This document shows, piece after piece, positions 1 through 64,000 of a stretch of DNA of 64,000 bases. Location of the stretch: assembly GCF_015706575.1 (NCBI RefSeq), contig NW_024037073.1, forward strand, positions 20,086,740 through 20,150,739, given 5' to 3'. The number at the start of each line of letters is the position of its first letter. The first letter of the stretch is position 1. The translations under genes and the position numbers were made by a program. Source of the DNA: Patiria miniata. Lineage: Eukaryota. The notes below the pieces were generated by a model. That model was not told where the DNA came from. It made no database searches and saw nothing but the letters and a program-made list of their open reading frames with translations.

Positions 1-1269
1 ATGCATAAATTTAGGCCCATTATATATAATTCGAGAGGTTGTGGGTTCAAGCCCCACCGTGGCCATGCGTGTTGTGCCCTTGAGTAAGTCGCTTTACCTC
101 AATTACTCCTCTCAACCCAGGTGTTTAATGGGAACCGGCATTATCCACTGCTTTAATGTGCAGATGTGATTGTTGGAGGATTTTGCAGGATTGAGGCAGT
201 GGTCACCCCTCCACTGAACAAATTCAAGAAATGGAGGATTTTGGAGGATTGAGGCTGTATCCAATTTTACATGGCGGCAGCTGGGAGGATTTTGAAGGAT
301 TGCGGGTGCATCCTAGCAAAAAAAGGGTTTGGAAGTTAGTTATAAGCATAAAGTGTTCAAATAAGTCACATTGCAAACTGTGGTCGGTTGACACAGCAAT
401 GTCAGTTTTGCTATTACCCATCATGTGATTTTGTAAGCCAACTGTAAAGACCAAAGTTCATTTTTAATAAAGTAATTACAACCTATTAAGCTTCAACACA
501 TCACACATTCCAGGCAACCCGCCTTGTTTATCCAAGTAAGGTTTTGGTTGGAAATTAAAATGTCACAGATTAGTTTCCGATGTTGACACCTGACGCTCCC
601 TTCTTCTGAAATCTCTCCAATAACACACCACAATGAAATAATTATCAACAATTTCATAAATGAACAATTTGTGTTTTTTAAATTATAAAAAAAAAAAATT
701 CCAATATCCTCGACTTAAAGGCAGAGTACATCATTTGCAGCTATCCAAAAAGTAACAGACAAAGTTATTGTGAAAAGCATACTTGGTTTAAGGATGGTAA
801 TGGCACTAAACTCCCTGCGAAATTATTCTTTCTGGCATGCTGTTATATTGAAGAAAACAGTTAAAGAAGGCCATTTCCAACGATGCGTCTAAAGCTGCAT
901 TTTCAGAAATTTCTGTTAGTAGTTAATTTTTAAATCGGCAAAGGCGTGCCGTGAATGAGTGCGCACAAGCGTTGACACGATGCACACGCTTGTGGTTATT
1001 ATTATTTGTGGTTATTTCCAAACTTTTTTTTAAAAGAGAGCCATTTACAGCCCTGTTTTTATTTGTAGGGCTAGTCAAAAAGTAACATGACATAAATGTT
1101 ACAGTTGAGTTGGTAACCTGTAGTGATAGTACTGCTGTGACCAGTGCAAATGTATGTGCTTCGCAAATTTCTTTGGCTTCGCTTTACAGCTCTATACTCC
1201 TCTACGGCTCTAGTTCTTGAAGAGCTAGAATTCATTCATTCTTCCAGTACTCAAGCAGTAGGCCTATTT

Positions 1270-2640
1270 GCAATAAGGTATCCGTGTTAGCCTTTAGTCA
1301 AGTCCACGCGCTTACCCGGACACGTGACACACCCCGGATGCTGACACGTAAAAAGACTAGCACGAGCGGTGAAACCGCGAATTACCATCTCGTGGAGAAC
1401 GCTTATGTTTTTCTTTACATTTGTCTACCGATTTGGTAGCCGAAAATATGGCCAGTTTACTGGACTGCCGCCGTAAACATAGGCCACACATCCGCCATCA
1501 CTGAACCTACTCGGCAAAGTTTTCAAAGTGATTTCCACATTGCGACTTCAGACCCAGTTCATTTATGCTTTAAAAATACACTCACCCTCTTAATAACAAA
1601 GTTTGAACCTGCTTCCAGTGTCAGTTGCCCAGCTGCTGCGTAATTTACGATATTTTCTGGAGCCTTCTTGGCAACTTTTCGGTCCAAATGAACAATGACC
1701 TCGTGCAATACCTGACGGGATACGAACCAATATGTATGGGCGGCCATTAGGGCAAAAAAGACAAAAACAAAAATAAAGCAAAAGCACAAAATTAAACGAA
1801 AACACACAGAAATAAACGAACAACTCAGAAATAAACGAATTTAACTCAGAAATAAACGAACAACTCAGAAATAAACGAACAACTCAGAAATAAACTAACA
1901 ACTCAAAAATAAACGAACAACTCAAAAATAAACGAACAACTCAAAAATAAACGAACAACTCAAAAATAAACGTACAATTCAGAAATAAATAAACAACTCA
2001 AAAATAAACAAACAACTCAGAAATAAACGAACAACTCAAAAATAAACCATCAACTCAGAAATAAACGAAGAACTCAGAAATAAACGAACAACATCCCCAG
2101 GGTGTCGAGCAGCAGTACGCACCCACCATGTACCATACATTACAGAAGTGCAGACGACATAATGTTTACCGCGGCATCCAAGATGGCGGACACTTTGCAT
2201 CGCTTCACGCGATGAACACGGACACATGACGGATGTAGTGGGTTTTCGTCGACGACCTCCGACGCCAAAAAGAAGTCTATGCGAAAGGTAAGCCTGATTA
2301 CAGTTTGATTTTTATGATGGTAAACGTTGACTTTAATCATAAAAGTTTACAATGGCATATCCCGCCGTCATGTCTGTATGTACGTCATGCATGTCATGTG
2401 TACGGCCGGGTTTGGCCGGCCACTGTACTGGCGCGGCGCGCCGGTGCGGTGGACAGACCACGGACCATTAAATGGTCCGTGGTACATGGTCAAACCATCA
2501 GACCGACCATCGAGCTATATCCGAGGTGGAATGATATCCACATCTGGCCATCTCTATTTTTCCCCTTCAGTGACCTATCATGCATCAGAAAGTGTTAATA
2601 TGTCCAAACAAGTAAAATTTAGCTTCGGAAAATATTGAAA
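1270..2640. repeat. Left arm of an inverted duplication whose right arm is 8520-9660, with a ~5.9-kb spacer. A third inverted partial copy lies at 30830-31480.
   Basis: 2095-2300 is the reverse complement of 8840-9060. 1740-1800 is the reverse complement of 9600-9660. 1270-1760 is the reverse complement of 30840-31480. 2380-2470 matches the reverse complement of 8690-8760. Confidence 0.8.
1806..2093 (+). repeat. Tandem array of a 19-bp unit (cagaaataaacgaacaact), about 15 copies.
   Basis: Direct reading. An inverted copy of the same array lies at 9062-9575. Confidence 0.9.
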
Positions 2641-5600
2641 TATTTAGGAAACACTTGGAATAGAAACGTCCAGACCAGTCTCATACGGTTTGTGCACAGG
2701 GATGGCCAGATATGGAATCTTCCCATCATGTTCCCTGCAGTGTTAACAGCCATCAGCTGGAGAACATATTGAAGTATTTACCGAGAGAAAAACGAGGGAG
2801 TGGAGGCAAGGGGGAGGGCGCTGCCCCCCCCCCCCCCAAAAAAAGGAAGAAAAAACAAGAAAAAGGAAACTTAAGAAAAAGAGGTACAAAGTCACATTCG
2901 TGTAAATTTAATGGGGTGGGGGGGGGGGGGCAAAATGTCCCTGCCCCCCTCTAAAACTGATAAATCGAGAATATGTTGAGAAATACAGGATTTTTTTGGG
3001 GGGGGGGGGGAAATATGTTTTACCCCCCAATAGAAAAACAATCATGGCGACGCCTATGTTTGTGCATATACATCATGGTCACTGTTATGGTGATTTCCAG
3101 GTATAAATCTTTTTTCTGGATAGCTTTATGATAGGTGATTGCACTGTGTTTTACTCTACACTGCCACCATCAGTCCCCTGATTACAACTTGATTAAGATC
3201 TCTGTAGGCCTGGTCTTACAGAGTTTGTGATGAGATTTTGGCAACTTTTCATGCTAAACCGTTTCATATATTTTGTCATTTGTCCCAACAGAGTGCAGGA
3301 TATTATGGACAGTGGTCAAGACGGCTACATCAATGATCCAGAAGGAAAAGCAACAGAAACTCAACTGAAAGAAAGCAACTTTAGTCTTGTCTGATAAGTG
3401 CTGCATGCGTTCCACAGCCCATGCCAAGTATGGACTGAAATTCTGGCTGAACTACCAGATCTTAGCTCCATGATACAAGTATGTAGACAGCAGCTGGCAA
3501 CTAGTAGCTGCAGCTCCCTGAATACCTTGTAAAATGGCAAATGCACTGTTAAAGTTATAGAGATTTTTTTATAAGACCCCTGAAAATCCTCAAATACATG
3601 TATGAGAGAAAGTTCACTTGCAATACTGATGAGCATCTATGCAGAGGATTCAATTAGTTTGGAACTTGCTGCAACCCCTGTGTAGGTTGTCATTGAGGAT
3701 TCTGTCTGAGGACTTATTGAGGTGAACAGTCTGTCAAGTGTGAGAGAGGTGACACTAAAGGAAGTGATTCTAGCCAAAAAGGACTGCAACTTTCCTCTGC
3801 AACTGAAGGAATCAAAACCCCTGACGAAGGAGAAATCGAGTTTTACCAAGTCAGTGAAGATGCAGATGGCAGATGGCAGTTGTAGGAGTGCCTTGTTGTG
3901 ACCTTCGAATTTTCACCAATGCCACAGCGATGTGCTCATAGTACAAAAATGTACATGTTTCATTCATTGAGGCATTTTTGAAACCATTGAGGATTCTTCA
4001 ATTTCATAAAGGTCAATGTTTTTCATAAAGGTCAATGTTTTTCATAAAGGTCAATGTTTCACCATATAGCCCAGGGTTTGCAATTTTTATCAAGACACCT
4101 CGCACAAATTTTATTTGGCAAAACTAGTTAATTGGTCTTGTCATAAATGTGATTGCTCTAGTTCAAAGAGTAAAAGTGCATGTACATGTTATTAAAATTA
4201 TATTTTTGACATTAAAATTTTTGTCAACAAATTGCAGACTTTTTAGTCATCTTTAAAAATCTATACTTTTCTATGAATAGTTAGTGCAATTTTAGGTGAA
4301 ATACATTATCTACTAAGCAATTTGTTATCTCCTGAGCTAAATGCGTCATTAAGAATAGGAGCAACTTGACATGTTTCTGTACAAGGATTGGATGTATTTC
4401 ATCAAGTTTGGTTTTCCAACTTCATACAGACGTCACTTGAGACCCTGTATACAACTTTGGGAGTGGTCTGAACATTTCTGTTTTCTCACAAAATTCTTCA
4501 ATGTTTTCCCTGCTATATTTGACTTTTTACGACATGTTATCGCTTTCTGATGGCTGGTAGGTCATTGCAAGGAAAAATTATTGACGTCCTATATGCAATT
4601 CTTTCCTACATGTTCTTGTTATGTTTATTTAGTAGAAGGATTTTTTAAACAACATTTTAAGGTTTCCTTCCACTCTTGAGTTTTAATTTATTGCATTGTA
4701 CTAGACTGGGGCAAGCATTATTTGTGTGTAACTGAAAGAAATTGCCTGAAAAAGTACAATTCACATTTCACAAGTTAATTAAAACCACTGCTTTAATATC
4801 TCATCCAAAAAAAAAAACACATTGTAATGTTAAATTAACAGTTATATTAATATCACTTGTGTTGTAAACATTTTTTTGAGAAGTACACAATGTATACAAT
4901 TGTGCTTTTCAAAATATCATGTATGTACACAAGTTAACCATGCTCAACCTGTAACACTATAATAGCATTTCATGAGATTACACAAACATTTGAACAAAAT
5001 GAACTAAAGGTGTACCATTCTAAATTTTGTGCAAACTATGTGGCATATGTGAACCTTGGTCACTGTTTTTCTAGTGTTCTGATGGTCCCCATGAATATCC
5101 TGATATCTGTTTGACAAAGGTGGGGGACAGGGGTGGGGGCGGAGGCACTGGAGGATGGAACATTTGGTGAATTGGGTGGGGGTGAGGGGGGGGGGAAGTG
5201 TGCAGTTTAAACTTGTGATTGGCTCCTAACACAACTCTCTGTAAAATTTACATGAATCTGCCAAAGATTAAAGACGACAATGCTGTGCTGGAGATCCAGA
5301 AACTTTACTGTGTAATACAACTTCTCCTGATACAGTTTTGTAGTGGTACATATGATGTCAGGCACAGATTGACTACAATAAAATAGAAAATAAAATGTAT
5401 GTATTTGTTACAAGAAATTACCCAGTGTTTGTGTAACCTTATTGTAACAGAATTAGCTCATTACATATCACTTACATGTTCCAAACACATGCACACACAT
5501 GTCCAAAGCAATGTTTATGTAAATACACATGTAGGCCCCTACAATGTACATGTACATGGAGTGAGAGTATCAACTATGGCATAAATCCAGTGTCAGTCCA

Positions 5601-8600
5601 ACAATTTGCATTTATACTAGCTACTCCACATTTAAAGAATACTGAGGTCTACATGCAAGAAGGGTTTATGTACACCCTGTATAAATCTCGACCTGCAGTA
5701 CGTGTGCTTTTAACAGGTTCCACAATACCGTGACTATGCAACCAACAAATGCGTTGAAAATGCAACTTTTAGGCTTATACGGTACTAAATATCACACTAA
5801 TCACTAAATAATTTATAGAAATTGTTTAACAGTAAACAGCGGGATTATTGTTTTGGGCGAAGAATTTAACACACAAGTTGCAAACTCTACAACGCTAAAG
5901 CTATGGAGCACTTGGTTATTGTCTTTCTGGTACAGTGCCCTCACTACTAGGCAAAAAGAAGAAATCTGAGTTTGGCCGCTACATTACATGTATCTAGCAC
6001 TGCATGTATCTATTTAAATTTAATATTTTTTTACAAATATCTGCAGAATAAAATGTAGCACCTCTTTTAGTTTCTGTGTGCGGAAGTTGCACAGTTACAA
6101 TTTACATGACCTCAGGGTTCTCCCCACGTACAAACGTGCGTATCGGCCCGATACGCTGGAATTGTGGCCCGATACGCCGACAAAAATGCCGATCACATTT
6201 TTCAGCCCCCGATACGCACAATATAATTTATTACACAAGCCATTAAAATGCACAACATTATCGTTTCATACGCCATTATTTCATCTTGACATTCAAAATC
6301 TTGACAAAAATCCCGTATTTCTGATGCTGCATGTGTGATCAAAATGCACACGATGACGGGTCTTTCGCGACGACCGCCAGCACCCAGCTATATATTAGCG
6401 CATTCAGCATGGTACACTGGTTCCCTTCGCGTGCTAACAGTATCAATGCTATGATGAAGGACCGGAACCAGTGACTACTGCCTTGCACGTGCATACATGA
6501 TGATTTCGGCCGAAGTTGGATCGTAAAAACACCAAACAAACATCGATGGAGAAAGAGAATTTCTGCAAATTAATTCACAGAACGTGATCTCTATTTTCTG
6601 TGTATGTATTTTCCATTAAAATGACGAGATTGCAAAGCTCGAACGTTTGGCGATCAACATCGTACGCGTAGCATGCTTCTTAGAAGCAGTGGTGCAAAAT
6701 TTTCAGCCACATGGGATGGGCCGTACACAGTTCAGTAATGCACACTGATGCTGCGCCGTGAGCACAGCGCCATGCATGTACAGCCGGCCAGACTGAATGT
6801 TGACGGCGCCAGGGGCCATGATGTACGTTAAACATATTGTGGAATCAACTACCTCAAATATATTTTTAATTAGGTGAGGCAAGTTTTAATCACTTTTGAT
6901 GGTCAGTCAGATGATAATTTTCGTGGTGCAAAGGAAAATAATCCAGGCACAAAACTACATGATTCCTTGTTCAATATGCTCCATTCAATCAAGTGTTTTT
7001 ATTCCTCCATGATTCAATCAGCAGCCCAAAAAATTGGCGAAATAATTTTTCCGACTTACCGACGCTATTTTGAAAGGCATGTAATCGGAAGCAAAAGTGA
7101 TATTTTTCTTCACCTTAATTTCTTAATTTGAAACTTGCTTGTTAATATAATTCATACTTTCTAGATCAGGAAGTTTTAACACAGGTTTTGAAATGTTGAT
7201 TTTTTTTTTTAAGTTAAAAATTTTGATATATTTTTTTCTTTAATTACAAAAAATATCACATGATCTCCTCTAAATTTTAAGGGAAAATCTTCCTCAAAGA
7301 CTCCCCAGATTTGCTCTAAAATGCACCAGAGAGCCTCTAAAGTTCAAAATTTTTCGGGGCCCTTAAGCGGGCCCCGAACCCCACGCCATGGCTTCGCAGG
7401 TTGGTGAATCACAACAAAACTTCCCCCACAGGTTTGAAAAAATCCTGGGGAGAACCCTGCATGTAGAACTGCAAATGTGACATGGATTAGACTTAGAGTG
7501 ACAACAAAGACTAAAAAGTAGGGCCTACATGTACATAATTATACATGTAAGCTACACAGACAAAAAAACTAGGCCTACTTCATTTAGTGAGGGCCAAATA
7601 TTGTAGCATAGCAGCGCACTCTTTGAACGCTTTCTGTAGTTTAGGGGTACCTCCTTTCCAAGAAAATGTCACTGTTTTCCCATTTAACGGTCGCACATGC
7701 TACTGCAACAGACTCAACTCAACCAGCTGATGAGGCTGCATTGGTCTGCTCCCATGAGAAAATGAGGCATAGTAAAGTTGTACATTGTAGTTTCCGCTTC
7801 ATGATTGCTTCTCGGCAGGATCTTGTTTCATCACAGGCTTCCCTTCCATGTTATTAGAATTGTCCTGAAACCAACATTTGAGAGTTACAAATTAATCATC
7901 ATGTTGACATCCTGTTCTGATTACTACCATTACCCTTGTAGTACCCTGTGCAACCAGGGGAACCAAAGAGAACTGATATAAACTGCTGATTTTGTTTAAG
8001 TAAATCCAATTCATTTTTTCCCTTCATTTTCTCTGCTTTCAAACACACAATGCATGATATTTTTTGTGGGTCACCAAAATAATGCAATATGCACACAGCA
8101 GTTCCCAGTTTATTTGGGGTTCACTGAGTATTTCAGGCTAAACAGTTAACTAACCATGTCAATGGCGTATTTGAGAAGCGGTTCGACTGGTGGCAGCGCA
8201 ATCCACAGATCGCGCTCAACATTGATACTAGTACTAGGGGGGCTAGGGGCCTTTTGCGTTTGTACAAATTGTTGCGTAAAGATACTAAAAAAATTCAACT
8301 CGAACTGAAAAATAATGGGTAAAAAGTCTCTTTTATTAGAATTGTGAATAAAATTTTAGAGTCGCGGAAGTCGTTTGATCTTTATAGCGGCAAAATGCTC
8401 AAAAAAATAAACAAGACATATGGACCATGCCCGTCTGGGGAAAGAATTCCTTAGTCTACCTCCATGTCTAGATGGACGTTACTTCGGACCCTGTTACAAA
8501 CCAGTATGATGAAACTGGTCTGAAAAATTGTGTTTTCTCACTAAATATTTCAATATTTTCCCTGCTAAATATCACTTTTTAGGACATGTTCACCGCTTTC

Positions 8601-9061
8601 TGGGGGCTACTACTAGTACTAAGTCATTGCAGGGAAAAACTAGTGGCGTACGTATATGGAATTCTTTCCAGTCTGACCACCGTAGTCATGGCGCAGTGCC
8701 ACGCCGCGCCATCCCAGCCCAGTACATGTGGCCAAACCCGGCCGGCGTTGGCATACCGTTCGTACACATGACGTACAGACTAGGCGTGACGGAATGCAAT
8801 GGTAAACGTAAACAAAGTCAACGTTTTTCATCGTAAAAATTAAACTCCATCCCAGGCTTACCTTTCGCATAGACTTCTTTCTGGCTTTGGAGGTCGTCGA
8901 CGAAAAATCACTACATTTTTACCCTCCGTTTTTTCTAAGTGTTCATCGCGCGTGAAGCGATGCAAGGTACGTGTCCGCCATTTTGGATGCCGCGGTAAAC
9001 ATTATGTCGTACTGTACTGCATGGTACATGGTGGGCGCGTACTGCTGCTCGACACCCTGGG

Positions 9062-9575
9062 GATGTTGTTCGTTTATTTCTGAGTTCTTCGTTTATTTCT
9101 GAGTTGTTCGTTTATTTCTGAGTTCGTATATATTTCTGAGTTGATCGTTTATTTCTGAGTTGATCGTTTAATTCTGAGTTGATGGTTTATTTCTGCGTTG
9201 ATGGTTGTTTTTTAGTTGTTCGTTTATTTCTGAGTTGTTCGTTTATTTCTGAGTTGTTCGTTTAATATTTCTGAGTTGTACGTTTATTTCTGAGTTGTTC
9301 GTTTATTTTTGAGTTGTTCGTTTATTTTTGAGTTGTTGTTTATTTCTGAGTTGTTTGTTTATTTTTTAGTTGTTTATTTATTTCTGAGTTGTACGTTTAT
9401 TTTTTAGTTGTTCGTTTATTTTTGAGTTGTTAGTTTATTTCTGAGTTGTTCGTTTATTTCTGAGTTATATTTGTTTATTCCTGAATTGTTTGTTTATTTC
9501 TGAATTGTTCGTTTATTTCTGAGTTGTTCGTTTATTTCTGAGTTATATTCGTTTATTTCTGAGTTGTTCGTTTAT
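9062..9575 (-). repeat. The same 19-bp tandem array in reverse orientation (gttgttcgtttatttctgagtt), about 25 copies with variants.
   Basis: Reverse complement of the 1806-2093 unit. Flanked by the reverse complement of 2095-2300 at 8840-9060. Confidence 0.9.
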
Positions 9576-9799
9576 TTATGTGTGTTTTCATTTATTTTTG
9601 TAGTTTTGTTTTATTTTTGTTTTTGTCTTTTTTGCCCTAATGGCCGCCCATAAATATGCGGGATCGTTCACCTGTCAATCACGCGCGTACCCGTGCACGA
9701 GGCACCAGAGTGAACCTGGCCGCGTATTCGGCCAGCTACCACAGCCGCGCATTCAGCAGTGTCAGCCGCGTATTCATAAAGTACGGAGGCCAATAAACA

Positions 9800-11565
9800 A
9801 CATTATTGATATGATAAATGTTTATATATTTAATGCGGATTTCATCGAGGAGTGTACCGAAAATGAAGGACGTCAGTATTATGCTTGATGGTCAGTTATT
9901 TAGGTCTCGTGGCTTCCTATAAATTGTTTTGGTTTCAGATCTAGGGCAGCTATGAGTCACGTGATACTTGTCCTGAGAAAAGTCGTACTAAAATAGCATT
10001 TTGCGGTAATTGTACATTTATTAAAACTTAAGTTAAATTTCGAGACAAAGTGTACCAAACAGTGTGGGAGATAAAGTCAAATCGCCGATGGCATCTTAAA
10101 GAGTGGTGTCCCGCCTACACTCTATTTTGGTTTCAGGTGTATGGGGTGTATCTGTCACGTGACAATGGCATAACATATTGGGCTTTCACCGCCAAATTTA
10201 CTCTATTTTATTATATTTAATGCGGATTTCAGGAAAAAGTGTACCGAAAATGCAACATGTCCGAATTATGTTTGATGGTCAGTTATTGAGGACTAGAGGC
10301 TTCCTATAAATTGTTTTGGTTTCAGATCTAGGGCAGCTATGAATCACGTGATACTTTTCCTGAGAAAAATCGTACTAAAATAGCATTTTGCGGTTGAATT
10401 ATGAACAACATTAAACTTAAACTTCGAGACAAAGTGTACCAAACAGTGTAGGAGAAAAATTCAAATCGCCGGTGTCATCGTAAAGAGTGGTGTCCCGCCT
10501 ACACTCTATTTTGGTTTCAGGTGTGTGGGGGTGTATCTGTCACGTGACAATGGCATAACAAAATGGGATTTAACCGCCAAATTTACTTTATTTTATATAT
10601 TTAATGGGGATTTCAGGAAAAAGTGTACCGAAAATGCAACATGTCCGAATTATGTTTGATGGTCAGTTATTGAGGACTCATGGCTTCCTATAAATTATTT
10701 TGGTTTCAGATCTAGGGCAGATATGAATCACGTGATACTCGTCCTGAGAAAAATCGTACTAAAATAGCATTTTGCGGTTGTACAACATTAAACTTTATAA
10801 GTTAAACTTCGAGACAAAGTGTACCAAACAGTGGAGGAGAAAAAGTCAAATCGCCGGTGTCATCTTAAAGAGTGGTGTCCCGCCTACACTCTATTTTGGT
10901 TTCAGGTGTGTGGGGTGAATCTGTCACGTGACAATGGCATAACAAAAGGGCTTTCACCGCCAAATTTACTTTATTTTATATTAATGCGGATTTCAGGAAA
11001 AAGTGTACCGAAAATGCAACATGTCCGAATTATGTTTGATGGTCAGTTATTGAGGACTAGAGGCTTCCTATAAATTGTTTTGGTTTCAGATCTAGGGCAG
11101 CTATGAATCACGTGATACTCGTCCTGGGAAAAGTCGTACTAAAATAGCATTTTCCGGTAACGTTGTACATTTAACTTAAGTTAAACTTCGAGACAAAGTG
11201 TACCAAACAGTGTAGAAGAAAAAGTCAAATCGCCGATGACATCTTAAAGAGTGGTGTCCCGCCTACACTCTATTTTGGTTTCAGGTGTGTGGGGTGTATC
11301 TGTCACGTGACAATGGCATAACATAATGGGCTCTCGCCGCCAAATTTGCTTTATTTTATATATTTAATGCGGATTTCAGGAAAAAGTGTACCGAAAATGC
11401 AACATGTCCGAATTATGTTTGATGTTCAGTTATTGAGAACTAGAGGCTTCCTAGAAATTATTTTGGTTTCAGATCTAGAGCAGCTATGAATCACGTGATT
11501 CTCGTCCTGAGAAAAAAACGTTCTAAAATAGCATTTTACGGTTGTACAACATTAAACTTAACTAG
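9800..11565 (+). repeat. Satellite array with a ~390-bp unit (about 4.5 copies) containing CACGTGAC/TCACGTGAT motifs.
   Basis: Repeated blocks ...tttggtttcagatctagggcagctatgaatcacgtgatactcgtcctgagaaaaatcgtactaaaatagcattttgcgg... More copies at 18905-20625 (+) and 23535-27855 (-). Confidence 0.9.
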
Positions 11566-11630
11566 AGGTTGTAGGAACAACCACACGGTGTTGGGCCATG
11601 GATTACCGCAAACTTACCTTGCATTACGAA

Positions 11631-12233
11631 ACCGGTGTCACGGTCTCACTTCTCCGGCGTGCTAGCTTCTCCGGGTGGATTCGGCGGATAATTGAGCACG
11701 TCACAGTGCACGTTACACGAGCACGATTCATGCTCATGTGTCCGCTGTGCTTACTTTTCCTCGGGCTGTATTCATGAAGTCTACAAAGCCCATACACAGT
11801 GAGGTACTCCCAAGAATGTGTTATGTAACACTTCCTGTGGGTCAAGTCATTCCATGGTCTTGCATTTGTTGCAAGCGTTCTGATTTATGTTCCCAGCGTC
11901 ATGCATGTGTGTGTGTTCATGGAGGAATAATTAAGAACGAACTCCTTGATCTGTGTTCCTTGCTCGTTCATGGTCCACTTTGTCCGCTTTATTTTTGGTT
12001 ATTGGGAGTTATAATAGTGCGCGCCACGAAAAGTTTGGATTGGACTGGTACCCTGTAACCATGCATACAAATATCCTAAGATCTTACGTGCACCAGTACA
12101 ACCCCAAAGAACTCAGCACACTAAATACAGTTGACGAAAATGTACACTACTGCGCAATTTTGTGCATGCGTGTTGAAGAGAAATTTCCCTTTCGGAGAAG
12201 CTAGCACGCCGGAGAAGTGAGACCGTGACACCG
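11631..12233. mobile_element. ~600-bp non-autonomous element bounded by 41-bp terminal inverted repeats (ccggtgtcacggtctcacttctccggcgtgctagcttctcc).
   Basis: 11631-11672 is the exact reverse complement of 12193-12233. No transposase ORF. No clear target-site duplication seen. Confidence 0.6.
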
Positions 12234-12699
12234 GCTCTCTTAAGAAAGTGGCTAGTTTCACACTGTTGAAAGCCCCTGGGGAGCCCTTAAGTAAATTAAA
12301 CTCCCCTCCCTGCTCCACAGTCCCAGCGAGATAATGCCTTGTGGTTAAATGAAATACCACCTGTTAGCCACACTGATTTCTGGAACTATACTTTCTGGTG
12401 AATTGCGGTTTTATGCTAGCATAACAGTAACAGATCGTTCTCAGCCATTTATTGACGGATTTCCACATTTCAACATATAAAACAAGTTAACATTTCAGGT
12501 ACGTCATTATGATAATACAATTTGTTGGCCGACAGATTAAATTTAGCAACCAAATATTATGCTTGAAATCTCTCAGGCAGAGTGACCTTTGCTCCTTTTA
12601 GGAACCAATTATAGAATAAGTGCTTATAAATATCTTAATCCCCTAGGGCAGGCTCCCCAAAATGATGTGTCCCTACCCGAGTTGCCTACATAGCTGGTC

Positions 12700-15600
12700 G
12701 GGTTGGTCTTACTCGGAGGAGTGTTCACGTCATGCCACACACATCAACTCAATATATGCATGTTTAAATCCATGTTTGACTTTTTCAACATGCCGCCAGA
12801 GGGCGCTCTAACATTTGATGACGTCACTTTTTTTTTTTACAGTACTGCCTATAGGCAGACACTCACATCGTTGAAAGCAAGTTCGCATCTTCTGCCAATT
12901 TCAAATAATAAGGCACTTCAGGTTTCGACCGGAAGGAAGGGTCAAGTGATTTTGCACTTAATACCAAAAATGAAGACCCTGCAATATTGTATCGATTGCC
13001 ATAAAAAAAACAAAATTAAATCTGTAGCAGTTGATTTTATATTGATTTTCAAAGATTAAATCTAGAAATCTTTGATTGCTTGCAATACGATACTTGATGA
13101 CGTCATTATGACGTCATTGCCAGAAAGTTCAAGAGCTATTTTAACTGTGCTATATACAGCCAAATCTTGATTATATCTATCATGGTATATTTTCTAGCAA
13201 TTTTTGAAGGTTTAAAGGTCTTTTTATTGTAACTTCCGGTCTGATGACGTAATCATTTTCTTTTCGCGCACAGGTGTTGTCTGCATTATGGTCATCATGT
13301 ACATTAATTTTGAAGCGATTACCGCAAACTTCGCCAAAGACATGAAGTGAAAATGCGTTTTTGACGTTTTTTAACCTGCCGCTAGAGGGCGCTCCAACAC
13401 TTCATGGCTTCACCCATTATTAGGTGTTGGGCTTTAGCCCAAAACCTATTGTTTTTGCTAGGGTTTTTAGGGTTTTTTTTCTTCTATACACATTCCTTCT
13501 CCAGAACTGTGTGTCAAAATGAAAACAGATATGAACTTCAATTGTCAATACATGAATGCACAACCTACCGCAGATGTGCTTTTTTGCAATTACGTAATCA
13601 TGACGTCATCACGGGTCACGTGACGTCACTTCAAAGTTTAATAAATTTAATCTTTGAAATGCCATATAAAATCAACCGTGAGAGACCGGAACCTGAAATT
13701 TGCGGGAATCGACATGGTAATACATGATCTTCATTTTATTTTGTGCGCGTAAAATCACGTGACCCTTCCTTCCGGTCGAAACCGGAAGTGCCTAATAATT
13801 TTAAAGTGGAAAAAGATATGAACTTGCTTTTAACGATTTAAGTGTCTGCCTGGATTGACCTTTCAAAAAAGATAATGGGTGACGCCATGAAGTGTTGGGG
13901 CCATATGGGCCCAAAAAGTGTCTCAACTGGACTGGAACACATGGTTTGGACGGTCCCAGACAATGTTGGGAGCATGCATGGTCAAGTTTGGGCGTAACAT
14001 TAACGGCTATTTATACACATGCAATAATCTACGAACATGAAGACAAGATGATCGCTCGATCAATTTCTTATGCAATGAGGAGGAATCACATGAAAACTTT
14101 AACTGGTTCACAGTCCCAAAGGTTTGTGCACAAATTGCCTGGTTTACTATTGACATACCAAAATATAACCGATTTCCCAAATTGTATGGAACATTTAGTT
14201 AATAAAGGCTGCAACATTTTCTCTTGGGCTCACGATGTAAATTAATGGATTTTGAGATGATAACATCAGGATACAACATTCGGGTCTGTACATGAGTTCA
14301 TAATACAAGCCAAATCACATGACATCTATATATATTTTTCTCTCCATCAAAACTCAACCTCCTACTCAAACTGAGACTCAGATATAGGGCACACAGACTC
14401 GCACTTGGTATACTCGGACTTCGATTCAGACTTTATGACAGGGAAGTAACGAAATTGATCAAGAAAAACACAAAATATTGGTTCATAGGGTTTAAACGGG
14501 TCCTTGCAAGCCACTGCTGTATAGCTATGAACTAGAGCTCTGCCTGTGGCCTTGGATTTGAGGCTTTGATAACGCACCTTTATGAAATTCCAACGCACTT
14601 ATTATGCAAATGACCATAAGAAAAGATCAACATCACAAGCTTGCCATAGGTTGCTGCACAAGCATAATGCGCCTAAAGCTGGGGTCGAGTGTTGAATTTT
14701 AGCAAAGCAAAAACAAGTTTGGCGAACGACGTGTCTGCTACAAAGAGGCTAGGAGTGGGTAGCAGGGTTATACATGTAAATACATGTACATGGAGTTCAA
14801 TGGCGGATGTTTAAGTACGGTGTGTATACACAGTACCTGTGATACCTGCGTCCGTTCCATTCACTGCATGAAAGCCATTTTGTAAAATAAAATACATTTT
14901 GATACATTGCAATGACGCTGGTAATTACTTTTTAATTAGTTACAATGTGCTACAGCCGGGGCGGAGCCAGAAATCGCATGGGGGAAGGCGTTTTAGTCAT
15001 TAATTGTGGCTTCTGGATGCATGAAGGGGACGAGTTTAGATTCGGATACTCAAAGGAAAAGGAAAGAATAAATCCTACAAATGATGGTAATTATTGTCTT
15101 GCAGATGGTAGTTTCCTTTAAAGAAATAAAATCATGAGTTTCTGATCTGTGTAGTACACGTTCTTTTAAAGGTGCATTGGCACACACAGCCGAGAAAAAC
15201 ACATTATATAGTGCAGTGAAAACAAGGTTATATAATGGGCTAATAATAGCGACTAATTAGTGTTCGACTGAAACGTCTACAAAAATTTGGTGTGCCTACA
15301 CGAATGATCTCTCAGATTACGAAATAAAATTGTGAGTTTTTACTCCATGTGTGTACAATGAATGTCACATTCCTACGTCAACATAAAATCATTGCAAAAT
15401 AGCGCGAAAAGTGAGGTTTTCCATTCAGCAGCTAATGTAACACTAATTACTGCATCAAGAACGCAAAAATTGTTCATGAAGTTGTGGTTAACGTTGTGAA
15501 TTTAATCTGGCATGAGAATATATTGTGTTTTGTTGTTAGTTTGAAAAATAAAAGGTTGAATAAATGAAGCACACTTTCCGAGTAAAAAGGATCATCTGCT

Positions 15601-18600
15601 TTATGTGTTCTAGATTTGTAGCATCTGCTTCCTTCAGCCATGTTTTAATACTGCATCAATCAACTGTGTCAAAAGAAACATGTAGTTCCTAATCTCTGTG
15701 GCATATTTTCTCCATCAGGCATGCCCCCAGACTACTGATGGGGTCAGTCTTTTCAAACAGTTGGACATGTACCAGTCTAGTCTTAGGATTCAAATCTAAT
15801 AATTTTGCTTTTCAGGTGCAAAATTTTGAAGAAAAGTTACATTTAAAAATTGAATTGAGACCTCAACTTGAATGATGAAGTACTGAGAACCTTGCATTTG
15901 CCTCGTGAAATGTGTGGAGAATTTTGTCAGCTATCATAGAGCGTCAAGCTGGCCTAACTGTAGTTTTGCATGTTTCATCCTATCGAAAGTGTCTCAACTG
16001 AACTGAAACACACGGTTCGGACGATCCCAGCCAAAGCTGGGAGCATGGTCAATTAAGTTGGGGCTTAACACTAACAACTATGTTTAGTGTTAAGTTATAC
16101 ACATGCAATAATGTACGAACATGAAGAAAATACGATCGCTCAAATTCGTTATGCAATGAGGAGGAATCGTATAAAAGTTTCAACTGGTGCACAGTCCCAT
16201 AGGTTTGTGCACAAATTGCCTGGTTTGTTATACACAGCCACGATGCAACGTGTAGGCCTATACTATATTTGTCATCATTCAAAATCTAAACGTGCGCAAA
16301 CATGACTAAAAGTTAGCGAAAATTGGGTAGCGAAAAAATTGTATGTCAGCTTCTGTACTCACTATAATTTGCTGAAAAACAGTCCTCCGAACTTCTGTCT
16401 TGCCGATCGAACTGCACCTTCAATATTGTAACTTTTAATTACAATTTTCAAGAGAGTTGTTAAGTCCACAAAAGTAATGCAAGTTATTTCCTGTTTCGCA
16501 ATGCCTATATTTCGCAATGCATTATGGAAATAACCGTTTTTTTCCCAAAAAAAGTCGGTTAGATGAAAGAGCGCCCTCTTTTTGTTACATTTATTTATTC
16601 TGACTCCAACGTCGTTTACATGGTCTCTAGCGGTACGATCATTTTTTTGAAAAGTTCAACCCACCCACAGACTTACATCGTTAAAAGCAAGTTCATATCT
16701 TTTTCCACTTTCAAATTATTAGGCACTTCCGGTTTCGACCGGAAGGAAGGGTCACGTGATTTTACACGCACAAGATAAATTGAAGATCGTGTATTATCAT
16801 GTAGATTCCCGCAAAATTCAAGTTTCGGTCTCTGACATGATTTTATATTGAAATTCAAAGATTCAATTTATTATTTTTGGAAGTGACGTCACGTTACCAA
16901 TAATGACGTCATGATGACGTAATTGCAAAAAAGCACATCTTTAGTGGCTTGTGCATTCATCTACTGACAATTGAAGTTCATATATGTTTGTTGTTGTTGA
17001 TTGTTAATGTTGATTGTTGATGTTGATTGTTGATGTTGATTGTTGATGTTAATGTTGATTGTTGATTGTTGCTGTTGATTGTTGATGTTGATTGTTGATG
17101 TTGATTGTTGATGTTAATGTTGATTGTTGAGTTGATTGTTGATGTTGATTGTTGTTGTTGATTGTTAATGTTGATTGTTGATGTTGATTGTTGGTTGTTT
17201 ATGATTATGTTGATTGTTGATTGATGATGTTGATGTTGATTGTCGATTGAATTTGACGGTGGTTGTTCGTGTCGAATGTTGATTGTTGATAATTGATTGG
17301 TGTTGTTGATTTACGATTATTGATGTTGATTGTTGATAATTGTTGCTGTTGGTTGTCGATGTTGATTTCGATTTTTTGTTGTTGATTGTTGATGTTGATT
17401 GTTGATTGTTGATGTTGATTGTTGATTGTTGATGTTGATTGTTGATGTTAATGTTGATTGTTGATTGTTGCTGTTGATTGTTGATGTTGATTGTTGATGT
17501 TGATTGTTGATGTTAATGTTGATTGTTGATGTTGATTGTTGATGTTGATTGTTGATGTTGATTGTTGATGTTGTTTGTTGATGTTAATGTTGATTGTTGA
17601 TTGTTGATGTTGATTGTTGATTTTGCTGTTGATTGTGGATGTTGATTGTTGATTGTTGATGTGGATTGTTGATGTTAATGTTAATGTTTATTGTTGATTG
17701 TTGATGTTGATGTTGAGGGTTGAGGGTTGAAAAATAGCGCGTGGGGTAATTATACAGAGGATAGTTAAAAAGAGTCAGGTGAGGATCTGCACGCGCGTAT
17801 GCTGCTGTACTGTAAACTTATCTAGTACAATTGTTACAAAAACCCATTAAATAGTTCATATCTCTAAAAGTAAAGGTCGCACACCATTGGCGCAATTCAA
17901 GATATTGCTCGCCATACCCTCTTAACCCCAATGCGCATGTTTTTAGTATCATATTGAGTATCATATGAGGGGAAGTTCCCTTTTACGCAATCGCAGCACA
18001 CTGTTTTTTCGGGATTTTCCCTTTGTACGCAATTATCCCCATTTGCTGTACACACAATGTACGTGGCATTAAATGAGCGTTTCAATGCGTAGGCGTGTTC
18101 AACTTCAAACTTCAAGGGGGCTGCAGGGCATCTTCTAGTAAATTTATTGTAACCTTGGGAAGTTTGAGACCTATTATTAAAGTGCAATTTGAAGCACAAA
18201 ACTGGATAATATCTCTGACGGTTGATTTTTTAGCAATTTTCAAAGAAAAAGATGTATTTTCATTGTAACTTCCGGTCTGATAACGTAATCATTTTTTTTT
18301 CGCGCACAGGTCTTGTCTGCATTAAGGTTATCATGTATATTAATTTTGAAGCGATTACCGCAAATTTCGCTACAGACATCAACTGAAAATGCGTTTTGGA
18401 CATTTTTTAACCTGCCGCTAGAGGGCGCTCGAACACTTGATGGCGTCACCGATCATTTTTTTGGAAAGATCAACCCACCCACAGGCTAACATCGTTAAAA
18501 GCAAGTTCATATTTTTTTCCAGTTTTGAATTATTAGGCACTTCCGGTTTCGACCGGAAGGAAGGGTCATGTGATTTTACGCACACAAGATTAATTGAAGA

Positions 18601-18900
18601 GCATGTATTATTTATGATGATTCCCGCAAAATTCAAGTTCCGGTCTCTCACGGTTGATTTGATATTGAATTTCAAAGATTAAATGTATTATTTTTTGAAG
18701 TGACGTCACGTGACCCATGATGACGTCATAATGACGTAATTGCAAAAAAGCACATCTTCAGTGGGTTGTGCATTCATGTATTGACAATTGAAGTTCATTT
18801 GTGTTTTCATTTTGACAAACGGTTCTGGAAACGAATGTGTCTTGGAGAAATAAAAAAAATAGTAAATTCTTACAATAACAATAGGTGTTGGGCTCAGGCC
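12700..18900. repeat. Array of ~0.6-2-kb composite repeat units. Copies start near 12700, 13200, 16560 and 18225; duplicated segment 13890-14250 matches 15990-16310. The units are rich in TGACGTCA, ATGACGTCAT and CACGTGAC palindromes.
   Basis: Shared blocks ttttaacctgccgctagagggcgctc(c/g)aacac... and ttaggcacttccggtttcgaccggaaggaagggtcacgtgatttt recur. Clusters of tgacgtca occur at 13085-13125, 13590-13640, 16880-16930 and 18690-18750. Confidence 0.8.
16990..17725 (+). repeat. Simple or minisatellite tract of (gttgattgttgat)n with variants.
   Basis: Direct reading, ~730 bp of tgttgat/tgttgattgttga repeats. Confidence 0.95.
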
Positions 18901-18904
18901 CAAC

Positions 18905-20625
18905 ACCTAATAAGTTAAACTTCGAGACAAAGTGTACCAAACAGTGTAGAAGAAAAAGTCAAATCGCCGATGACATCTTAAAGAGTGGTGTCCCGCCTAC
19001 ACTCTATTTTGGTTTCAGGTGTGTGGGGGTGTATCTGTAACGTGACAATGGCATAACAAAATGGGCTCTCACCGCCAAATTCACTTTATTTTATATATTT
19101 AATGCGGATTTCAGGAAAACGTGTACCGAAAATGCAACATGTCCGAATTATGTTTGATGGTCAGTTATTGAGAACTAGAGGCTTCCTACAAATTATTTTG
19201 GTTTCAGATCTAGGGCAGCTATGAATCACGTGATACTCGTCCTGAGAAAAATCGTACTAAAATAGCATTTTGCGGTTGTACAACATTAAACTTATTGTTA
19301 ACTTCGAGACAAAGTGTACCAAACAGTGTAGAAGAAAAAGTCACGTGACAATGGCATAACAAATGGGCTCTCACCGCCAAATTTACTTTATTTTATATAT
19401 TTAATGCGGATTTCAGGAAAAAGTGTACCGAAAATGCAACATGTCCAAATTATGTTTGATGGTCAGTTATTGAGGACTAGAGGCTTCCTACAAATTATTT
19501 TGGTTTCAGATCTAGGGCAGCTATGAATCACGTGATACTCGTCCTGAGAAAAATCGTACTAAAATAGCATTTTGCGGTTGTACAACATTAAACTTATTGT
19601 TAACTTCGAGACAAAGTGTACCAAACAGTGTAGAAGAAAAAGTCGAATCGCCGATGTCATCTTAAAGAGTGGTGTCCCGCCTACACTCTATTTTGGTTTC
19701 AGGTGTATGGGGTGTATTTTGTCACGTGACAATGGCATAACATAATGCGCTTTCACCGCCAAATTTATTTAATGCGGATTTCAGTAGAAAGTGTACCGAA
19801 AACACAACATGTTCAAATTATGTTTGATGGTCAGTTATTGAGGACTAGAGGCTTCCTATAAATTATTTTGGTTTCAGATCTAGGGCAGCTATGAATCACG
19901 TGATACTCGTCCTGAGAAAAGTCGTACTAAAATAGCATTTTACGGTAACGTTGTACATTTAACTTAAGTTAAACTTCGAGACAAAGTGTACCAAACAGTG
20001 TAGAAGAAAAAGTCGAATCGCCGATGTCATCTTAAAGAGTGGTGTTCCGCATACACTCTATTTTGGTTTCAGGTGTGTGGGGTGTATCTGTCACGTGACA
20101 ATGGCATAACATAATGCGCTTTCACCGCCAAATTTACTTTATTTATATATTTAATGCGGATTTCAGTAGAAAGTGTACCGAAAATGCCACATGTTCAAAT
20201 TATGTTTGATGGTCAGTTATTCAGGACTAGAGGCTTCCTATGAACTATTTTGGTTTCAGATCTAGGGCAGCTATGAATCACGTGATACTCGACCTTAGAA
20301 AAATCGTACTAAAATAGCATTTTGCGGTTGTACAACATTAAACTTAAGTTAAACTTCGAGACAAAGTGTACCAAACAGTGTAGGAGAAAAAGTCGAATCG
20401 CCGATGGCATCTTAAAGAGTGGTGTCCCGCCTACACTCTATTGTGGTTTCAGGTTGTGGGGTGTATCTGTCACGTGACAATGGCATAACAAAATGGGCTT
20501 TCACCGCCAAATTTACAATTATTTTATATATTTAATGCAGATTTCAGGAAAAAGTGTACCGAAAATGCAACATGTCCGAATTATGTTTGATGGTCAGTTA
20601 TTGAGGACTATAGGCGTCCTATAAA
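18905..20625 (+). repeat. Second block of the ~390-bp satellite, about 4.4 copies.
   Basis: Same unit as 9800-11565. Begins right after a perfect hairpin at 18891-18914. Confidence 0.9.
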
Positions 20626-20879
20626 TGTTGTACATGCTGCAAAAGGTGATCTGTTTTCCAGATAGATAATTTATGTTATTCAACGAATTTTTCAAAATAA
20701 ACGACAAATATCAATATTTTTCTATGGTGTATCAGAGTTCACAATATAAGCAGCCATGTCGTCAACGAGTTTTGAAAATTTGATGCAATAATTACTTAGA
20801 AATTAACTGCTTAATGCGAATCATCACATTTAATATAATTTTTGAACGCTTTTAGAGATGTTGAAAAATAATGCATCAT

Positions 20880-23215
20880 TTAAAACAAAGTGTACCTCAC
20901 ATGTTGTCAAAAAAACATAATTTTATTGCATAATCTACGAGATCATGTGACTGGGCACGCTTAATTTTGGTATTGGCTTCAGCCGAGCACTAATTAGTGC
21001 CTAATTAGCCTCTTAAAGTGACCCCATTTTCCAGGCACTATGAGAATGCATTCTTTTCAACTGCGTATATCACTGCTTCTTTAAAACAAAGTGTACCTCA
21101 TATTATGTTGCCAAAAACTTGCAGTTTTATTTCATAATCTACGAGATCATAATTATCACTGGACACACTTTAATTTTGGTATTGGCTTCATCCAAGGACT
21201 AATTAGTGCCTAATTGGCCCCTTAAAGTGACCCCATTTTCCCGGCACTATCAGCATGCATTCTTTTCAACTGCATACATCACTGCTCCTTTAAAACAAAG
21301 TATACCTCACATGTTGTCAAAAACTCATCATTTTATTGCATAATCTACGAGATCATGTGACCGGGCACACTTAATTTTGGTATTGGCTTCATCCAAGGAC
21401 TAATTAGTGACTAATTGGCCCCTTATTAAAGTGACCCAATTTTCCCAGCACTATCAGCATGCATTCTTTTCAACTGCATACATCACTGCTCCTTTTAAAC
21501 AAAATAAAGTGTGCCCAGTCACATGATCTCGTAGATTATACAATAAAATGTTTTTGCCAACTTGTGAGGTACACTTTGTTTTAAAGGAGCAGTGATGTAT
21601 GCAGTTGAAAAGAATGCATTCTGAAAGTGCCGCGAAAATGGGGTCACTTTAAGGGGCTAATTATGCACTAATTAGTCCATGGATGAAGCCAATACCAAAA
21701 TTAAGCGTGCCCAGTCACATGATCTCGTAGATTATGCAATAAAATTATGAGTTTTTCATAACATGTGAAGTACACTTTGTTTTAAAGGAGCAGTGATGTA
21801 CGCAGTTGAAAAGAATGCATGCTGATAGTGCCGGGAAAATTGGGCCACTTTAAAGGACCAATTAGGCAATAATTAGTGCTTGGATGAAGCCAATACCAAA
21901 ATTAAGTGTGCCCGGTGATATGATCTCGTAGATTATGCAATATAATTATGAGTTTTTGACAACATGTGAGGTACACTTTGTTTTAAAGGAGCAGTGATAT
22001 ACGCAGTTGAAAAGAATGCATTCTGAAAGTGCCGCGAAAATAGGGTCATTTTAAGGGGCTAATTATGCACTAATTAGTCCATGGATGAAGCCAATACTAA
22101 AATTAAGTGTGCCCGGTGACATGATCTCGTAGATTATGCAAACAAAGTATGAGTTTTTTACAACATGTGAAGTACACTTTGTTTTAAAGGAGCAGTGATA
22201 TACGCAGTTGAAAAGAATGCAATCTGATAGTGCCGGAAAATTGAGTCACTTTAAGGGGCCAAATAAGCACTAATTAGTCCTTGGATGAAGCCAATACCAA
22301 AATTAAGTGTGCCCAGTGATATGATCTCGTAGATTATGAAATAAAACTGCAAGTTTTTGACAACATGTGAGGTACACTTTGTTTTAAAGGAGCAGTGATA
22401 TAAGCAGTTGAAAAGAATGCATGCTGATAGTGCTGGGAAAATTGGGTCACTTTAAGGGGCTAATTAGGCACTAATTAGTACTTGGATGAAGCCAATACCG
22501 AAATTGAGTTTGCCCAGTGATATGATCTCGTAGATTATGCAATAAAATTATGAGTTTTTGACAACATGTGAGGTACACTTTGTTTTAAGGACCTGTGATG
22601 TATGCAGTTGAAAAGAATGCATGCTGATAGTGCCTTGAAAATTGGGTCAATTTAAGGGGCTAATTAGTCATTAATTAGTGCTTGGATGAAGCCAATGCCA
22701 GAATTAAGTGTACCCAGCGATATGATCTCGTAGATTATGAAATAAAACTGCGTGTTTTTGGCAACATGTAAGGTACACTTTGTTTTAAATAAGCAGTGAT
22801 ATACGCAGCAGAAACGAAGGCATTACAATAGTGCAGTAAAATAGCGTCGCTTTAACGGGCTAATTAGGCACTAATTAGTTTTCGGCTCGAGCTGATACCA
22901 AAATTAAGTGTGCCCAGTCGCATGATCTCGTAGATTAAGCAATAAAATGATGAGTTTTTGACAATTTGTGAGGCACACTTTGTTTAAAAGGAGCAGTGAT
23001 ATACGCAGTTGAAAAGAATGCATTCTCATAGTGCCTGGAAAATGGGGTCACTTTTAATAAGGGGCTAATTTAGGCACTAATTAGTGCTCGGCTGAAGCCA
23101 ATACCAAAATTAAGCGTGCCCAGTCACATAATCTCGTAGATTAAGCAATAAAATTATGAGTTTTCGACAACATGTGAGGTACACCTTGTTTTAAATGATG
23201 CATTTACTTTTCTCT
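20880..23215. repeat. ~190-bp satellite in a head-to-head palindrome: + orientation 20880-21500 (~3 units), - orientation 21510-23215 (~9 units). Symmetry centre about 21505.
   Basis: Unit ...aaagtgtacctcacatgttgtc...tacgagatcatgtgaccgggcacacttaattttggtattggcttcatccaaggactaattagtgcctaattggcc... switches to its reverse complement at ~21500. Unique flanks 20625-20880 and 23215-23460 are reverse complements of each other. Confidence 0.9.
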
Positions 23216-23534
23216 AAAAGCGTTTGAAAATTACGTTAAATGTGATGATTCCCATTAAGCAGTTAATTTCTAAGTAATTATTGCATCAAATTTTCAAAAC
23301 TCGTTGACGACATGGTTGCTTATATTGTGAACTGTGATACAGCGTAGAAAAATATTGATATTTGTCGTTTATTTTGAAAAATTCGTTGAATAAAATAAAT
23401 TATCTATCTGGAAAACAGATCACCTTTTGCAGCATGTATTATAGATTTTTTTACTTTTGGTGAATGCGCGGCTGAATACGCGGTTGAATACGCGGCTAAA
23501 ATCCGGCCGAATCCGCGGTAACCTTGAGCCAAGT

Positions 23535-26500
23535 ACTATTTGGTACACTTTGTCTCAAAGTTGGGCATAATAATATTTAACCGCAAACTGCTATATTTTA
23601 GTACGAATTTTCCCAGGACGAGTATCACGTGACTCATAGCTGCCCTAGATCTGAAACCAAAATAATTTATAGGAAGCCTCTATTCCTCAATAACTGACCA
23701 TCAAACATAATCCGGACATGTTGCATTTTCGGTACACTTTTTCCTGAAATTCGCACTAAATATAAAATAAATGTCAATTTGGCGGTGAAAGCCCATTTTG
23801 TTATGCCATTGTCACGTGACAGATACGACCCACACACTTGAAACCAAAATAGAGTGTAGGTGGACTTTTTCCCCGACACTGTTTGGTACACTTTGTCTTA
23901 AAGTTTATGTTATTTAACCGCAAACTGCTTTTTTTAGTACGAATTTTCTCAGGACGAGCATCACGTGACTCATAGCTGCCCTAGATCCGAAACCAAAATA
24001 ATTTATAGGAAGCCTCTAGTCCTCAATAACTGACCATCAAACATAATCTGGACATGTGGCATTTTCGGTACACTTTTTCCTGAAATCCGCATTAAATTTA
24101 TAAAATAAAGTTAATTTGGCGGTAAAGGCGCATTTTGGTATGCCATTGTCACGTGACAGATACACCCCACACACCTGAAACCAAAATAAAGTGTATGCAG
24201 GCTACCACTCTATAAGATGTTATCGGCGATTTGACTTTTTCTCCTACACTGTTCGGTACACTTTGTCTCGAAGTTTAACTTAAAGTTTAATGTTGTACTA
24301 CCGCAAAATGCTATTTTAGTACGATTTTTCTCAGGACGTGTATCACGTGATTCATAGCTGCCCTAGATCTGAAACCAGAATAATTTATAGGAAGCCTCTA
24401 GTTCTCAATAACTGACCATCAAACATAATTCGGACATGTTGCATTTTCGGTACACTTTTTCCTGAAATCCGCATTAAATATATAAAATAAAAAGTAAATT
24501 TGGCGGTGAGAGCCGATTTTGATATGCCATTGTCACGTGACAGATACACCCCACACACCTGAAACCAAAATAGAGTGTAGGCGGGCTACCACTCTATTAA
24601 AGATGTTATCGGCGATTTGACTTTTTCTCCTACACTGTTCGGTACACTTTGTCTCGAAGTTTAACTTAAAGTTTAATGTACTACCGCAAAATGCTATTTT
24701 AGTACGATTTTTCTCAGGACGTGTATCACGTGATTCATAGCTGCCCTAGATCTGAAACCAAAACAATTTATAGGAAGCCTCTAGTTCTCAATAACTGACC
24801 ATCAAACATAATTCGGACATGTTGCATTTTCGGTACACTTTTTCCTGAAATCCGCATTAAATATATAAAATAAAGTAAATTTGGCGGTGAGAGCCCATTT
24901 TGTTATGCCATTGTCACGTGACAGATACACCCCACACACCTGAAACCAAAATAGAGTGTAGGCGGGACACCACTCTTTAAGATGTCATCGGCGATTTGAC
25001 TTTTTCTTCTACACTGTTTGGTACACTTTGTCTCGAAGTTTAACTTATAAAGTTAAATGTACAACGTTACCGCAAAATGCCATTTTAGTACGACTTTTCT
25101 CATGAGTATCACGTGATTCATAGCTGCCCTAGATCTGAAACCAAAATAATTTATAGGAAGCCTCTAGTTCTCAATAACTGACCATCAAACATAATTCGGA
25201 CATGTTGCATTTTCGGCACACTTTTTCCTGAAATCCGCATAAAATATATAAAATAAAGTAAATTTGGCGGTGAGAGCCCATTTTGTTATGCCATTGTCAC
25301 GTGACAGATACACCCCACACACCTGAAACCAAAATAGAGTGTAGGCGGGACACCACTCTTTAAGATGTCATCGGCGATTTGACTTTTTCTTCTACACTGT
25401 TTGGTACACTTTGTCTCGAAGTTTAAGTTTAATGTTGTTCATAATTCAACCGCAAAATGCTATTTTAGTACGATTTTTCTCAGGAAGAGTATCACGTGAT
25501 TCATAGCTGCCCTAGATCTGAAACCAAAACAATTTATAGGAAGCCTCTAGTCCTCAATAACTGACCATCAAACATAATTCGGACATGTTGCATTTTCGGT
25601 ACACTTTTTCCTGAAATCCGCATAAAATATATAAAATAAAGTAAATTTGGCGGTGAGAGCCCATTTTGTTATGCCATTGTCACGTGACAGATACACCCCA
25701 CACACCTGAAACCAAAATAGAGTGTAGGCGGGCTACCACTCTATAAGATGTCATCGGCGATTTGACTTTATCTCCTACACTGTTCGGTACACTTTGTCTC
25801 GAAGTTTAACTTAATAAGTTAAATGTACAACGTTACCGCAAAATGCTATTTTAGTACGACTTTTCTCAGGACGAGTATCACGTGATTCGTAGCTGCCCTA
25901 GATCTGAAACCAAAATAATTTATAGGAAGCCTCTATCTAGTTCTCAATAACTGACCATCAAACATAATTCGGACATGTTGCATTTTCGGTACACTTTTTC
26001 CTGAAATCCGCATTAAATATATAAAATAAAGTAAATTTGGCGGTGAGAGCCCATTTTGTTATGCCATTGTCACGTGACAGATACACCCCACACACCTGAA
26101 ACCAAAATAGAGTGTAGGCGGGACACCACTCTTTAAGATGTCATCGGCGATTTGACTTTTTCTTCTACACTGTTTGGTACACTTTGTCTCGAAGTTTAAC
26201 TTATAAAGTTAAATGTACAACGTTACCGCAAAATGCTATTTTAGTACGACTTTTATCAGGACGTGTATCACCTGATTCATAGCTGCCCTAGATCTGAAAC
26301 CAAAATAATTTATAGGAAGCCTCTAGTTCTCAATAACTGACCATCAAACATAATTCGGACATGTTGCATTTTCGGTACACTTTTTCCTGAAATCCACATA
26401 AAATATATAAAATAAAGTAAATTTGGCGGTGAGAGCCCATTTTGTTATGCCATTGTCACGTGACAGATACACCCCACACACCTGAAACCAAAATAGAGTG

Positions 26501-27855
26501 TAGGCGGGACACCACTCTTTAAGATGTCATCGGCGATTTGACTTTTTCTTCTACACTGTTTGGTACACTTTGTCTCGAAGTTTAACTTATAAAGTTAAAT
26601 GTACAACGTTACCGCAAAATGCCATTTTAGTACGACTTTTCTCATGAGTATCACGTGATTCATAGCTGCCCTAGATCTGAAACCAAAATAATTTATAGGA
26701 AGCCTCTAGTTCTCAATAACTGACCATCAAACATAATTCGGACATGTTGCATTTTCGGCACACTTTTTCCTGAAATCCGCATAAAATATATAAAATAAAG
26801 TAAATTTGGCGGTGAGAGCCCATTTTGTTATGCCATTGTCACGTGACAGATACACCCCACACACCTGAAACCAAAATAGAGTGTAGGCGGGACACCACTC
26901 TTTAAGATGTCATCGGCGATTTGACTTTTTCTTCTACACTGTTTGGTACACTTTGTCTCGAAGTTTAAGTTTTATGTTGTTCAACCGCAAAATGCTATTT
27001 TAGTACGATTTTTTCTCAGGACGAGTATCACGTGATTCATAGTTGCCCTAGATCTGAAACCACAATAATTTGTAGGAGGCCTCTAGTCCTCAATAACTGA
27101 CCATCAAACATAATTCGGACATGTTGCATTTTCGGCACACTTTTTCCTGAAATCCGCATAAAATATATAAAATAAAGTAAATTTGGCGGTGAGAGCCCAT
27201 TTTGTTATGCCATTGTCACGTGACAGATACACCCCACACACCTGAAACCAAAATAGAGTGTAGGCGGGACACCACTCTTTAAGATGTCATCGGCGATTTG
27301 ACTTTTTCTTATACACTGTTTGGTACACTTTGTCTCGAAGTTTAAGTTTTATGTTGTTCAACCGCAAAATGCTATTTTAGTACGATTTTTTCTCAGGACG
27401 AGTATCACGTGATTCATAGTTGCCCTAGATCTGAAACCACAATAATTTGTAGGAGGCCTCTAGTCCTCAATAACTGACCATCAAACATAATTCGGACATG
27501 TTGCATTTTCGGCACACTTTTTCCTGAAATCCGCATAAAATATATAAAATAAAGTAAATTTGGCGGTGAGAGCCCATTTTGTTATGCCATTGTCACGTGA
27601 CAGATACACCCCACACACCTGAAACCAAAATAGAGTGTAGGCGGGACACCACTCTTTAAGATGTCATCGGCGATTTGACTTTTTCTTCTACACTGTTTGG
27701 TACACTTTGTCTCGAAGTTTAAGTTTTATGTTGTTCAACCGCAAAATGCTATTTTAGTACGATTTTTTCTCAGGACGAGTATCACGTGATTCATAGTTGC
27801 CCTAGATCTGAAACCACAATAATTTGTAGGAGGCCTCTAGTCCTCAATAACTGAC
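23535..27855 (-). repeat. ~390-430-bp satellite in reverse orientation, about 10 copies. Forms the right arm of the large palindrome.
   Basis: Reverse complement of the 9800-11565 and 18905-20625 units. Followed by 27856-28050, the reverse complement of 9690-9900. Confidence 0.9.
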
Positions 27856-29419
27856 CATCAAACATAATACTGACGTCCTTCATTTTCGGTACACTCCTCG
27901 ATGAAATCCGCATTAAATATATAAAAATTTATCACATCAATAATGTTGTTTATTGGCCTCCGTACTTTATGAATACGCGGCTGAATACACGGCTGAATAC
28001 GCGGCTGTGGTATCTGGCCGAATACGCGGCCAGGTTCACTCTGGTGCACGACCCACGCCGCAGGCCTGGTGGTAGTCTGGTTCCCAGGCCTGACAATTAT
28101 TCCCGACGCTCACGTCTAAATAAGGCTGCATCCGAATTAACTGTCTAGAGCTAGGTCTAGGTCCACGCCACTGATCTCTATAATTATAAAGACTGGATAG
28201 CGGATATGCATACAACATTCACACAGTAGACTTTGCATATTGACCAATTCGCCCCCGGTCTCACGAAGATGGCCGCGTATAATACGAACGTTCTACGCGT
28301 AAATACGCGCGCGTTGTATCAACAGTTGACGCGCATTTTGGTCACGTACACATATTATGATGTTCTAAAAGGAACACATTTCCGTAGTGATTATTATTTC
28401 AAAAACGCCGAAAAAGTGATTTGCGGCATTATAATAGTATAACCACTACGTTAGAAAAATTGTTGTAAACCTTGGTCAGTTGGTCAGTGGTGGTGGCCAA
28501 AATATAAGTCAAGTGAGCCGCGACGTTACAAAAGAAATCAAGCTGTCTAAAAAAGACGGCAACTTGTCCTTTGTATCTCACCAGCCGGTCTCACCAATAT
28601 GGCGTCAAATTCGTACATTGTGCGGCTCTTTATTAGCTATCCAGTCTTTATATAGAGATCAGTGGTCCACGCCCATCCGGTTCGTTAGTATAAAAAAAAA
28701 AAGACGCGCACCCACCACTGATTACTAGCGTCCATTGGCTACAAACGCTCGAGCTGCGTTAACTTCCGGTTCCAATCGTGCAGAAAGTGCTGGAGGTGAC
28801 GTCACACTAACGAACCGGATTGAAAATACGTGAGAACGCGCTGACAATAGACTTTATAGCCGTAGCTCTGAAGCCCGTTTCGGACACGGCCTCATCAACC
28901 CAACCTCGTCCCCAGGGTGTCGAGCAGTACGCGCCCACCACTACCTGCTCTCTCACCCTGGTATTGGATCATTTGCATGTGCAAGATTTTTGCACACGTA
29001 TGCAAATGAGGAACAGTCAGGTGCCTGGATATGCGTTACACATTAGCGTTTGTTTTTGTATGCGGTGTCTGGGGTAAAAACAGAGTCAATTCGTAGCAGC
29101 GCGAGCACGGTGTGAGTTACGAAAACACGATTTCTGAAATCAAACTGTTACGATCTTATTGAGACAACATGCAGTATCATATTTCATATTAATATGAGCA
29201 AATTGGAAAGGAAATTAGTATTTTCGAGAAGGCGTGGACGATGATGATCGCGAAAACACGTACTGCACGTTGTGAATATATAGCACCAAGTACACGATAA
29301 AAATCCATTACTAGCCAATTGCGGTATCCAATGAGGATACAGGAAGAAAGTTTCCTATCCAGGGTTTACTATTGGAAACGTACGAAAGCCCATTAGCGCC
29401 ACTGCAAGTATATATGTTA

Positions 29420-30670
29420 CAGCTTATGTAATTCGTTATTACGGATTATTAATTCGTTATTACGGATTACTTAATTCGTTATTACGGATTATTAATTCGT
29501 TATTACGGATTACTTAATTCGTTATTACGGATTATTAATTCGTTATTACGGATAATTAATTCGTTATTACGGATTATTTAATTCGTTATTACGGATTATT
29601 AATTCGTTATTACGGATTACTAATTCGTTATTACGGATTATTAATTCGTTATTACGGATTACTTAATTCGTTATTACGGATTATTAATTCGTTATTACGG
29701 ATTATTAATTCGTTATTACGGATTATTTAATTCGTTATTACGGATTATTAATTCGTTATTACGGATTACTAATTCGTTATTACGGATTATTTAATTCGTT
29801 ATTACGGATTATTAATTCGTTATTACGGATTAAGTCTGATGTTCTCACACGTAGAGAGCACGTGACCAGGGGCCTATGTATATAGCGCCGCTAGGCGGCG
29901 CTATCTTTGCATACAACGTTTGCTTTACACCGGCACCACTCCTGTGCCATACTTGCCGAGTAATGACTCAGAACGTATGAGTAATTCGTAATAACGAATT
30001 AATAATCCGTAATAACGAATTAAATAATCCGTAATAACGAATTAGTAATCCGTAATAACGAATTAAATAATCCGTTATAACGAATTAATAATCCGTAATA
30101 ACGAATTAATTAATCCGTAATAACGAATTAATAATCCGTAATAACGAATAAATAATCCGTTATAACGAATTAATAATCCGTTATTACGAATTAGTAATCC
30201 GTAATAACGAATTAAATAATCCGTTATAACGAATTAATAATCCGTAATAACGAATTAATTAATCCGTAATAACGAATTAATAATCCGTAATAACGAATTA
30301 ATAATCCGTTATAACGAATTAATAATCCGTTATTACGAATTAGTAATCCGTAATAACGAATTAAATAATCCGTTATAACGAATTAATAATCCGTAATTAC
30401 GAATTAATTAATCCGTAATAACGAATTAATAATCCGTAATAACGAATTAATAATCCGTAATAACGAATTAAATAATCCGTTATAACGAATTAGTAATCCG
30501 TAATAACGAATTAAATAATCCGTAATAACGAATTAATAATCCGTTATAACGAATTAGTAATCCGTTATAACGAATTAAATAATCCGTAATAACGAATTAA
30601 TAATCCGTTATAACGAATTAGTAATCCGTAATAACGAATTAATAATCCGTAATAACGAATTAAATAATCT
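29420..30670. repeat. Palindromic tandem array of a ~22-bp unit (ttaattcgttattacggatta): + orientation 29420-29830, unique centre 29830-29985, - orientation 29985-30670.
   Basis: Direct reading. Flanks 29330-29420 and 30670-30760 are also mutually inverted. Confidence 0.9.
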
Positions 30671-31639
30671 GCAACATATATACTTGCAGTGGCGCTAATG
30701 GGCTTTCGTAGAAACGCCGTTGGAAATAAAGTAAGTACTGGGGACGAGGTTGTCATCAACCATCATCAGGAATAGTCAGAATCTTTTGGTCTGGGAACTG
30801 GACTACCACCGGGCCTGCGGCGTGCCTTGGCACGCGTGATTGACAGGTGAACGATCCCTGCATATTGGTTCGTATCCCGTCAGGTATTGCGCGAGGTCAT
30901 TGTTCAGTTGGACCGAAAAGTTGCCAAGAAGGCTCCAGAAAATATCGTAAATTATGCAGCAGCTGGGCAACTGACACTGGAAGCAGGTTCAAACTTTGTT
31001 ATTAAGAGGGTGAGTGTATTTTTAAAGCATAAATGAACTGGGTCTGAAGTCGCAATGTGGAAATCACTTTGAAAACTTCGCCGAGTAGGTTCAGTGATGG
31101 CGGATGTGTGGCCTATGTTTACGGCGGCAGTCCAGTAAACTGGCCACATTTGGGGCTACTGATTTGGTAGACATGCGTAATGCATTACCCGTTGTGAATT
31201 GACCAATGAAAATGCAGAATTACTAACGTAAATCAGCCGTCGTCTGGCGCCAGACAGCACGCGTGCCATGGCGCGGGTGCTGTTGCTGGTAACCGCAAAC
31301 CACCGTTAGATGATTGGTTTATATTGCTTGATTTATATTATTACGTGAATAAATGAATAAGTGATTAGTTCCACGAGATAGTAAAGGCCCTCGCGGTTTC
31401 GCCGCTCGTGCTAGTCTTTTTACGTGCCAGCCTCCGGGGTGCGTTACGTGTCCGGATGGTCCGGGTATAGGCGCGTGGGACTTGACTAAAGGCTATATCC
31501 GTGTAGGCACCTGCGACAGCTGAAGTGCACAAAATCTTGCAGGTCAATCCAGAAAACCAATCCAGAAAACGAGATAAAAAAATAATTTTGGATGTCCCTC
31601 TAGGGGCTCCGTAACTTCATAAAACTCCGTAACTCCGTA

Positions 31640-31945
31640 AAATGTATCTCATAAAAACGAACTTCGAGAAAATGTATCTCATAAAAACGAACTTCGAGAA
31701 AATGTATCTCATAAAAACGAACTTCGAGAAAATGTATCTCATAAAAACGAACTTCGAGAAAATGTATCTCATAAAAACGAACTTCGAGAAAATGTATCTC
31801 ATAAAAACGAACTTCGACAAAATGTATCTCATAAAAACGAACTTCGACAAAATGTATCTCATAAAAACGAACTTCGACAAAATGTATCTCATAAAAACGA
31901 ACTTCGGACAAAATGTATCTCATAAAAACGAACTTTGACAAAATA
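31640..31945 (+). repeat. Minisatellite of a 30-bp unit (aaaatgtatctcataaaaacgaacttcgag), 10 copies.
   Basis: Perfect and near-perfect tandem copies. The six-frame ORFs here show repeating decapeptides, a repeat artefact. Confidence 0.95.
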
Positions 31946-33944
31946 TATACAGGGCTTTCGTAAGAAACATTTATATCTTGAAATTGTCCAGCAATGTACC
32001 GTTATTATTGCCTGTCTAACTTACTAATGTACAACAGAACGGGAAATAACCAGAGTTTAACTTACCCACTTCCGTGAAATATGCCGAACCGATGAAGAAA
32101 CACCGTGTGTGGTGTGTTGCAAGGCACTTGTGCAATGGTGGCTACGCACGGACCAATCAGCGTTCAGCACATTAGCTAGACGCCTACCTAGTTGCTATTA
32201 CTAGCGATTACATCATAATTTTTGCTCGCGGCAAAGGTAAATAAAAATCAATGACTGTATACATTGTACCTACGGACGTCATCATATAAAGTGACAAAAT
32301 AAAAGCTCAAACAAAGCAAACTAAAGACTGCTGACCCTTGCAGAAGACGGGACCATAGTTTCGTTTTACATATTCAATATTGACAGAAGTTACTTTCCGT
32401 ACCAACGGTAGTTTATACGGGAAAAAAATAAGATAAATATATTGCGGAAACAGCCTTATAATAGTATAAGTAGTAAATTATACTAGGCTAATGCGTGGAA
32501 ATTTTTACTTAAACAAAAATCGATAGGCCTTAGTGACTGCCCAGCAAGATTTTACAAATGATTTCATTATTTACCTAACACATTTGATCGTCAAAATTAC
32601 CCAGAAACATTTTGTATTGAATCACTGACCGGTATTATCCCGGATCCAAAGTAGGCCTACAAGTGCAGGCATCGAACAGTACTAGAAATTGTAATCTCAT
32701 CTTCATGTAGAAATGGTAAATTATAGAAAAACTCAATTCTAGAAAAATCTGAAGATGCTATTAAAGATGTTGATATAGATAGCCCAAAAAATGCTGATGC
32801 AAGCAACTGCCTAGTGAGTCACACTGCTTAACATCGTGGAGGTGCAACCATCATTTCATAATATGTCATCAGCACTTTAGGTCAACCTATTTATTGGGAC
32901 GGGGCTGATATGAATCAACATCTAGCATTGTTGTGCAATTATTGTTCACAGCTTAACTTTCTCTTCAAGACTTGTCCGCATCCCTTAAGTTGTGGCCTTC
33001 TAATAATAATAGTGAGTGTCTTACTAGCGCAGCGATGGGGGGGGGGGTGAAGAATGCATATTTTACAGACAACAAAATGGGTTATAAACAAATGTCATTC
33101 AGCTTCCCAAAAAAATTAAGAAAATAAAAAATCTTACCGAAAAAAAACACCTACCTATAGAAACGGGTGGTGCAATATAGTAATATCACCACAGAACCCG
33201 GATGCTATTCGTGAACCTTTGATCGAAAATAATTGTCTGAAGATAACATATCTTATTGACATCACAAAGGTCATCAATATTTACACAATATGCAATATAA
33301 ACACATCACTTTCCCGTGAAAAAAGGTGAGCTATCTTAATATGATTTTTTTCTAAAAGTTAATTTATTAAAACAAACAGTTCAGAATTTTTTTTATGAAA
33401 CAAAGGGGCTGGATAAGGGGCCGGGGTCGCCAAAAACAGATTTTAGTACTCGCTGCTTAGGCCTAAAGATAGTTTTCCGTGGTCTTTAAAAAAAATTGTC
33501 CTAAAGAATTTCAATTTGTATGTTCTGTTTTTACGGGGGGACCTACTTTTTAAAAGGGGCTTTCATTTTGCACCCGATTAACCCGCCCTGCGAGAGCCGT
33601 ATTGTTGTCCCAGGCCGCAAATTAAGTAGATTTTATAGTTCGATAAAACGAACGTCGGTGGATTTTTTTCGCTCGATGTCTGATTCAAAAGTGAATAACT
33701 TTCATATTGCTAGGAAAACTGAAAAAAAGGTTTCGGGTTCAAACTCGATGTAACACGGGAAATACGTCTTTGAGATAAGTCAGAATCAGACTGTATTCCA
33801 CCCCCTCCCCCCCCCAAAAAAAACACCCAGAAAATGGAAACATTGTTTTATTAGGCCCAGGCTATATAATGAGCAATCAGGCTCCATCACAATAGACCAG
33901 TGCTGTCATTATTTCCATTCAAAGAAAGGTGTATGTCCAGCACT

Positions 33945-34195
33945 GATCTCTATTATACTGACTGGACAGCGCTTCGGGCCGTGGGGGTGAAGTCACTGGA
34001 CGCCATTTTGACAATCCCTCGTAAAAATATATGCAAAGTCATGAAATAAAATTCTTTATTTGAACAAAATCTATAACATGAGTAAAATAACACTGTGGGC
34101 ATGGCCGCCGCGTGTGTGCGAGGGCGTCAAGGTCTTGTGCAGACGCATATGGTCGAAGCGCTATCCAGTCAGTATAAAAGAGATCAGCGATGTCT
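33945..34195. mobile_element. ~250-bp foldback element with ~45-bp TIRs (tgatctct(a/t)ttatactgactgga(c/t)agcgcttcg).
   Basis: 33945-33995 is the reverse complement of 34145-34195. Confidence 0.5.
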
Positions 34196-34439
34196 AGCTG
34201 GGCCTGGGGGGGGGGGGCAATGCTGCTGGAACCTGGAGTGCAGCATACCGGTGTTCCACACGGATTGACGGAAATTGGACGCTCACTATTTCAGTTATTC
34301 GATTTATTACGCACTACGATCATTTCAAAGAGAACTTAAGGGGCCGACCCCCCCCCCCCCCCCCCCCCCGCTCGAGGTATATGCCCGCACTCCATCCCTT
34401 TGGCCAAGTGACCCCCGCTTTTAGTATCTTTGGTCATCC

Positions 34440-35830
34440 CCCTCTCGCCGACACGGATTTACGCCACTGCCCTTGGGTGACGCTGGGACGTCTTTAAGGC
34501 CGGTTTTCTCCGTGATGACCAAAAAAGTTCTTTGTGGTGACTACAACATTGGTTTGTTGTTATATTTTATAGACTTATTTTACCTATCCTGAACATTTAT
34601 TAAAGGAAGTTTCAAACCAGTCTGGTAGGCATTGATTGAGTAAGTGTTCAAGCAACGCGTGGGTTGTTTCTGCGTGTTCAATAGTACGGAATATTTTCTT
34701 TACACTGGGACGTCTTTAAGGCAGGTTTTATCCGTGATGACAAAAAAAACTTTTTGGGGTGATTACAACATTGTTTTGTCTTTATACTTTATAGACTTAT
34801 TTACATTTCCTTAACAATAATTGATGGTAATTTCAAACTAGTCCGGTAGGTATTGATTGCGTTATTGTTCAAGCAACGCGTGTTTTTTTGGGTTTTTTTG
34901 CGTTTTAAAAAGTCTGGAGTATTTTCTGTACATTTAGACGTCTTTAAGACAGATTTTCTCCGTGATTACACAGTTATTTGTTTCCGTTAACTGCAACATT
35001 GGTTTGCCTTAATACTTCAAAGGCTTATTCAACCTGCACTTAACAATAATTAACGGAAATTCCAAAACAGTACGATAAGTATTAAATGAGTTATTGTTCA
35101 AGCAACGCGTGGATTGTTCCTGCGTGTTCAATAGTCGGGAGTATTTTCTGTACACTGGGACGTCTTTCATGCAGTTTTTACCCGTGATGACAAAAAGTAT
35201 CTTTGTGGTGACTACAACATTGGTTTGTCTTAATACTTTATAGACTTATTTTACCTGTCCTTAACAATAATTAATGGTAATTTCAAACCAGTTCGGTAGG
35301 TATTGATTGCGTTATTGTTCAAGCAACGCGTGGATTGTTTCTGCTAGTTCAATAGTCGGGAATATTTTCTGTACACTGGGACGCCTTTCATGCAGGTTTT
35401 ATCCGTGATGACAAAAAAGTTCTTTGCTGTGACCACAATATTGGTTTGTCTTTATATTTCATAGGCTTATTTAACCTATCCTTAACATTGATTAAAAGAA
35501 ATTCCAAAACAGTACAATAAGTATTCAATGAGTTATTGTTCAAGCAACGCGTGAGTTGTTTCTGCGTGTTCAATAGTCTGAAATATTTTCTGTACACTGG
35601 GACGTCTTTAAGGCAGGTTTTATCCGTGATGGCAAAAAAAAAGTTTTTGGGTGACTACAACATTGGTTTGTCTTGATACTTCATAGACTTATTTTACCTA
35701 TCCTTAACAAAAATTAATGGAAATTTCAAACTAGTCCGGTAGGTATAGATTGCGTTATTGTTCAAGCAACGCGTGTGTTGTTTCTGCGTGCTAAAAAGTC
35801 AGGCGTATATTCTGTACATTTAGACGTCTT
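34440..35830 (+). repeat. Tandem array of a ~220-bp unit (about 6.3 copies). It continues at 36700-37130 after two inserted small elements.
   Basis: Recurring ...cactgggacgtctttaaggcaggttttatccgtgatgac...ggtttgtctt(t/a)atactttatagacttatt...gttcaagcaacgcgtg... with period ~220-230. Confidence 0.9.
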
Positions 35831-35833
35831 TAA

Positions 35834-36345
35834 AGCTATAGTCCATCATTTGCAGCCATCCGAAAAGTAACTGGCGTAATTATTGTTGAAAAACAAACTT
35901 GGTTGAAAGATAGTAAGGGAACTAAACTCCCTGTGAAATTATTCCTTCTGGGAAGCTGTCATTTTGAAGTAATCAACGAAAGAAGGCATTTCCAACGGTG
36001 ATTCTTAAGAAGCACCGTATAGGAAAATTTAAATTAGTAGTTCGTTTTGTTATTCAGCGCAGCGCGCACAAGTATTGGAACGACGCACACGCGCGCGCGG
36101 TTGTTATAATTCGTCGGATCAGTGCGCTACGTCGCGTATGGCTGCAATTCAAAACAATTCAAACATGATTCAGTAACTTTTGATTTGAAATTGAGATCTT
36201 AGAATGCTGTTTTTCTCGATATGTACAGCTGAAGCTTAGCTGAAACTTCATCAGGTTAGTTGTTCAGTATCCTTCATTAGATTTTGAACCCTTTTGTTGC
36301 TTCAAACGAACAAAATGCACAAATTACAAATGATGGACTATAGCT
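35834..36345. mobile_element. ~510-bp MITE-like element with 19-21-bp TIRs (agctatagtccatcatttg ... caaatgatggactatagct), flanked by TTAA on both sides. Inserted in the 220-bp satellite.
   Basis: TIRs at 35834-35852 and 36327-36345. TTAA lies at 35830-33 and 36346-49. A related, more diverged copy of the internal sequence is at 700-1050. Confidence 0.6.
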
Positions 36346-36362
36346 TTAAGGCCAAAAAAAAA

Positions 36363-36695
36363 AGTCTCCGGTTTCTGGTATGCGCGCGCGTCGCCATGCG
36401 CGTCGGCAAAATGAAAAAGTTGTTTTTTTCAATGAAAGATGATGTCTCAAAACCGGCAAACTCACTGGTTTGACTGGAATCCTGCTGCTGCACAATTTAA
36501 CGTGTTTTTAGATTGGGTCATGGTCGAGAATAAGCTTTATGTGGCCTCTCTGGACTCCCATATATTTGCACTAAGTTTAGTCGGGCACCATTTGCAGTCA
36601 TCAGCCGATATTTGAAGCAAAACAATCAGGTAAAAAAAAAAAAGCCGCGTCGCCGCACCACTTTTTGGGCAAGCTCCATACCAGAAACCGGAGAC
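36363..36695. mobile_element. ~330-bp MITE-like element with 18-bp TIRs (gtctccggtttctggtat / ataccagaaaccggagac), adjacent to the previous element.
   Basis: TIRs at 36363-36380 and 36678-36695. Interior is GC-rich (gcgcgcgcgtcgccatgcgcgtcggc). Confidence 0.55.
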
Positions 36696-36699
36696 ATTT

Positions 36700-37130
36700 T
36701 GTTGTGGCCTAAGACAAGTTTTCTCCGTGATTACATAATTATTTTTTTAGTGACTGCAACTTTGGTTTGCCTTAATACTTTATATGCTTATTTAACCTGC
36801 ACTTAACAATAATTAACGGTAATTCCAAAACAGTACGATAAGTATTTAATGAGTTATTGTTCAAGCAACGCATGGCTTGTTTCTGTGTGTTCAATAGTCA
36901 GGAGTACTTTTTGTACACTGGGACGAATTTAAGGCAGGTTTTCTTCGTGATTACACAATTATTTCTTTTGGTGACTGCAACATTGATTTGTCTTAATACT
37001 TTATAGGCTTATTTAACCTGTACTTAACAATAATTAACGGAAATTCCAAAACAGTACGGTAAGTATTTAATGAGTTATTGTTCAAGCAACGCATGGGTTG
37101 TTCTTGCGTGTTCAATAGTCGGGACGGACA
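36700..37130 (+). repeat. Continuation of the ~220-bp tandem array, about 2 copies.
   Basis: Same unit as 34440-35830. Confidence 0.85.
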
Positions 37131-38111
37131 TTATGCTTGTACGGATTATGAAAAGTTAGTTTGATATTACAATGATACATGACAAGTTTAATATTGATCG
37201 GTTTCGTTTGGTTTATTTAGCAAAATCTAGTATAAACGAGAACTGGTTGTTGCGTTCAGCGTGCTAGTTTTGAGATTCATCCCCCAAAATAAATTCTTTT
37301 TTTCTATTAACATTTTTCTAGCAATACAAAGGTTAATATTCACTTTTGAATGATGCATCGACCGAAATAAATCGGCCGTATTTAGTTACTCAATTATTAC
37401 TTTACAATTTCGAATTATTGGCCGTCAGACAATAGTCGTCCTCGCGGGTCAGAAGAGCACGGGGAACGTAACTTTAAACAAACAAGTTGTATATTTATTC
37501 TTGTGCTTTATACTCGAATATTTATACCTACTATCACCTTAGCCAAACTGGGGATAATGATATAATTTTCTGCCTGCGACCTTTAAAGGGAATGTACAAC
37601 ATTTGCTTTTGCTGCAATTATCAGAAATAATGAATTTGGAGAATCACTGTTAAAATGACTTATTTCACGTTTTGGGCTTGTAGATGCTGGAAAAACTAAG
37701 AAAACCAATCATGTTCTTATAGTCTGGTTCCCTGACCTCACTTAGGACGAAACGGAGCAATTTATAGACTTTGGGGAATTGTGAGGTAAGAGAATCGGTC
37801 TAGCAGGCTTGTACCCCTTCACAGGTGTGTAATCAATAATTGCACAGAAAATGCGGAATAACTAATTATGAAAAATTAGTAGCACTTTTTGAAAAAAAAC
37901 GCTGGTCGGCTGACCAGCATTGGAAAAATACCATTTTTCTTGAAAATGTCAGCACACTAGGAGCCACGATTTTACAGGTTGCTTTAGACTGTCATTCCCT
38001 AACAATCCAGTTAGGTATTTCGTGATAATGTGATCATTTCGTTTTTTGATGTTTGCAAAATGTCGTATCTTCCCTTTAAGCATCCTTATCAGGATTATTA
38101 TGACATCAAAA

Positions 38112-38744
38112 TTAAAGTTCTGCCGTGCACGGATTTTGCTGGCAGAGTTCTTCACCTCCGAATTCCAGGGCTGCTCCTTTAAATACCTTCCTCTCCACGA
38201 GCTGGTAGCTGAAGTAGCGTCTTTCATACACAGAAATATCTACCGTCGCAGAATAACTCTCGACCAAGACGTTTTGGAATCCGTACTCCGTCGGGCCCCT
38301 GAGACACTTCTGCAGGGTCGCGGGAGGGGCACTGGCGTCCACAACGACCTTGTACCAAAACGATTCCACTTCGATTCTCGCCACACCGCTGCATCCGTCG
38401 GCGGTTATTCGGGTGACCGAATTGTCCGGGCGGAAGTCCAGTTCCAGGCCGGTGCCGGTGCCGTAGTCTCGGAAACCGAATAGATGAGCCGGTATCGATA
38501 CTCCCCCCGCGAACCTCAGCCTGCCGAAACTCCCCGCGAAGGCTGCGGAGCTGGTTGCATCGACGCCCTGCATCCAGATCCAAGATGGCGGAAAGCCGTC
38601 TCCCCAGTTCTTCTCCTGGTGCATCGTGGCGTTACCGTGGAGACTGAGACCCTCTGCGCTGTTCTCCCAGGTGTAGGTCCCGACCGATGCGAGGCTGTAG
38701 ACGAACCAGTGGAGCGGGACAAACGGGAGATTACTGAGCCAGCC
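38112..38744 (-). CDS. Same gene, terminal exon 2 (GWLSNLPFVPLHWFVYSLASVGTYTWENSAEGLSLHGNATMHQEKNWGDGFPPSWIWMQGVDA...QQNPCTAEL*).
   Basis: Open frame extends upstream of ORF 38112..38624(-) to a phase-0 acceptor cccgag| (plus 38746-45) that matches the phase-0 donor of exon 1. An alternative phase-1 acceptor lies at plus 38754-53. Stop at 38114-12. The EGWYAR / WGDGFP..WIW motifs may relate to tocopherol-cyclase-like proteins, stated from memory only. Confidence 0.5.
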   Translation of the reverse strand, partial: GWLSNLPFVPLHWFVYSLASVGTYTWENSAEGLSLHGNATMHQEKNWGDGFPPSWIWMQGVDATSSAAFAGSFGRLRFAGGVSIPAHLFGFRDYGTGTGLELDFRPDNSVTRITADGCSGVARIEVESFWYKVVVDASAPPATLQKCLRGPTEYGFQNVLVESYSATVDISVYERRYFSYQLVERKVFKGAALEFGGEELCQQNPCTAEL

Positions 38745-39066
38745 CTCGGGACCTGAGAATGGGACAAAATTATTCCATCATGATAATGACACAGGCCTAT
38801 ACTTGCTGCAACAAATTAAGAAGGTTATAAATACCGACAGTGTTATTTAACAACCGCCCCTTGTATTCATGTTTATATAGATCGGTCCCAGCTGGAATGG
38901 ACAAACTGACTTCACCGAGTCGAAATTGCGGCCGTTTTAGATGTGTCCAACAGTCACTCACTTCCCAACGCACACTTGCCCAAAGTGGCGATATACTGAC
39001 AGGGCACGTGGCGCGACGCCCCCATGCAGCTGGAGTCCTGTGAGCCCCATGACAGTGGCGTAGCCA

Positions 39067-39106
<40 letters not shown>

Positions 39107-39406
39107 GAGGGGCGCCAGCCCCCCCCCCCCCCATGAAACCTTGTCGCCCCCCAGTCGCCCCCCACTGAGATTTTGAGTTTCTAAAAAAATTATCATTGAT
39201 CTACATGACGCCCCCCCATGAAATGTTCCAGCCCCCCCCCAGCGCCCCCCCCCCCCCCCCCACTGAAAAATTCCTGGCTACGCCACTGCCCCATGAGTCC
39301 CCCCTCCCCCGTTCAAAACCCTATCCAGAAATGAGGTCTTACGTGCGCCCCAAATTGAATCCTTGTTGTGCTACTGCAGAGCTTGATTGTGACTTGATGG
39401 TCTCAC

Positions 39407-39897
39407 CTTTCCCATCCGGCCCCACGGAACCGGAGGCCCAAAGCTCCCAGACAAACTCTGGTCTCCGATCGTGAAGTTGAAGACTGTCGATTCACCCGTG
39501 ACAGTGAACGACCCGTACGGCTCAGCGGCCCATCTGAAGTTGGCCGGACTCCGGTCGTCCGGTTCGCGTCCACGGGCCTCCCACCGTCCACCGTCACGGA
39601 GATGCTGTTGAGATCGGGGTAGGCCTCCGCCACCACGAGCGGTGCCTGGGCGCCAGCACTGCGGATGATGGCTATGTACGTCAGTGGGGTCGCATCGCCA
39701 GCAGGCCCTGAGTTGGTTTTGGGCAACACACGACCGAAGAGAACGCCGAAAGACTGCGGGGAGGAACTGTCAGTTATACGGGCGTACCAGCCCTCGATGA
39801 ACGGTCCCTGGCTCGGGTAGACGTGTGGGTCGTACTGGTTAGCCAGCACAAGTTGGGAGACCAACGTCGACAGTAAAACAAAACATCCAATGTTCAT
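39407..39897 (-). CDS. Secreted protein of unknown family, exon 1 (MNIGCFVLLSTLVSQLVLANQYDPHVYPSQGPFIEGWYARITDSS...VDANRTTGVRPTS, then a frameshift to ...ANFRWAAEPYGSFTVTGESTVFNFTIGDQSLSGSFGPPVPWGRMGK). Possible pseudogene or assembly error.
   Basis: ATG at 39897 followed by a hydrophobic signal peptide. Protein-like translation switches from one frame to the -1 frame near plus 39545. A strong donor AAG|GTGAGA (plus 39406-05) closes the exon in the second frame. Six-frame ORF 39403..39990(-). Confidence 0.5.
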
Positions 39898-40924
39898 TTT
39901 CAGGCTGATGCGCACCATCGTAACAAACTCCTTTATAAAAATCAGATTTTCCACTCTCATAGTTGTGTTGAAGATGAGAAATTGACACACGGCCTTAACA
40001 GAGATTGATTAGTCCTTATCTTTTTTTTAGGTTCAACAATGGCACCTTTCAATATCTACACGTCCTTGATAAGTCATTTCATAATACATGTACATGTAGA
40101 TGACAGACAGATAATGTACTTGCTATAGTGCAAGTCATATAGTGGTAGAAATGAACTTTGTGCCCCTCCATTCCGGCAGTAGGCCTACTAGGTTTCCGGT
40201 TGCACGGCCTAGTATTTTAGATGTGGTGGCGCACTGCATGCAAGATAGAAAGGCCAGTCGAGGCATGTACCTGAGCTCACTGGTTTCAAAATGCCTGATA
40301 CCAATTAAGAATATAATTATAATAACGTATTAATATGTCCGATATGATCCCAATTCCTATTTGCTTTTCCAGCAGATCAATCAAGACAAAACACACCACC
40401 ATTACGTCCCATGACGAAGATTGTCCTAGTATATAAAGACTGGTTGTTCACTGCAGTGCATGCCCGTCGCCCGTGTTGGCTTGTTCAAACTTACTAATCG
40501 GACAAAAATGAATATACGACAGGGGGAATCAATAATTTCAACTTCTTTTCTACCATTCACAGTAGCGGATCTAGAGGGGAGATTGGATGGGGTGTCGCAC
40601 CCCCCCCCCTTCAATTGCTGATTAATGCTAAGAAACTAGAAAATGAGGTCAAAATAATAAAATGGAATGCTAAAGTTCCCAAATTCATTTTCCAAAAAAA
40701 ATCGAATGCAGAAAAAAAACAACGTAAATTTCAAAATTTCCCTGCGGAAGAGCAAGCACACCTTCATTCACCCCCCTTCATATCACCTGAACTCTATATC
40801 AGCCACTTTTTCCTCCACTAACCACCAACCTAAGTGCCAACATTCTCAGGTGTTGGCATTGAGGCTACTTTGTGAGAGTTAAAACGCAAATAAACTTTAA
40901 CAGGGAAAAGCTGACATCAAGGGA

Positions 40925-41605
40925 CACAAAAAACAGCGCGTCCCAAATACAAATTTTTTTTTGGCGAGGCTCTAGCGTCGAAGCGGAAACACGAACCGCC
41001 ATTATTTTTATACAGTTTTAAAGCTTGCAATCTAAACTTTATCCCAGGCGAGTATTGGTTTGATATTTAAAAGAGTTGTAACATTAGTTGTATTTAAAAA
41101 AAAAAAAAAAAAAAGGCATGTCAAAAACAAACTCAACCGATTTCAATAAAATTTGATGATGCGGTACATCAGATGCAAACTCGAATCACACTATGAGCGC
41201 GCTTTTTGAATAGGTACATACTTGCACGTGAATTTCAAAATTGAACTTGAAACGAAGAACAATGTTGTGAATTTATTTAAGGTGTAGTCTACGTGGATCG
41301 AAAAGAATAGGAAACACAGAAGTAACAGGCAACGAGATCGTCACATCATGAACATGAAGCATTTCCACATTAAAAAATAATGCGCATGGTTGATTTTCCT
41401 TGAAATCGGTTGAGTTTGTTTTTAACATGCCTTTAGTTGAACATGTGTCGTTTCAAAACCTTTTTTAAAAATCAAACCAATACTTACTATGCAGGGATAA
41501 AGTTAAGATCCCAAGCTTTAAAATGATATAAAAATAATGGCGGTACGTATTTCCGCAGCGACGCTAGAGCCTCGCAAAAAAAAAATGCTGCGGGTGTTTT
41601 GGACG
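40925..41605. mobile_element. ~680-bp foldback element with long (~230-bp) inverted arms surrounding a short central region.
   Basis: 40935-41170 is the reverse complement of 41380-41605, for example ggcgaggctctagcgtcgaagcggaaacacgaaccgccattattttta vs taaaaataatggcggtacgtatttccgcagcgacgctagagcctcgc. Confidence 0.65.
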
Positions 41606-41869
41606 CGCTGTATAATATGGCTGGTTACCCTTCTTTGCATCTTGGCGACTCGATGAATTTGGCCAACGATCCCTTTTACACAGCCACATATTGAACATTA
41701 CTACGTACGAAGATTACAAACCTGCATCGCTGGTCTGTACCCATTTATACTCCTGGCATGGGCGTCAATCCTGGAAGGGGACAGGGGGACGCGTGTCCCC
41801 CCCCTACTTTTTGAAGGGTGGGGGACACAATATCAAATGTTCCCCCCCCCCCCAGATTTTTGAACTCGT

Positions 41870-42200
41870 GCCTCATTTACAGGGCCCTATTATGTACTAC
41901 AATGTATCTTTTGCTAAGAAAATATTGGTTAAAGTGGTCAGAAATTGCCTCAGATCGCACCACAGAGCATTTAGAATCCACAATTTTTCGGGGCCCTCAG
42001 GCCCCAAACCCCATTCCTTTAGCTTAGAATATAATAGCTTATTCAATGACTTCAACCTCGAAAATGATTTTAAATTAATATCTTTTGCTGGGAAAATATT
42101 GGTTAAAGTGGTCAGAAATTGCCTCAGATCACACCACATGAGCATCTAGAATCCGATTTTTTTTCGGGGCCCTTGCGGGCCCCGAACCCCACGCTGTAAG
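41870..42200 (+). repeat. Two tandem copies of a ~135-bp repeat ending in ttttcggggccc...gggccccgaacccc. A related copy lies at 7260-7400.
   Basis: 41884-41996 matches 42072-42200, and 7316-7395 shares the ttcggggcccttaagcgggccccgaaccccacgc motif. Confidence 0.7.
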
Positions 42201-42606
42201 GGCTTCGCAATTCGTGCTCGTATTATTTCTAATCAAGGTATGTCCCCCCCCCCCACACACACTTTTGAGAAGCGATTGACGCCCTGACTCCTGGGTAAAG
42301 AGAAGCTAGTGTGGTGCCTTGCCCAAGGACACAAGCACCATGTTCTCCGTCATGGGCCGAACACCGTAACTATTGGACCATATATCGCTCAACATATCTG
42401 CGGTCCATCTTAAGTCAAGAATTAGGCCCACCATTCCGCCAACAACCCCACTTCGTTTTGCGAGCTCTGCGCATATCCCAAATTCCAAATCCAAAACAAC
42501 AATGAGTTTCAACTTCCAAGAGAACAGCATAAGGAGAATGGATCGTGATGGCTTCATTTGCATCTTGTGAACGGCAGTCCGTTCCCTGTGCCTTCCGCGG
42601 TCCAAC

Positions 42607-42730
42607 ATGGTGATGGCTGTGCATGACTCCAATAATATCAGATTGACCATGCACCATATTCTCATGTCATTGGTCTTATTTTCACATCTATGGATGCTGA
42701 TAACTGCCAGCCCTGTGTCGTTCGTTAAAG
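42607..42730 (+). CDS. Mosaic serine protease gene, exon 1: start codon and signal peptide (MVMAVHDSNNIRLTMHHILMSLVLFSHLWMLITASPVSFVK). Ends at a phase-1 donor AAAG|GTAGGT.
   Basis: First ATG after an in-frame TGA at 42568-70. Hydrophobic stretch MSLVLFSHLWMLITASP. Strong donor gtaggt at 42731. The phase-1 donor matches the phase-1 acceptor of the next exon (g+at=Asp). True start Met could be one of the later in-frame ATGs. Confidence 0.55.
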
Positions 42731-42949
42731 GTAGGTACAATGTTTGATAAATTAAAAAATAATGAAGAAAACCAAAAAAATTTATGCGGAGGGTGTGGAG
42801 TGTGGTCCCACTGCTGGACTTGAAATTGACACGCTTATTGATTAAGTGCGTCTACACGCCTTAACGTCACGGAAGCTCTTTCCAAAATTCCAAATCTCAA
42901 CAGGATATTTAGTCTCATTCTATGCTTAATAAAGTTCATAATTTCTCAG

Positions 42950-43084
42950 ATAAGAGCGACAAGCGTTGCAAGGCGTGGGAGTTCGCCTGTGCCAGCGGCC
43001 AGTGTATCGATGGCGACTTGGAGTGCGACTGGTATTACGACTGCGAGGACGAGAGCGATGAAGGTGCCGATTGCAAATACACAG
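42950..43084 (+). CDS. Mosaic serine protease, exon 2: LDL-receptor class A module 1 (CKAWEFACASGQCIDGDLECDWYYDCEDESDEGADC), phase 1-1.
   Basis: Acceptor tttctcag| at 42948-49 and donor ACAG|GTATAG at 43085. Six Cys with the DCxDxSDE calcium-binding motif. Open frame matches six-frame ORF 42922..43179. Confidence 0.8.
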
Positions 43085-44857
43085 GTATAGCCACATTAAA
43101 CAATCGGCACAGTTTAAAGAGGGATACAGTCACTTACTTTGATGATTACTCCCTTGACCAGATACTAAGACCGTATTAAAGTGGCGGAACTCTATGAGTA
43201 TGGCCCCAGGCCTGTGCTCCTTGTCCCCCGCTGAAATTTCGAGAAGACAGGCACATTTTTTTTGTAGAAGCCGAATTTTCGTCCCGTCCAGAATAAAAAT
43301 GAGGCCACCAAGTACATCTTGCAAATAAGGTCAATATTACGTATCTATCGTCTCAAAGACCCACACGAGACAATTTATTGACACTTTGTTTTCAGCTATG
43401 GGATCCCCCACAGCAGCATATGAGTCTGGCCCAATCGCTAACGAAAGAGAGATGGGCACTCCATTCTTGTTAACACAGGTTCCCTTGTTTTTCAGCCACA
43501 AAAAAAATGCAAAAAAATCCATGTGCTAAAGATGAGGTTTTGAACATTTCATCCTCAACTTAGTAAATCAGTCTTACTTTAAAGTCGTTAAGCAAAAAGG
43601 TTAGGAGAATAACGTAGTTTTATAATGTGGTACTCGGACGTAACATTTATGGATTATGTAGGCCTACAATGTGTGAGTCCCTACATTTTCTAACCATTTC
43701 CTAACAAAACTACATGCAATTGTATTTGCAACGACTGACTATCACCGAATTTTTTTTTCTTCAAAAACAGCATCTTGATACAGAAATCGTTTACTTGTCT
43801 TCTCTTCTGAATTCGTTCAATCACGTTAGGGACATGCAATTCTCAAGATTCCAACAAAGATTATAAGGTTTTTAGGGAAGTAACTTATACTGACCGACGT
43901 ATGGGAGCTTACCATCTGTCCAGACAATTTAGCCTCGTTTCCATATCGCCAAAAAGAAACTCAGAGAGCAACGCAAACAAGTCCCAAACTGCAACGCAGA
44001 CATACGGAAACATTTCACCCACAAATGTCACGACGACCCGGACGTAGACGCAAACTATCTTGCAGACGATCAGCAATTAATTAAACCCGGTTCAACTTTC
44101 CCAACGGTTCCGAGCACTATCTGCGCAGTGTCTGCATAAGCTTTACGTCGATATGGAAACTAGGCTTTAGGCGAGCCGGCCAACCCCTTACGATGCCGGC
44201 AAAAGAAACAGCATCACGCCGACACGATAGCACTGGCACTTCAGCCGTTACCGACCCATGCAGTGTATGCATGTAGAGTACCGACAAAAAGCAGGCTCCA
44301 CGCGCACGCCGGCACAACACCGGTACAAGGCCGGCACAACGCCGGCACAGCGCCGCCACAACGCCGTTACAACCACTTCATACGCTTGCATAGTTCCGGC
44401 GCAAACGCCGGCCCCAAACCCTTCAAACGCTGGCTTAACACCGGGAAAATGTCGGCGTTTCACGGTTTCGATCACGTCAGACGCTTGCGTGGGACCGGCA
44501 CTGTGCCGGCACAACGCCGGCATGTGGCGTCGTATCCCTCGCGCCAACTTTGTGCCTCTCATTCACGTCGCTCAGAAGAGCAAGCTCCGCATATTTGAAG
44601 TCAATGGACCGCTGAGATCGCCTTCTAACACCTGTATCATAAATAAAATAAAAACCTTGAAACATGATATCCTCACAACGAAAGAAAAGAGTTGAAAACG
44701 TATTACGGTCCACTACGAAGGTTAAAACTTTTATTACTAAAATTACGTCATTAAAGAAACAGTGGTTTCCAATTATAACTTATGACAAGTCAAGGTCAAA
44801 CTTCTTCGTTTGCGGGTTTACATCGCATTCCAAGATTATTCTTATTCAACTCCCCAG

Positions 44858-44959
44858 GATTTACATGCGAAGAGGGGACAACCATGGTGTCCGATTCCTG
44901 GCTGTGTGATGGTCATGCGGACTGCAAGGACAAGTCGGACGAAAAGGAGGAGAACTGTC
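44858..44959 (+). CDS. Mosaic serine protease, exon 3: LDLa module 2 (FTCEEGTTMVSDSWLCDGHADCKDKSDEKEENC), phase 1-1.
   Basis: Acceptor ctccccag| at 44856-57 and donor C|GTAAGT at 44960. DCKDKSDE motif. Within ORF 44782..45012. Confidence 0.8.
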
Positions 44960-45063
44960 GTAAGTATGGCAAGACCCCTCGTCACCTAATCAATCATATA
45001 GGAGGTCTCTAAGTTGCCGTTTTTGCTCATTCATTTTTAGAAACAAAATCTTTAAATTCACAG

Positions 45064-45201
45064 TTTCTGCAGTGGAAGCCAATACCTGCCGCACAGTGTC
45101 CTGTGATAACAAGTGCTTAAAGGAGGCAGAAATATGTGATGGCATTGAACAGTGTGTTGATGGTGCAGACGAGCTTCTGGACAACTGCAAGAACATAAGA
45201 T
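45064..45201 (+). CDS. Mosaic serine protease, exon 4: degenerate LDLa-like module 3 (ANTCRTVSCDNKCLKEAEICDGIEQCVDGADELLDNC), phase 1-1.
   Basis: Acceptor ttaaattcacag| at 45062-63; an alternative in-frame AG at 45070-71 would remove 3 codons. Donor T|GTAAGT at 45202. Six Cys with DGADE in place of DxSDE. Confidence 0.65.
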
Positions 45202-45825
45202 GTAAGTAAGGATTCCTCGATTTACCATCATCCTCACCTTTTGTATACCTATTCTCAATAATTAAGTGAGGTTCCATATTTATAAGCACATAGCAATTTC
45301 ATATAAGGCAGGAACTGCAGTGTAATTGCTGTACAAAAACTTGTCACTTTTTTTTTGGGGGGGGGGGGTGGGTGGGTCAGTTGTCAGTGGCGAATCGGGG
45401 GGGGGGGGGTCCTCCAGGCTCCAGCTGCTGAATAATGTCATGATACTGGTAAAATGGGACAAAAAATTAATAAATGGAATTCTAAAGTTTCTAAATTTAT
45501 TATAAACTTGCCTTAGAATGCAGGGGAATACATTGTTTCAGTAGATGTTAAACATTTCTGGGGGCATGGCCGGAGCCGCACGCCCTCACTCAAGTGATTA
45601 AACCCCCCTTTACATCAACCCCACCCCCTTTCCTGAAAGTCAGATTCGCCCCAGGCTGTCAATTGTTAATTTTAATATCTTAGATCTTTTTTTTGTGAGT
45701 TGGGAGTTTCTGCAAACCCGCAAGATTCAGATTTAGTTTTATGAATTATTTTTTGGACATTGATATGTGAATATTCGGGAGTTTTCTTAAGTTTGATCAA
45801 CAAATCTTTTTTTGCTGATCTGTAG

Positions 45826-45937
45826 CTTGCTTCAGATGCCGTTCTGGAGAGGCATGCCTCAAGTGGTCCTGGGTGTGCGACAACATAGCGGACTGCAATG
45901 ATTGGTCGGATGAAAACGGCTGACATCTGCGGCACAG
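45826..45937 (+). CDS. Mosaic serine protease, exon 5: LDLa module 4 ([35 protein letters not shown]). It carries an apparent +1 frameshift in the run gatgaaaacgg, with an in-frame TGA in the entry frame.
   Basis: Acceptor tctttttttgctgatctgtag| at 45824-25 enters in the CFRC...DWSDE frame. Donor ACAG|GTAAAA at 45938 is phase 1 only in the +1 frame (ADICGT). The neighbouring exons fix both phases. Length 112 nt, where 111 would be clean. Confidence 0.6.
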
Positions 45938-46309
45938 GTAAAATAAAAGTTTCTACCATTTGATTCAAATGAGTTTGCTCAACTAACAACTTAATGGGTA
46001 GTTTGGAATATCAAAACAAAACCAAAGAAATCGACAGAGCATACAAATAATGTCAATATGTTTCTTCCAAGTCAAATTCTCATCAATATGTATTCCCAAA
46101 AATGAAAGAACCCAATGGCCACCTTGGAAAATCTGCCCCCCCCCCCGAAAAAGGGCACCTCCATAATTTTTTTTAAACAGCTCTGACAAGAAACTGATTT
46201 TTGACTCAGCGTTATTTTATCACAAGATCCACCAGACGAAGCTATGTAAATCACTGGGGTTTTCTTTACCACTTTTGTTGATGATTTTGTTTTCCTTTGT
46301 TAATCTCAG

Positions 46310-46429
46310 TGGAGGACCGCTGTTGGAAAGGAGCCTTTCCCTGTCACCATCAAGACTTCTGCGTGCCTCAGGGATGGCGATGCGACAAGGACAACGATTG
46401 CGGGGACGGCTCGGATGAAACTAACTGCC
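46310..46429 (+). CDS. Mosaic serine protease, exon 6: LDLa module 5 ([36 protein letters not shown]), phase 1-1.
   Basis: Acceptor ttgttaatctcag| at 46308-09 and donor C|GTAAGA at 46430. Canonical LDLa consensus with DCGDGSDE. Confidence 0.85.
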
Positions 46430-47034
46430 GTAAGAAACCCGATCACGGCGTCATAATTGCACCTCGCCCAAGAAAACATGCATCATTTATAAGATTAGGG
46501 CAAAAATCAACCTTTATCCCCAAAAATTACCAGTAATGCTGGCTGTTTGCAATTGCCAAGCAGATTGTTTTTTCCACACTCAGCAGTTTTGCATGCTGAA
46601 CAGAGTCCTATGAAATCATTTCCGTATGATAACAATCATTTCAAGAAGTGCTTATTTTCACTTTTGTTGTACTTTAAGGCACATCTCATAGGGCATTCCC
46701 CCCCCCCAAAAAAAAAAAACCCTTGGTCTATAAAATAAAGAAAAATCTGTAAATCAAACAAGAAAAATCTTACATAATAAAAACCTGTATTTTTGAAGAA
46801 TATATATCTCTGAGAAATTGTTACAATTTAGTGACATATTTCCACTCTAACCTGAACATTTAGGAAAGCGAGTCACCTTTCACAGAAAAAAAAATTTCAG
46901 CCCAATCCCCCTTTTTGTTTGTTAGAGGCTCACACAAACAAACAAAACCTGATGAATTTCTCTGTGATAAATGCAGTATTATGAATTTGTTTCTCCTACA
47001 AAAAAAACCATGCAGTTTAAAAAAAAAGGTAAGG

Positions 47035-47275
47035 TCTGTCATGAGCCAATGTGGCCCATCATGATAGCATTTATCTCTGGTTTCCTTGGGATGCCAGTCC
47101 ATCACAGGTTACTCCCCAGCTAATGCCAGTACCCATTTATACTCCTGGGTGGAGAGAGGCAAGTGGGGGTGAAGTGGCTTGCCCAAGGATACAACATATG
47201 GCCAGCAGTGGGACTCGAACCCCTGACCCTCTGATCAGGAGTCGTGAACCCTGAACACTAGGCCACACTCCCAAA
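47035..47275 (-). mobile_element. tRNA-derived SINE copy (minus orientation) in the intron between LDLa5 and the TSP1 exon.
   Basis: The reverse complement contains a tRNA-like head with A box tggcctagtggttag and B box ggttcgagtccc, then a conserved body ...ggcaagccacttcacccccacttgcctctctccacccaggagtataaatgggtac... Confidence 0.75.
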
Positions 47276-47366
47276 TTCACTTCAATCTTCTTCCCTCGTA
47301 GAGGACAATTAAATCTGTCATTTATAAATAAAAGTTCGGATTGCTTTTATGACATTCCCATCGCAG

Positions 47367-47552
47367 ATGTCAAGTCGGCCTGGGATCCCGTGTACGGCTG
47401 GAGTTTATGGAGTGAATGGTCGGCCTGCAACACCGACTGTGGGCCTGGTCAGCGGCAGCGCTACCGACTGTGCCACGAGCTGAGCATTGCCTGCGCCGGG
47501 AAAGAAGTTCAGCTTGAGAGTTGCCAGCAAAAAGAGTGCGTCCCGGAAAAAG
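47367..47552 (+). CDS. Mosaic serine protease, exon 7: thrombospondin type-1 repeat (WSLWSEWSACNTDCGPGQRQRYRLC...ESCQQKEC), phase 1-1.
   Basis: Acceptor ttcccatcgcag| at 47365-66 and donor AAAG|GTGACA at 47553. Shows the WSxWSxWSxC, CGxGxxxRxRxC and C-terminal CxxxxC pattern of a TSR. Confidence 0.8.
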
Positions 47553-47740
47553 GTGACAAGTTCTTACACTCAGATTTTCAGAAGTATTATGGTAGAAGAA
47601 GTAAAAAGTTGGGTCTAACTCATATTCGCCAATCGGGCCCTCCTTCTCAGGTAGTCAACTTATATAAATGACGCAGATATGATGAGATTCATCTGTGATG
47701 CCACCTTTTGTTTTTTCTTCAATTCTGGTCTGCTCTGTAG

Positions 47741-47951
47741 ACGTGGGTTGCGGCACAAGGCAGTTACCGACCTGGCAGCCGTTATTTGTGAAGCGTATTG
47801 TGGGCGGCGTAGAGGCAGTGGCCGGCTCCTGGCCCTGGCAGGCCCAGCTCTTCCATCGGTTCAAGAGCGGACGGCAGGTGGCCATCTGTGGCGGGACGCT
47901 GGTCAGGGACAACCTTGTTGTGACGGCTGCTCACTGCTTCTTGAAAACAAT
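47741..47951 (+). CDS. Mosaic serine protease, exon 8: activation site and N-terminal part of the trypsin-like domain ([16 protein letters not shown]|[18 protein letters not shown]...[20 protein letters not shown]; catalytic His).
   Basis: Acceptor tctgctctgtag| at 47739-40 and donor AAT|GTAAGT at 47952 (phase 2). Contains R|IVGG, WPWQ and TAAHC motifs. Confidence 0.85.
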
Positions 47952-48084
47952 GTAAGTCTCGATACAATGTGATTAAATTAAAGAAAGATTTGATCAGATT
48001 GGGTTGTGTTCTTTTACAATTTACCAATAAAGCAAAAACTATATAGTAAGGTTTCATCGTAACAAAGTTCTTTGGAGAATAAGG

Positions 48085-48375
48085 GCTTTCCTTATGTCAC
48101 GAGCCAGTATCGCCCATCAGGCAAGCGTTTATCTCCTGTTTCACTAGCATGAAATGACTGGGAATGTTTCTATTCCCCCTGGATGGGATGCCAGTCCATC
48201 ACAGTTACTCCACAGCTAATGCCGGTACCCATTTATACTCCTGGGTGGAGAGAGGCAAGTGGGGATGAGAGGCTTGCCCAAGGACACAACATATGGCCAG
48301 CAGCTGGATTCGAACCCCTGACCGTCTGATCATGAGTCACACGAACCCTAACCACTACGCCACACTCCCCCAAGG
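48085..48375 (-). mobile_element. Second copy of the same SINE (minus orientation) in the intron before protease exon 9.
   Basis: ~85-90% identical to 47035-47275 over the alignable part. Confidence 0.75.
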
Positions 48376-48722
48376 GCTTGGCCGTTGCAGATTGGTGAAA
48401 AAACCACATCTACAATCTATCTTTGATAAGACTACGTACATTACATTTTAAAGTTAACAAAACAAGCCAATAGAGTCTCTGTGAAGAAAACAAAAATCAC
48501 ACAATTTCTAAAGAGGTTCGGGTCTCAGTGATGAAAGCAATACTTTAAAATGTAACCTCTTAAAAGTTAAGTTCATATCAAGTCTGCACAACCTATTCAG
48601 TACAGGTCAAAACCCAATCCTGTGGTAAACCTGTGCAACTCCACAAACAAGGGATACTGCAGGAAAGTGTACATCAGATCTTACCCACCTCCAAGATATT
48701 TGTTTTTCTTTTATCAAACCAG

Positions 48723-48988
48723 GAATGACGCAAACTCTTGGAAGGTGCACCTGGGCAAGCATACAATCGACCTCCATCTTGGCTCTGGCGAGCAAGAGGC
48801 AAACATCAAGCACATCATCAAGCACAAAGAGTTCAACAGCAAGACCATGCAGAACGACTTGGCCGTCTTGGTATTAGACAGGTCCCTGTCCCTGGATGGC
48901 AAGCAAGTCAATGTGGCCTGCCTGGACGAGGATTTGGACATGAGGGACAAGACTCACTGCTTTGTGACGGGATGGGGATTGACGGAAA
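48723..48988 (+). CDS. Mosaic serine protease, exon 9: middle of the protease domain (NDLAVLVLD carries the catalytic Asp; ...CFVTGWGLTE).
   Basis: Acceptor ttttatcaaaccag| at 48721-22 (phase 2) and donor A|GTAAGG at 48989 (phase 1). Contains the DIALL-like motif and GWG. Confidence 0.8.
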
Positions 48989-49602
48989 GTAAGGGTGAAA
49001 TGCAAAGATCGTACAGCACCGCGTAGCGGCGCCTTGTACAAGTAAAAGCTGGCGCAGTGTTTGCAATCTAGTACAGTGCTTACACAAATATGTAGAGGGG
49101 CAAACGCAACACATATTTTAAAAATAACATCTTTGATCGAAAGTTTTCCAACACTGGTCGGGCCGACCAGCGTTGGAGAAAACTGGCTTTTTTTTTAAAA
49201 CTGCTCCTAAATTTTCATATTTAGTTATTCCGCATTTTCTTTGCAATTGATTACAGACATGTAAGGGTCTGGTACAAGCCTGCTAGACTGATTCTCTGAC
49301 CTTACAATTCCCCAAAGTCTATAAATTGCTCCGTTTCATCTTAAGTGGGGTCAGGGAACCAGACTACAAGAACATGATTGGTTTTCTCGGTTTTTCCAGC
49401 ATCTACAAGCCCAAAACGTGAAACAAGTCAGTTATTAATATTTGCTATAACATACTTATCTTCCAAATCCATTTATTTCTGAAAATTGCAGCAAAGCAAA
49501 TGTTGTAGTACATTCCCTAAGTGATAGATCAAATCTCGCCGAGAAACACCAACGATATAAAACACTCAGATCTTGCATTTTGGTTTTTTGTTCTTTGTGC
49601 AG

Positions 49603-49751
49603 TGGGAGGGAGACAAGCCAGGAAACTTCAGGAGGCCCCCGTGCCTATCCTAAGCCAGAGTCAGTGTAACCACAAGGATGTCTACAAGGGGATGGTTAGG
49701 GACACCATGATGTGTGCGGGGTACCTGGCTGGAGGAATTGATGCTTGCCAG
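49603..49751 (+). CDS. Mosaic serine protease, exon 10 (ARKLQEAPVPILSQSQCNHKDVYKGMVRDTMMCAGYLAGGIDACQ).
   Basis: Acceptor ttgttctttgtgcag| at 49601-02; an alternative AG lies at 49607-08. Donor CAG|GTAAGT at 49752 (phase 0). Shows the vPilsxxxC and MxCAGxxxGGxDACQ motifs typical of the S1 family. Confidence 0.8.
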
Positions 49752-50752
49752 GTAAGTCATCAAAGGTGACCCTCCAGCACAAACCAATTTTAGAAAATTG
49801 GGATTTTATGCTGATTGCAAAGGACATTGAATAAAATTTCCAATGTGGTATAGAATATGGGAATCAGACCAAATCTGACGGAGTTATACACATGTTCAGT
49901 TCCTGATTTTGAGGCCTCAGAATTTTTTTTAGAATCAAGAATTTAATCGTTAACAGTTTCCCAAATGAACTCCTCCAGAAATTTACAAATTAACTACATA
50001 AACAGTGACATATATTCATTATTCTAGCTTCTAACGCCCAATTCTAAATGTTTGATCATTTTTGCCGGTACGATATTCCTCATTCATTGATCTCAAAATA
50101 CAGCGATGCAATTTTCAACTGGTTTTGTGCTGGGTCACATATGACGTATACAAACTCAACAATGGAAGATGCAATGTAGCTACTGTATATAAAAAGTGAG
50201 GCTGTGTGACTTTCTGATGGAAAAAATCTGATTCATGTTCTTATGGCTGAGATTTCAAAATGTCGGTTTAAAGTCCACTTTAACAACAGTAAATGTTGCT
50301 TTTTGGAAAGGTGCTTCACCAAATTTGTTTTCCGTGTTGTATTTGAAGTTGTACTTATTACATGCTAATTAAAGTAACAAATTATAACAATATTAAACAT
50401 ACATTGTACCAGTCAGCAGCAACAAAATCATTTAGGGTAAATCTATTTTGATTTTTGAGTCTACTTGATTTTCTGAGAATAAAAGAAAAATTGACAAACG
50501 TGAAATTGACCCCCGACTCCTTCAGTCAATTTGTTAAGGTGCAGAAAATTGCAGGCGAGATTCGTAATGAACACTGAAATTTATCGTTTGTGTGTGTGTT
50601 TTCAAGAAAGGCTCAGTCTCAGTGAGAGGCTACAGTGAACTAAAATACAAGGGGAAAGTCATGAAGTTTTATTTTTTCAGAAACCTGTGCCTTAAATGTC
50701 ACTTATGGCAGTACATGTATTTTGAATGTTCTTATTTTTTTCTTTTCTTCAG

Positions 50753-50923
50753 GGGGATTCAGGCGGGCCTCTGATATGTGAGTTGTCCGACGGTCGTTGG
50801 CACCTCGTCGGGGTCACCAGCTGGGGCCGTGGGTGCGCCATGGCCAACAAGCCAGGGGTGTATACCAAAGTGGCGCACTTCACACAGTGGATTGAAGACC
50901 ACATAAAGAAACATGGACTTTAG
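50753..50923 (+). CDS. Mosaic serine protease, terminal exon 11: [56 protein letters not shown] (catalytic Ser, S1 pocket Asp, stop TAG at 50921-23).
   Basis: Acceptor ttttcttttcttcag| at 50751-52 (phase 0) joins DACQ|GDSGGP. An AATAAA signal lies at 50935-40, just after the stop. Confidence 0.9.
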
Positions 50924-50934
50924 CTAAAATCAAT

Positions 50935-50940
50935 AATAAA
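50935..50940 (+). promoter_or_regulatory. Candidate polyadenylation signal AATAAA for the protease gene.
   Basis: aataaa 12 nt downstream of the stop codon. An A/T-rich 3' region follows. Confidence 0.35.
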
Positions 50941-51974
50941 ATATTAAATTAATCGAATCCGAAGGATCCGAATGATTCCAAGATATTATCCGTTGTTTGT
51001 ATAAATTGTGGAAATAATGAATTATAGAAATATAGACCTTATGCATGAAGGCGGAGTCAGAGGGCAATGGCTTTGCGTTGCTGGGATCGGCATGTGCATT
51101 CATTGTTACTAAAAATAAGAAAGAATGCCCTCTTGAGGTACCTGCAACACATAAGGCCTTTTGCAGTTTCAGCGACCTAGAGCAACACAGTGCACATGAT
51201 GTAAAAAGGTACATTTTGACAATGCCCAAACCCAGACCGAAAACGTGGATGCAAAAAAAACAAAAGTTAACTTTTGGTGGTTCACATCCAATTCAAATAT
51301 ATCCCTCTGCGATAAATCATCTATTGTATGTATTATATTTATTCAATGACCATGAACTTTATTAAAAACTCAAGTTACATGAATTTACTTTAAACTGGGT
51401 CACTTTATTTATCTTGACTCTGTAAACAAAAACAGATCCACAAACAAGAACTATATTATTGGTATTCAGGCATGCAACTTTTCCTCTCATCCGCTGATTT
51501 CCTGGTATTTTTACTTCTCATGGATGTCATTACAAATTGAAAAACACCGTACGAAGTCTAGCGTGGTTTAAAATTTCCTCCTTTTTTCTAACTTCACAGT
51601 TGCATGCCTGGTATTTTAATACCGCTGCATTAGTACAAATGAATGCATATCAAATTGAAAGTCTGTAAACAGTAAATAAAGGTAGGAAAAGCAACAAATA
51701 AGGTGATTGATTTTTTTCCCCATTAACTTTTTATCACAAAAGCAATCAGTATTATGCAGATATAAGATTTATTCCTGTGAAAGTAGGGCTGTCCATTGTC
51801 GAATAATTTAGTACTCAATTACTCAAAACTGTGTTTGACTGAATATTCAGATATTCGAAACTGCCAGCTGTAAATGCGTGCCGCTCCGGTCAAAAGTTGC
51901 ATGCAGAGTGCGCCAGTTAAAATTTGCGTGCGGCAATCTATACAGTTTTATAAGATGGAATTTTGCGTTGGGGT

Positions 51975-52200
51975 GATACAAATCAAATTAGGTTTTTGCC
52001 CTTCACCGACGTTTAAACACTGTATACTCAGTGTGTTACCTCCCGAGTGAAACTTGGAAAAAATCACTCGGATGGGACTCGAACCCACGAGCTCCTGCTT
52101 TCTAGCGCATCCGAGTGATTTTTTCCAAGTTTCACTCGGGAGGTAACACACTGAGTATACAGTGTTAAAACGTCGGTGAAGGGCAAAAACCTAATTTGAA
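51975..52200. mobile_element. Near-perfect ~225-bp foldback whose centre looks like the 3' half of a tRNA (GGTTCGAGTCCCATCCGAGTG on the minus strand).
   Basis: 52014-52070 is the reverse complement of 52113-52170. Outer arms 51975-52013 and 52171-52205 are also inverted. Centre ...cactcggatgggactcgaacccacgagctcctgctttctagcgcatccgagtg. Confidence 0.6.
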
Positions 52201-53295
52201 TCTATAGAGTGTTTTGCAGCAAGTATTTTACAACTGTCAAGGGCTTTAACCAGCTAAAAGGATAGAAACAATGAACAGCCGTCGACAGAAAAGTTACCGT
52301 CGACCAAAAAAAGTGGCACCTGAAAACAAAACGCAGCAACTTTATGATAAAGTAACATCACAGTCGTGTGTGTATGTGCGTAGTTTTTTTTTTTTTTCCA
52401 ATATTCAAACCGGCAAAAAGCTTTTCTCATATTCGGTTGATGATCAAATATTTGGGACAGCCCTGCGCAAAAGTACTTATATCTGTGTCTACCATGCATG
52501 ACATCAGGTTCACACACACACACATTACATTTACATCACAAATATAAACAATCCTAAAAGATCACAAAAATCAGGAAATCTGTACCATTAACTTGTCACA
52601 GGCTTTCAAATCTGCGAATAATACTTGCAAATGTATTCTGCCGAAATATCAAATTTAACGCCAGAGCATCACACTTCTAAAATTATTTTGATAAAGATTT
52701 GCCATATATATTACATGAGGAAGAAAAATTTACTACTTTTCAAAAGCTATCTTTAACTGATACGCATTTGCACAATATTAGATACTCAGGGTCACTGCAT
52801 GCAGTTTTTATCTTTGATAAAAGGCATAAATTAGTGGGAATTCTATTCAAAAACTGATTTACCATGACAGACTCGGACTTTATTTAGGAGTATTAATAGG
52901 AGCTTTGTATAAAGGTTTTCAGCACAAAATTACCGGATTCTTCTTCTAATTATCGTAACCTTAAATGCAGCAACACAAGTTTTTGTAGAATTGTTTGTAA
53001 GAAACTGAGATAAAAAAAATGCCTGGAAGATGAAAAAAACAATTTAATTTTGTCCTTGTTTGATATAATGAGTAAATACCAACACTGTTCAAAATCCCCA
53101 AATACTATTCAACAGATGGATTTAACATATTCATATTGTCTGGTGCCCGGACCCCTTGGGTATAAAGTCACTGAAGACCAGCATCAGATCAGAAAACCAG
53201 TTTATCCAAATGCCCTTGAAGTGATTATGCGTCATGGGACTTATCTGTTTTAGAAGTTTAGGATGGGGGGGGGGGGGGGGGGGGGGCTTGTGTGT

Positions 53296-53424
53296 TTAGT
53301 TGTTCCTCACAAAGTCTTCCCCCTTGGCAATGTTACCCTTCAGTTCACCCATGGCATCGGCAAGTAGTTTTGTCTCGAAGTTGGAGAGCTTGCCGAAACC
53401 CAGATTCTTCTCAAGACCATTTTG
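53296..53424 (-). CDS. MDH2: MDH2, terminal exon 8: QNGLEKNLGFGKLSNFETKLLADAMGELKGNIAKGEDFVRNN* (stop TAA at plus 53298-96).
   Basis: Acceptor ...tttttgcag| (plus 53426-25). Matches the MDH2 C-terminus ...[37 protein letters not shown]. The eight exons total 1026 nt, giving 341 aa. Confidence 0.9.
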   Translation of the reverse strand, partial: QNGLEKNLGFGKLSNFETKLLADAMGELKGNIAKGEDFVRNN

Positions 53425-55297
53425 CTGCAAAAACAGGAGTTTTATATCAAGTTAATGTTTCTGAACCAGCGTGTGGCAAAATGTTACCCTCGTCCATGAC
53501 AATGAGACAATTATTTTTTTTGGAGGGGTGGGTCTTTTTAAAATTTCTAAGAACATTTGCTTCGCAGATAAGAAACAAAGTAAGTCTAGGGTGGCTCTTG
53601 ATCACTTTTAGAAAATGCTCGGTTCTCTCGGAATACATAATGTCTAGCCTGAAATTGCATTTGATAAAGCCGGCATCTGCTGAAAAAACTGAGAAATGTT
53701 TGGAACTAATTATTAAGATGATATGAGCAATAATATTTGAACCTTACTACATCAGCAAATTATTTTACTTTGCAATTATCTTCTAATACTTCCCACCTCC
53801 TACACTTGTGACAATCTTAGCATAAGGAAGAAGCAGCTACATGATCAAGTATCACCCTTCAAGATTTTTAATTGACAATGAAAATTCAATCGTTCGGAGA
53901 CTCTTTACTAAAAAGGCCTAAATCCCCCCAATTTGTGACAGAAATCGCTACTCCTGCCTTGCAAGCAAAATCTGTTTTTAAATGATAAAAAAGAATAAGG
54001 TTAACAAACAAATTTCTTTTGTGAGTGTGTGTGGTTCTGAAAAACAAATTGGAAACTCAGTCTCCTGACAATGGGCAGAGTCTCCCACTACTTTTTTCCG
54101 AACCACACAAACTCACACAAGAATTTGTTTCGTCATATAATGCAACTGCAAACTTTCTCTGATGTTTTCACCATGCAAACCTTTAAAGGTGAATATACAG
54201 CATTTGCCTTTGCTGTAATTTTCAGAAATGGATGGAGTTGGGGGTTACACTATATTGTGTTCATAGATGCTGAAAAAAAAAAGAAAAAAAAAAGCTGTTC
54301 TTGAAGTCTGGTTCCCTGACCCTACTTCAGACAAAACAGAGCAATTTATAGATGTCCGGGCAGCCTCTACTCCATGGGCGCGTGCGCGTTGCTTCACTAA
54401 CCCCTGGCCACAATGTACACATAAACGGATGCTGACTGGCTATTCAGAGCGTACTGCTCGGGCATTTCGAAGACTGCACGCTGAGCGCGCCCATAATGCG
54501 CTCGCGTGCTTTGTATGTCACGTCACGTACGAATATTCAAACTGCGCGAAGCCTGCACGATATGGATTATGGCAGCCTCGTTTTCGTTAAAAAAACTCTG
54601 TATCTGCGGTTGTAAAGGGACGAAAGGGGTACGTACCTTTAATACAAATCTTGGATAAATAACATAACATCCAAACCTTATGTTTGAAAGGATTGATTCT
54701 TCAAAAACACAACTTTCAACATTTTAAAGATGGCGTCGGCACGTAAAATGGATAAACTGCAGCCTAATTATAATGTGCCATATTTTGACACATTTAAATT
54801 ACACAATTCCAGGGGTTGAGATCACGCAAGGCATGATGGGAAACAACATGGTGCAGCAAGATCTTGTACCCATGGGAACGAGTTGATGTCGGGGGAATTG
54901 TCAGTCAGGGAACCAGACTAGCTGGCTTGCACCCGTTTGTGGATGTGTAACCGATTGCAAACAAAATGGGGACTAACTAATTTTCTAAATTGGGAGCAAT
55001 ATTTGAAAAATGTCAGTCTTTCCAACGATGCTCGGCCAACCATCTTTGGAAACGGATACAAAATTCCACTTTTCTTGGAAATGACAGCCCCCTAGGTGCC
55101 ATGATTTCACAGGATGCTTGAGACTATTATTCACTTACAGTCAAGTAAGGTATTTCATAATGATTTGATAGTTTTGTTTTTTGATGTTTGCAAATGTTGT
55201 ATATTACCTAACATCGAAGCAACACAATTTTGGTTCTTTCGAGCAAAGTTTTTATCTGTACAGAAAAATAAAAATATTATCAGATCAAACGTCTTAC

Positions 55298-55399
55298 CCC
55301 AAGCAAAACTGGGTTGGCAAAGTATCCAGCCTCTGTGATATCTGACTTGACAAAGGCGCACTCGACGACTCCCTGCTCACCGTTAAGAGCCTTCAGAAC
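55298..55399 (-). CDS. MDH2: MDH2, exon 7: VLKALNGEQGVVECAFVKSDITEAGYFANPVLLG.
   Basis: Acceptor ...ttattcacag| (plus 55401-00) and donor GGG|GTAAGA (plus 55297-96). Matches MDH2 ...[31 protein letters not shown]. Confidence 0.9.
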
Positions 55400-55787
55400 C
55401 TGTGAATAAAAATACGATTTGCTGCTTGAGAAAAATTCTTTACTTCTCAAATCAAGGTAGGTACATCGCCTGTAAATTTTTTGGGGGAAAAATGCGGGGT
55501 CAATGTGGGAATTTTAAATTTTAAACTTTTAAATAGGTGACAAGATTTTCTGTGAGTTGAAACAAAACTGTTATCATGGCCAACATGCAAGACGACACCA
55601 CTAAAAACACTTTTGAAAAGGGTATCTGAGACCAATATTGTCACTTTTCTCTATAAAAATATGTCAACTTCTGCAAACTGATGTCGATACACATTTACTA
55701 ATTGAAGGGAATCTACGAGGAAAAGTTTTGGATCTTAGAAAATGAAATTTAGTTATGATGTAGAAAAAAACGATTCCAATGACTTAC

Positions 55788-55838
55788 CGAACTTCCAAAC
55801 CTTGCACCAGCCATTGCCATGGACAATGTGGCAGAACC
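55788..55838 (-). CDS. MDH2: MDH2, exon 6: GSATLSMAMAGARFGSS.
   Basis: Acceptor ...aactacag| (plus 55840-39) and donor TCG|GTAAGT (plus 55787-86). Matches the GSATLSMAYAGARF motif. Confidence 0.88.
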
Positions 55839-56511
55839 CTGTAGTTTAATAAGAAAATGTCCATTAATTAAAACATACATTCAAAAAGTGTATGAATTGG
55901 ACTCCACAAATGATGTCTAGAGGGCGCCATGTAGTATAACAAGTGAAGGGCACAATTATGACCATTGTGCATGAAGGTGTGTGCTGTTCATTCAATTACT
56001 GAAGATTCGATACTTTATTCACAAAAGACTCGATACTTTATTCACATTCTAAGACTTTTTGCAGACCACTGAACTGTCCTGCATCGACAACAATGTCTCA
56101 AATGTCCTCTGCAGAGGTGAACTTGTGCATACAGAGTGGTATGGTGTATTATTACTTTTTTTATATATACAGTCGAATCTCGTTAGTGCAAACTCTGTTA
56201 ATACAAAATTCTGGTTATAACAAACACAAAGCCTTAGTCCTGACTGTGCATTTATCTGCACAATGAATGGGACTTATGTTCCTCTTAATACAAAATTCTG
56301 ATATAACACACAATTTGGCTAGGTCCGAACGAGTTTGTATTAATGAGACTCGACTGTATTACTGAAGGAATAGCTGTAACCATACATCTACTATAATAGG
56401 TTTGAAATGGAAAATAGATTGTTAATAACTGTGTTGAGAGTTTTGCATCAATTTGTTTTTAGGTGTTTTTTTTTTTTTTAAATTAATGATGTTGATTGTC
56501 TAGATACTCAC

Positions 56512-56610
56512 AGCTCCAGCCTTGGCATTGACCACCTCAGTGCCTGCATTCTGGATACGATCAGACAGCTTCTCCAGCTCATCATCTGTGAACGATACTG
56601 AGGGCTGGGT
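56512..56610 (-). CDS. MDH2: MDH2, exon 5: [33 protein letters not shown].
   Basis: Acceptor ...tttcgtcag| (plus 56612-11) and donor GCT|GTGAGT (plus 56511-10). Matches MDH2 ...RIQEAGTEVVKAKAGAG. Confidence 0.9.
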
Positions 56611-57100
56611 CTGACGAAACAATACAAACACGGACATGCAGTTCTTGCATCAACAAGATCTTGGTAGAAACGTCCAGCAGAAACTGTCTATTGGGTACCA
56701 TGCAGCATATTTTATGTCTTTGGGTCTTCCTAATAAACTGGTACCTTGATTTCCTTCTTCTATTCTGAAATTTGTTCAAATATCAGTGACTCAAATTGAC
56801 TCGAGCATAAATTTGACTCGACTCGACCACACAGTGTGACTTGACTCATGTCAATTTTCTTGACCTAATGACTTGATTCAACTCGAGTAACTTCCTTAAA
56901 ATGACTTGACTTGACTTGTGTCACAACACAGTGACTTGTTACAACTCTGGTAACTTTACAAAGCAACTGCCCTGTGATGGATTACCTGAGCAACAGCTAG
57001 AGCAATGCTTTCAGTACCAGTTTGTTCTACTGCCCTCTATTGTCTCAAATTAAGCACCAGGTTGTCTACTGCCCTCTGGTGTCTCAAAGTGTCCATTTAC

Positions 57101-57304
57101 CTGTGAGAGCAGCGGGATGATGGTGATCCCCGAGTGTCCGCCGATGACCGGCACCGAGGTGGTGCTGACATCCAGGCCCTTGAGCTCCGAGACAAACGTG
57201 TTGGATCGGACAATGTCCAGGGTGGTCACCCCAAAGATGCGGTTAGGGTCGTAGACTCCAGCCTTCTTGAAGACTTCAGAGCAGATGGGAACGGTGGAAT
57301 TGAC
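57101..57304 (-). CDS. MDH2: MDH2, exon 4: [68 protein letters not shown] (catalytic His in the IGGHSG motif).
   Basis: Acceptor ...aacaattcag| (plus 57306-05) and donor CAG|GTAAAT (plus 57100-99), phase 0-0. Colinear with human [44 protein letters not shown]... Confidence 0.92.
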
Positions 57305-57569
57305 CTGAATTGTTTACAAAAGTCATGCACATAAAAAGTAGACCAAAAAAATCTATTCAAGGATAAGGGTCGTTACGATCCAAGTATTTCACAATATAGA
57401 AGAACAGCTGTTGAAAAATCCTTCCTTTACCCACAGATACAACAGCCAAACATGACGTCCATTTGTTGATGTTGCCTAATAGTTTCTACCCATATTGTTT
57501 CCAGATTTTTTGGCCATGCATGCCATAAGTTGAAATACATATTGTGAATAACCATGGGTTTTTCCCCCT

Positions 57570-57865
57570 AGTGGGGAGTGTGGCCTAGTGGTTAGGGTTT
57601 GTGACTCATGATCAGAGGGTCAGGGGTTCAAATCCAGCCACTTGCCATATGTAATGTCCTTGGGCAAGCCACTTCACCCCCCCCCCCCCCCCCCCCCCCT
57701 TGCCTCTCTCCACCCGGGAGTATAAATGGGTACCGGCATTAGCTGGGGAGTAACCTGCCATGGGCTGGCATCCCATCCAGGGGGGAATAGAAATATTCTT
57801 AGTAATTTCATGCTAGTGCAACCAGAGATAAACGCCGGCCTGATGGGCCACATTGGCTTGTGATA
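57570..57865 (+). mobile_element. Third copy of the SINE (plus orientation) in an MDH2 intron. Includes an internal poly-C tract.
   Basis: ggggagtgtggcctagtggttagggtttgtgactcatgatcagagggtcaggggttcaaatccagccacttgcc...gggagtataaatgggtaccggcattagctgg... Confidence 0.75.
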
Positions 57866-57894
57866 GACTTTTACTTTTTACTTACTCTTTTCTC

Positions 57895-58370
57895 CCCATA
57901 CCTCATTAAATCAATAAGTAAGTGGATAACACTCAAGAAGAGGGAAGCAAAATACCCAGAAATTAAGGAGTAAAGCTGACACAGCAAACTCATCCTCCGT
58001 ATTCTAGTTAACTCTAAGGCACTTTCCTGTGAAAGTTGGCAATTTACACATGTACGATTGCAGGGTGAGGTTTACTAATAAGCAAATTTTCTTCAGTAAT
58101 ACGCATTTGAACCTGTTTGTATGGATCCCCATACCTCATTAAATCAATAAGTCAAATGGATAGCACTCAAGAAGAGGGAAGCAAAATATCCAGTAATTAA
58201 AGGGTAAAAGCTGACAGAGCAAAAGCCTCCTCCTTTTTCTAGGTAACCTGAAGGCACTTTTCTGTGAAATTTACACACACGTAAGCAGGGTGAGGTTTAC
58301 TTATCAGCAAATTTTCTATAGTAATACAAATTTGAACCTGTTTGTATGGATCCCCAAATGGTATGACAGT
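57895..58370 (+). repeat. Tandem duplication of a ~235-bp unit within an MDH2 intron.
   Basis: 57895-58130 is ~90% identical to 58130-58370 (ccccatacctcattaaatcaataagt...ggtgaggtttact(a/t)at(a/c)agcaaattttct...). Confidence 0.8.
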
Positions 58371-58429
58371 GCCACTTGAAAGTTTAAAGAAAAATGTGAC
58401 ATAATGACGCTGAGAAATGTTGTCCATAC

Positions 58430-58539
58430 TGGGTTAGTGATGATTCCCATGATGGCCGTGGGGCAGTACTTGGCAGCTGCTTCACTCAGAGTCTGGACGA
58501 TGGAGGCATTGGTGTTGAACAGATCGTCTCTTGTCATTC
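58430..58539 (-). CDS. MDH2: MDH2, exon 3: (G)[36 protein letters not shown].
   Basis: Acceptor ...gctgtcctag| (plus 58541-40) completes the Gly codon. Donor CCA|GTATGG at plus 58429-28. The [11 protein letters not shown] motif is conserved in MDH2. Confidence 0.9.
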
Positions 58540-59619
58540 CTAGGACAGCCAACAAATTTAACTCTTGAAAAATTGACCAAAATTGACAGAAACTTTTTAA
58601 GAACATACTTGAACAAAAATCTCTGGCTAGGGATTGTCAGTGATTAGCCTTTTTGATCATTTTTGACCAGCTTTCCAGCAAAAAAGATAATGAAAATCTG
58701 ATTACAGAAAGAACTCAAACCTTCGATGCAAATACAAAATTATAAAATCACTACAAAAAGTTGGTACATGTCTATCTTTTTCACAAGTAACAGAGTCTAA
58801 AATATCAGTAAACTTGTAGACGTCCACTGATCATGAGCTCAAAATTTAGAAGAGTTTTTGATCAGGGGTGTTATTTGTGTTTGTATGTTCATATGCTTAT
58901 TCAACAAAGCTTGATAAAGACTAGATTTTTGGAGCAAATCTCAAGTCATGACCGCCAACATGGGCTATTGTGAAAACTCCAAATAGACTAATCTGGTGAC
59001 AATTAGAAACCATTACTTAGAATACACTCGCACAGACATCACTTTGCCAAAAATTTGGGACTCTCAGTACTGTGTATCAGAGTCTCAAAACATATGAAAG
59101 CATGCAACACAAGAAAATAGACTGACACACGAAACAACCAGTCCACACACAGTCTTAAACTTCTTAGTATAAAAGGAAGCCAAAAGAAACGTTCGGTACC
59201 CAGACTTTTTTTCTGTACATTCCCTCCATACATGCCACCATGTAATCAATCTTTGTCAAAAAGTTGGACAAGTACCAGTCTAGTCTTCAGCTTCAAACTG
59301 AAATTAGTTTGCATTTTTGTCCGCTAAAGAGTGACTAAAGTTGGCCTGATTTTGTTTTGCACGTTTTTTTTTTTTTTGCACTCATGGTCCCAGTCTGATA
59401 CATAGATTTTACATCCCAATTTTTGTTTTAAAGTTGATGTGAACACACTTCATGGCAAACTTATCACAAAAGTTTGCGAACATTGAACCTGTGCAAGTAC
59501 GTGGTACCACCTCAGTAGATATTCACTTCTCTTTGAGTAGGCCAAGCAGGTGTAATCCACCATTTGTGTACGGAGGCCCTACACATTATGGCACGATGCC
59601 GTAATCTTCAACGGCTCAC

Positions 59620-59872
59620 CAGGTTTCCTTGGTACACCGGCGGGGATGAGAACCAGCTGGCACCCCTCCAGGCATTGCTGCAGCTGCTCCGCTCCCTGGT
59701 AACCTGCAACCTTGGCCGGCGTCTCCACGTGGCTCAGGTCAGCTGCCACACCGGGGGTGTTGACCACGTCGTACAGCGCCAGGTTGCTGACCATGGGGTT
59801 CAACTTGAGCAGGAGGGACAAGGGCTGGCCGATGCCACCGGCTGCACCCATAACGGCCACCTTCTGGTGGTC
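59620..59872 (-). CDS. MDH2: MDH2, exon 2: [85 protein letters not shown] (NAD-binding GxGxxG fold).
   Basis: Acceptor ...tgtcctcag| (plus 59874-73) and donor G|GTGAGC (plus 59619-18), phase 1. Near-identity to MDH2 [20 protein letters not shown]...[10 protein letters not shown]. Six-frame ORF 59579..59860(-). Confidence 0.92.
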
Positions 59873-60991
59873 CTGAGGACAACAATGTCAAGTGTAGAAA
59901 TTGTCAATGTAAGAGTTGCGAAACTTTTTTTTTCTGGTTTACATTCTGGCAAAATGACTGTTGTTGATGATGAAAGCAGTCCCAACAACAGTTACTTTGA
60001 CAATCCACAGTGAAATACCAAATAACCAAAGATATCAGGAATTATGACAGGTAAATTACATTTGTGTAACCTATAAAGTTTTTAAGTTGGGATTTTATAA
60101 ATTTGGCCGTCATGTCAAGATCTGTTGTCTTTGTCCATGGAGAAAAGTCACATGACCAACGAGCCTATTTCTATTAAAATGTGTAAAACTGTAAAATTTT
60201 AAATTCTGTACAAAACTTCAAAAGGCTATTTTCTCTTTCATTGTTTGTTTACCACACCACAATAGTTTTCATTTCGGAAAGAATGTACATTTTGTATTAA
60301 TTATCCAGATGCCACTTCACTTTGGTTGTGTACAAAACACTTTTTTTCAGACCATTCTCATAGGGTTTGAGCACAGGGTGTCAAGTGATGTCTAGGTATG
60401 GAATTCTTTCCAAGTGCGTTTCCAAAGTATTTTGTAACAAACTTGGAAGTGTTTCTCAGTCCCAGATTCATTTTTCATGTCTTTTCAAAAATTTTCATGG
60501 ACATCATGATCATCAATTACATTTTAATAAATATGACAATTGTCATAAACAAAGTGGCGTCACTTCATATTTTTGGGTGAAGTTGTTATTAACACTTGTA
60601 ATAGTATCGTCAGACCCCCTAAACTAAAGCTACGCGGTCCTATTTCTACGTACTCGCATTCTACTCCTAGAACTATGAGGCTCCACGTAGTGGAGCCTCA
60701 TAGTCTGATAGTTCTAGGACTAGTACTCGCATTCATTGTGTGTGACAACGAGCGCGCGTTGCAATCGTTACCTGCGCAGATTATGGAGGGTCAAGGATAT
60801 AAGAAGACCGCCACTCTTTGCTTTCTCCTTCTCCCCACCCCCACCCCCATCCCGACCGATCCCCCCTCCCCCCCCCCCCCCCCCCCAAAAAAAAACACCG
60901 CCTGCCGCGCCGGCTGTACAGCTGGCGTACGTGCCACTGCCAGTCCATGGTCGCACGTTTACCGTTATTAACCGCACGGCCTACGGCCTAC

Positions 60992-61069
60992 CTGAGCAGA
61001 CAGCGACAGCAATCGCTTGGCCTGGGCTGGCGTTCCCGCCCTCCTCAAAAGTACACAAGATCTCAACAT
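60992..61069 (-). CDS. MDH2: Mitochondrial malate dehydrogenase (MDH2), exon 1: mitochondrial targeting peptide MLRSCVLLRRAGTPAQAKRLLSLSAQ.
   Basis: ATG at 61069-67 on the minus strand. Arg-rich presequence parallels human MLSALARPASAALRRSFSTSAQ. Donor CAG|GTAGGC lies on minus at 60991-90. Phase 0 matches the next exon. Confidence 0.8.
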
Positions 61070-61569
61070 ATTGACTGCGATCTAAATTAACGGTCTTTAC
61101 AACAAAAAGTTCGAATACAAGTTGTATAAATCCGAAAATTATGCGGCGAAATTAGTGAAATGTGATGATTTGCAGCCAGAACCGGCGAAACGAGCAGAGG
61201 AAAGGTCGATCGTAGGGGTCACAGCGCAGCCGCAGTTTTGTTGTTCAGAAAGTTGTGTCCCACAATGCAATGTTACCGGAACTGGAAATATTCTCCTTGG
61301 TAACTAAACGCGGAAGTTGTGCAGGAGCAGACGACACAAGTGTTTATTCTGTTGTGAGCTATTTTTGTGCTTTTATTTGAGATATCGTAGATTAAACAGT
61401 TTTTTTTTTTTAGTGGATATTTAAACTTCCATTGTAAGGATTCTGCAGGGTTTGTGAAGTTCAAATCATTCCACGAAAACATGATTAAAAATAACATTTT
61501 ATTTTGTCAATGTCATTGAATTTGAATCATAAATTTTGAACAAGTTATTATGAGGCCTATATTATTAAT

Positions 61570-63060
61570 ATTAGCTATTCATAATGCTGGCAATGCAAAG
61601 GCAATGGCAATGCAAATGCCAATGACTGAATTGGTACCAAAACAAATAATAAATAATAATGCTTGGGAGGGGTCCAAATTATAGGTAGTTTATTCTGCAC
61701 ATTTTCTATAAATTTCAATTATCCCCCTGATTATTAGCCCCACTAACTTACTAAGTCTAAGGCACTAGTGTGGCTGTTGTGCCCATTCTTGAAAATCACG
61801 CATTCTCGAGAATGGGCATGCACATTCTCGAGAATGGGCGCGCATTCTTAAGAATGAGCGCCCATTCTTAAGAACGAGCACGCGTTCTTAAGAATGAGCG
61901 CTCATTCTTAAGATTGGGTGGGAATATCACGTGCACAATTTATGAATTTTGCCCAATCTTAACAAACATTGCACGACATAATTATGTTAAATGAATTGTA
62001 TAGCGGTTAAAAGGGAAACAATTCATATAAAGAGGAAAGAAAATGTTCTATGCTTCTGTACTCGTATAACTACGATAATTTGAATCAAATTAAACCTGTT
62101 ATTATTGCTTTTTTTCTGCCCACTACGGGAAGTTTTGTAATAACGGAGGACTGGGAACTAGTCTGGGAAGTGCTTTATTTAGGCTAGACAAGTTACAAGT
62201 CCCTGCATGTATCATATGCGTGCTACGAAAAAAAAAACGATGTCCAGAAGCTGCCAAAATTGCTCTTTTGACTAGATGCGACGTTATGGTGGGATGTGAA
62301 CAATAAATTGGTGGCAATTTAAATGGGAAATAGCATTAGCACTATGGGATGTCACAGTATTCATTCTCATTCTTCACATTCTTCATTCTTACGTCCCCCC
62401 CCTCCTCCCCCCCCCCCCCCCCCCCCCCCCCCCGCTTTTATTATCCCAAAAATTTAGAATTCTTTGCACTAGTATTATTATGTCTCTTATTTTTTCCCGG
62501 TCCCCCCCCCCATATCAATACGCCTTTACTTATCATATCCACTCTACTTTTCAGCGCCTTGCGTTGCAACAGTATAATTATTGAGAATCAGTGAACGAGG
62601 GGATTCAGCTAGACTTGCCAAGCGCAGCCGGTGCTCGGCATCGACAAGACCGTTATCTTGTCGCGCATTCTCAAGAATGTGCGCTCAATCTGGAAGAGTT
62701 ATTTTTTGCCAAGATTGAGCAAGGATCCAGTTGCACATTCTCAAGAATGTGCATGCCCATTCTCGAGAATGCGTGATTTTCAAGAATGGGCACAACATGG
62801 CCACGCCCGCGGTTCAGTGCAGCATACCGCAGCCACACTAGTGGGGCTACCTGATTATAGGCATGATAGGCCTAGGTCTATCCTATGCATAAACATAACG
62901 CTAAGGATCATCCTAGCTATCCTATGTTAAAATTAACCTCTGCAAGTAATTTAAAAAAGTTAATGCCATTTCATTCATTTCATCATCTGAATCCATAGAG
63001 CAATATCAAAAAATTCAGTCATTGTCATTGGCATTGCCTTTGCATTGCCATTATGAAATG
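61570..63060. mobile_element. ~1.5-kb non-autonomous DNA-transposon-like element. It has ~50-bp TIRs (ggcaatgcaaaggcaatggcaatgcaaatgccaatgac) and subterminal arrays of palindromic 14-mers (cattctcgagaatg / cattcttaagaatg).
   Basis: 61572-61630 is the reverse complement of 63005-63060. Palindrome arrays at 61795-61915 and 62645-62790. No ORF. Internal poly-C at 62398-62432. Confidence 0.6.
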
Positions 63061-63622
63061 TTTTTGATGGTAACTTATAAATTGCAAAGTTGCAATAAGG
63101 CGTTTCACGGTAATATATCTTGTTTACGTGGCAGAAAGAACACGCGCTGCTAGATGCGGGCGCATTTTGGAATGACCGCATGATAACTTGGAAGCACCAA
63201 AGTTTTCCATTGTCAATGCGTACACAGCAACGCCTGTAAAATTGCCCCGCAGGCAAGATGGCGCATATTTCTATTATTATCGTGAAACACCTTATTTCTT
63301 AAGATTTAATAACGGTTTGCATGGTGGACGTGATCAAGGAATGGGAGGTTTGCGGTAACACCATGTGAATGATATTTCTTTGTGAGATGTGTGGTTCTGA
63401 GAAGAGCCAGTTGGGTTAACTTGACGTTTCAAACAGTATGCTCTGTTCGTCATTTTTAAAAGGTAACCATTAGCAAATTTAAATCAATGGTATGAACTAT
63501 GATTGCATCCCGGAGTAAGTTTTATTTATCTTTATACCACTGATTTAATTCTTTTTGTCAACAGTCAAACAAGTTTCATCAAGTTTCATCTCGCATCTAA
63601 TAAAGTAATCCCCCTGAACACC

Positions 63623-63728
63623 ATGGCAGGACGCATCGTGATGTGTGAACCAACAGAGCTGTACAACATCCTCCAGCAGGCTACATCATATCCATGCCTC
63701 AGTGATGCCAATTATCTCTTGCTTCTAG
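63623..63728 (+). CDS. Possible first coding exon of an unidentified gene (MAGRIVMCEPTELYNILQQATSYPCLSDANYLLLL), ending at donor TAG|GTACAG.
   Basis: Strong Kozak context caccATGg. Open frame runs to a consensus GT donor at 63729. No recognisable domain. Single-exon evidence only. Confidence 0.25.
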
Positions 63729-64000
63729 GTACAGATACTTTGATCATGTCAATACCAGATGTGGAGTGACAAAATACTGAGACATTGGGCCCAGTAAAAA
63801 CAAAAATGCTTTCTCGTCCTAGCTTTTTGAGAAAAAATGAAAGAGGCGGCCCTTTCCCCCCCCCCCCCTCCACAACTATGGCAGCTTTTCAAAGATTGCA
63901 GATGGATTCTTCCATTTTCTCAACTCTTTTGATGATGCTTTGTGTGCAAAGGAGCTGCCATGCTCTTTTTACCAGATTTTGAACTTGCACATAAAGCTAC

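Follow-up and report, generated by a model that had tools for sequence, protein, structure and literature searches.

Most foldback elements are assigned to the Mutator superfamily (MULE/Phantom), in which autonomous copies carry a MULE-type DDE transposase. The foldback (TU) elements of sea urchins, marine deuterostomes, were reportedly described by Liebermann and colleagues in 1983 and are said to combine tandem-repeat outer domains with non-repetitive inner domains. The target-site duplications (TSDs) of MULEs measure 8-11 bp (PMC6446971). Tetris of Drosophila virilis has terminal inverted repeats (TIRs) assembled from flanking, outer and inner domains with ~220-bp repeats, is bordered by 8-10-bp TSDs, has no ORFs and seeds satellite DNA (PMC4079207). 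In Tm1 of root-knot nematodes, which is related to Mutator/Phantom, the TIRs are built of tandem repeats, differ in length and are ~93% identical within an element, and the TSDs mostly measure 9 bp (PMC3169594). In Galileo, a P superfamily element of Drosophila buzzatii and D. mojavensis, the TIRs are long and internally repetitive, like those of foldback elements, and their tandem repeats carry extra transposase-binding sites (PMC3688188, PMC3573991, PMC4079207).

The 64-kb stretch of DNA analyzed here (the window) contains a block, 1288-31495, that is probably a single non-autonomous foldback-type (FB-like) DNA transposon inserted with a 9-bp TATCCGTGT duplication. It is most likely a known kind of mobile element and not a centromere-type structure, and its closest analogues would be Tetris, FB and Tm1. 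The termini, the duplications, an empty site, the collinearity of the arms and the absence of ORFs were all seen directly. The parts of the outer element are as follows, with strand where one applies.

1279-1287: left copy of the 9-bp target-site duplication, TATCCGTGT, directly abutting the left terminus
1288-31495: probable outer giant foldback-type element, 30,208 bp (~12.2 kb without nested insertions)
1288-1734, resuming at 9659-9701 past the FB1 insertion, plus strand: terminal (flanking) domain A of the left arm, 93.6-95.6% identical to 30860-31495 inverted
9702-9820, plus strand: leader F of the left arm, holding GCCGCGTATTCA-type 12-mers, 96.5% identical to 27930-28047 inverted
9821-11561, plus strand: 384-bp satellite of the left arm, part 1, 4.5 units, stopping at monomer phase 211 (TRF, phase map)
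18911-20629, plus strand: 384-bp satellite of the left arm, part 2, ending at phase 108
20631-21503, plus strand: left inner domain, a 241-bp leader and ~3 units of the 200-bp satellite, an 87% inverted match to 23438-22579
21504-21574: palindrome centre, symmetry point 21539, formed by the imperfect inverted repeat that lies within the 200-bp monomer, AAGTGTGCCCAGTCACATG ... CTTGTGAGGTACACTT
21575-23438, minus strand: right inner domain, ~8 units of the 200-bp satellite and a leader
23439-23534, minus strand: F-like leader between the 384-bp and 200-bp modules, right arm only, TGAATACGCGGC three times
23535-27929, minus strand: 384-bp satellite of the right arm, ~11.5 units, recently amplified in situ
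27930-28047, minus strand: leader F' of the right arm
30825-31495, minus strand: terminal domain A' of the right arm, carrying the FB1 empty site
31496-31504: right copy of the 9-bp target-site duplication, TATCCGTGT

The inverted termini of the outer element, TAGCCTTTAGTCAAGT, occupy 1288-1303 (plus strand) and 31480-31495 (minus strand). Exactly outside both lies the 9-mer TATCCGTGT as identical direct repeats, and neither strand of the window has it at any other position; the chance of such identity at fixed positions is 4^-9, about 4e-6, and the sequences beyond the two copies are unrelated, left versus right. Flanking of the block by an identical and unique 9-bp repeat is the signature of one transposon insertion, and the length of the repeat falls within the MULE range of 8-11 bp. 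Neither the window nor the searched collections yielded a further copy or an empty site; with one copy of the outer element visible, it is the 9-bp repeat that carries the argument for mobility. The empty allele would be expected to read ...GCAATAAGG TATCCGTGT AGGCACCTGCG... at this locus. A terminus-like 16-mer at 23519 (13 of 16 bases matching, 0.6 such matches expected by chance) was treated as a chance occurrence.

A sequence-only reading of this DNA had described a 30-kb nested palindrome. Indeed, the palindrome is real, and all the inverted arrangements that it listed are present with small coordinate corrections. These were delimited by self-BLAST (HSPs of 300-3700 bp) and the arrays by TRF, and they lie far beyond chance. 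Both arms run, from the outside in, through the terminal domain A, leader F, the 384-bp array and a leader with the ~200-bp array, and they are collinear module by module from terminus to centre, so that long terminal inverted repeats extend inward from 1288 and 31495 to 21539. The single-copy modules are 93.6, 95.6, 94, 96.5 and 95.3% identical between arms, the last value being that of the leaders of the 200-bp arrays, and such uniform divergence is expected of one unit rather than of several events of different age. The reappearance of 1270-1760 in inverted orientation was recovered as 1288-1734 against 30860-31495 (core 95.6% identical, the right copy ~165 bp longer), and the mirrored flank at 9690-9900 as 9702-9820 against 27930-28047 (96.5%). 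The flip of a 190-bp satellite near 21505 was likewise found, as a ~200-bp repeat with arms 20631-21503 and 21575-23438 around 21539. The module content of the two arms differs in one respect, the extra F-like leader being absent from the left one.

The satellites reported earlier as a 390-bp family are present in both plus-strand arrays (9821-11561, 18911-20629) and in the minus-strand mirror (23535-27929), with the period corrected to 384 bp. Copy number is unequal, as had been stated, though at about 9 versus 11.5 units of 384 bp and not about 4 versus 10; for the 200-bp repeat it is about 3 (left) versus 8 (right). In the right 384-bp array, segments of 572, 403 and 376 bp recur as exact copies at offsets of 1,542, 754 and 377 bp, respectively, indicating recent in-situ amplification, which explains the unequal copy numbers of the arms. 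Past the outermost unit, no monomer-by-monomer orthology was detected between the left and right 384-bp arrays. The 384-bp unit is itself dimeric, with two ~190-bp halves that have diverged (z about 6.6). A homology between the 384-bp and the 200-bp repeats was considered and rejected, as they do not align beyond a common 10-12-mer.

The motif AAAGTGTACC occurs in 43 exact copies, all arm-oriented, confined to the arrays and spaced about 190 bp apart. It was rejected as a terminal binding motif, being never present in domain A. A possible analogy for this motif is offered by the extra binding sites of Galileo, which encodes a P-type transposase and has TIRs of about 1 kb, whereas the outer element has no coding sequence. 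Because AAAGTGTACC is absent from domain A, the arrays need not be recognised by a transposase, as would hold if the satellites were passengers between two opposite A-ended elements, or sister-chromatid ends, used jointly by a transposase in composite or alternative transposition that shifted or copied the intervening DNA. That process, too, would be expected to leave identical ends in inverted orientation enclosed by a 9-bp TSD. It is nonetheless improbable here: the interior is a complete palindrome collinear with the ends to the centre, which defines a foldback element and not a passenger.

As a foldback element, the outer unit resembles Tetris in being non-autonomous, with a unique flanking domain, tandem repeats in variable number and an inner domain; in Tetris too, the TIR repeats expand into satellite-like arrays and a short motif is common to the domains (PMC4079207). 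With Drosophila FB and Tm1, whose TSDs are mostly 9 bp and whose arm identity averages about 93%, it shares composite tandem-repeat TIRs, unequal arms, the insertion of other elements and, in many copies of those families, the lack of a transposase (PMC3169594). The TIRs of Tetris reach about 1.7 kb around a middle domain (PMC4079207), whereas the arms of the outer element measure 5 and 7 kb net and join without one. It also differs in having two repeat families (384 and 200 bp) in each arm and in its host, a marine invertebrate and not an insect. The likeness to Tetris is structural; sequence similarity is not expected.

Fold analysis of 21440-21640 as single-stranded DNA predicted a strong hairpin at the palindrome centre (dG -65.6 kcal/mol, z = -14), in agreement with the cruciform-forming potential suggested earlier. 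The same centre bears on an origin in place, by which a break or stalled fork would have let the inverted repeat of the 200-bp monomer fold back and prime synthesis, so that a one-sided A-F-384-200 block was duplicated in inverted orientation and transposons entered the arms later. The symmetry point at 21539 falls exactly within the monomer-internal inverted repeat, the centre folds strongly, and the unique modules are uniformly about 95% identical, as after a single duplication. Such an origin does not account for the shared end point of the two arms at one nucleotide of A, nor for the direct 9-mer at both ends of a block whose outside flanks are unrelated, and is considered unlikely.

Within the arms of the outer element lie further insertions.

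1735-9652: FB1, nested foldback element, 7,918 bp, with TIRs at 1735-2701 and 8489-9652
1757-2092 and 9065-9631: 19-bp arrays of FB1, 17 and 29 copies, respectively
11562-18910: 7.35-kb compound insertion splitting one 384-bp monomer of the left arm
28054-30824: E2, 2,771 bp, with 37-bp terminal inverted repeats CACGCCGCAGGCCYGGTGGTAGTC..., right arm only
29381-30710: FB2, foldback element nested in E2, 1,330 bp
29417-29832, plus strand, and 29982-30669, minus strand: 21-bp arrays of FB2, 19.5 and 32 copies, respectively, with a loop of ~140 bp between them

FB1 corresponds to the inverted pair previously placed at 1270-2640 and 8520-9660. The pair itself holds, with bounds now set at 1735-2701 and 8489-9652, excluding 1270-1735. 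Its TIRs (about 1.0 and 1.2 kb) each consist of a 19-bp array and a unique inner domain of ~600 bp, are 84-88% identical over the outer 600 bp with identity falling inward, and enclose a middle domain of about 5.8 kb. The termini, TATGGGCGGCCATTAGGGC, are perfect 19-bp inverted copies flanked by the 6-bp TSD AATATG (1729-1734 and 9653-9658). The empty site, CCAATATGCAGGGATCG, is retained in the opposite arm of the outer element at ~30860, and the uninterrupted target in this paralogous arm reads CCAATATGCAGGG. Termini, TSD and preserved empty site together attest directly to the transposition of foldback elements in this genome. The sea-urchin TU elements resemble FB1 in domain layout.

FB2 has a like architecture, a TSD of the same length (GAAACG at 29375-29380 and 30711-30716) and a related terminus: its inverted ends, TACGAAAGCCCATTAGCGCC, have 13 of 19 bases in common with those of FB1, CCATTAG included. 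The motif TAYGN5CCATTAGSGC occurs four times in the window, at the four FB1 and FB2 ends, with 0.04 occurrences expected. Short-repeat arms, duplications of 6 bp and TAYG..CCATTAG ends mark FB1 and FB2 as two members of a second foldback family. Since 6 bp lies outside the 8-11 bp range, they are not to be filed in the Mutator superfamily. The Tm1 repeats, at about 14 bp, are closer to those of FB1 and FB2 than to those of the outer element (PMC3169594), although the duplications of FB1 and FB2 are 6 bp and not 9 bp. The facing 21-bp arrays of FB2 form a fourth orientation flip, one missing from the sequence-only reading.

The features that mark foldback elements recur in all three units. Modular TIRs with tandem subrepeats are found in the outer unit, FB1 (19-bp array) and FB2 (21-bp array); TSDs of 9, 6 and 6 bp, respectively, stand right outside the termini; and the arms differ in length by copy number (384 bp, 9 vs 11.5; 200 bp, 3 vs 8; 19 bp, 17 vs 29; 21 bp, 19.5 vs 32).

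The 7-kb insertion noted earlier in the left arm was located at 11562-18910, where it interrupts one 384-bp monomer: in the phase map the array halts at phase 211 and restarts at phase 209. Inside it lie a 13-bp array at 16983-17730 and a MITE-like repeat of 0.5-0.75 kb, present at least four times and ending in the hairpin GGTGTTGGGC..GCCCAACACC; TAA is duplicated at the two ends of the insertion. Helitron and Helentron satellite-bearing elements, as in bivalves, have no TIRs and no TSD, begin with 5'-TC, end in CTRR-3' and have a 3' hairpin. Such an identity was rejected for the outer unit, FB1 and FB2, all of which have inverted termini and duplications; in the 7.35-kb insertion a hairpin followed by CTAA occurs at the right end only, and the 5' end is not TC. 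No clean copy of a TSD was found at the insertion site of E2, where the arms differ by indels and the duplication is therefore not readable. E2 and the 7.35-kb insertion explain the remaining asymmetry of the arms.

These arm-specific features also bear on the integrity of the assembly. Foldback-chimera artefacts have arms that are essentially identical and equal in copy number, with no arm-specific features. An inverted repeat with a tiny spacer is the typical shape of such a chimera, and an artefact of this kind had been raised as a possibility; a collapsed repeat was weighed with it. The left and right arms as a whole are 87-96% identical, thus differing by 4-13%, and differ in copy number; each has its own insertions with intact duplications, the left arm FB1 and the 7.35-kb insertion and the right arm E2 with its nested FB2, and the block is flanked by matching 9-mers. 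An assembly artefact is accordingly the least credible of the explanations weighed.

Centromeric and pericentromeric satellites lie where genes are sparse and run in homogeneous arrays for tens of kb up to Mb. The arrays in the block range from 0.3 to only 4.4 kb, and expressed-looking genes begin 6.6 kb from its right end, with a tocopherol-cyclase-like ORF at 38.1 kb and more genes beyond. MDH exons reached a best identity of 76-78%, and for trypsin exons the best named matches were echinoderm proteins at only about 40%, alongside one ENA contig whose orthology was confined to exons. Several satellite families do switch orientation within 30 kb, which had been read as a centromere-proximal or heterochromatic palindrome built by successive inverted duplications. 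That reading is now very hard to sustain: every flip sits in a unit that has termini and a target-site duplication of its own, the 9-bp duplication bounds the whole block, and the single-copy modules of the big arms are equally diverged (93.6-96.5%). The nesting arises instead from transposons inside a transposon, each marked by a separate target-site duplication.

No Pfam domain was detected in any ORF of at least 50 aa outside the arrays between 1 and 37.5 kb, no FLYWCH/MULE transposase was found in the window, and Rfam and tRNA scans returned nothing in the palindrome region. To pick up spurious ORF calls in other assemblies, a 90-aa reading frame through the 384-bp satellite was compared with a protein database, which returned no candidate. 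Conserved 25-26-mers of the 384-bp monomer and domain A had no match in metagenome and viral contigs, collections that probably do not include this animal.

In the proposed history of the transposon, the outer unit would have landed at its target with duplication of 9 bp. Array lengths would have shifted once the unit was in place, or to some extent earlier, as repeats were exchanged unequally and amplified locally. Four further mobile elements (FB1, FB2, the 2.8-kb TIR element and the 7.35-kb compound insertion) entered the unit. Movement is presumed to depend on a transposase from another genomic locus that binds the terminal domains and cuts and pastes the entire hairpin-like unit, and the 9-bp duplication suggests a Mutator/Phantom-type enzyme. 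We infer both this type of transposase and that the full-size unit, as opposed to a smaller ancestor, is what moved. If the hairpin-like unit is mobile in this manner, the 'satellites' would be transposon-borne repeats, portable to new loci and expandable there.

Several observations run counter to the one-transposon reading, among them the single visible copy, the extra F-like leader of the right arm and the failure to find a transposase by which to assign a superfamily. At 30 kb (12 kb net) the element is far above the published foldback elements compared, and a centre placed at a monomer-internal inverted repeat also fits fold-back duplication in situ. The two processes may be joined in a speculative scenario, to which we give little weight. 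A one-ended array would have folded back at the inverted repeat of its monomer, yielding a full palindrome, its two identical ends recognised by a transposase, that became mobile as a unit and seeded 384-bp and 200-bp satellite loci around the genome; alongside it, FB1 and FB2 would be a foldback lineage with a non-Mutator, possibly undescribed, transposase. If true, the foldback transposon and its satellites would have been born together.

Read as a transposon, an exotic-looking 30-kb 'satellite palindrome' becomes an annotatable object with four nested transposons and exact ends. It provides a non-insect, non-nematode case of satellite-type repeats (384 and 200 bp) as structural parts of a foldback transposon, and fits the route from transposon to satellite DNA proposed for Tetris (PMC4079207). 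The exact termini and empty-site sequences can serve as probes for copy counts, an autonomous partner and insertion polymorphism in the source genome. Such elements are likely sites of hairpin formation and ectopic recombination beside genes.

The evidence best supports reading the palindromic block at 1288-31495 (the outer unit, 30,208 bp) as foldback-type transposons nested one within another, in line with published descriptions. The same terminus, TAGCCTTTAGTCAAGT, opens both halves, at 1288 (+) and 31495 (-); this terminus, also given as TAGCCTTTAGTCAAGTCC, lies in domain A, the terminal domain of each arm. The 9-mer TATCCGTGT abuts both ends in direct orientation (1279-1287 and 31496-31504) and has no further copy in the window on either strand; the probability of a chance match at these fixed positions is ~4e-6. 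The flanks outside the two 9-mers are unrelated to each other, and the predicted empty site is GCAATAAGGTATCCGTGTAGGCACCTGCG, with one TATCCGTGT. Such an arrangement, identical ends in inverted orientation with a 9-bp direct repeat around them, is characteristic of one transposon insertion event. Composite or alternative transposition would also account for the 9-mers but leaves the fully palindromic interior unexplained, and is considered improbable.

Every inverted arrangement listed in the sequence-only reading was recovered with Tandem Repeats Finder and self-BLAST, with small shifts in coordinates. The features of the block are as follows.

1288-1734: left end, recurring inverted at 30860-31495
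1757-2092 and 9065-9631: 19-bp arrays within the inverted arms of FB1, an inserted element
9702-9820: outer flank of the 384-bp array, mirrored at 27930-28047
9821-11561 and 18911-20629, + strand: 384-bp repeat
20631-21503: ~200-bp repeat, then reversed at 21575-23438
23535-27929, - strand: 384-bp repeat
28054-30824: E2, an insertion of 2,771 bp with 37-bp inverted ends, hosting the element FB2 and missing from the left arm; no clear duplication of the target site was seen at its ends

With FB1, E2/FB2 and a 7.35-kb insertion removed, both halves of the block were collinear, in the order A, F (a leader), 384-bp array, leader and 200-bp array. Arm-to-arm identity was 93.6% for the A terminus, 95.6% for the A core, 94% for A beyond FB1, 96.5% for F and 95.3% for the 200-bp leader. 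This uniform divergence of the single-copy modules agrees with one unit as against nested duplications of differing age. The palindrome and its hairpin potential proposed earlier are real; the successive duplications are not upheld. An assembly chimera is all but excluded: the arms have diverged, their copy numbers are unequal and each carries its own insertions with intact duplications.

The arms meet at 21539, where the central ~70 bp are the imperfect inverted repeat present in every 200-bp monomer (AAGTGTRCC...CACATG), which implies that the outer unit has no separate middle domain. As a single strand, the palindrome centre was predicted to fold at -65.6 kcal/mol (z = -14). Fold-back duplication in situ, with priming at the inverted repeat inside the monomer, would explain this centre, but gives no account of matching 9-mers exactly where the arm ends coincide; it is judged unlikely, and insertion of a foldback-type transposon is preferred. 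In the right arm only, a further F-like leader (23439-23534) precedes the 200-bp module, which suggests that the modules of the outer unit are "leader plus array" cassettes.

The 384-bp unit is an old dimer with halves of ~190 bp. Monomers are on average 92.2% identical within the left arm, 94.5% within the right and 92.7% from one arm to the other, indicating that they are not mirror orthologues past the outermost unit. Exact repeats in the right array (572 bp at an offset of 1,542 bp, 403 bp at 754 and 376 bp at 377) show recent local amplification, which accounts for the difference in copy number. No alignment is possible between the 200-bp and 384-bp repeats, yet the 10-mer AAAGTGTACC is common to both. 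Its 43 copies all lie within arrays, ~190 bp apart, on the + strand throughout the left arm and on the - strand throughout the right. Because it is absent from domain A, no binding-site role is claimed for it.

The left 384-bp array halts at monomer phase 211 and restarts at phase 209, a continuity that identifies 11562-18910 (7.35 kb) as an insertion into a single array. Within it, a repeat of 0.5-0.75 kb, present in four copies or more, has a terminal hairpin (TTAGGTGTTGGGC-N3-GCCCAACACCTAA) beside TAA/TTA and resembles a PIF/Harbinger-type MITE; a 13-bp unit (TTGTTGATGTTGA) is tandemly repeated over 750 bp, and there is a perfect inverted repeat of 42 bp (11632-11673 / 12193-12234).

The first 19 bases of both 19-bp-array arms are identical (TATGGGCGGCCATTAGGGC, at 1735 (+) and 9652 (-)), with AATATG on either side. 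The sequences outside are two halves of one run (left, ...ACGAACCAATATG; right, AATATGCGGGATCG...), which the other copy of domain A keeps unbroken (ACGAACCAATATGCAGGGATCG, - strand near 30860). The 6-bp target-site duplication and the preserved empty site identify 1735-9652 as a transposon (FB1, 7,918 bp). Each of its TIRs has a short unique end, then 19-bp tandem repeats (17 versus 29 copies), then an inner part free of repeats, with identity falling inward as far as ~2701 and 8489; the ~5.8 kb between the TIRs are non-coding.

FB2 is built like FB1, with termini TACGAAAGCCCATTAGCGCC at 29381 (+) and 30710 (-), a flanking 6-bp duplication (GAAACG) and a 140-bp loop. Its 21-bp array (29417-29832, facing 29982-30669) adds one orientation flip to those already listed, which all stand. 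The FB1 and FB2 termini have 13 of 19 bases in common, including CCATTAG, and TAYGN5CCATTAGSGC matches the window four times, exactly at the four FB1/FB2 ends (0.04 expected). FB1 and FB2, with their 6-bp duplications, are an unassigned family other than that of the outer unit. The FB2 loop holds a G+C-rich perfect hairpin at 29870-29905 (ATAGCGCCGC-TAG-GCGGCGCTAT).

A 30-bp array (31639-31948; 10.3 copies, 98% identical) starts 135 bp right of the target-site duplication of the outer unit. A 221-bp satellite forms same-orientation blocks at 34480-35833 and 36710-37124, 877 bp apart; the first 168 bp of the spacer (35830-35997) match, at 82% and in direct orientation, 715-882, which lies 400 bp to the left of the outer unit. 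This satellite may be another transposon-associated array, in or near which the outer unit inserted.

The window comes from an animal nuclear genome and has ~40% G+C. In its left 37 kb, no ORF above ~130 aa, no Rfam family and, among ORFs of at least 50 aa outside arrays, no Pfam domain was found. The right half contains a tocopherol-cyclase-like ORF, an LDLa/TSP1/trypsin mosaic gene (top named trypsin matches, echinoderm proteins at ~40% identity) and mitochondrial malate dehydrogenase exons (top identity 76-78%). The centromere-type structure suggested from the sequence was not supported: the arrays reach at most 4.4 kb, genes begin 6.6 kb from the block and each orientation flip belongs to a bounded element, making a centromere-type satellite very improbable.

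The nearest relative of the source species among the searched data is a contig from another organism (L001, ENA ERZ26222911), syntenic over 1819-12135 with window 43-51 kb; its LDLa and trypsin exons are orthologous (76-81% nucleotide identity), orthology being confined to exons, with no similarity between introns. At 38115-40008 (-), ORFs of 221 and 201 aa, separated by a 38-G run, have ~55% G+C against ~40% around them. The 221-aa ORF matches Tocopherol_cycl (PF14249, E = 2.3e-11); this gene, deviant in composition and unusual for an animal genome, might have been acquired horizontally. Homopolymers G38 (39068-39105) and C39 (62395-62433) form an inverted pair matching each other. A tRNA-Met-like sequence (57573-57647) lies within a ~200-300-bp repeat with three copies in the gene-rich half (others at 47087-47272 and 48184-48369), which looks like a tRNA-derived SINE family.

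The outer unit was seen in a single copy, and no relatives were found in the metagenome, viral and protein collections searched; its putative mobility is therefore read solely from the 9-bp duplication. Like Tetris and Tm1, the outer unit has repeat-built TIRs, and its 9-bp duplication is within their range of lengths. The long TIRs of Tetris (D. virilis) fall into three domains, flanking, outer (220-bp repeats) and inner; the element makes 8-10-bp duplications, has no ORFs, and its repeats have grown into satellite DNA (PMC4079207). Tm1 of root-knot nematodes has unequal arms with TIRs mainly of tandem repeats, mostly 9-bp duplications and arms that, within one element, are ~93% identical (PMC3169594). 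Since MULE-type transposases generate 8-11-bp duplications (PMC6446971) and the majority of foldback elements are assigned to the MULE superfamily (PMC4079207), a Mutator/Phantom-like enzyme would mobilise the outer unit in trans. Worth noting are its length of 30 kb (12 kb net), the presence in each arm of two satellite-type repeat families, and the clean cases of nesting, including an empty site.

Follow-up and report, generated by a model that had tools for sequence, protein, structure and literature searches.

[quoted passage not shown] Haley and Wessel are said to have found in 2004 that the enzyme cuts vitelline-layer tethers (p160) as well as co-secreted enzymes, and that its activity is gated by pH. 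Mammalian ovastacin and medaka alveolin follow the same logic, in which a store in cortical granules or alveoli is released at fertilization and cleaves egg-coat proteins; these are, however, astacin-family metalloproteases, unrelated in fold and mechanism to the S1 serine protease considered here. Mosaic extracellular proteins are also known from complement, where factor I combines LDL-receptor class A (LDLa) with a protease and C6-C9 combine LDLa with the thrombospondin type-1 repeat (TSP1). The abstracts of PMC9855834 and PMC7155028 treat egg-exudate proteases that alter the egg coat after fertilization. [quoted passage not shown]

The window analysed here, a stretch of 64,000 nucleotides of the P. 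miniata genome, contains a gene that appears, judging from its sequence, to be orthologous to urchin CGSP1. Its eleven plus-strand exons (Table 1) span exactly 42607-50923, as originally predicted, and all internal junctions are AG/GT. A stop codon lies in frame 12 codons 5' of the ATG, and AATAAA signals are found 12-20 nt 3' of the end of exon 11. Exons 2, 3, 4, 6 and 7 (135, 102, 138, 120 and 186 nt) carry one module each and are all phase 1-1. One phase 1-1 exon per LDLa module had been predicted for the whole array, which is true of exons 2, 3, 4 and 6 and not of exon 5, where 112 nt are found.

Table 1. Features of the P. miniata CGSP1-like gene (window coordinates; arrows mark scissile bonds)
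Feature	Position	Strand	Content
Exon 1	42607..42730	+	Start codon and N-terminal hydrophobic segment; ends in phase 1
Exon 2	42950..43084	+	LDLa module 1, 6 Cys, CDWYYDCEDESDE calcium cage; PF00057 40.5 bits
Exon 3	44858..44959	+	LDLa module 2, short, 4 Cys; PF00057 38.1 bits, profile positions 8-37 only
Exon 4	45064..45201	+	Divergent LDLa-like module 3, 6 Cys, ADE replacing SDE; PF00057 16.9 bits
Exon 5	45826..45937	+	LDLa module 4; 112 nt as found; PF00057 36.3 bits on the repaired peptide
Frameshift site	45913..45923	+	AAAA run 45913-45916 (orthologue-consistent reading AAA) and in-frame TGA 45921-45923
Exon 6	46310..46429	+	LDLa module 5, 6 Cys, phase 1-1; PF00057 43.5 bits
Exon 7	47367..47552	+	Thrombospondin type-1 repeat (WSLWSEWS...), phase 1-1; PF00090 46.3 bits
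Exon 8	47741..47951	+	Linker Cys (GCGTR); activation site KR↓IVGG, scissile bond between codons 47794-47796 and 47797-47799; catalytic His (TAAHC), codon 47932-47934
Exon 9	48723..48988	+	Protease domain: catalytic Asp codon 48856-48858 (NDLAVL); Cys in ACLD
Exon 10	49603..49751	+	Protease domain including Asp189 (GGIDACQ), specifying Arg/Lys substrates
Exon 11	50753..50923	+	Catalytic Ser codon 50759-50761 (GDSGGP), S1 pocket Gly residues, stop codon

Once a one-base frameshift in exon 5 is repaired (see below), the gene encodes a 570-aa mosaic in which a hydrophobic leader is followed by five LDLa-type modules, a single TSP1 repeat and a domain of trypsin fold. Pfam recognizes Ldl_recept_a (E 8.2e-34), TSP_1 (4.8e-10) and Trypsin (9.4e-65; PF00089, beginning at residue 325) in this protein, matches far beyond chance, and no SRCR, SEA, CUB, FIMAC, Frizzled, MACPF or CCP domain. 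The predicted order of signal peptide, LDLa, TSP1 and S1 zymogen agrees with these matches. The count of five LDLa modules needs some qualification: modules 1, 2, 4 and 5 do score above the Pfam gathering score for PF00057 (36-43 bits against 24.1), but module 2 has only four Cys and module 3, at 16.9 bits, lies under the cut-off. In the alignment, the short four-Cys form of module 2 is kept in all orthologues and the Cys positions of module 3 are invariant among them. Every module Cys is invariant or conserved, the linker Cys, R-I/V-GG and AAHC do not vary among orthologues, and the catalytic His, Asp and Ser, Asp189 and the KR↓IVGG site are all present and conserved. These residues predict a catalytically competent protease that cleaves after Arg or Lys and has an Arg-Ile activation bond, as autocatalytic activation would require. 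By the chymotrypsin-fold convention (Cys1-Cys122), the Cys of the ACLD motif would form a disulfide with the linker Cys of exon 8.

The best Strongylocentrotus purpuratus match (P0006) falls in a 90% cluster with NP_999636.2 ('cortical granule serine protease 1 precursor'), AAD37426.1 and Q9XZM7. The window protein is collinear with AAD37426.1, with 47% identity over 530 aa and 11 gaps (E 2e-172), and Pfam gives published CGSP1 an identical succession of families. In a reverse BLASTP of CGSP1 against the 133 fetched proteins, the best non-urchin match was the window protein (500 bits), compared with 263 bits for a Patiria paralogue (P0037). A neighbour-joining tree of the protease domain groups the echinoderm CGSP1 sequences with a bootstrap of 70, a moderate rather than strong support from a simple distance method, and the wider ambulacrarian LDLa-TSP1-protease clade with a bootstrap of 100. 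Counterparts of all 11 exons are found in the same order in Asterias. With tblastn at ≥90% identity, nine exons of S. purpuratus CGSP1 and seven from Asterias could be placed, and in each of them the boundaries follow the modules as in the window gene. In the genomic neighbourhood, a tocopherol-cyclase-like gene (-), the protease gene (+), MDH (-) and DUSP (+) are collinear between the window and Asterias rubens; the crinoid Anneissia likewise has MDH (-) on the downstream side. Together, the reciprocal best matches, the protease-domain tree and the neighbours kept in sea star and crinoid support orthology. Local synteny is not shared with S. purpuratus, the source species of CGSP1, where the gene is present as tandem copies beside another neighbour.

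Urchin and sea-star proteins share the leader, the five LDLa-type modules including the short four-Cys second one, the TSP1 repeat and the S1 protease, with the Arg↓Ile-Val-Gly-Gly activation site, catalytic triad and Asp189 in common. They differ in a His-rich C-terminal tail (HHYLHHE), which urchin proteins have and sea stars lack, in the linker ahead of the activation site, which is longer in urchins, and in the TSP1 motif, CxxSCxxG in urchins and CNTDCGPG in Patiria. The original prediction held that this layout matched no standard named vertebrate architecture. No vertebrate protein with the layout was indeed found, but the layout is neither new nor nameless, since urchin CGSP1, known since 1999, has the same architecture. 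That the modules belong to one gene rather than two is supported by full-length orthologues joining all of them in a single open reading frame, including a transcript contig of 1879 nt (L002).

The automatic RefSeq names 'TMPRSS3-like' and 'ST14 homolog' imply another reading, in which the protein is a type II transmembrane serine protease akin to TMPRSS3, matriptase or hepsin and its N-terminal hydrophobic segment holds it in the plasma membrane. Hepsin (E 8e-56) and TMPRSS2 are the nearest solved catalytic domains, along with plasmin, enteropeptidase and matriptase, and hepsin, TMPRSS2/3, matriptase/ST14 and corin resemble the window protein in their broad catalytic subfamily, in an LDLa-containing stem and in a Cys just ahead of the activation site. 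However, the SRCR domain of TMPRSS3 and hepsin, the SEA and CUB domains of matriptase and the Frizzled domain are all lacking, and TSP1 adjoins the protease domain. The N-terminus, which aligns with those of other sea-star and urchin proteins, consists of a 16-residue n-region and a hydrophobic stretch of only ~17 residues, followed by ITA↓SPVS, in which the small-residue motif ITA↓SP is conserved in sea stars; it resembles a cleavable signal peptide more than a signal anchor, and is probably cut at ...LWMLITA↓SPVSF. Given also that the urchin orthologue is discharged from the egg, membrane anchorage seems very improbable.

The original prediction made the gene a candidate for a lineage-specific protease of a humoral or immune cascade, comparable to factor I or to enzymes that work alongside the terminal complement components with their LDLa and TSP1 modules. 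Both module types are indeed present in complement proteins, and the likeness to factor I or to C6-C9 is that of the mosaic itself, LDLa with a protease in the former and with TSP1 in the latter. But the window protein has neither the FIMAC and SRCR domains of factor I nor the MACPF domain of C6-C9, nor CCP or CUB, and its 120 best homologues include neither factor I nor C6-C9. The wider ambulacrarian family offers more room, with two or more additional groups of echinoderm paralogues as well as members from hemichordates, for which our searches brought up no described function. These paralogues, among them Acanthaster planci P0022, Asterias P0031, Patiria P0037, Saccoglossus P0024 and Glandiceps P0017, are likewise built as LDLa(n)-TSP1-S1 protease and belong to the clade with 100% bootstrap. 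Their canonical LDLa modules number two to seven, however, the four-Cys module is missing, identity to the window protein is only 36-42% and they fall outside the CGSP1 clade. The window gene groups with the characterised egg protease and not with these uncharacterised paralogues, and our literature searches turned up no immune work on the LDLa-TSP1-protease family. Because the collinear orthologue acts at fertilization in the egg, a humoral or immune-cascade role is without support for this gene, and we consider it improbable; an immune role somewhere in the wider family is conceivable.

The exons had also been described as having consistent phases, a claim that fails at exon 5, whose frameshift was overlooked. 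The exon needs 111 nt, so one base is surplus, and the frame as found runs into a TGA after ...DWSDENG, giving a 198-aa product and leaving all later exons out of frame. No in-phase alternative donor rescues exon 5, and only skipping the exon altogether keeps the frame (533 aa); otherwise the frame is recoverable only by a one-base deletion. Removing one A from the AAAA run yields 570 aa, identical to the P. miniata RefSeq protein XP_038074677.1, and the repaired site reads DETADICGT, 9/9 identical to A. planci. The broken frame bears on whether the Patiria copy is intact, not on its family membership.

A programmed +1 ribosomal frameshift at GGC-UGA-C, like those at the shift sites of antizyme and RF2, could in principle restore the frame, as the stop codon is followed by C where a +1 shift would recover the reading ...DENGDICGT. 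The orthologue-matching reading, however, requires the shift upstream, in the A run rather than at the stop; the orthologues read the same stretch in one frame and a slippery P-site codon is lacking. We find this explanation barely credible.

If the extra A were real, this haplotype would yield only the 198-aa fragment or an mRNA degraded by NMD, and the CGSP1 orthologue would be present here as a null allele still segregating or as a pseudogene of very recent origin. The surplus base is present in the window and places the premature TGA 949 nt 5' of the last exon junction, with no splicing rescue apart from the exon skip noted above. NCBI arrived at the full protein only by altering the genomic sequence, and XP_038074677.1 is therefore tagged 'LOW QUALITY PROTEIN'. 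Moreover, the cluster of the Patiria protein has one member, with no second, independent or transcript-derived Patiria sequence in the protein collection searched, so that the intact frame depends on the correction made by NCBI together with the orthologues. On the other hand, this is the sole lesion, with the other splice sites, the module Cys and the catalytic residues all intact, and it sits in a homopolymer run, a typical site of consensus errors. There is also no surplus divergence 3' of the shift: identity to Asterias as outgroup is 58.2% for Patiria and 59.2% for Acanthaster, and to S. purpuratus 44.8% and 43.0%, respectively. Patiria is thus about as close to the outgroups as Acanthaster, which argues against long-term decay. 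We give a non-functional locus an appreciable, though minor, probability. An old pseudogene is unlikely; a consensus error is a better explanation, as is a young null allele, which may be heterozygous.

We therefore favour the explanation that the window gene is the P. miniata counterpart of CGSP1, and put its probability as a whole, including a function transferred from an orthologue at 47% identity, at about 0.72. By analogy with the urchin enzyme, the product is most likely secreted as a zymogen that leaves the cortical granules of the egg at fertilization and activates itself. Oocytes would make the protein and store it as an inactive zymogen in the cortical granules, from which it would be discharged into the sea water at fertilization. 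Activation could then proceed by a self-inflicted cut after Arg324, which is chemically possible because the specificity of the enzyme matches its own activation site. The linker Cys would probably hold the stem disulfide-bonded to the catalytic domain, and the calcium-binding LDLa modules and TSP1 most likely dock the enzyme to other LDLa- or CUB-rich proteins of the granules or envelope. Limited proteolysis of egg-surface tethers, the role of p160 in urchins, and of co-secreted enzymes would allow the vitelline layer to rise as the fertilization envelope, and supernumerary sperm would be shed.

Rebuilding the protease gene from the raw window gave 11 exons on the + strand, with AG/GT at every internal boundary, and the span and exon number match exactly those of the original prediction; the gene is real and correctly delimited. 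The consistent exon phases that had been claimed for it hold for ten exons and fail for exon 5, whose 112 nt lead to an exit in phase 2 instead of phase 1, a frameshift that had been overlooked. When the exons are joined unaltered there is no open frame: a TGA at 45921-45923 follows ...DWSDENG, and the exons 3' of it are out of frame and translate as noise. The unaltered product is 198 aa long. With its stop 949 nt 5' of the final exon junction, the transcript would have the classic layout for nonsense-mediated decay. If one A is removed from the AAAA run (45913-45916), exon 5 regains phase 1-1, which yields a 570-aa protein identical at every residue to RefSeq XP_038074677.1, entitled 'LOW QUALITY PROTEIN: transmembrane protease serine 3-like [Patiria miniata]'. 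NCBI applies the 'LOW QUALITY' tag where the genomic sequence was altered to obtain a frame. The annotators therefore seem to have run into this very defect.

The domain order originally proposed was recovered when Pfam was run on the repaired protein. Four stretches passed as Ldl_recept_a (E 8.2e-34), followed by TSP_1 at residues 256-301 (E 4.8e-10) and Trypsin at residues 325-561 (E 9.4e-65). Scanned singly against the gathering score of 24.1 bits, LDLa modules 1, 2, 4 and 5 reached 40.5, 38.1, 36.3 and 43.5 bits; module 3 has six Cys yet stays below the threshold at 16.9 bits. Module 2, shortened and with four Cys, matches profile positions 8-37, and calcium-cage motifs are present in four or five of the modules. 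Pfam found no SRCR, SEA, CUB, Frizzled, FIMAC or MACPF domain in the protein. The protease domain carries the catalytic triad His (TAAHC), Asp (NDLAVL) and Ser (GDSGGP), an Asp189 (IDACQ) that confers Arg/Lys specificity, the activation bond KR|IVGG and, just upstream of that bond, a Cys (GCGTR) of a type known in related proteases to form a disulfide with the catalytic chain; in a multiple alignment all of these are invariant or conserved among the relatives. Near the N-terminus some 17 hydrophobic residues precede ITA|SPVS, probably as part of a cleavable signal peptide. By its sequence, the protein is a mosaic in which a zymogen-type, Arg/Lys-specific S1 protease follows a leader, LDLa modules and a TSP1 repeat. 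Since the activation bond follows Arg, in keeping with this specificity, self-activation is possible in principle.

A search of a large protein collection retrieved full-length relatives, likewise composed of these three Pfam families, from the sea stars Acanthaster planci (73% identity to the window protein) and Asterias rubens (56%), the sea urchins Lytechinus, Diadema and Strongylocentrotus purpuratus (45-49%), the crinoid Anneissia japonica (47%), the brittle star Amphiura filiformis (42%) and hemichordates (38-41%). At 90% clustering, the S. purpuratus match falls together with NP_999636.2, AAD37426.1 and Q9XZM7, each of which bears the name 'cortical granule serine protease 1 precursor' (CGSP1). 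The window protein aligns to AAD37426.1, the originally published sequence, with 47% identity over 530 residues and 11 gaps (E 2e-172), and the Pfam layout of the latter (LDLa, TSP_1 262-307, Trypsin 334-570) matches its own. Across echinoderm classes the five LDLa-type modules, including the 4-Cys second one, the TSP1 repeat and the protease are in register in a multiple alignment. Because the same Pfam families occur in the same order and the modules align, the architecture, thought unusual when the gene was first described, is that of CGSP1, an enzyme presented in the title of Haley and Wessel (1999; cited in PMC7221070) as autocatalytic and with an LDL-receptor-like domain. The gene is the sea-star representative of a family whose urchin member was characterised 25 years ago, and it is already in RefSeq under a wrong name.

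Reciprocity, phylogeny, gene structure and neighbourhood together support orthology well, and we put the probability that the window gene is the CGSP1 orthologue at roughly 0.9. Among 133 fetched proteins, published CGSP1 matches no non-urchin sequence better than the window protein, at 500 bits; the other annotated Patiria relative (the paralogue P0037) scores 263 bits. Neighbour-joining analysis of the protease domain (100 bootstraps) unites the asteroid, echinoid, crinoid and ophiuroid sequences in a CGSP1 clade with bootstrap 70. It is nested in an ambulacrarian LDLa-TSP1-protease clade, itself supported at 100%, that also includes two further echinoderm paralogue groups and hemichordate genes. 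Each of the 11 window exons is matched in the Asterias gene, with the order unchanged, and the nine S. purpuratus CGSP1 exons recovered by tblastn (9/9) share the module-per-exon boundaries. The Asterias rubens gene is flanked by a tocopherol-cyclase-like gene (-), a malate/lactate-dehydrogenase-type (MDH-type) gene (-) and a rhodanese/dual-specificity-phosphatase (DUSP) gene (+), and tblastx found these neighbours in the window with order and orientation preserved. Exact protein look-up gave the DNA context for Asterias, S. purpuratus, Anneissia and one transcript contig. The downstream neighbour in the crinoid is also an MDH-type gene; in S. purpuratus CGSP1 is tandemly duplicated and has a different neighbour from that in sea stars. 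Positional orthology thus holds within sea stars and to a crinoid, not to the urchin.

The orthologues differ in detail. Urchin CGSP1 has a His-rich C-terminal tail (HHYLHHE, HHHLHH) that the sea-star, crinoid and brittle-star proteins lack, and its TSP1 repeat contains CxxSCxxG, the O-fucosylation consensus; the sea-star proteins read CNTDCG or CSTFCG at this place (orthologue alignment A1). Several near-identical copies or isoforms occur in S. purpuratus and Lytechinus, and a single copy in the sea-star window; at the S. purpuratus locus (L003) two copies of 580 and 581 aa lie head to tail at 1-1811 and 10001-19300. No sea-cucumber sequence among the best 120 matches falls in the CGSP1 clade, and P0011, from Apostichopus, belongs with a paralogue clade; either holothurians have lost the gene or the annotation is incomplete.

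The RefSeq names 'TMPRSS3-like' and 'ST14 homolog' reflect best-hit transfer. The nearest solved structures to the catalytic domain are hepsin, TMPRSS2, plasmin, enteropeptidase and matriptase; however, the stem domains that define hepsin/TMPRSS2/matriptase-type proteins are absent and the N-terminus looks secretory. With complement factor I and C6-C9 the protein has only the generic LDLa and TSP1 modules in common. The suggestion that the gene encodes an immune-cascade protease found no positive support, since the FIMAC, SRCR and MACPF domains of those proteins are absent from it by Pfam and neither factor I nor C6-C9 is found among its best 120 matches. The wider ambulacrarian family, which comprises at least three echinoderm paralogue groups and hemichordate members, may include uncharacterised extracellular cascade proteases; the uncharacterised groups leave room for immune-cascade roles elsewhere in the family.

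We then considered the status of the exon 5 frameshift. It is the sole lesion in the gene, and the repair consistent with the orthologues sits in a homopolymer (AAAA to AAA) and yields DETADICGT, identical to A. planci at 9/9 positions. Downstream of it Patiria shows no excess divergence relative to A. planci (58.2% vs 59.2% identity to Asterias; 44.8% vs 43.0% to S. purpuratus). On these three grounds an old pseudogene is unlikely, and the remaining options are an assembly consensus error or a young, possibly heterozygous, null allele. No independent Patiria transcript evidence was found in the protein collection: the protein is alone in its cluster, and none of the best 120 matches is a near-identical fragment. 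Other ways of reading through exon 5 were rejected. Deletion of the T of the TGA gives DENGDICGT, and was dropped since deletion of one A fits RefSeq and A. planci exactly; a programmed +1 shift at GGC-UGA-C predicts ENGD, against the conserved ETAD; and the zero-frame continuation expected of selenocysteine insertion or readthrough (HLRH...) aligns with no orthologue. As to alternative splicing, in-phase GT donors occur only at +15 nt (GATGCC|GTTCTG, leaving 5 codons) or past the stop, within the intron. Skipping of the whole of exon 5 alone preserves the frame; the product would have 533 aa and four LDLa modules. It is rather unlikely that the extra A is real, such that the CGSP1 orthologue is a null allele in the reference bat-star haplotype or that gene decay has just begun.

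The positions of the exons and of the other features of the window are collected in the table. The two conserved parts of the tocopherol-cyclase-like gene are separated by a poly-proline/C-rich low-complexity stretch, and the block is GC-rich (55% GC). The upstream half of the window (1-37000) is dominated by tandem arrays, among them a roughly 383-bp satellite in three blocks (up to 10.5 copies, at 94% match, in the largest), 201-bp and 221-bp arrays, a 30-nt array and two 21-nt minisatellite blocks in opposite orientations; no conserved coding matches to the Asterias locus were found there. An Rfam scan of the whole window at the gathering threshold returned nothing, and the tRNA-Met called by ARAGORN may be no gene but a repeat of tRNA origin. 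Two SINE-like copies in the protease introns are 87-95% identical, with a partial copy near 42290-42360, just upstream of exon 1. The inverted repeats lying about 1 kb from either end of the gene look like foldback or MITE-like elements.

Exons of the protease gene and other features of the window
Feature	Position	Strand	Basis or remark
Exon 1	42607-42730	+	rebuilt from window
Exon 2	42950-43084	+	rebuilt from window
Exon 3	44858-44959	+	rebuilt from window
Exon 4	45064-45201	+	rebuilt from window
Exon 5	45826-45937	+	rebuilt from window; 112 nt
Exon 6	46310-46429	+	rebuilt from window
Exon 7	47367-47552	+	rebuilt from window
Exon 8	47741-47951	+	rebuilt from window
Exon 9	48723-48988	+	rebuilt from window
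Exon 10	49603-49751	+	rebuilt from window
Exon 11	50753-50923	+	rebuilt from window
Tocopherol-cyclase-like gene	38112-39990 (tblastx match 38127-39849)	-	Pfam PF14249; collinear with Asterias
MDH-type gene	53276-61137	-	tblastx; order as in Asterias rubens
Rhodanese/DUSP gene, start	63614-63735	+	tblastx; order as in Asterias rubens
tRNA-Met (CAT)	57573-57647	+	ARAGORN; apparent intron (between two matched exons) of the dehydrogenase gene
Tandem arrays (examples)	9821-11557, 19340-20626, 23917-27926, 21500-23195, 29417-30669, 31639-31948, 34483-35833
SINE-like repeat copies	47108-47243, 48204-48338	same orientation	protease gene introns 6 and 8
Nested inverted repeats	40953-41586		102-nt and 52-nt arms; about 1 kb upstream of exon 1
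Inverted repeat	51983-52199		92 nt, 99% complementary, 33-nt loop; about 1 kb downstream of the stop codon

In sea urchins, CGSP1 is delivered through cortical granule exocytosis immediately after fertilization and cuts the p160 tether, which lets the vitelline layer separate from the plasma membrane (bioRxiv 10.1101/369504). P. miniata eggs have a cortical reaction, according to the citation of Holland (1980) in PMC3228701. By analogy, the bat-star protein would be stored, released and self-activated as urchin CGSP1 is, and its LDLa/TSP1 stem may dock the enzyme to LDLa- and CUB-rich proteins of the granule and envelope. The urchin enzyme is reportedly inactive at the acidic pH of the granule and active at that of sea water, and is said to trim ovoperoxidase, beta-1,3-glucanase and itself as well. 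The function of urchin CGSP1 probably transfers to the bat-star protein.

These results supply a correct name, CGSP1 orthologue, for a RefSeq model labelled 'transmembrane protease serine 3-like', and place the LDLa-TSP1-protease layout in an old family across echinoderms and hemichordates rather than as a one-off. They also draw attention to a single-base frameshift that matters to work with the bat star as a fertilization or oocyte model before primers, guides or expression constructs are designed. If the extra A were real, sea stars would tolerate reduced or absent CGSP1 activity. Sea-star fertilization envelopes are reportedly more permeable than those of urchins and without some urchin components, which would fit such tolerance. 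A real frameshift would be a small natural experiment on the dispensability of the protease for the sea-star block to polyspermy.
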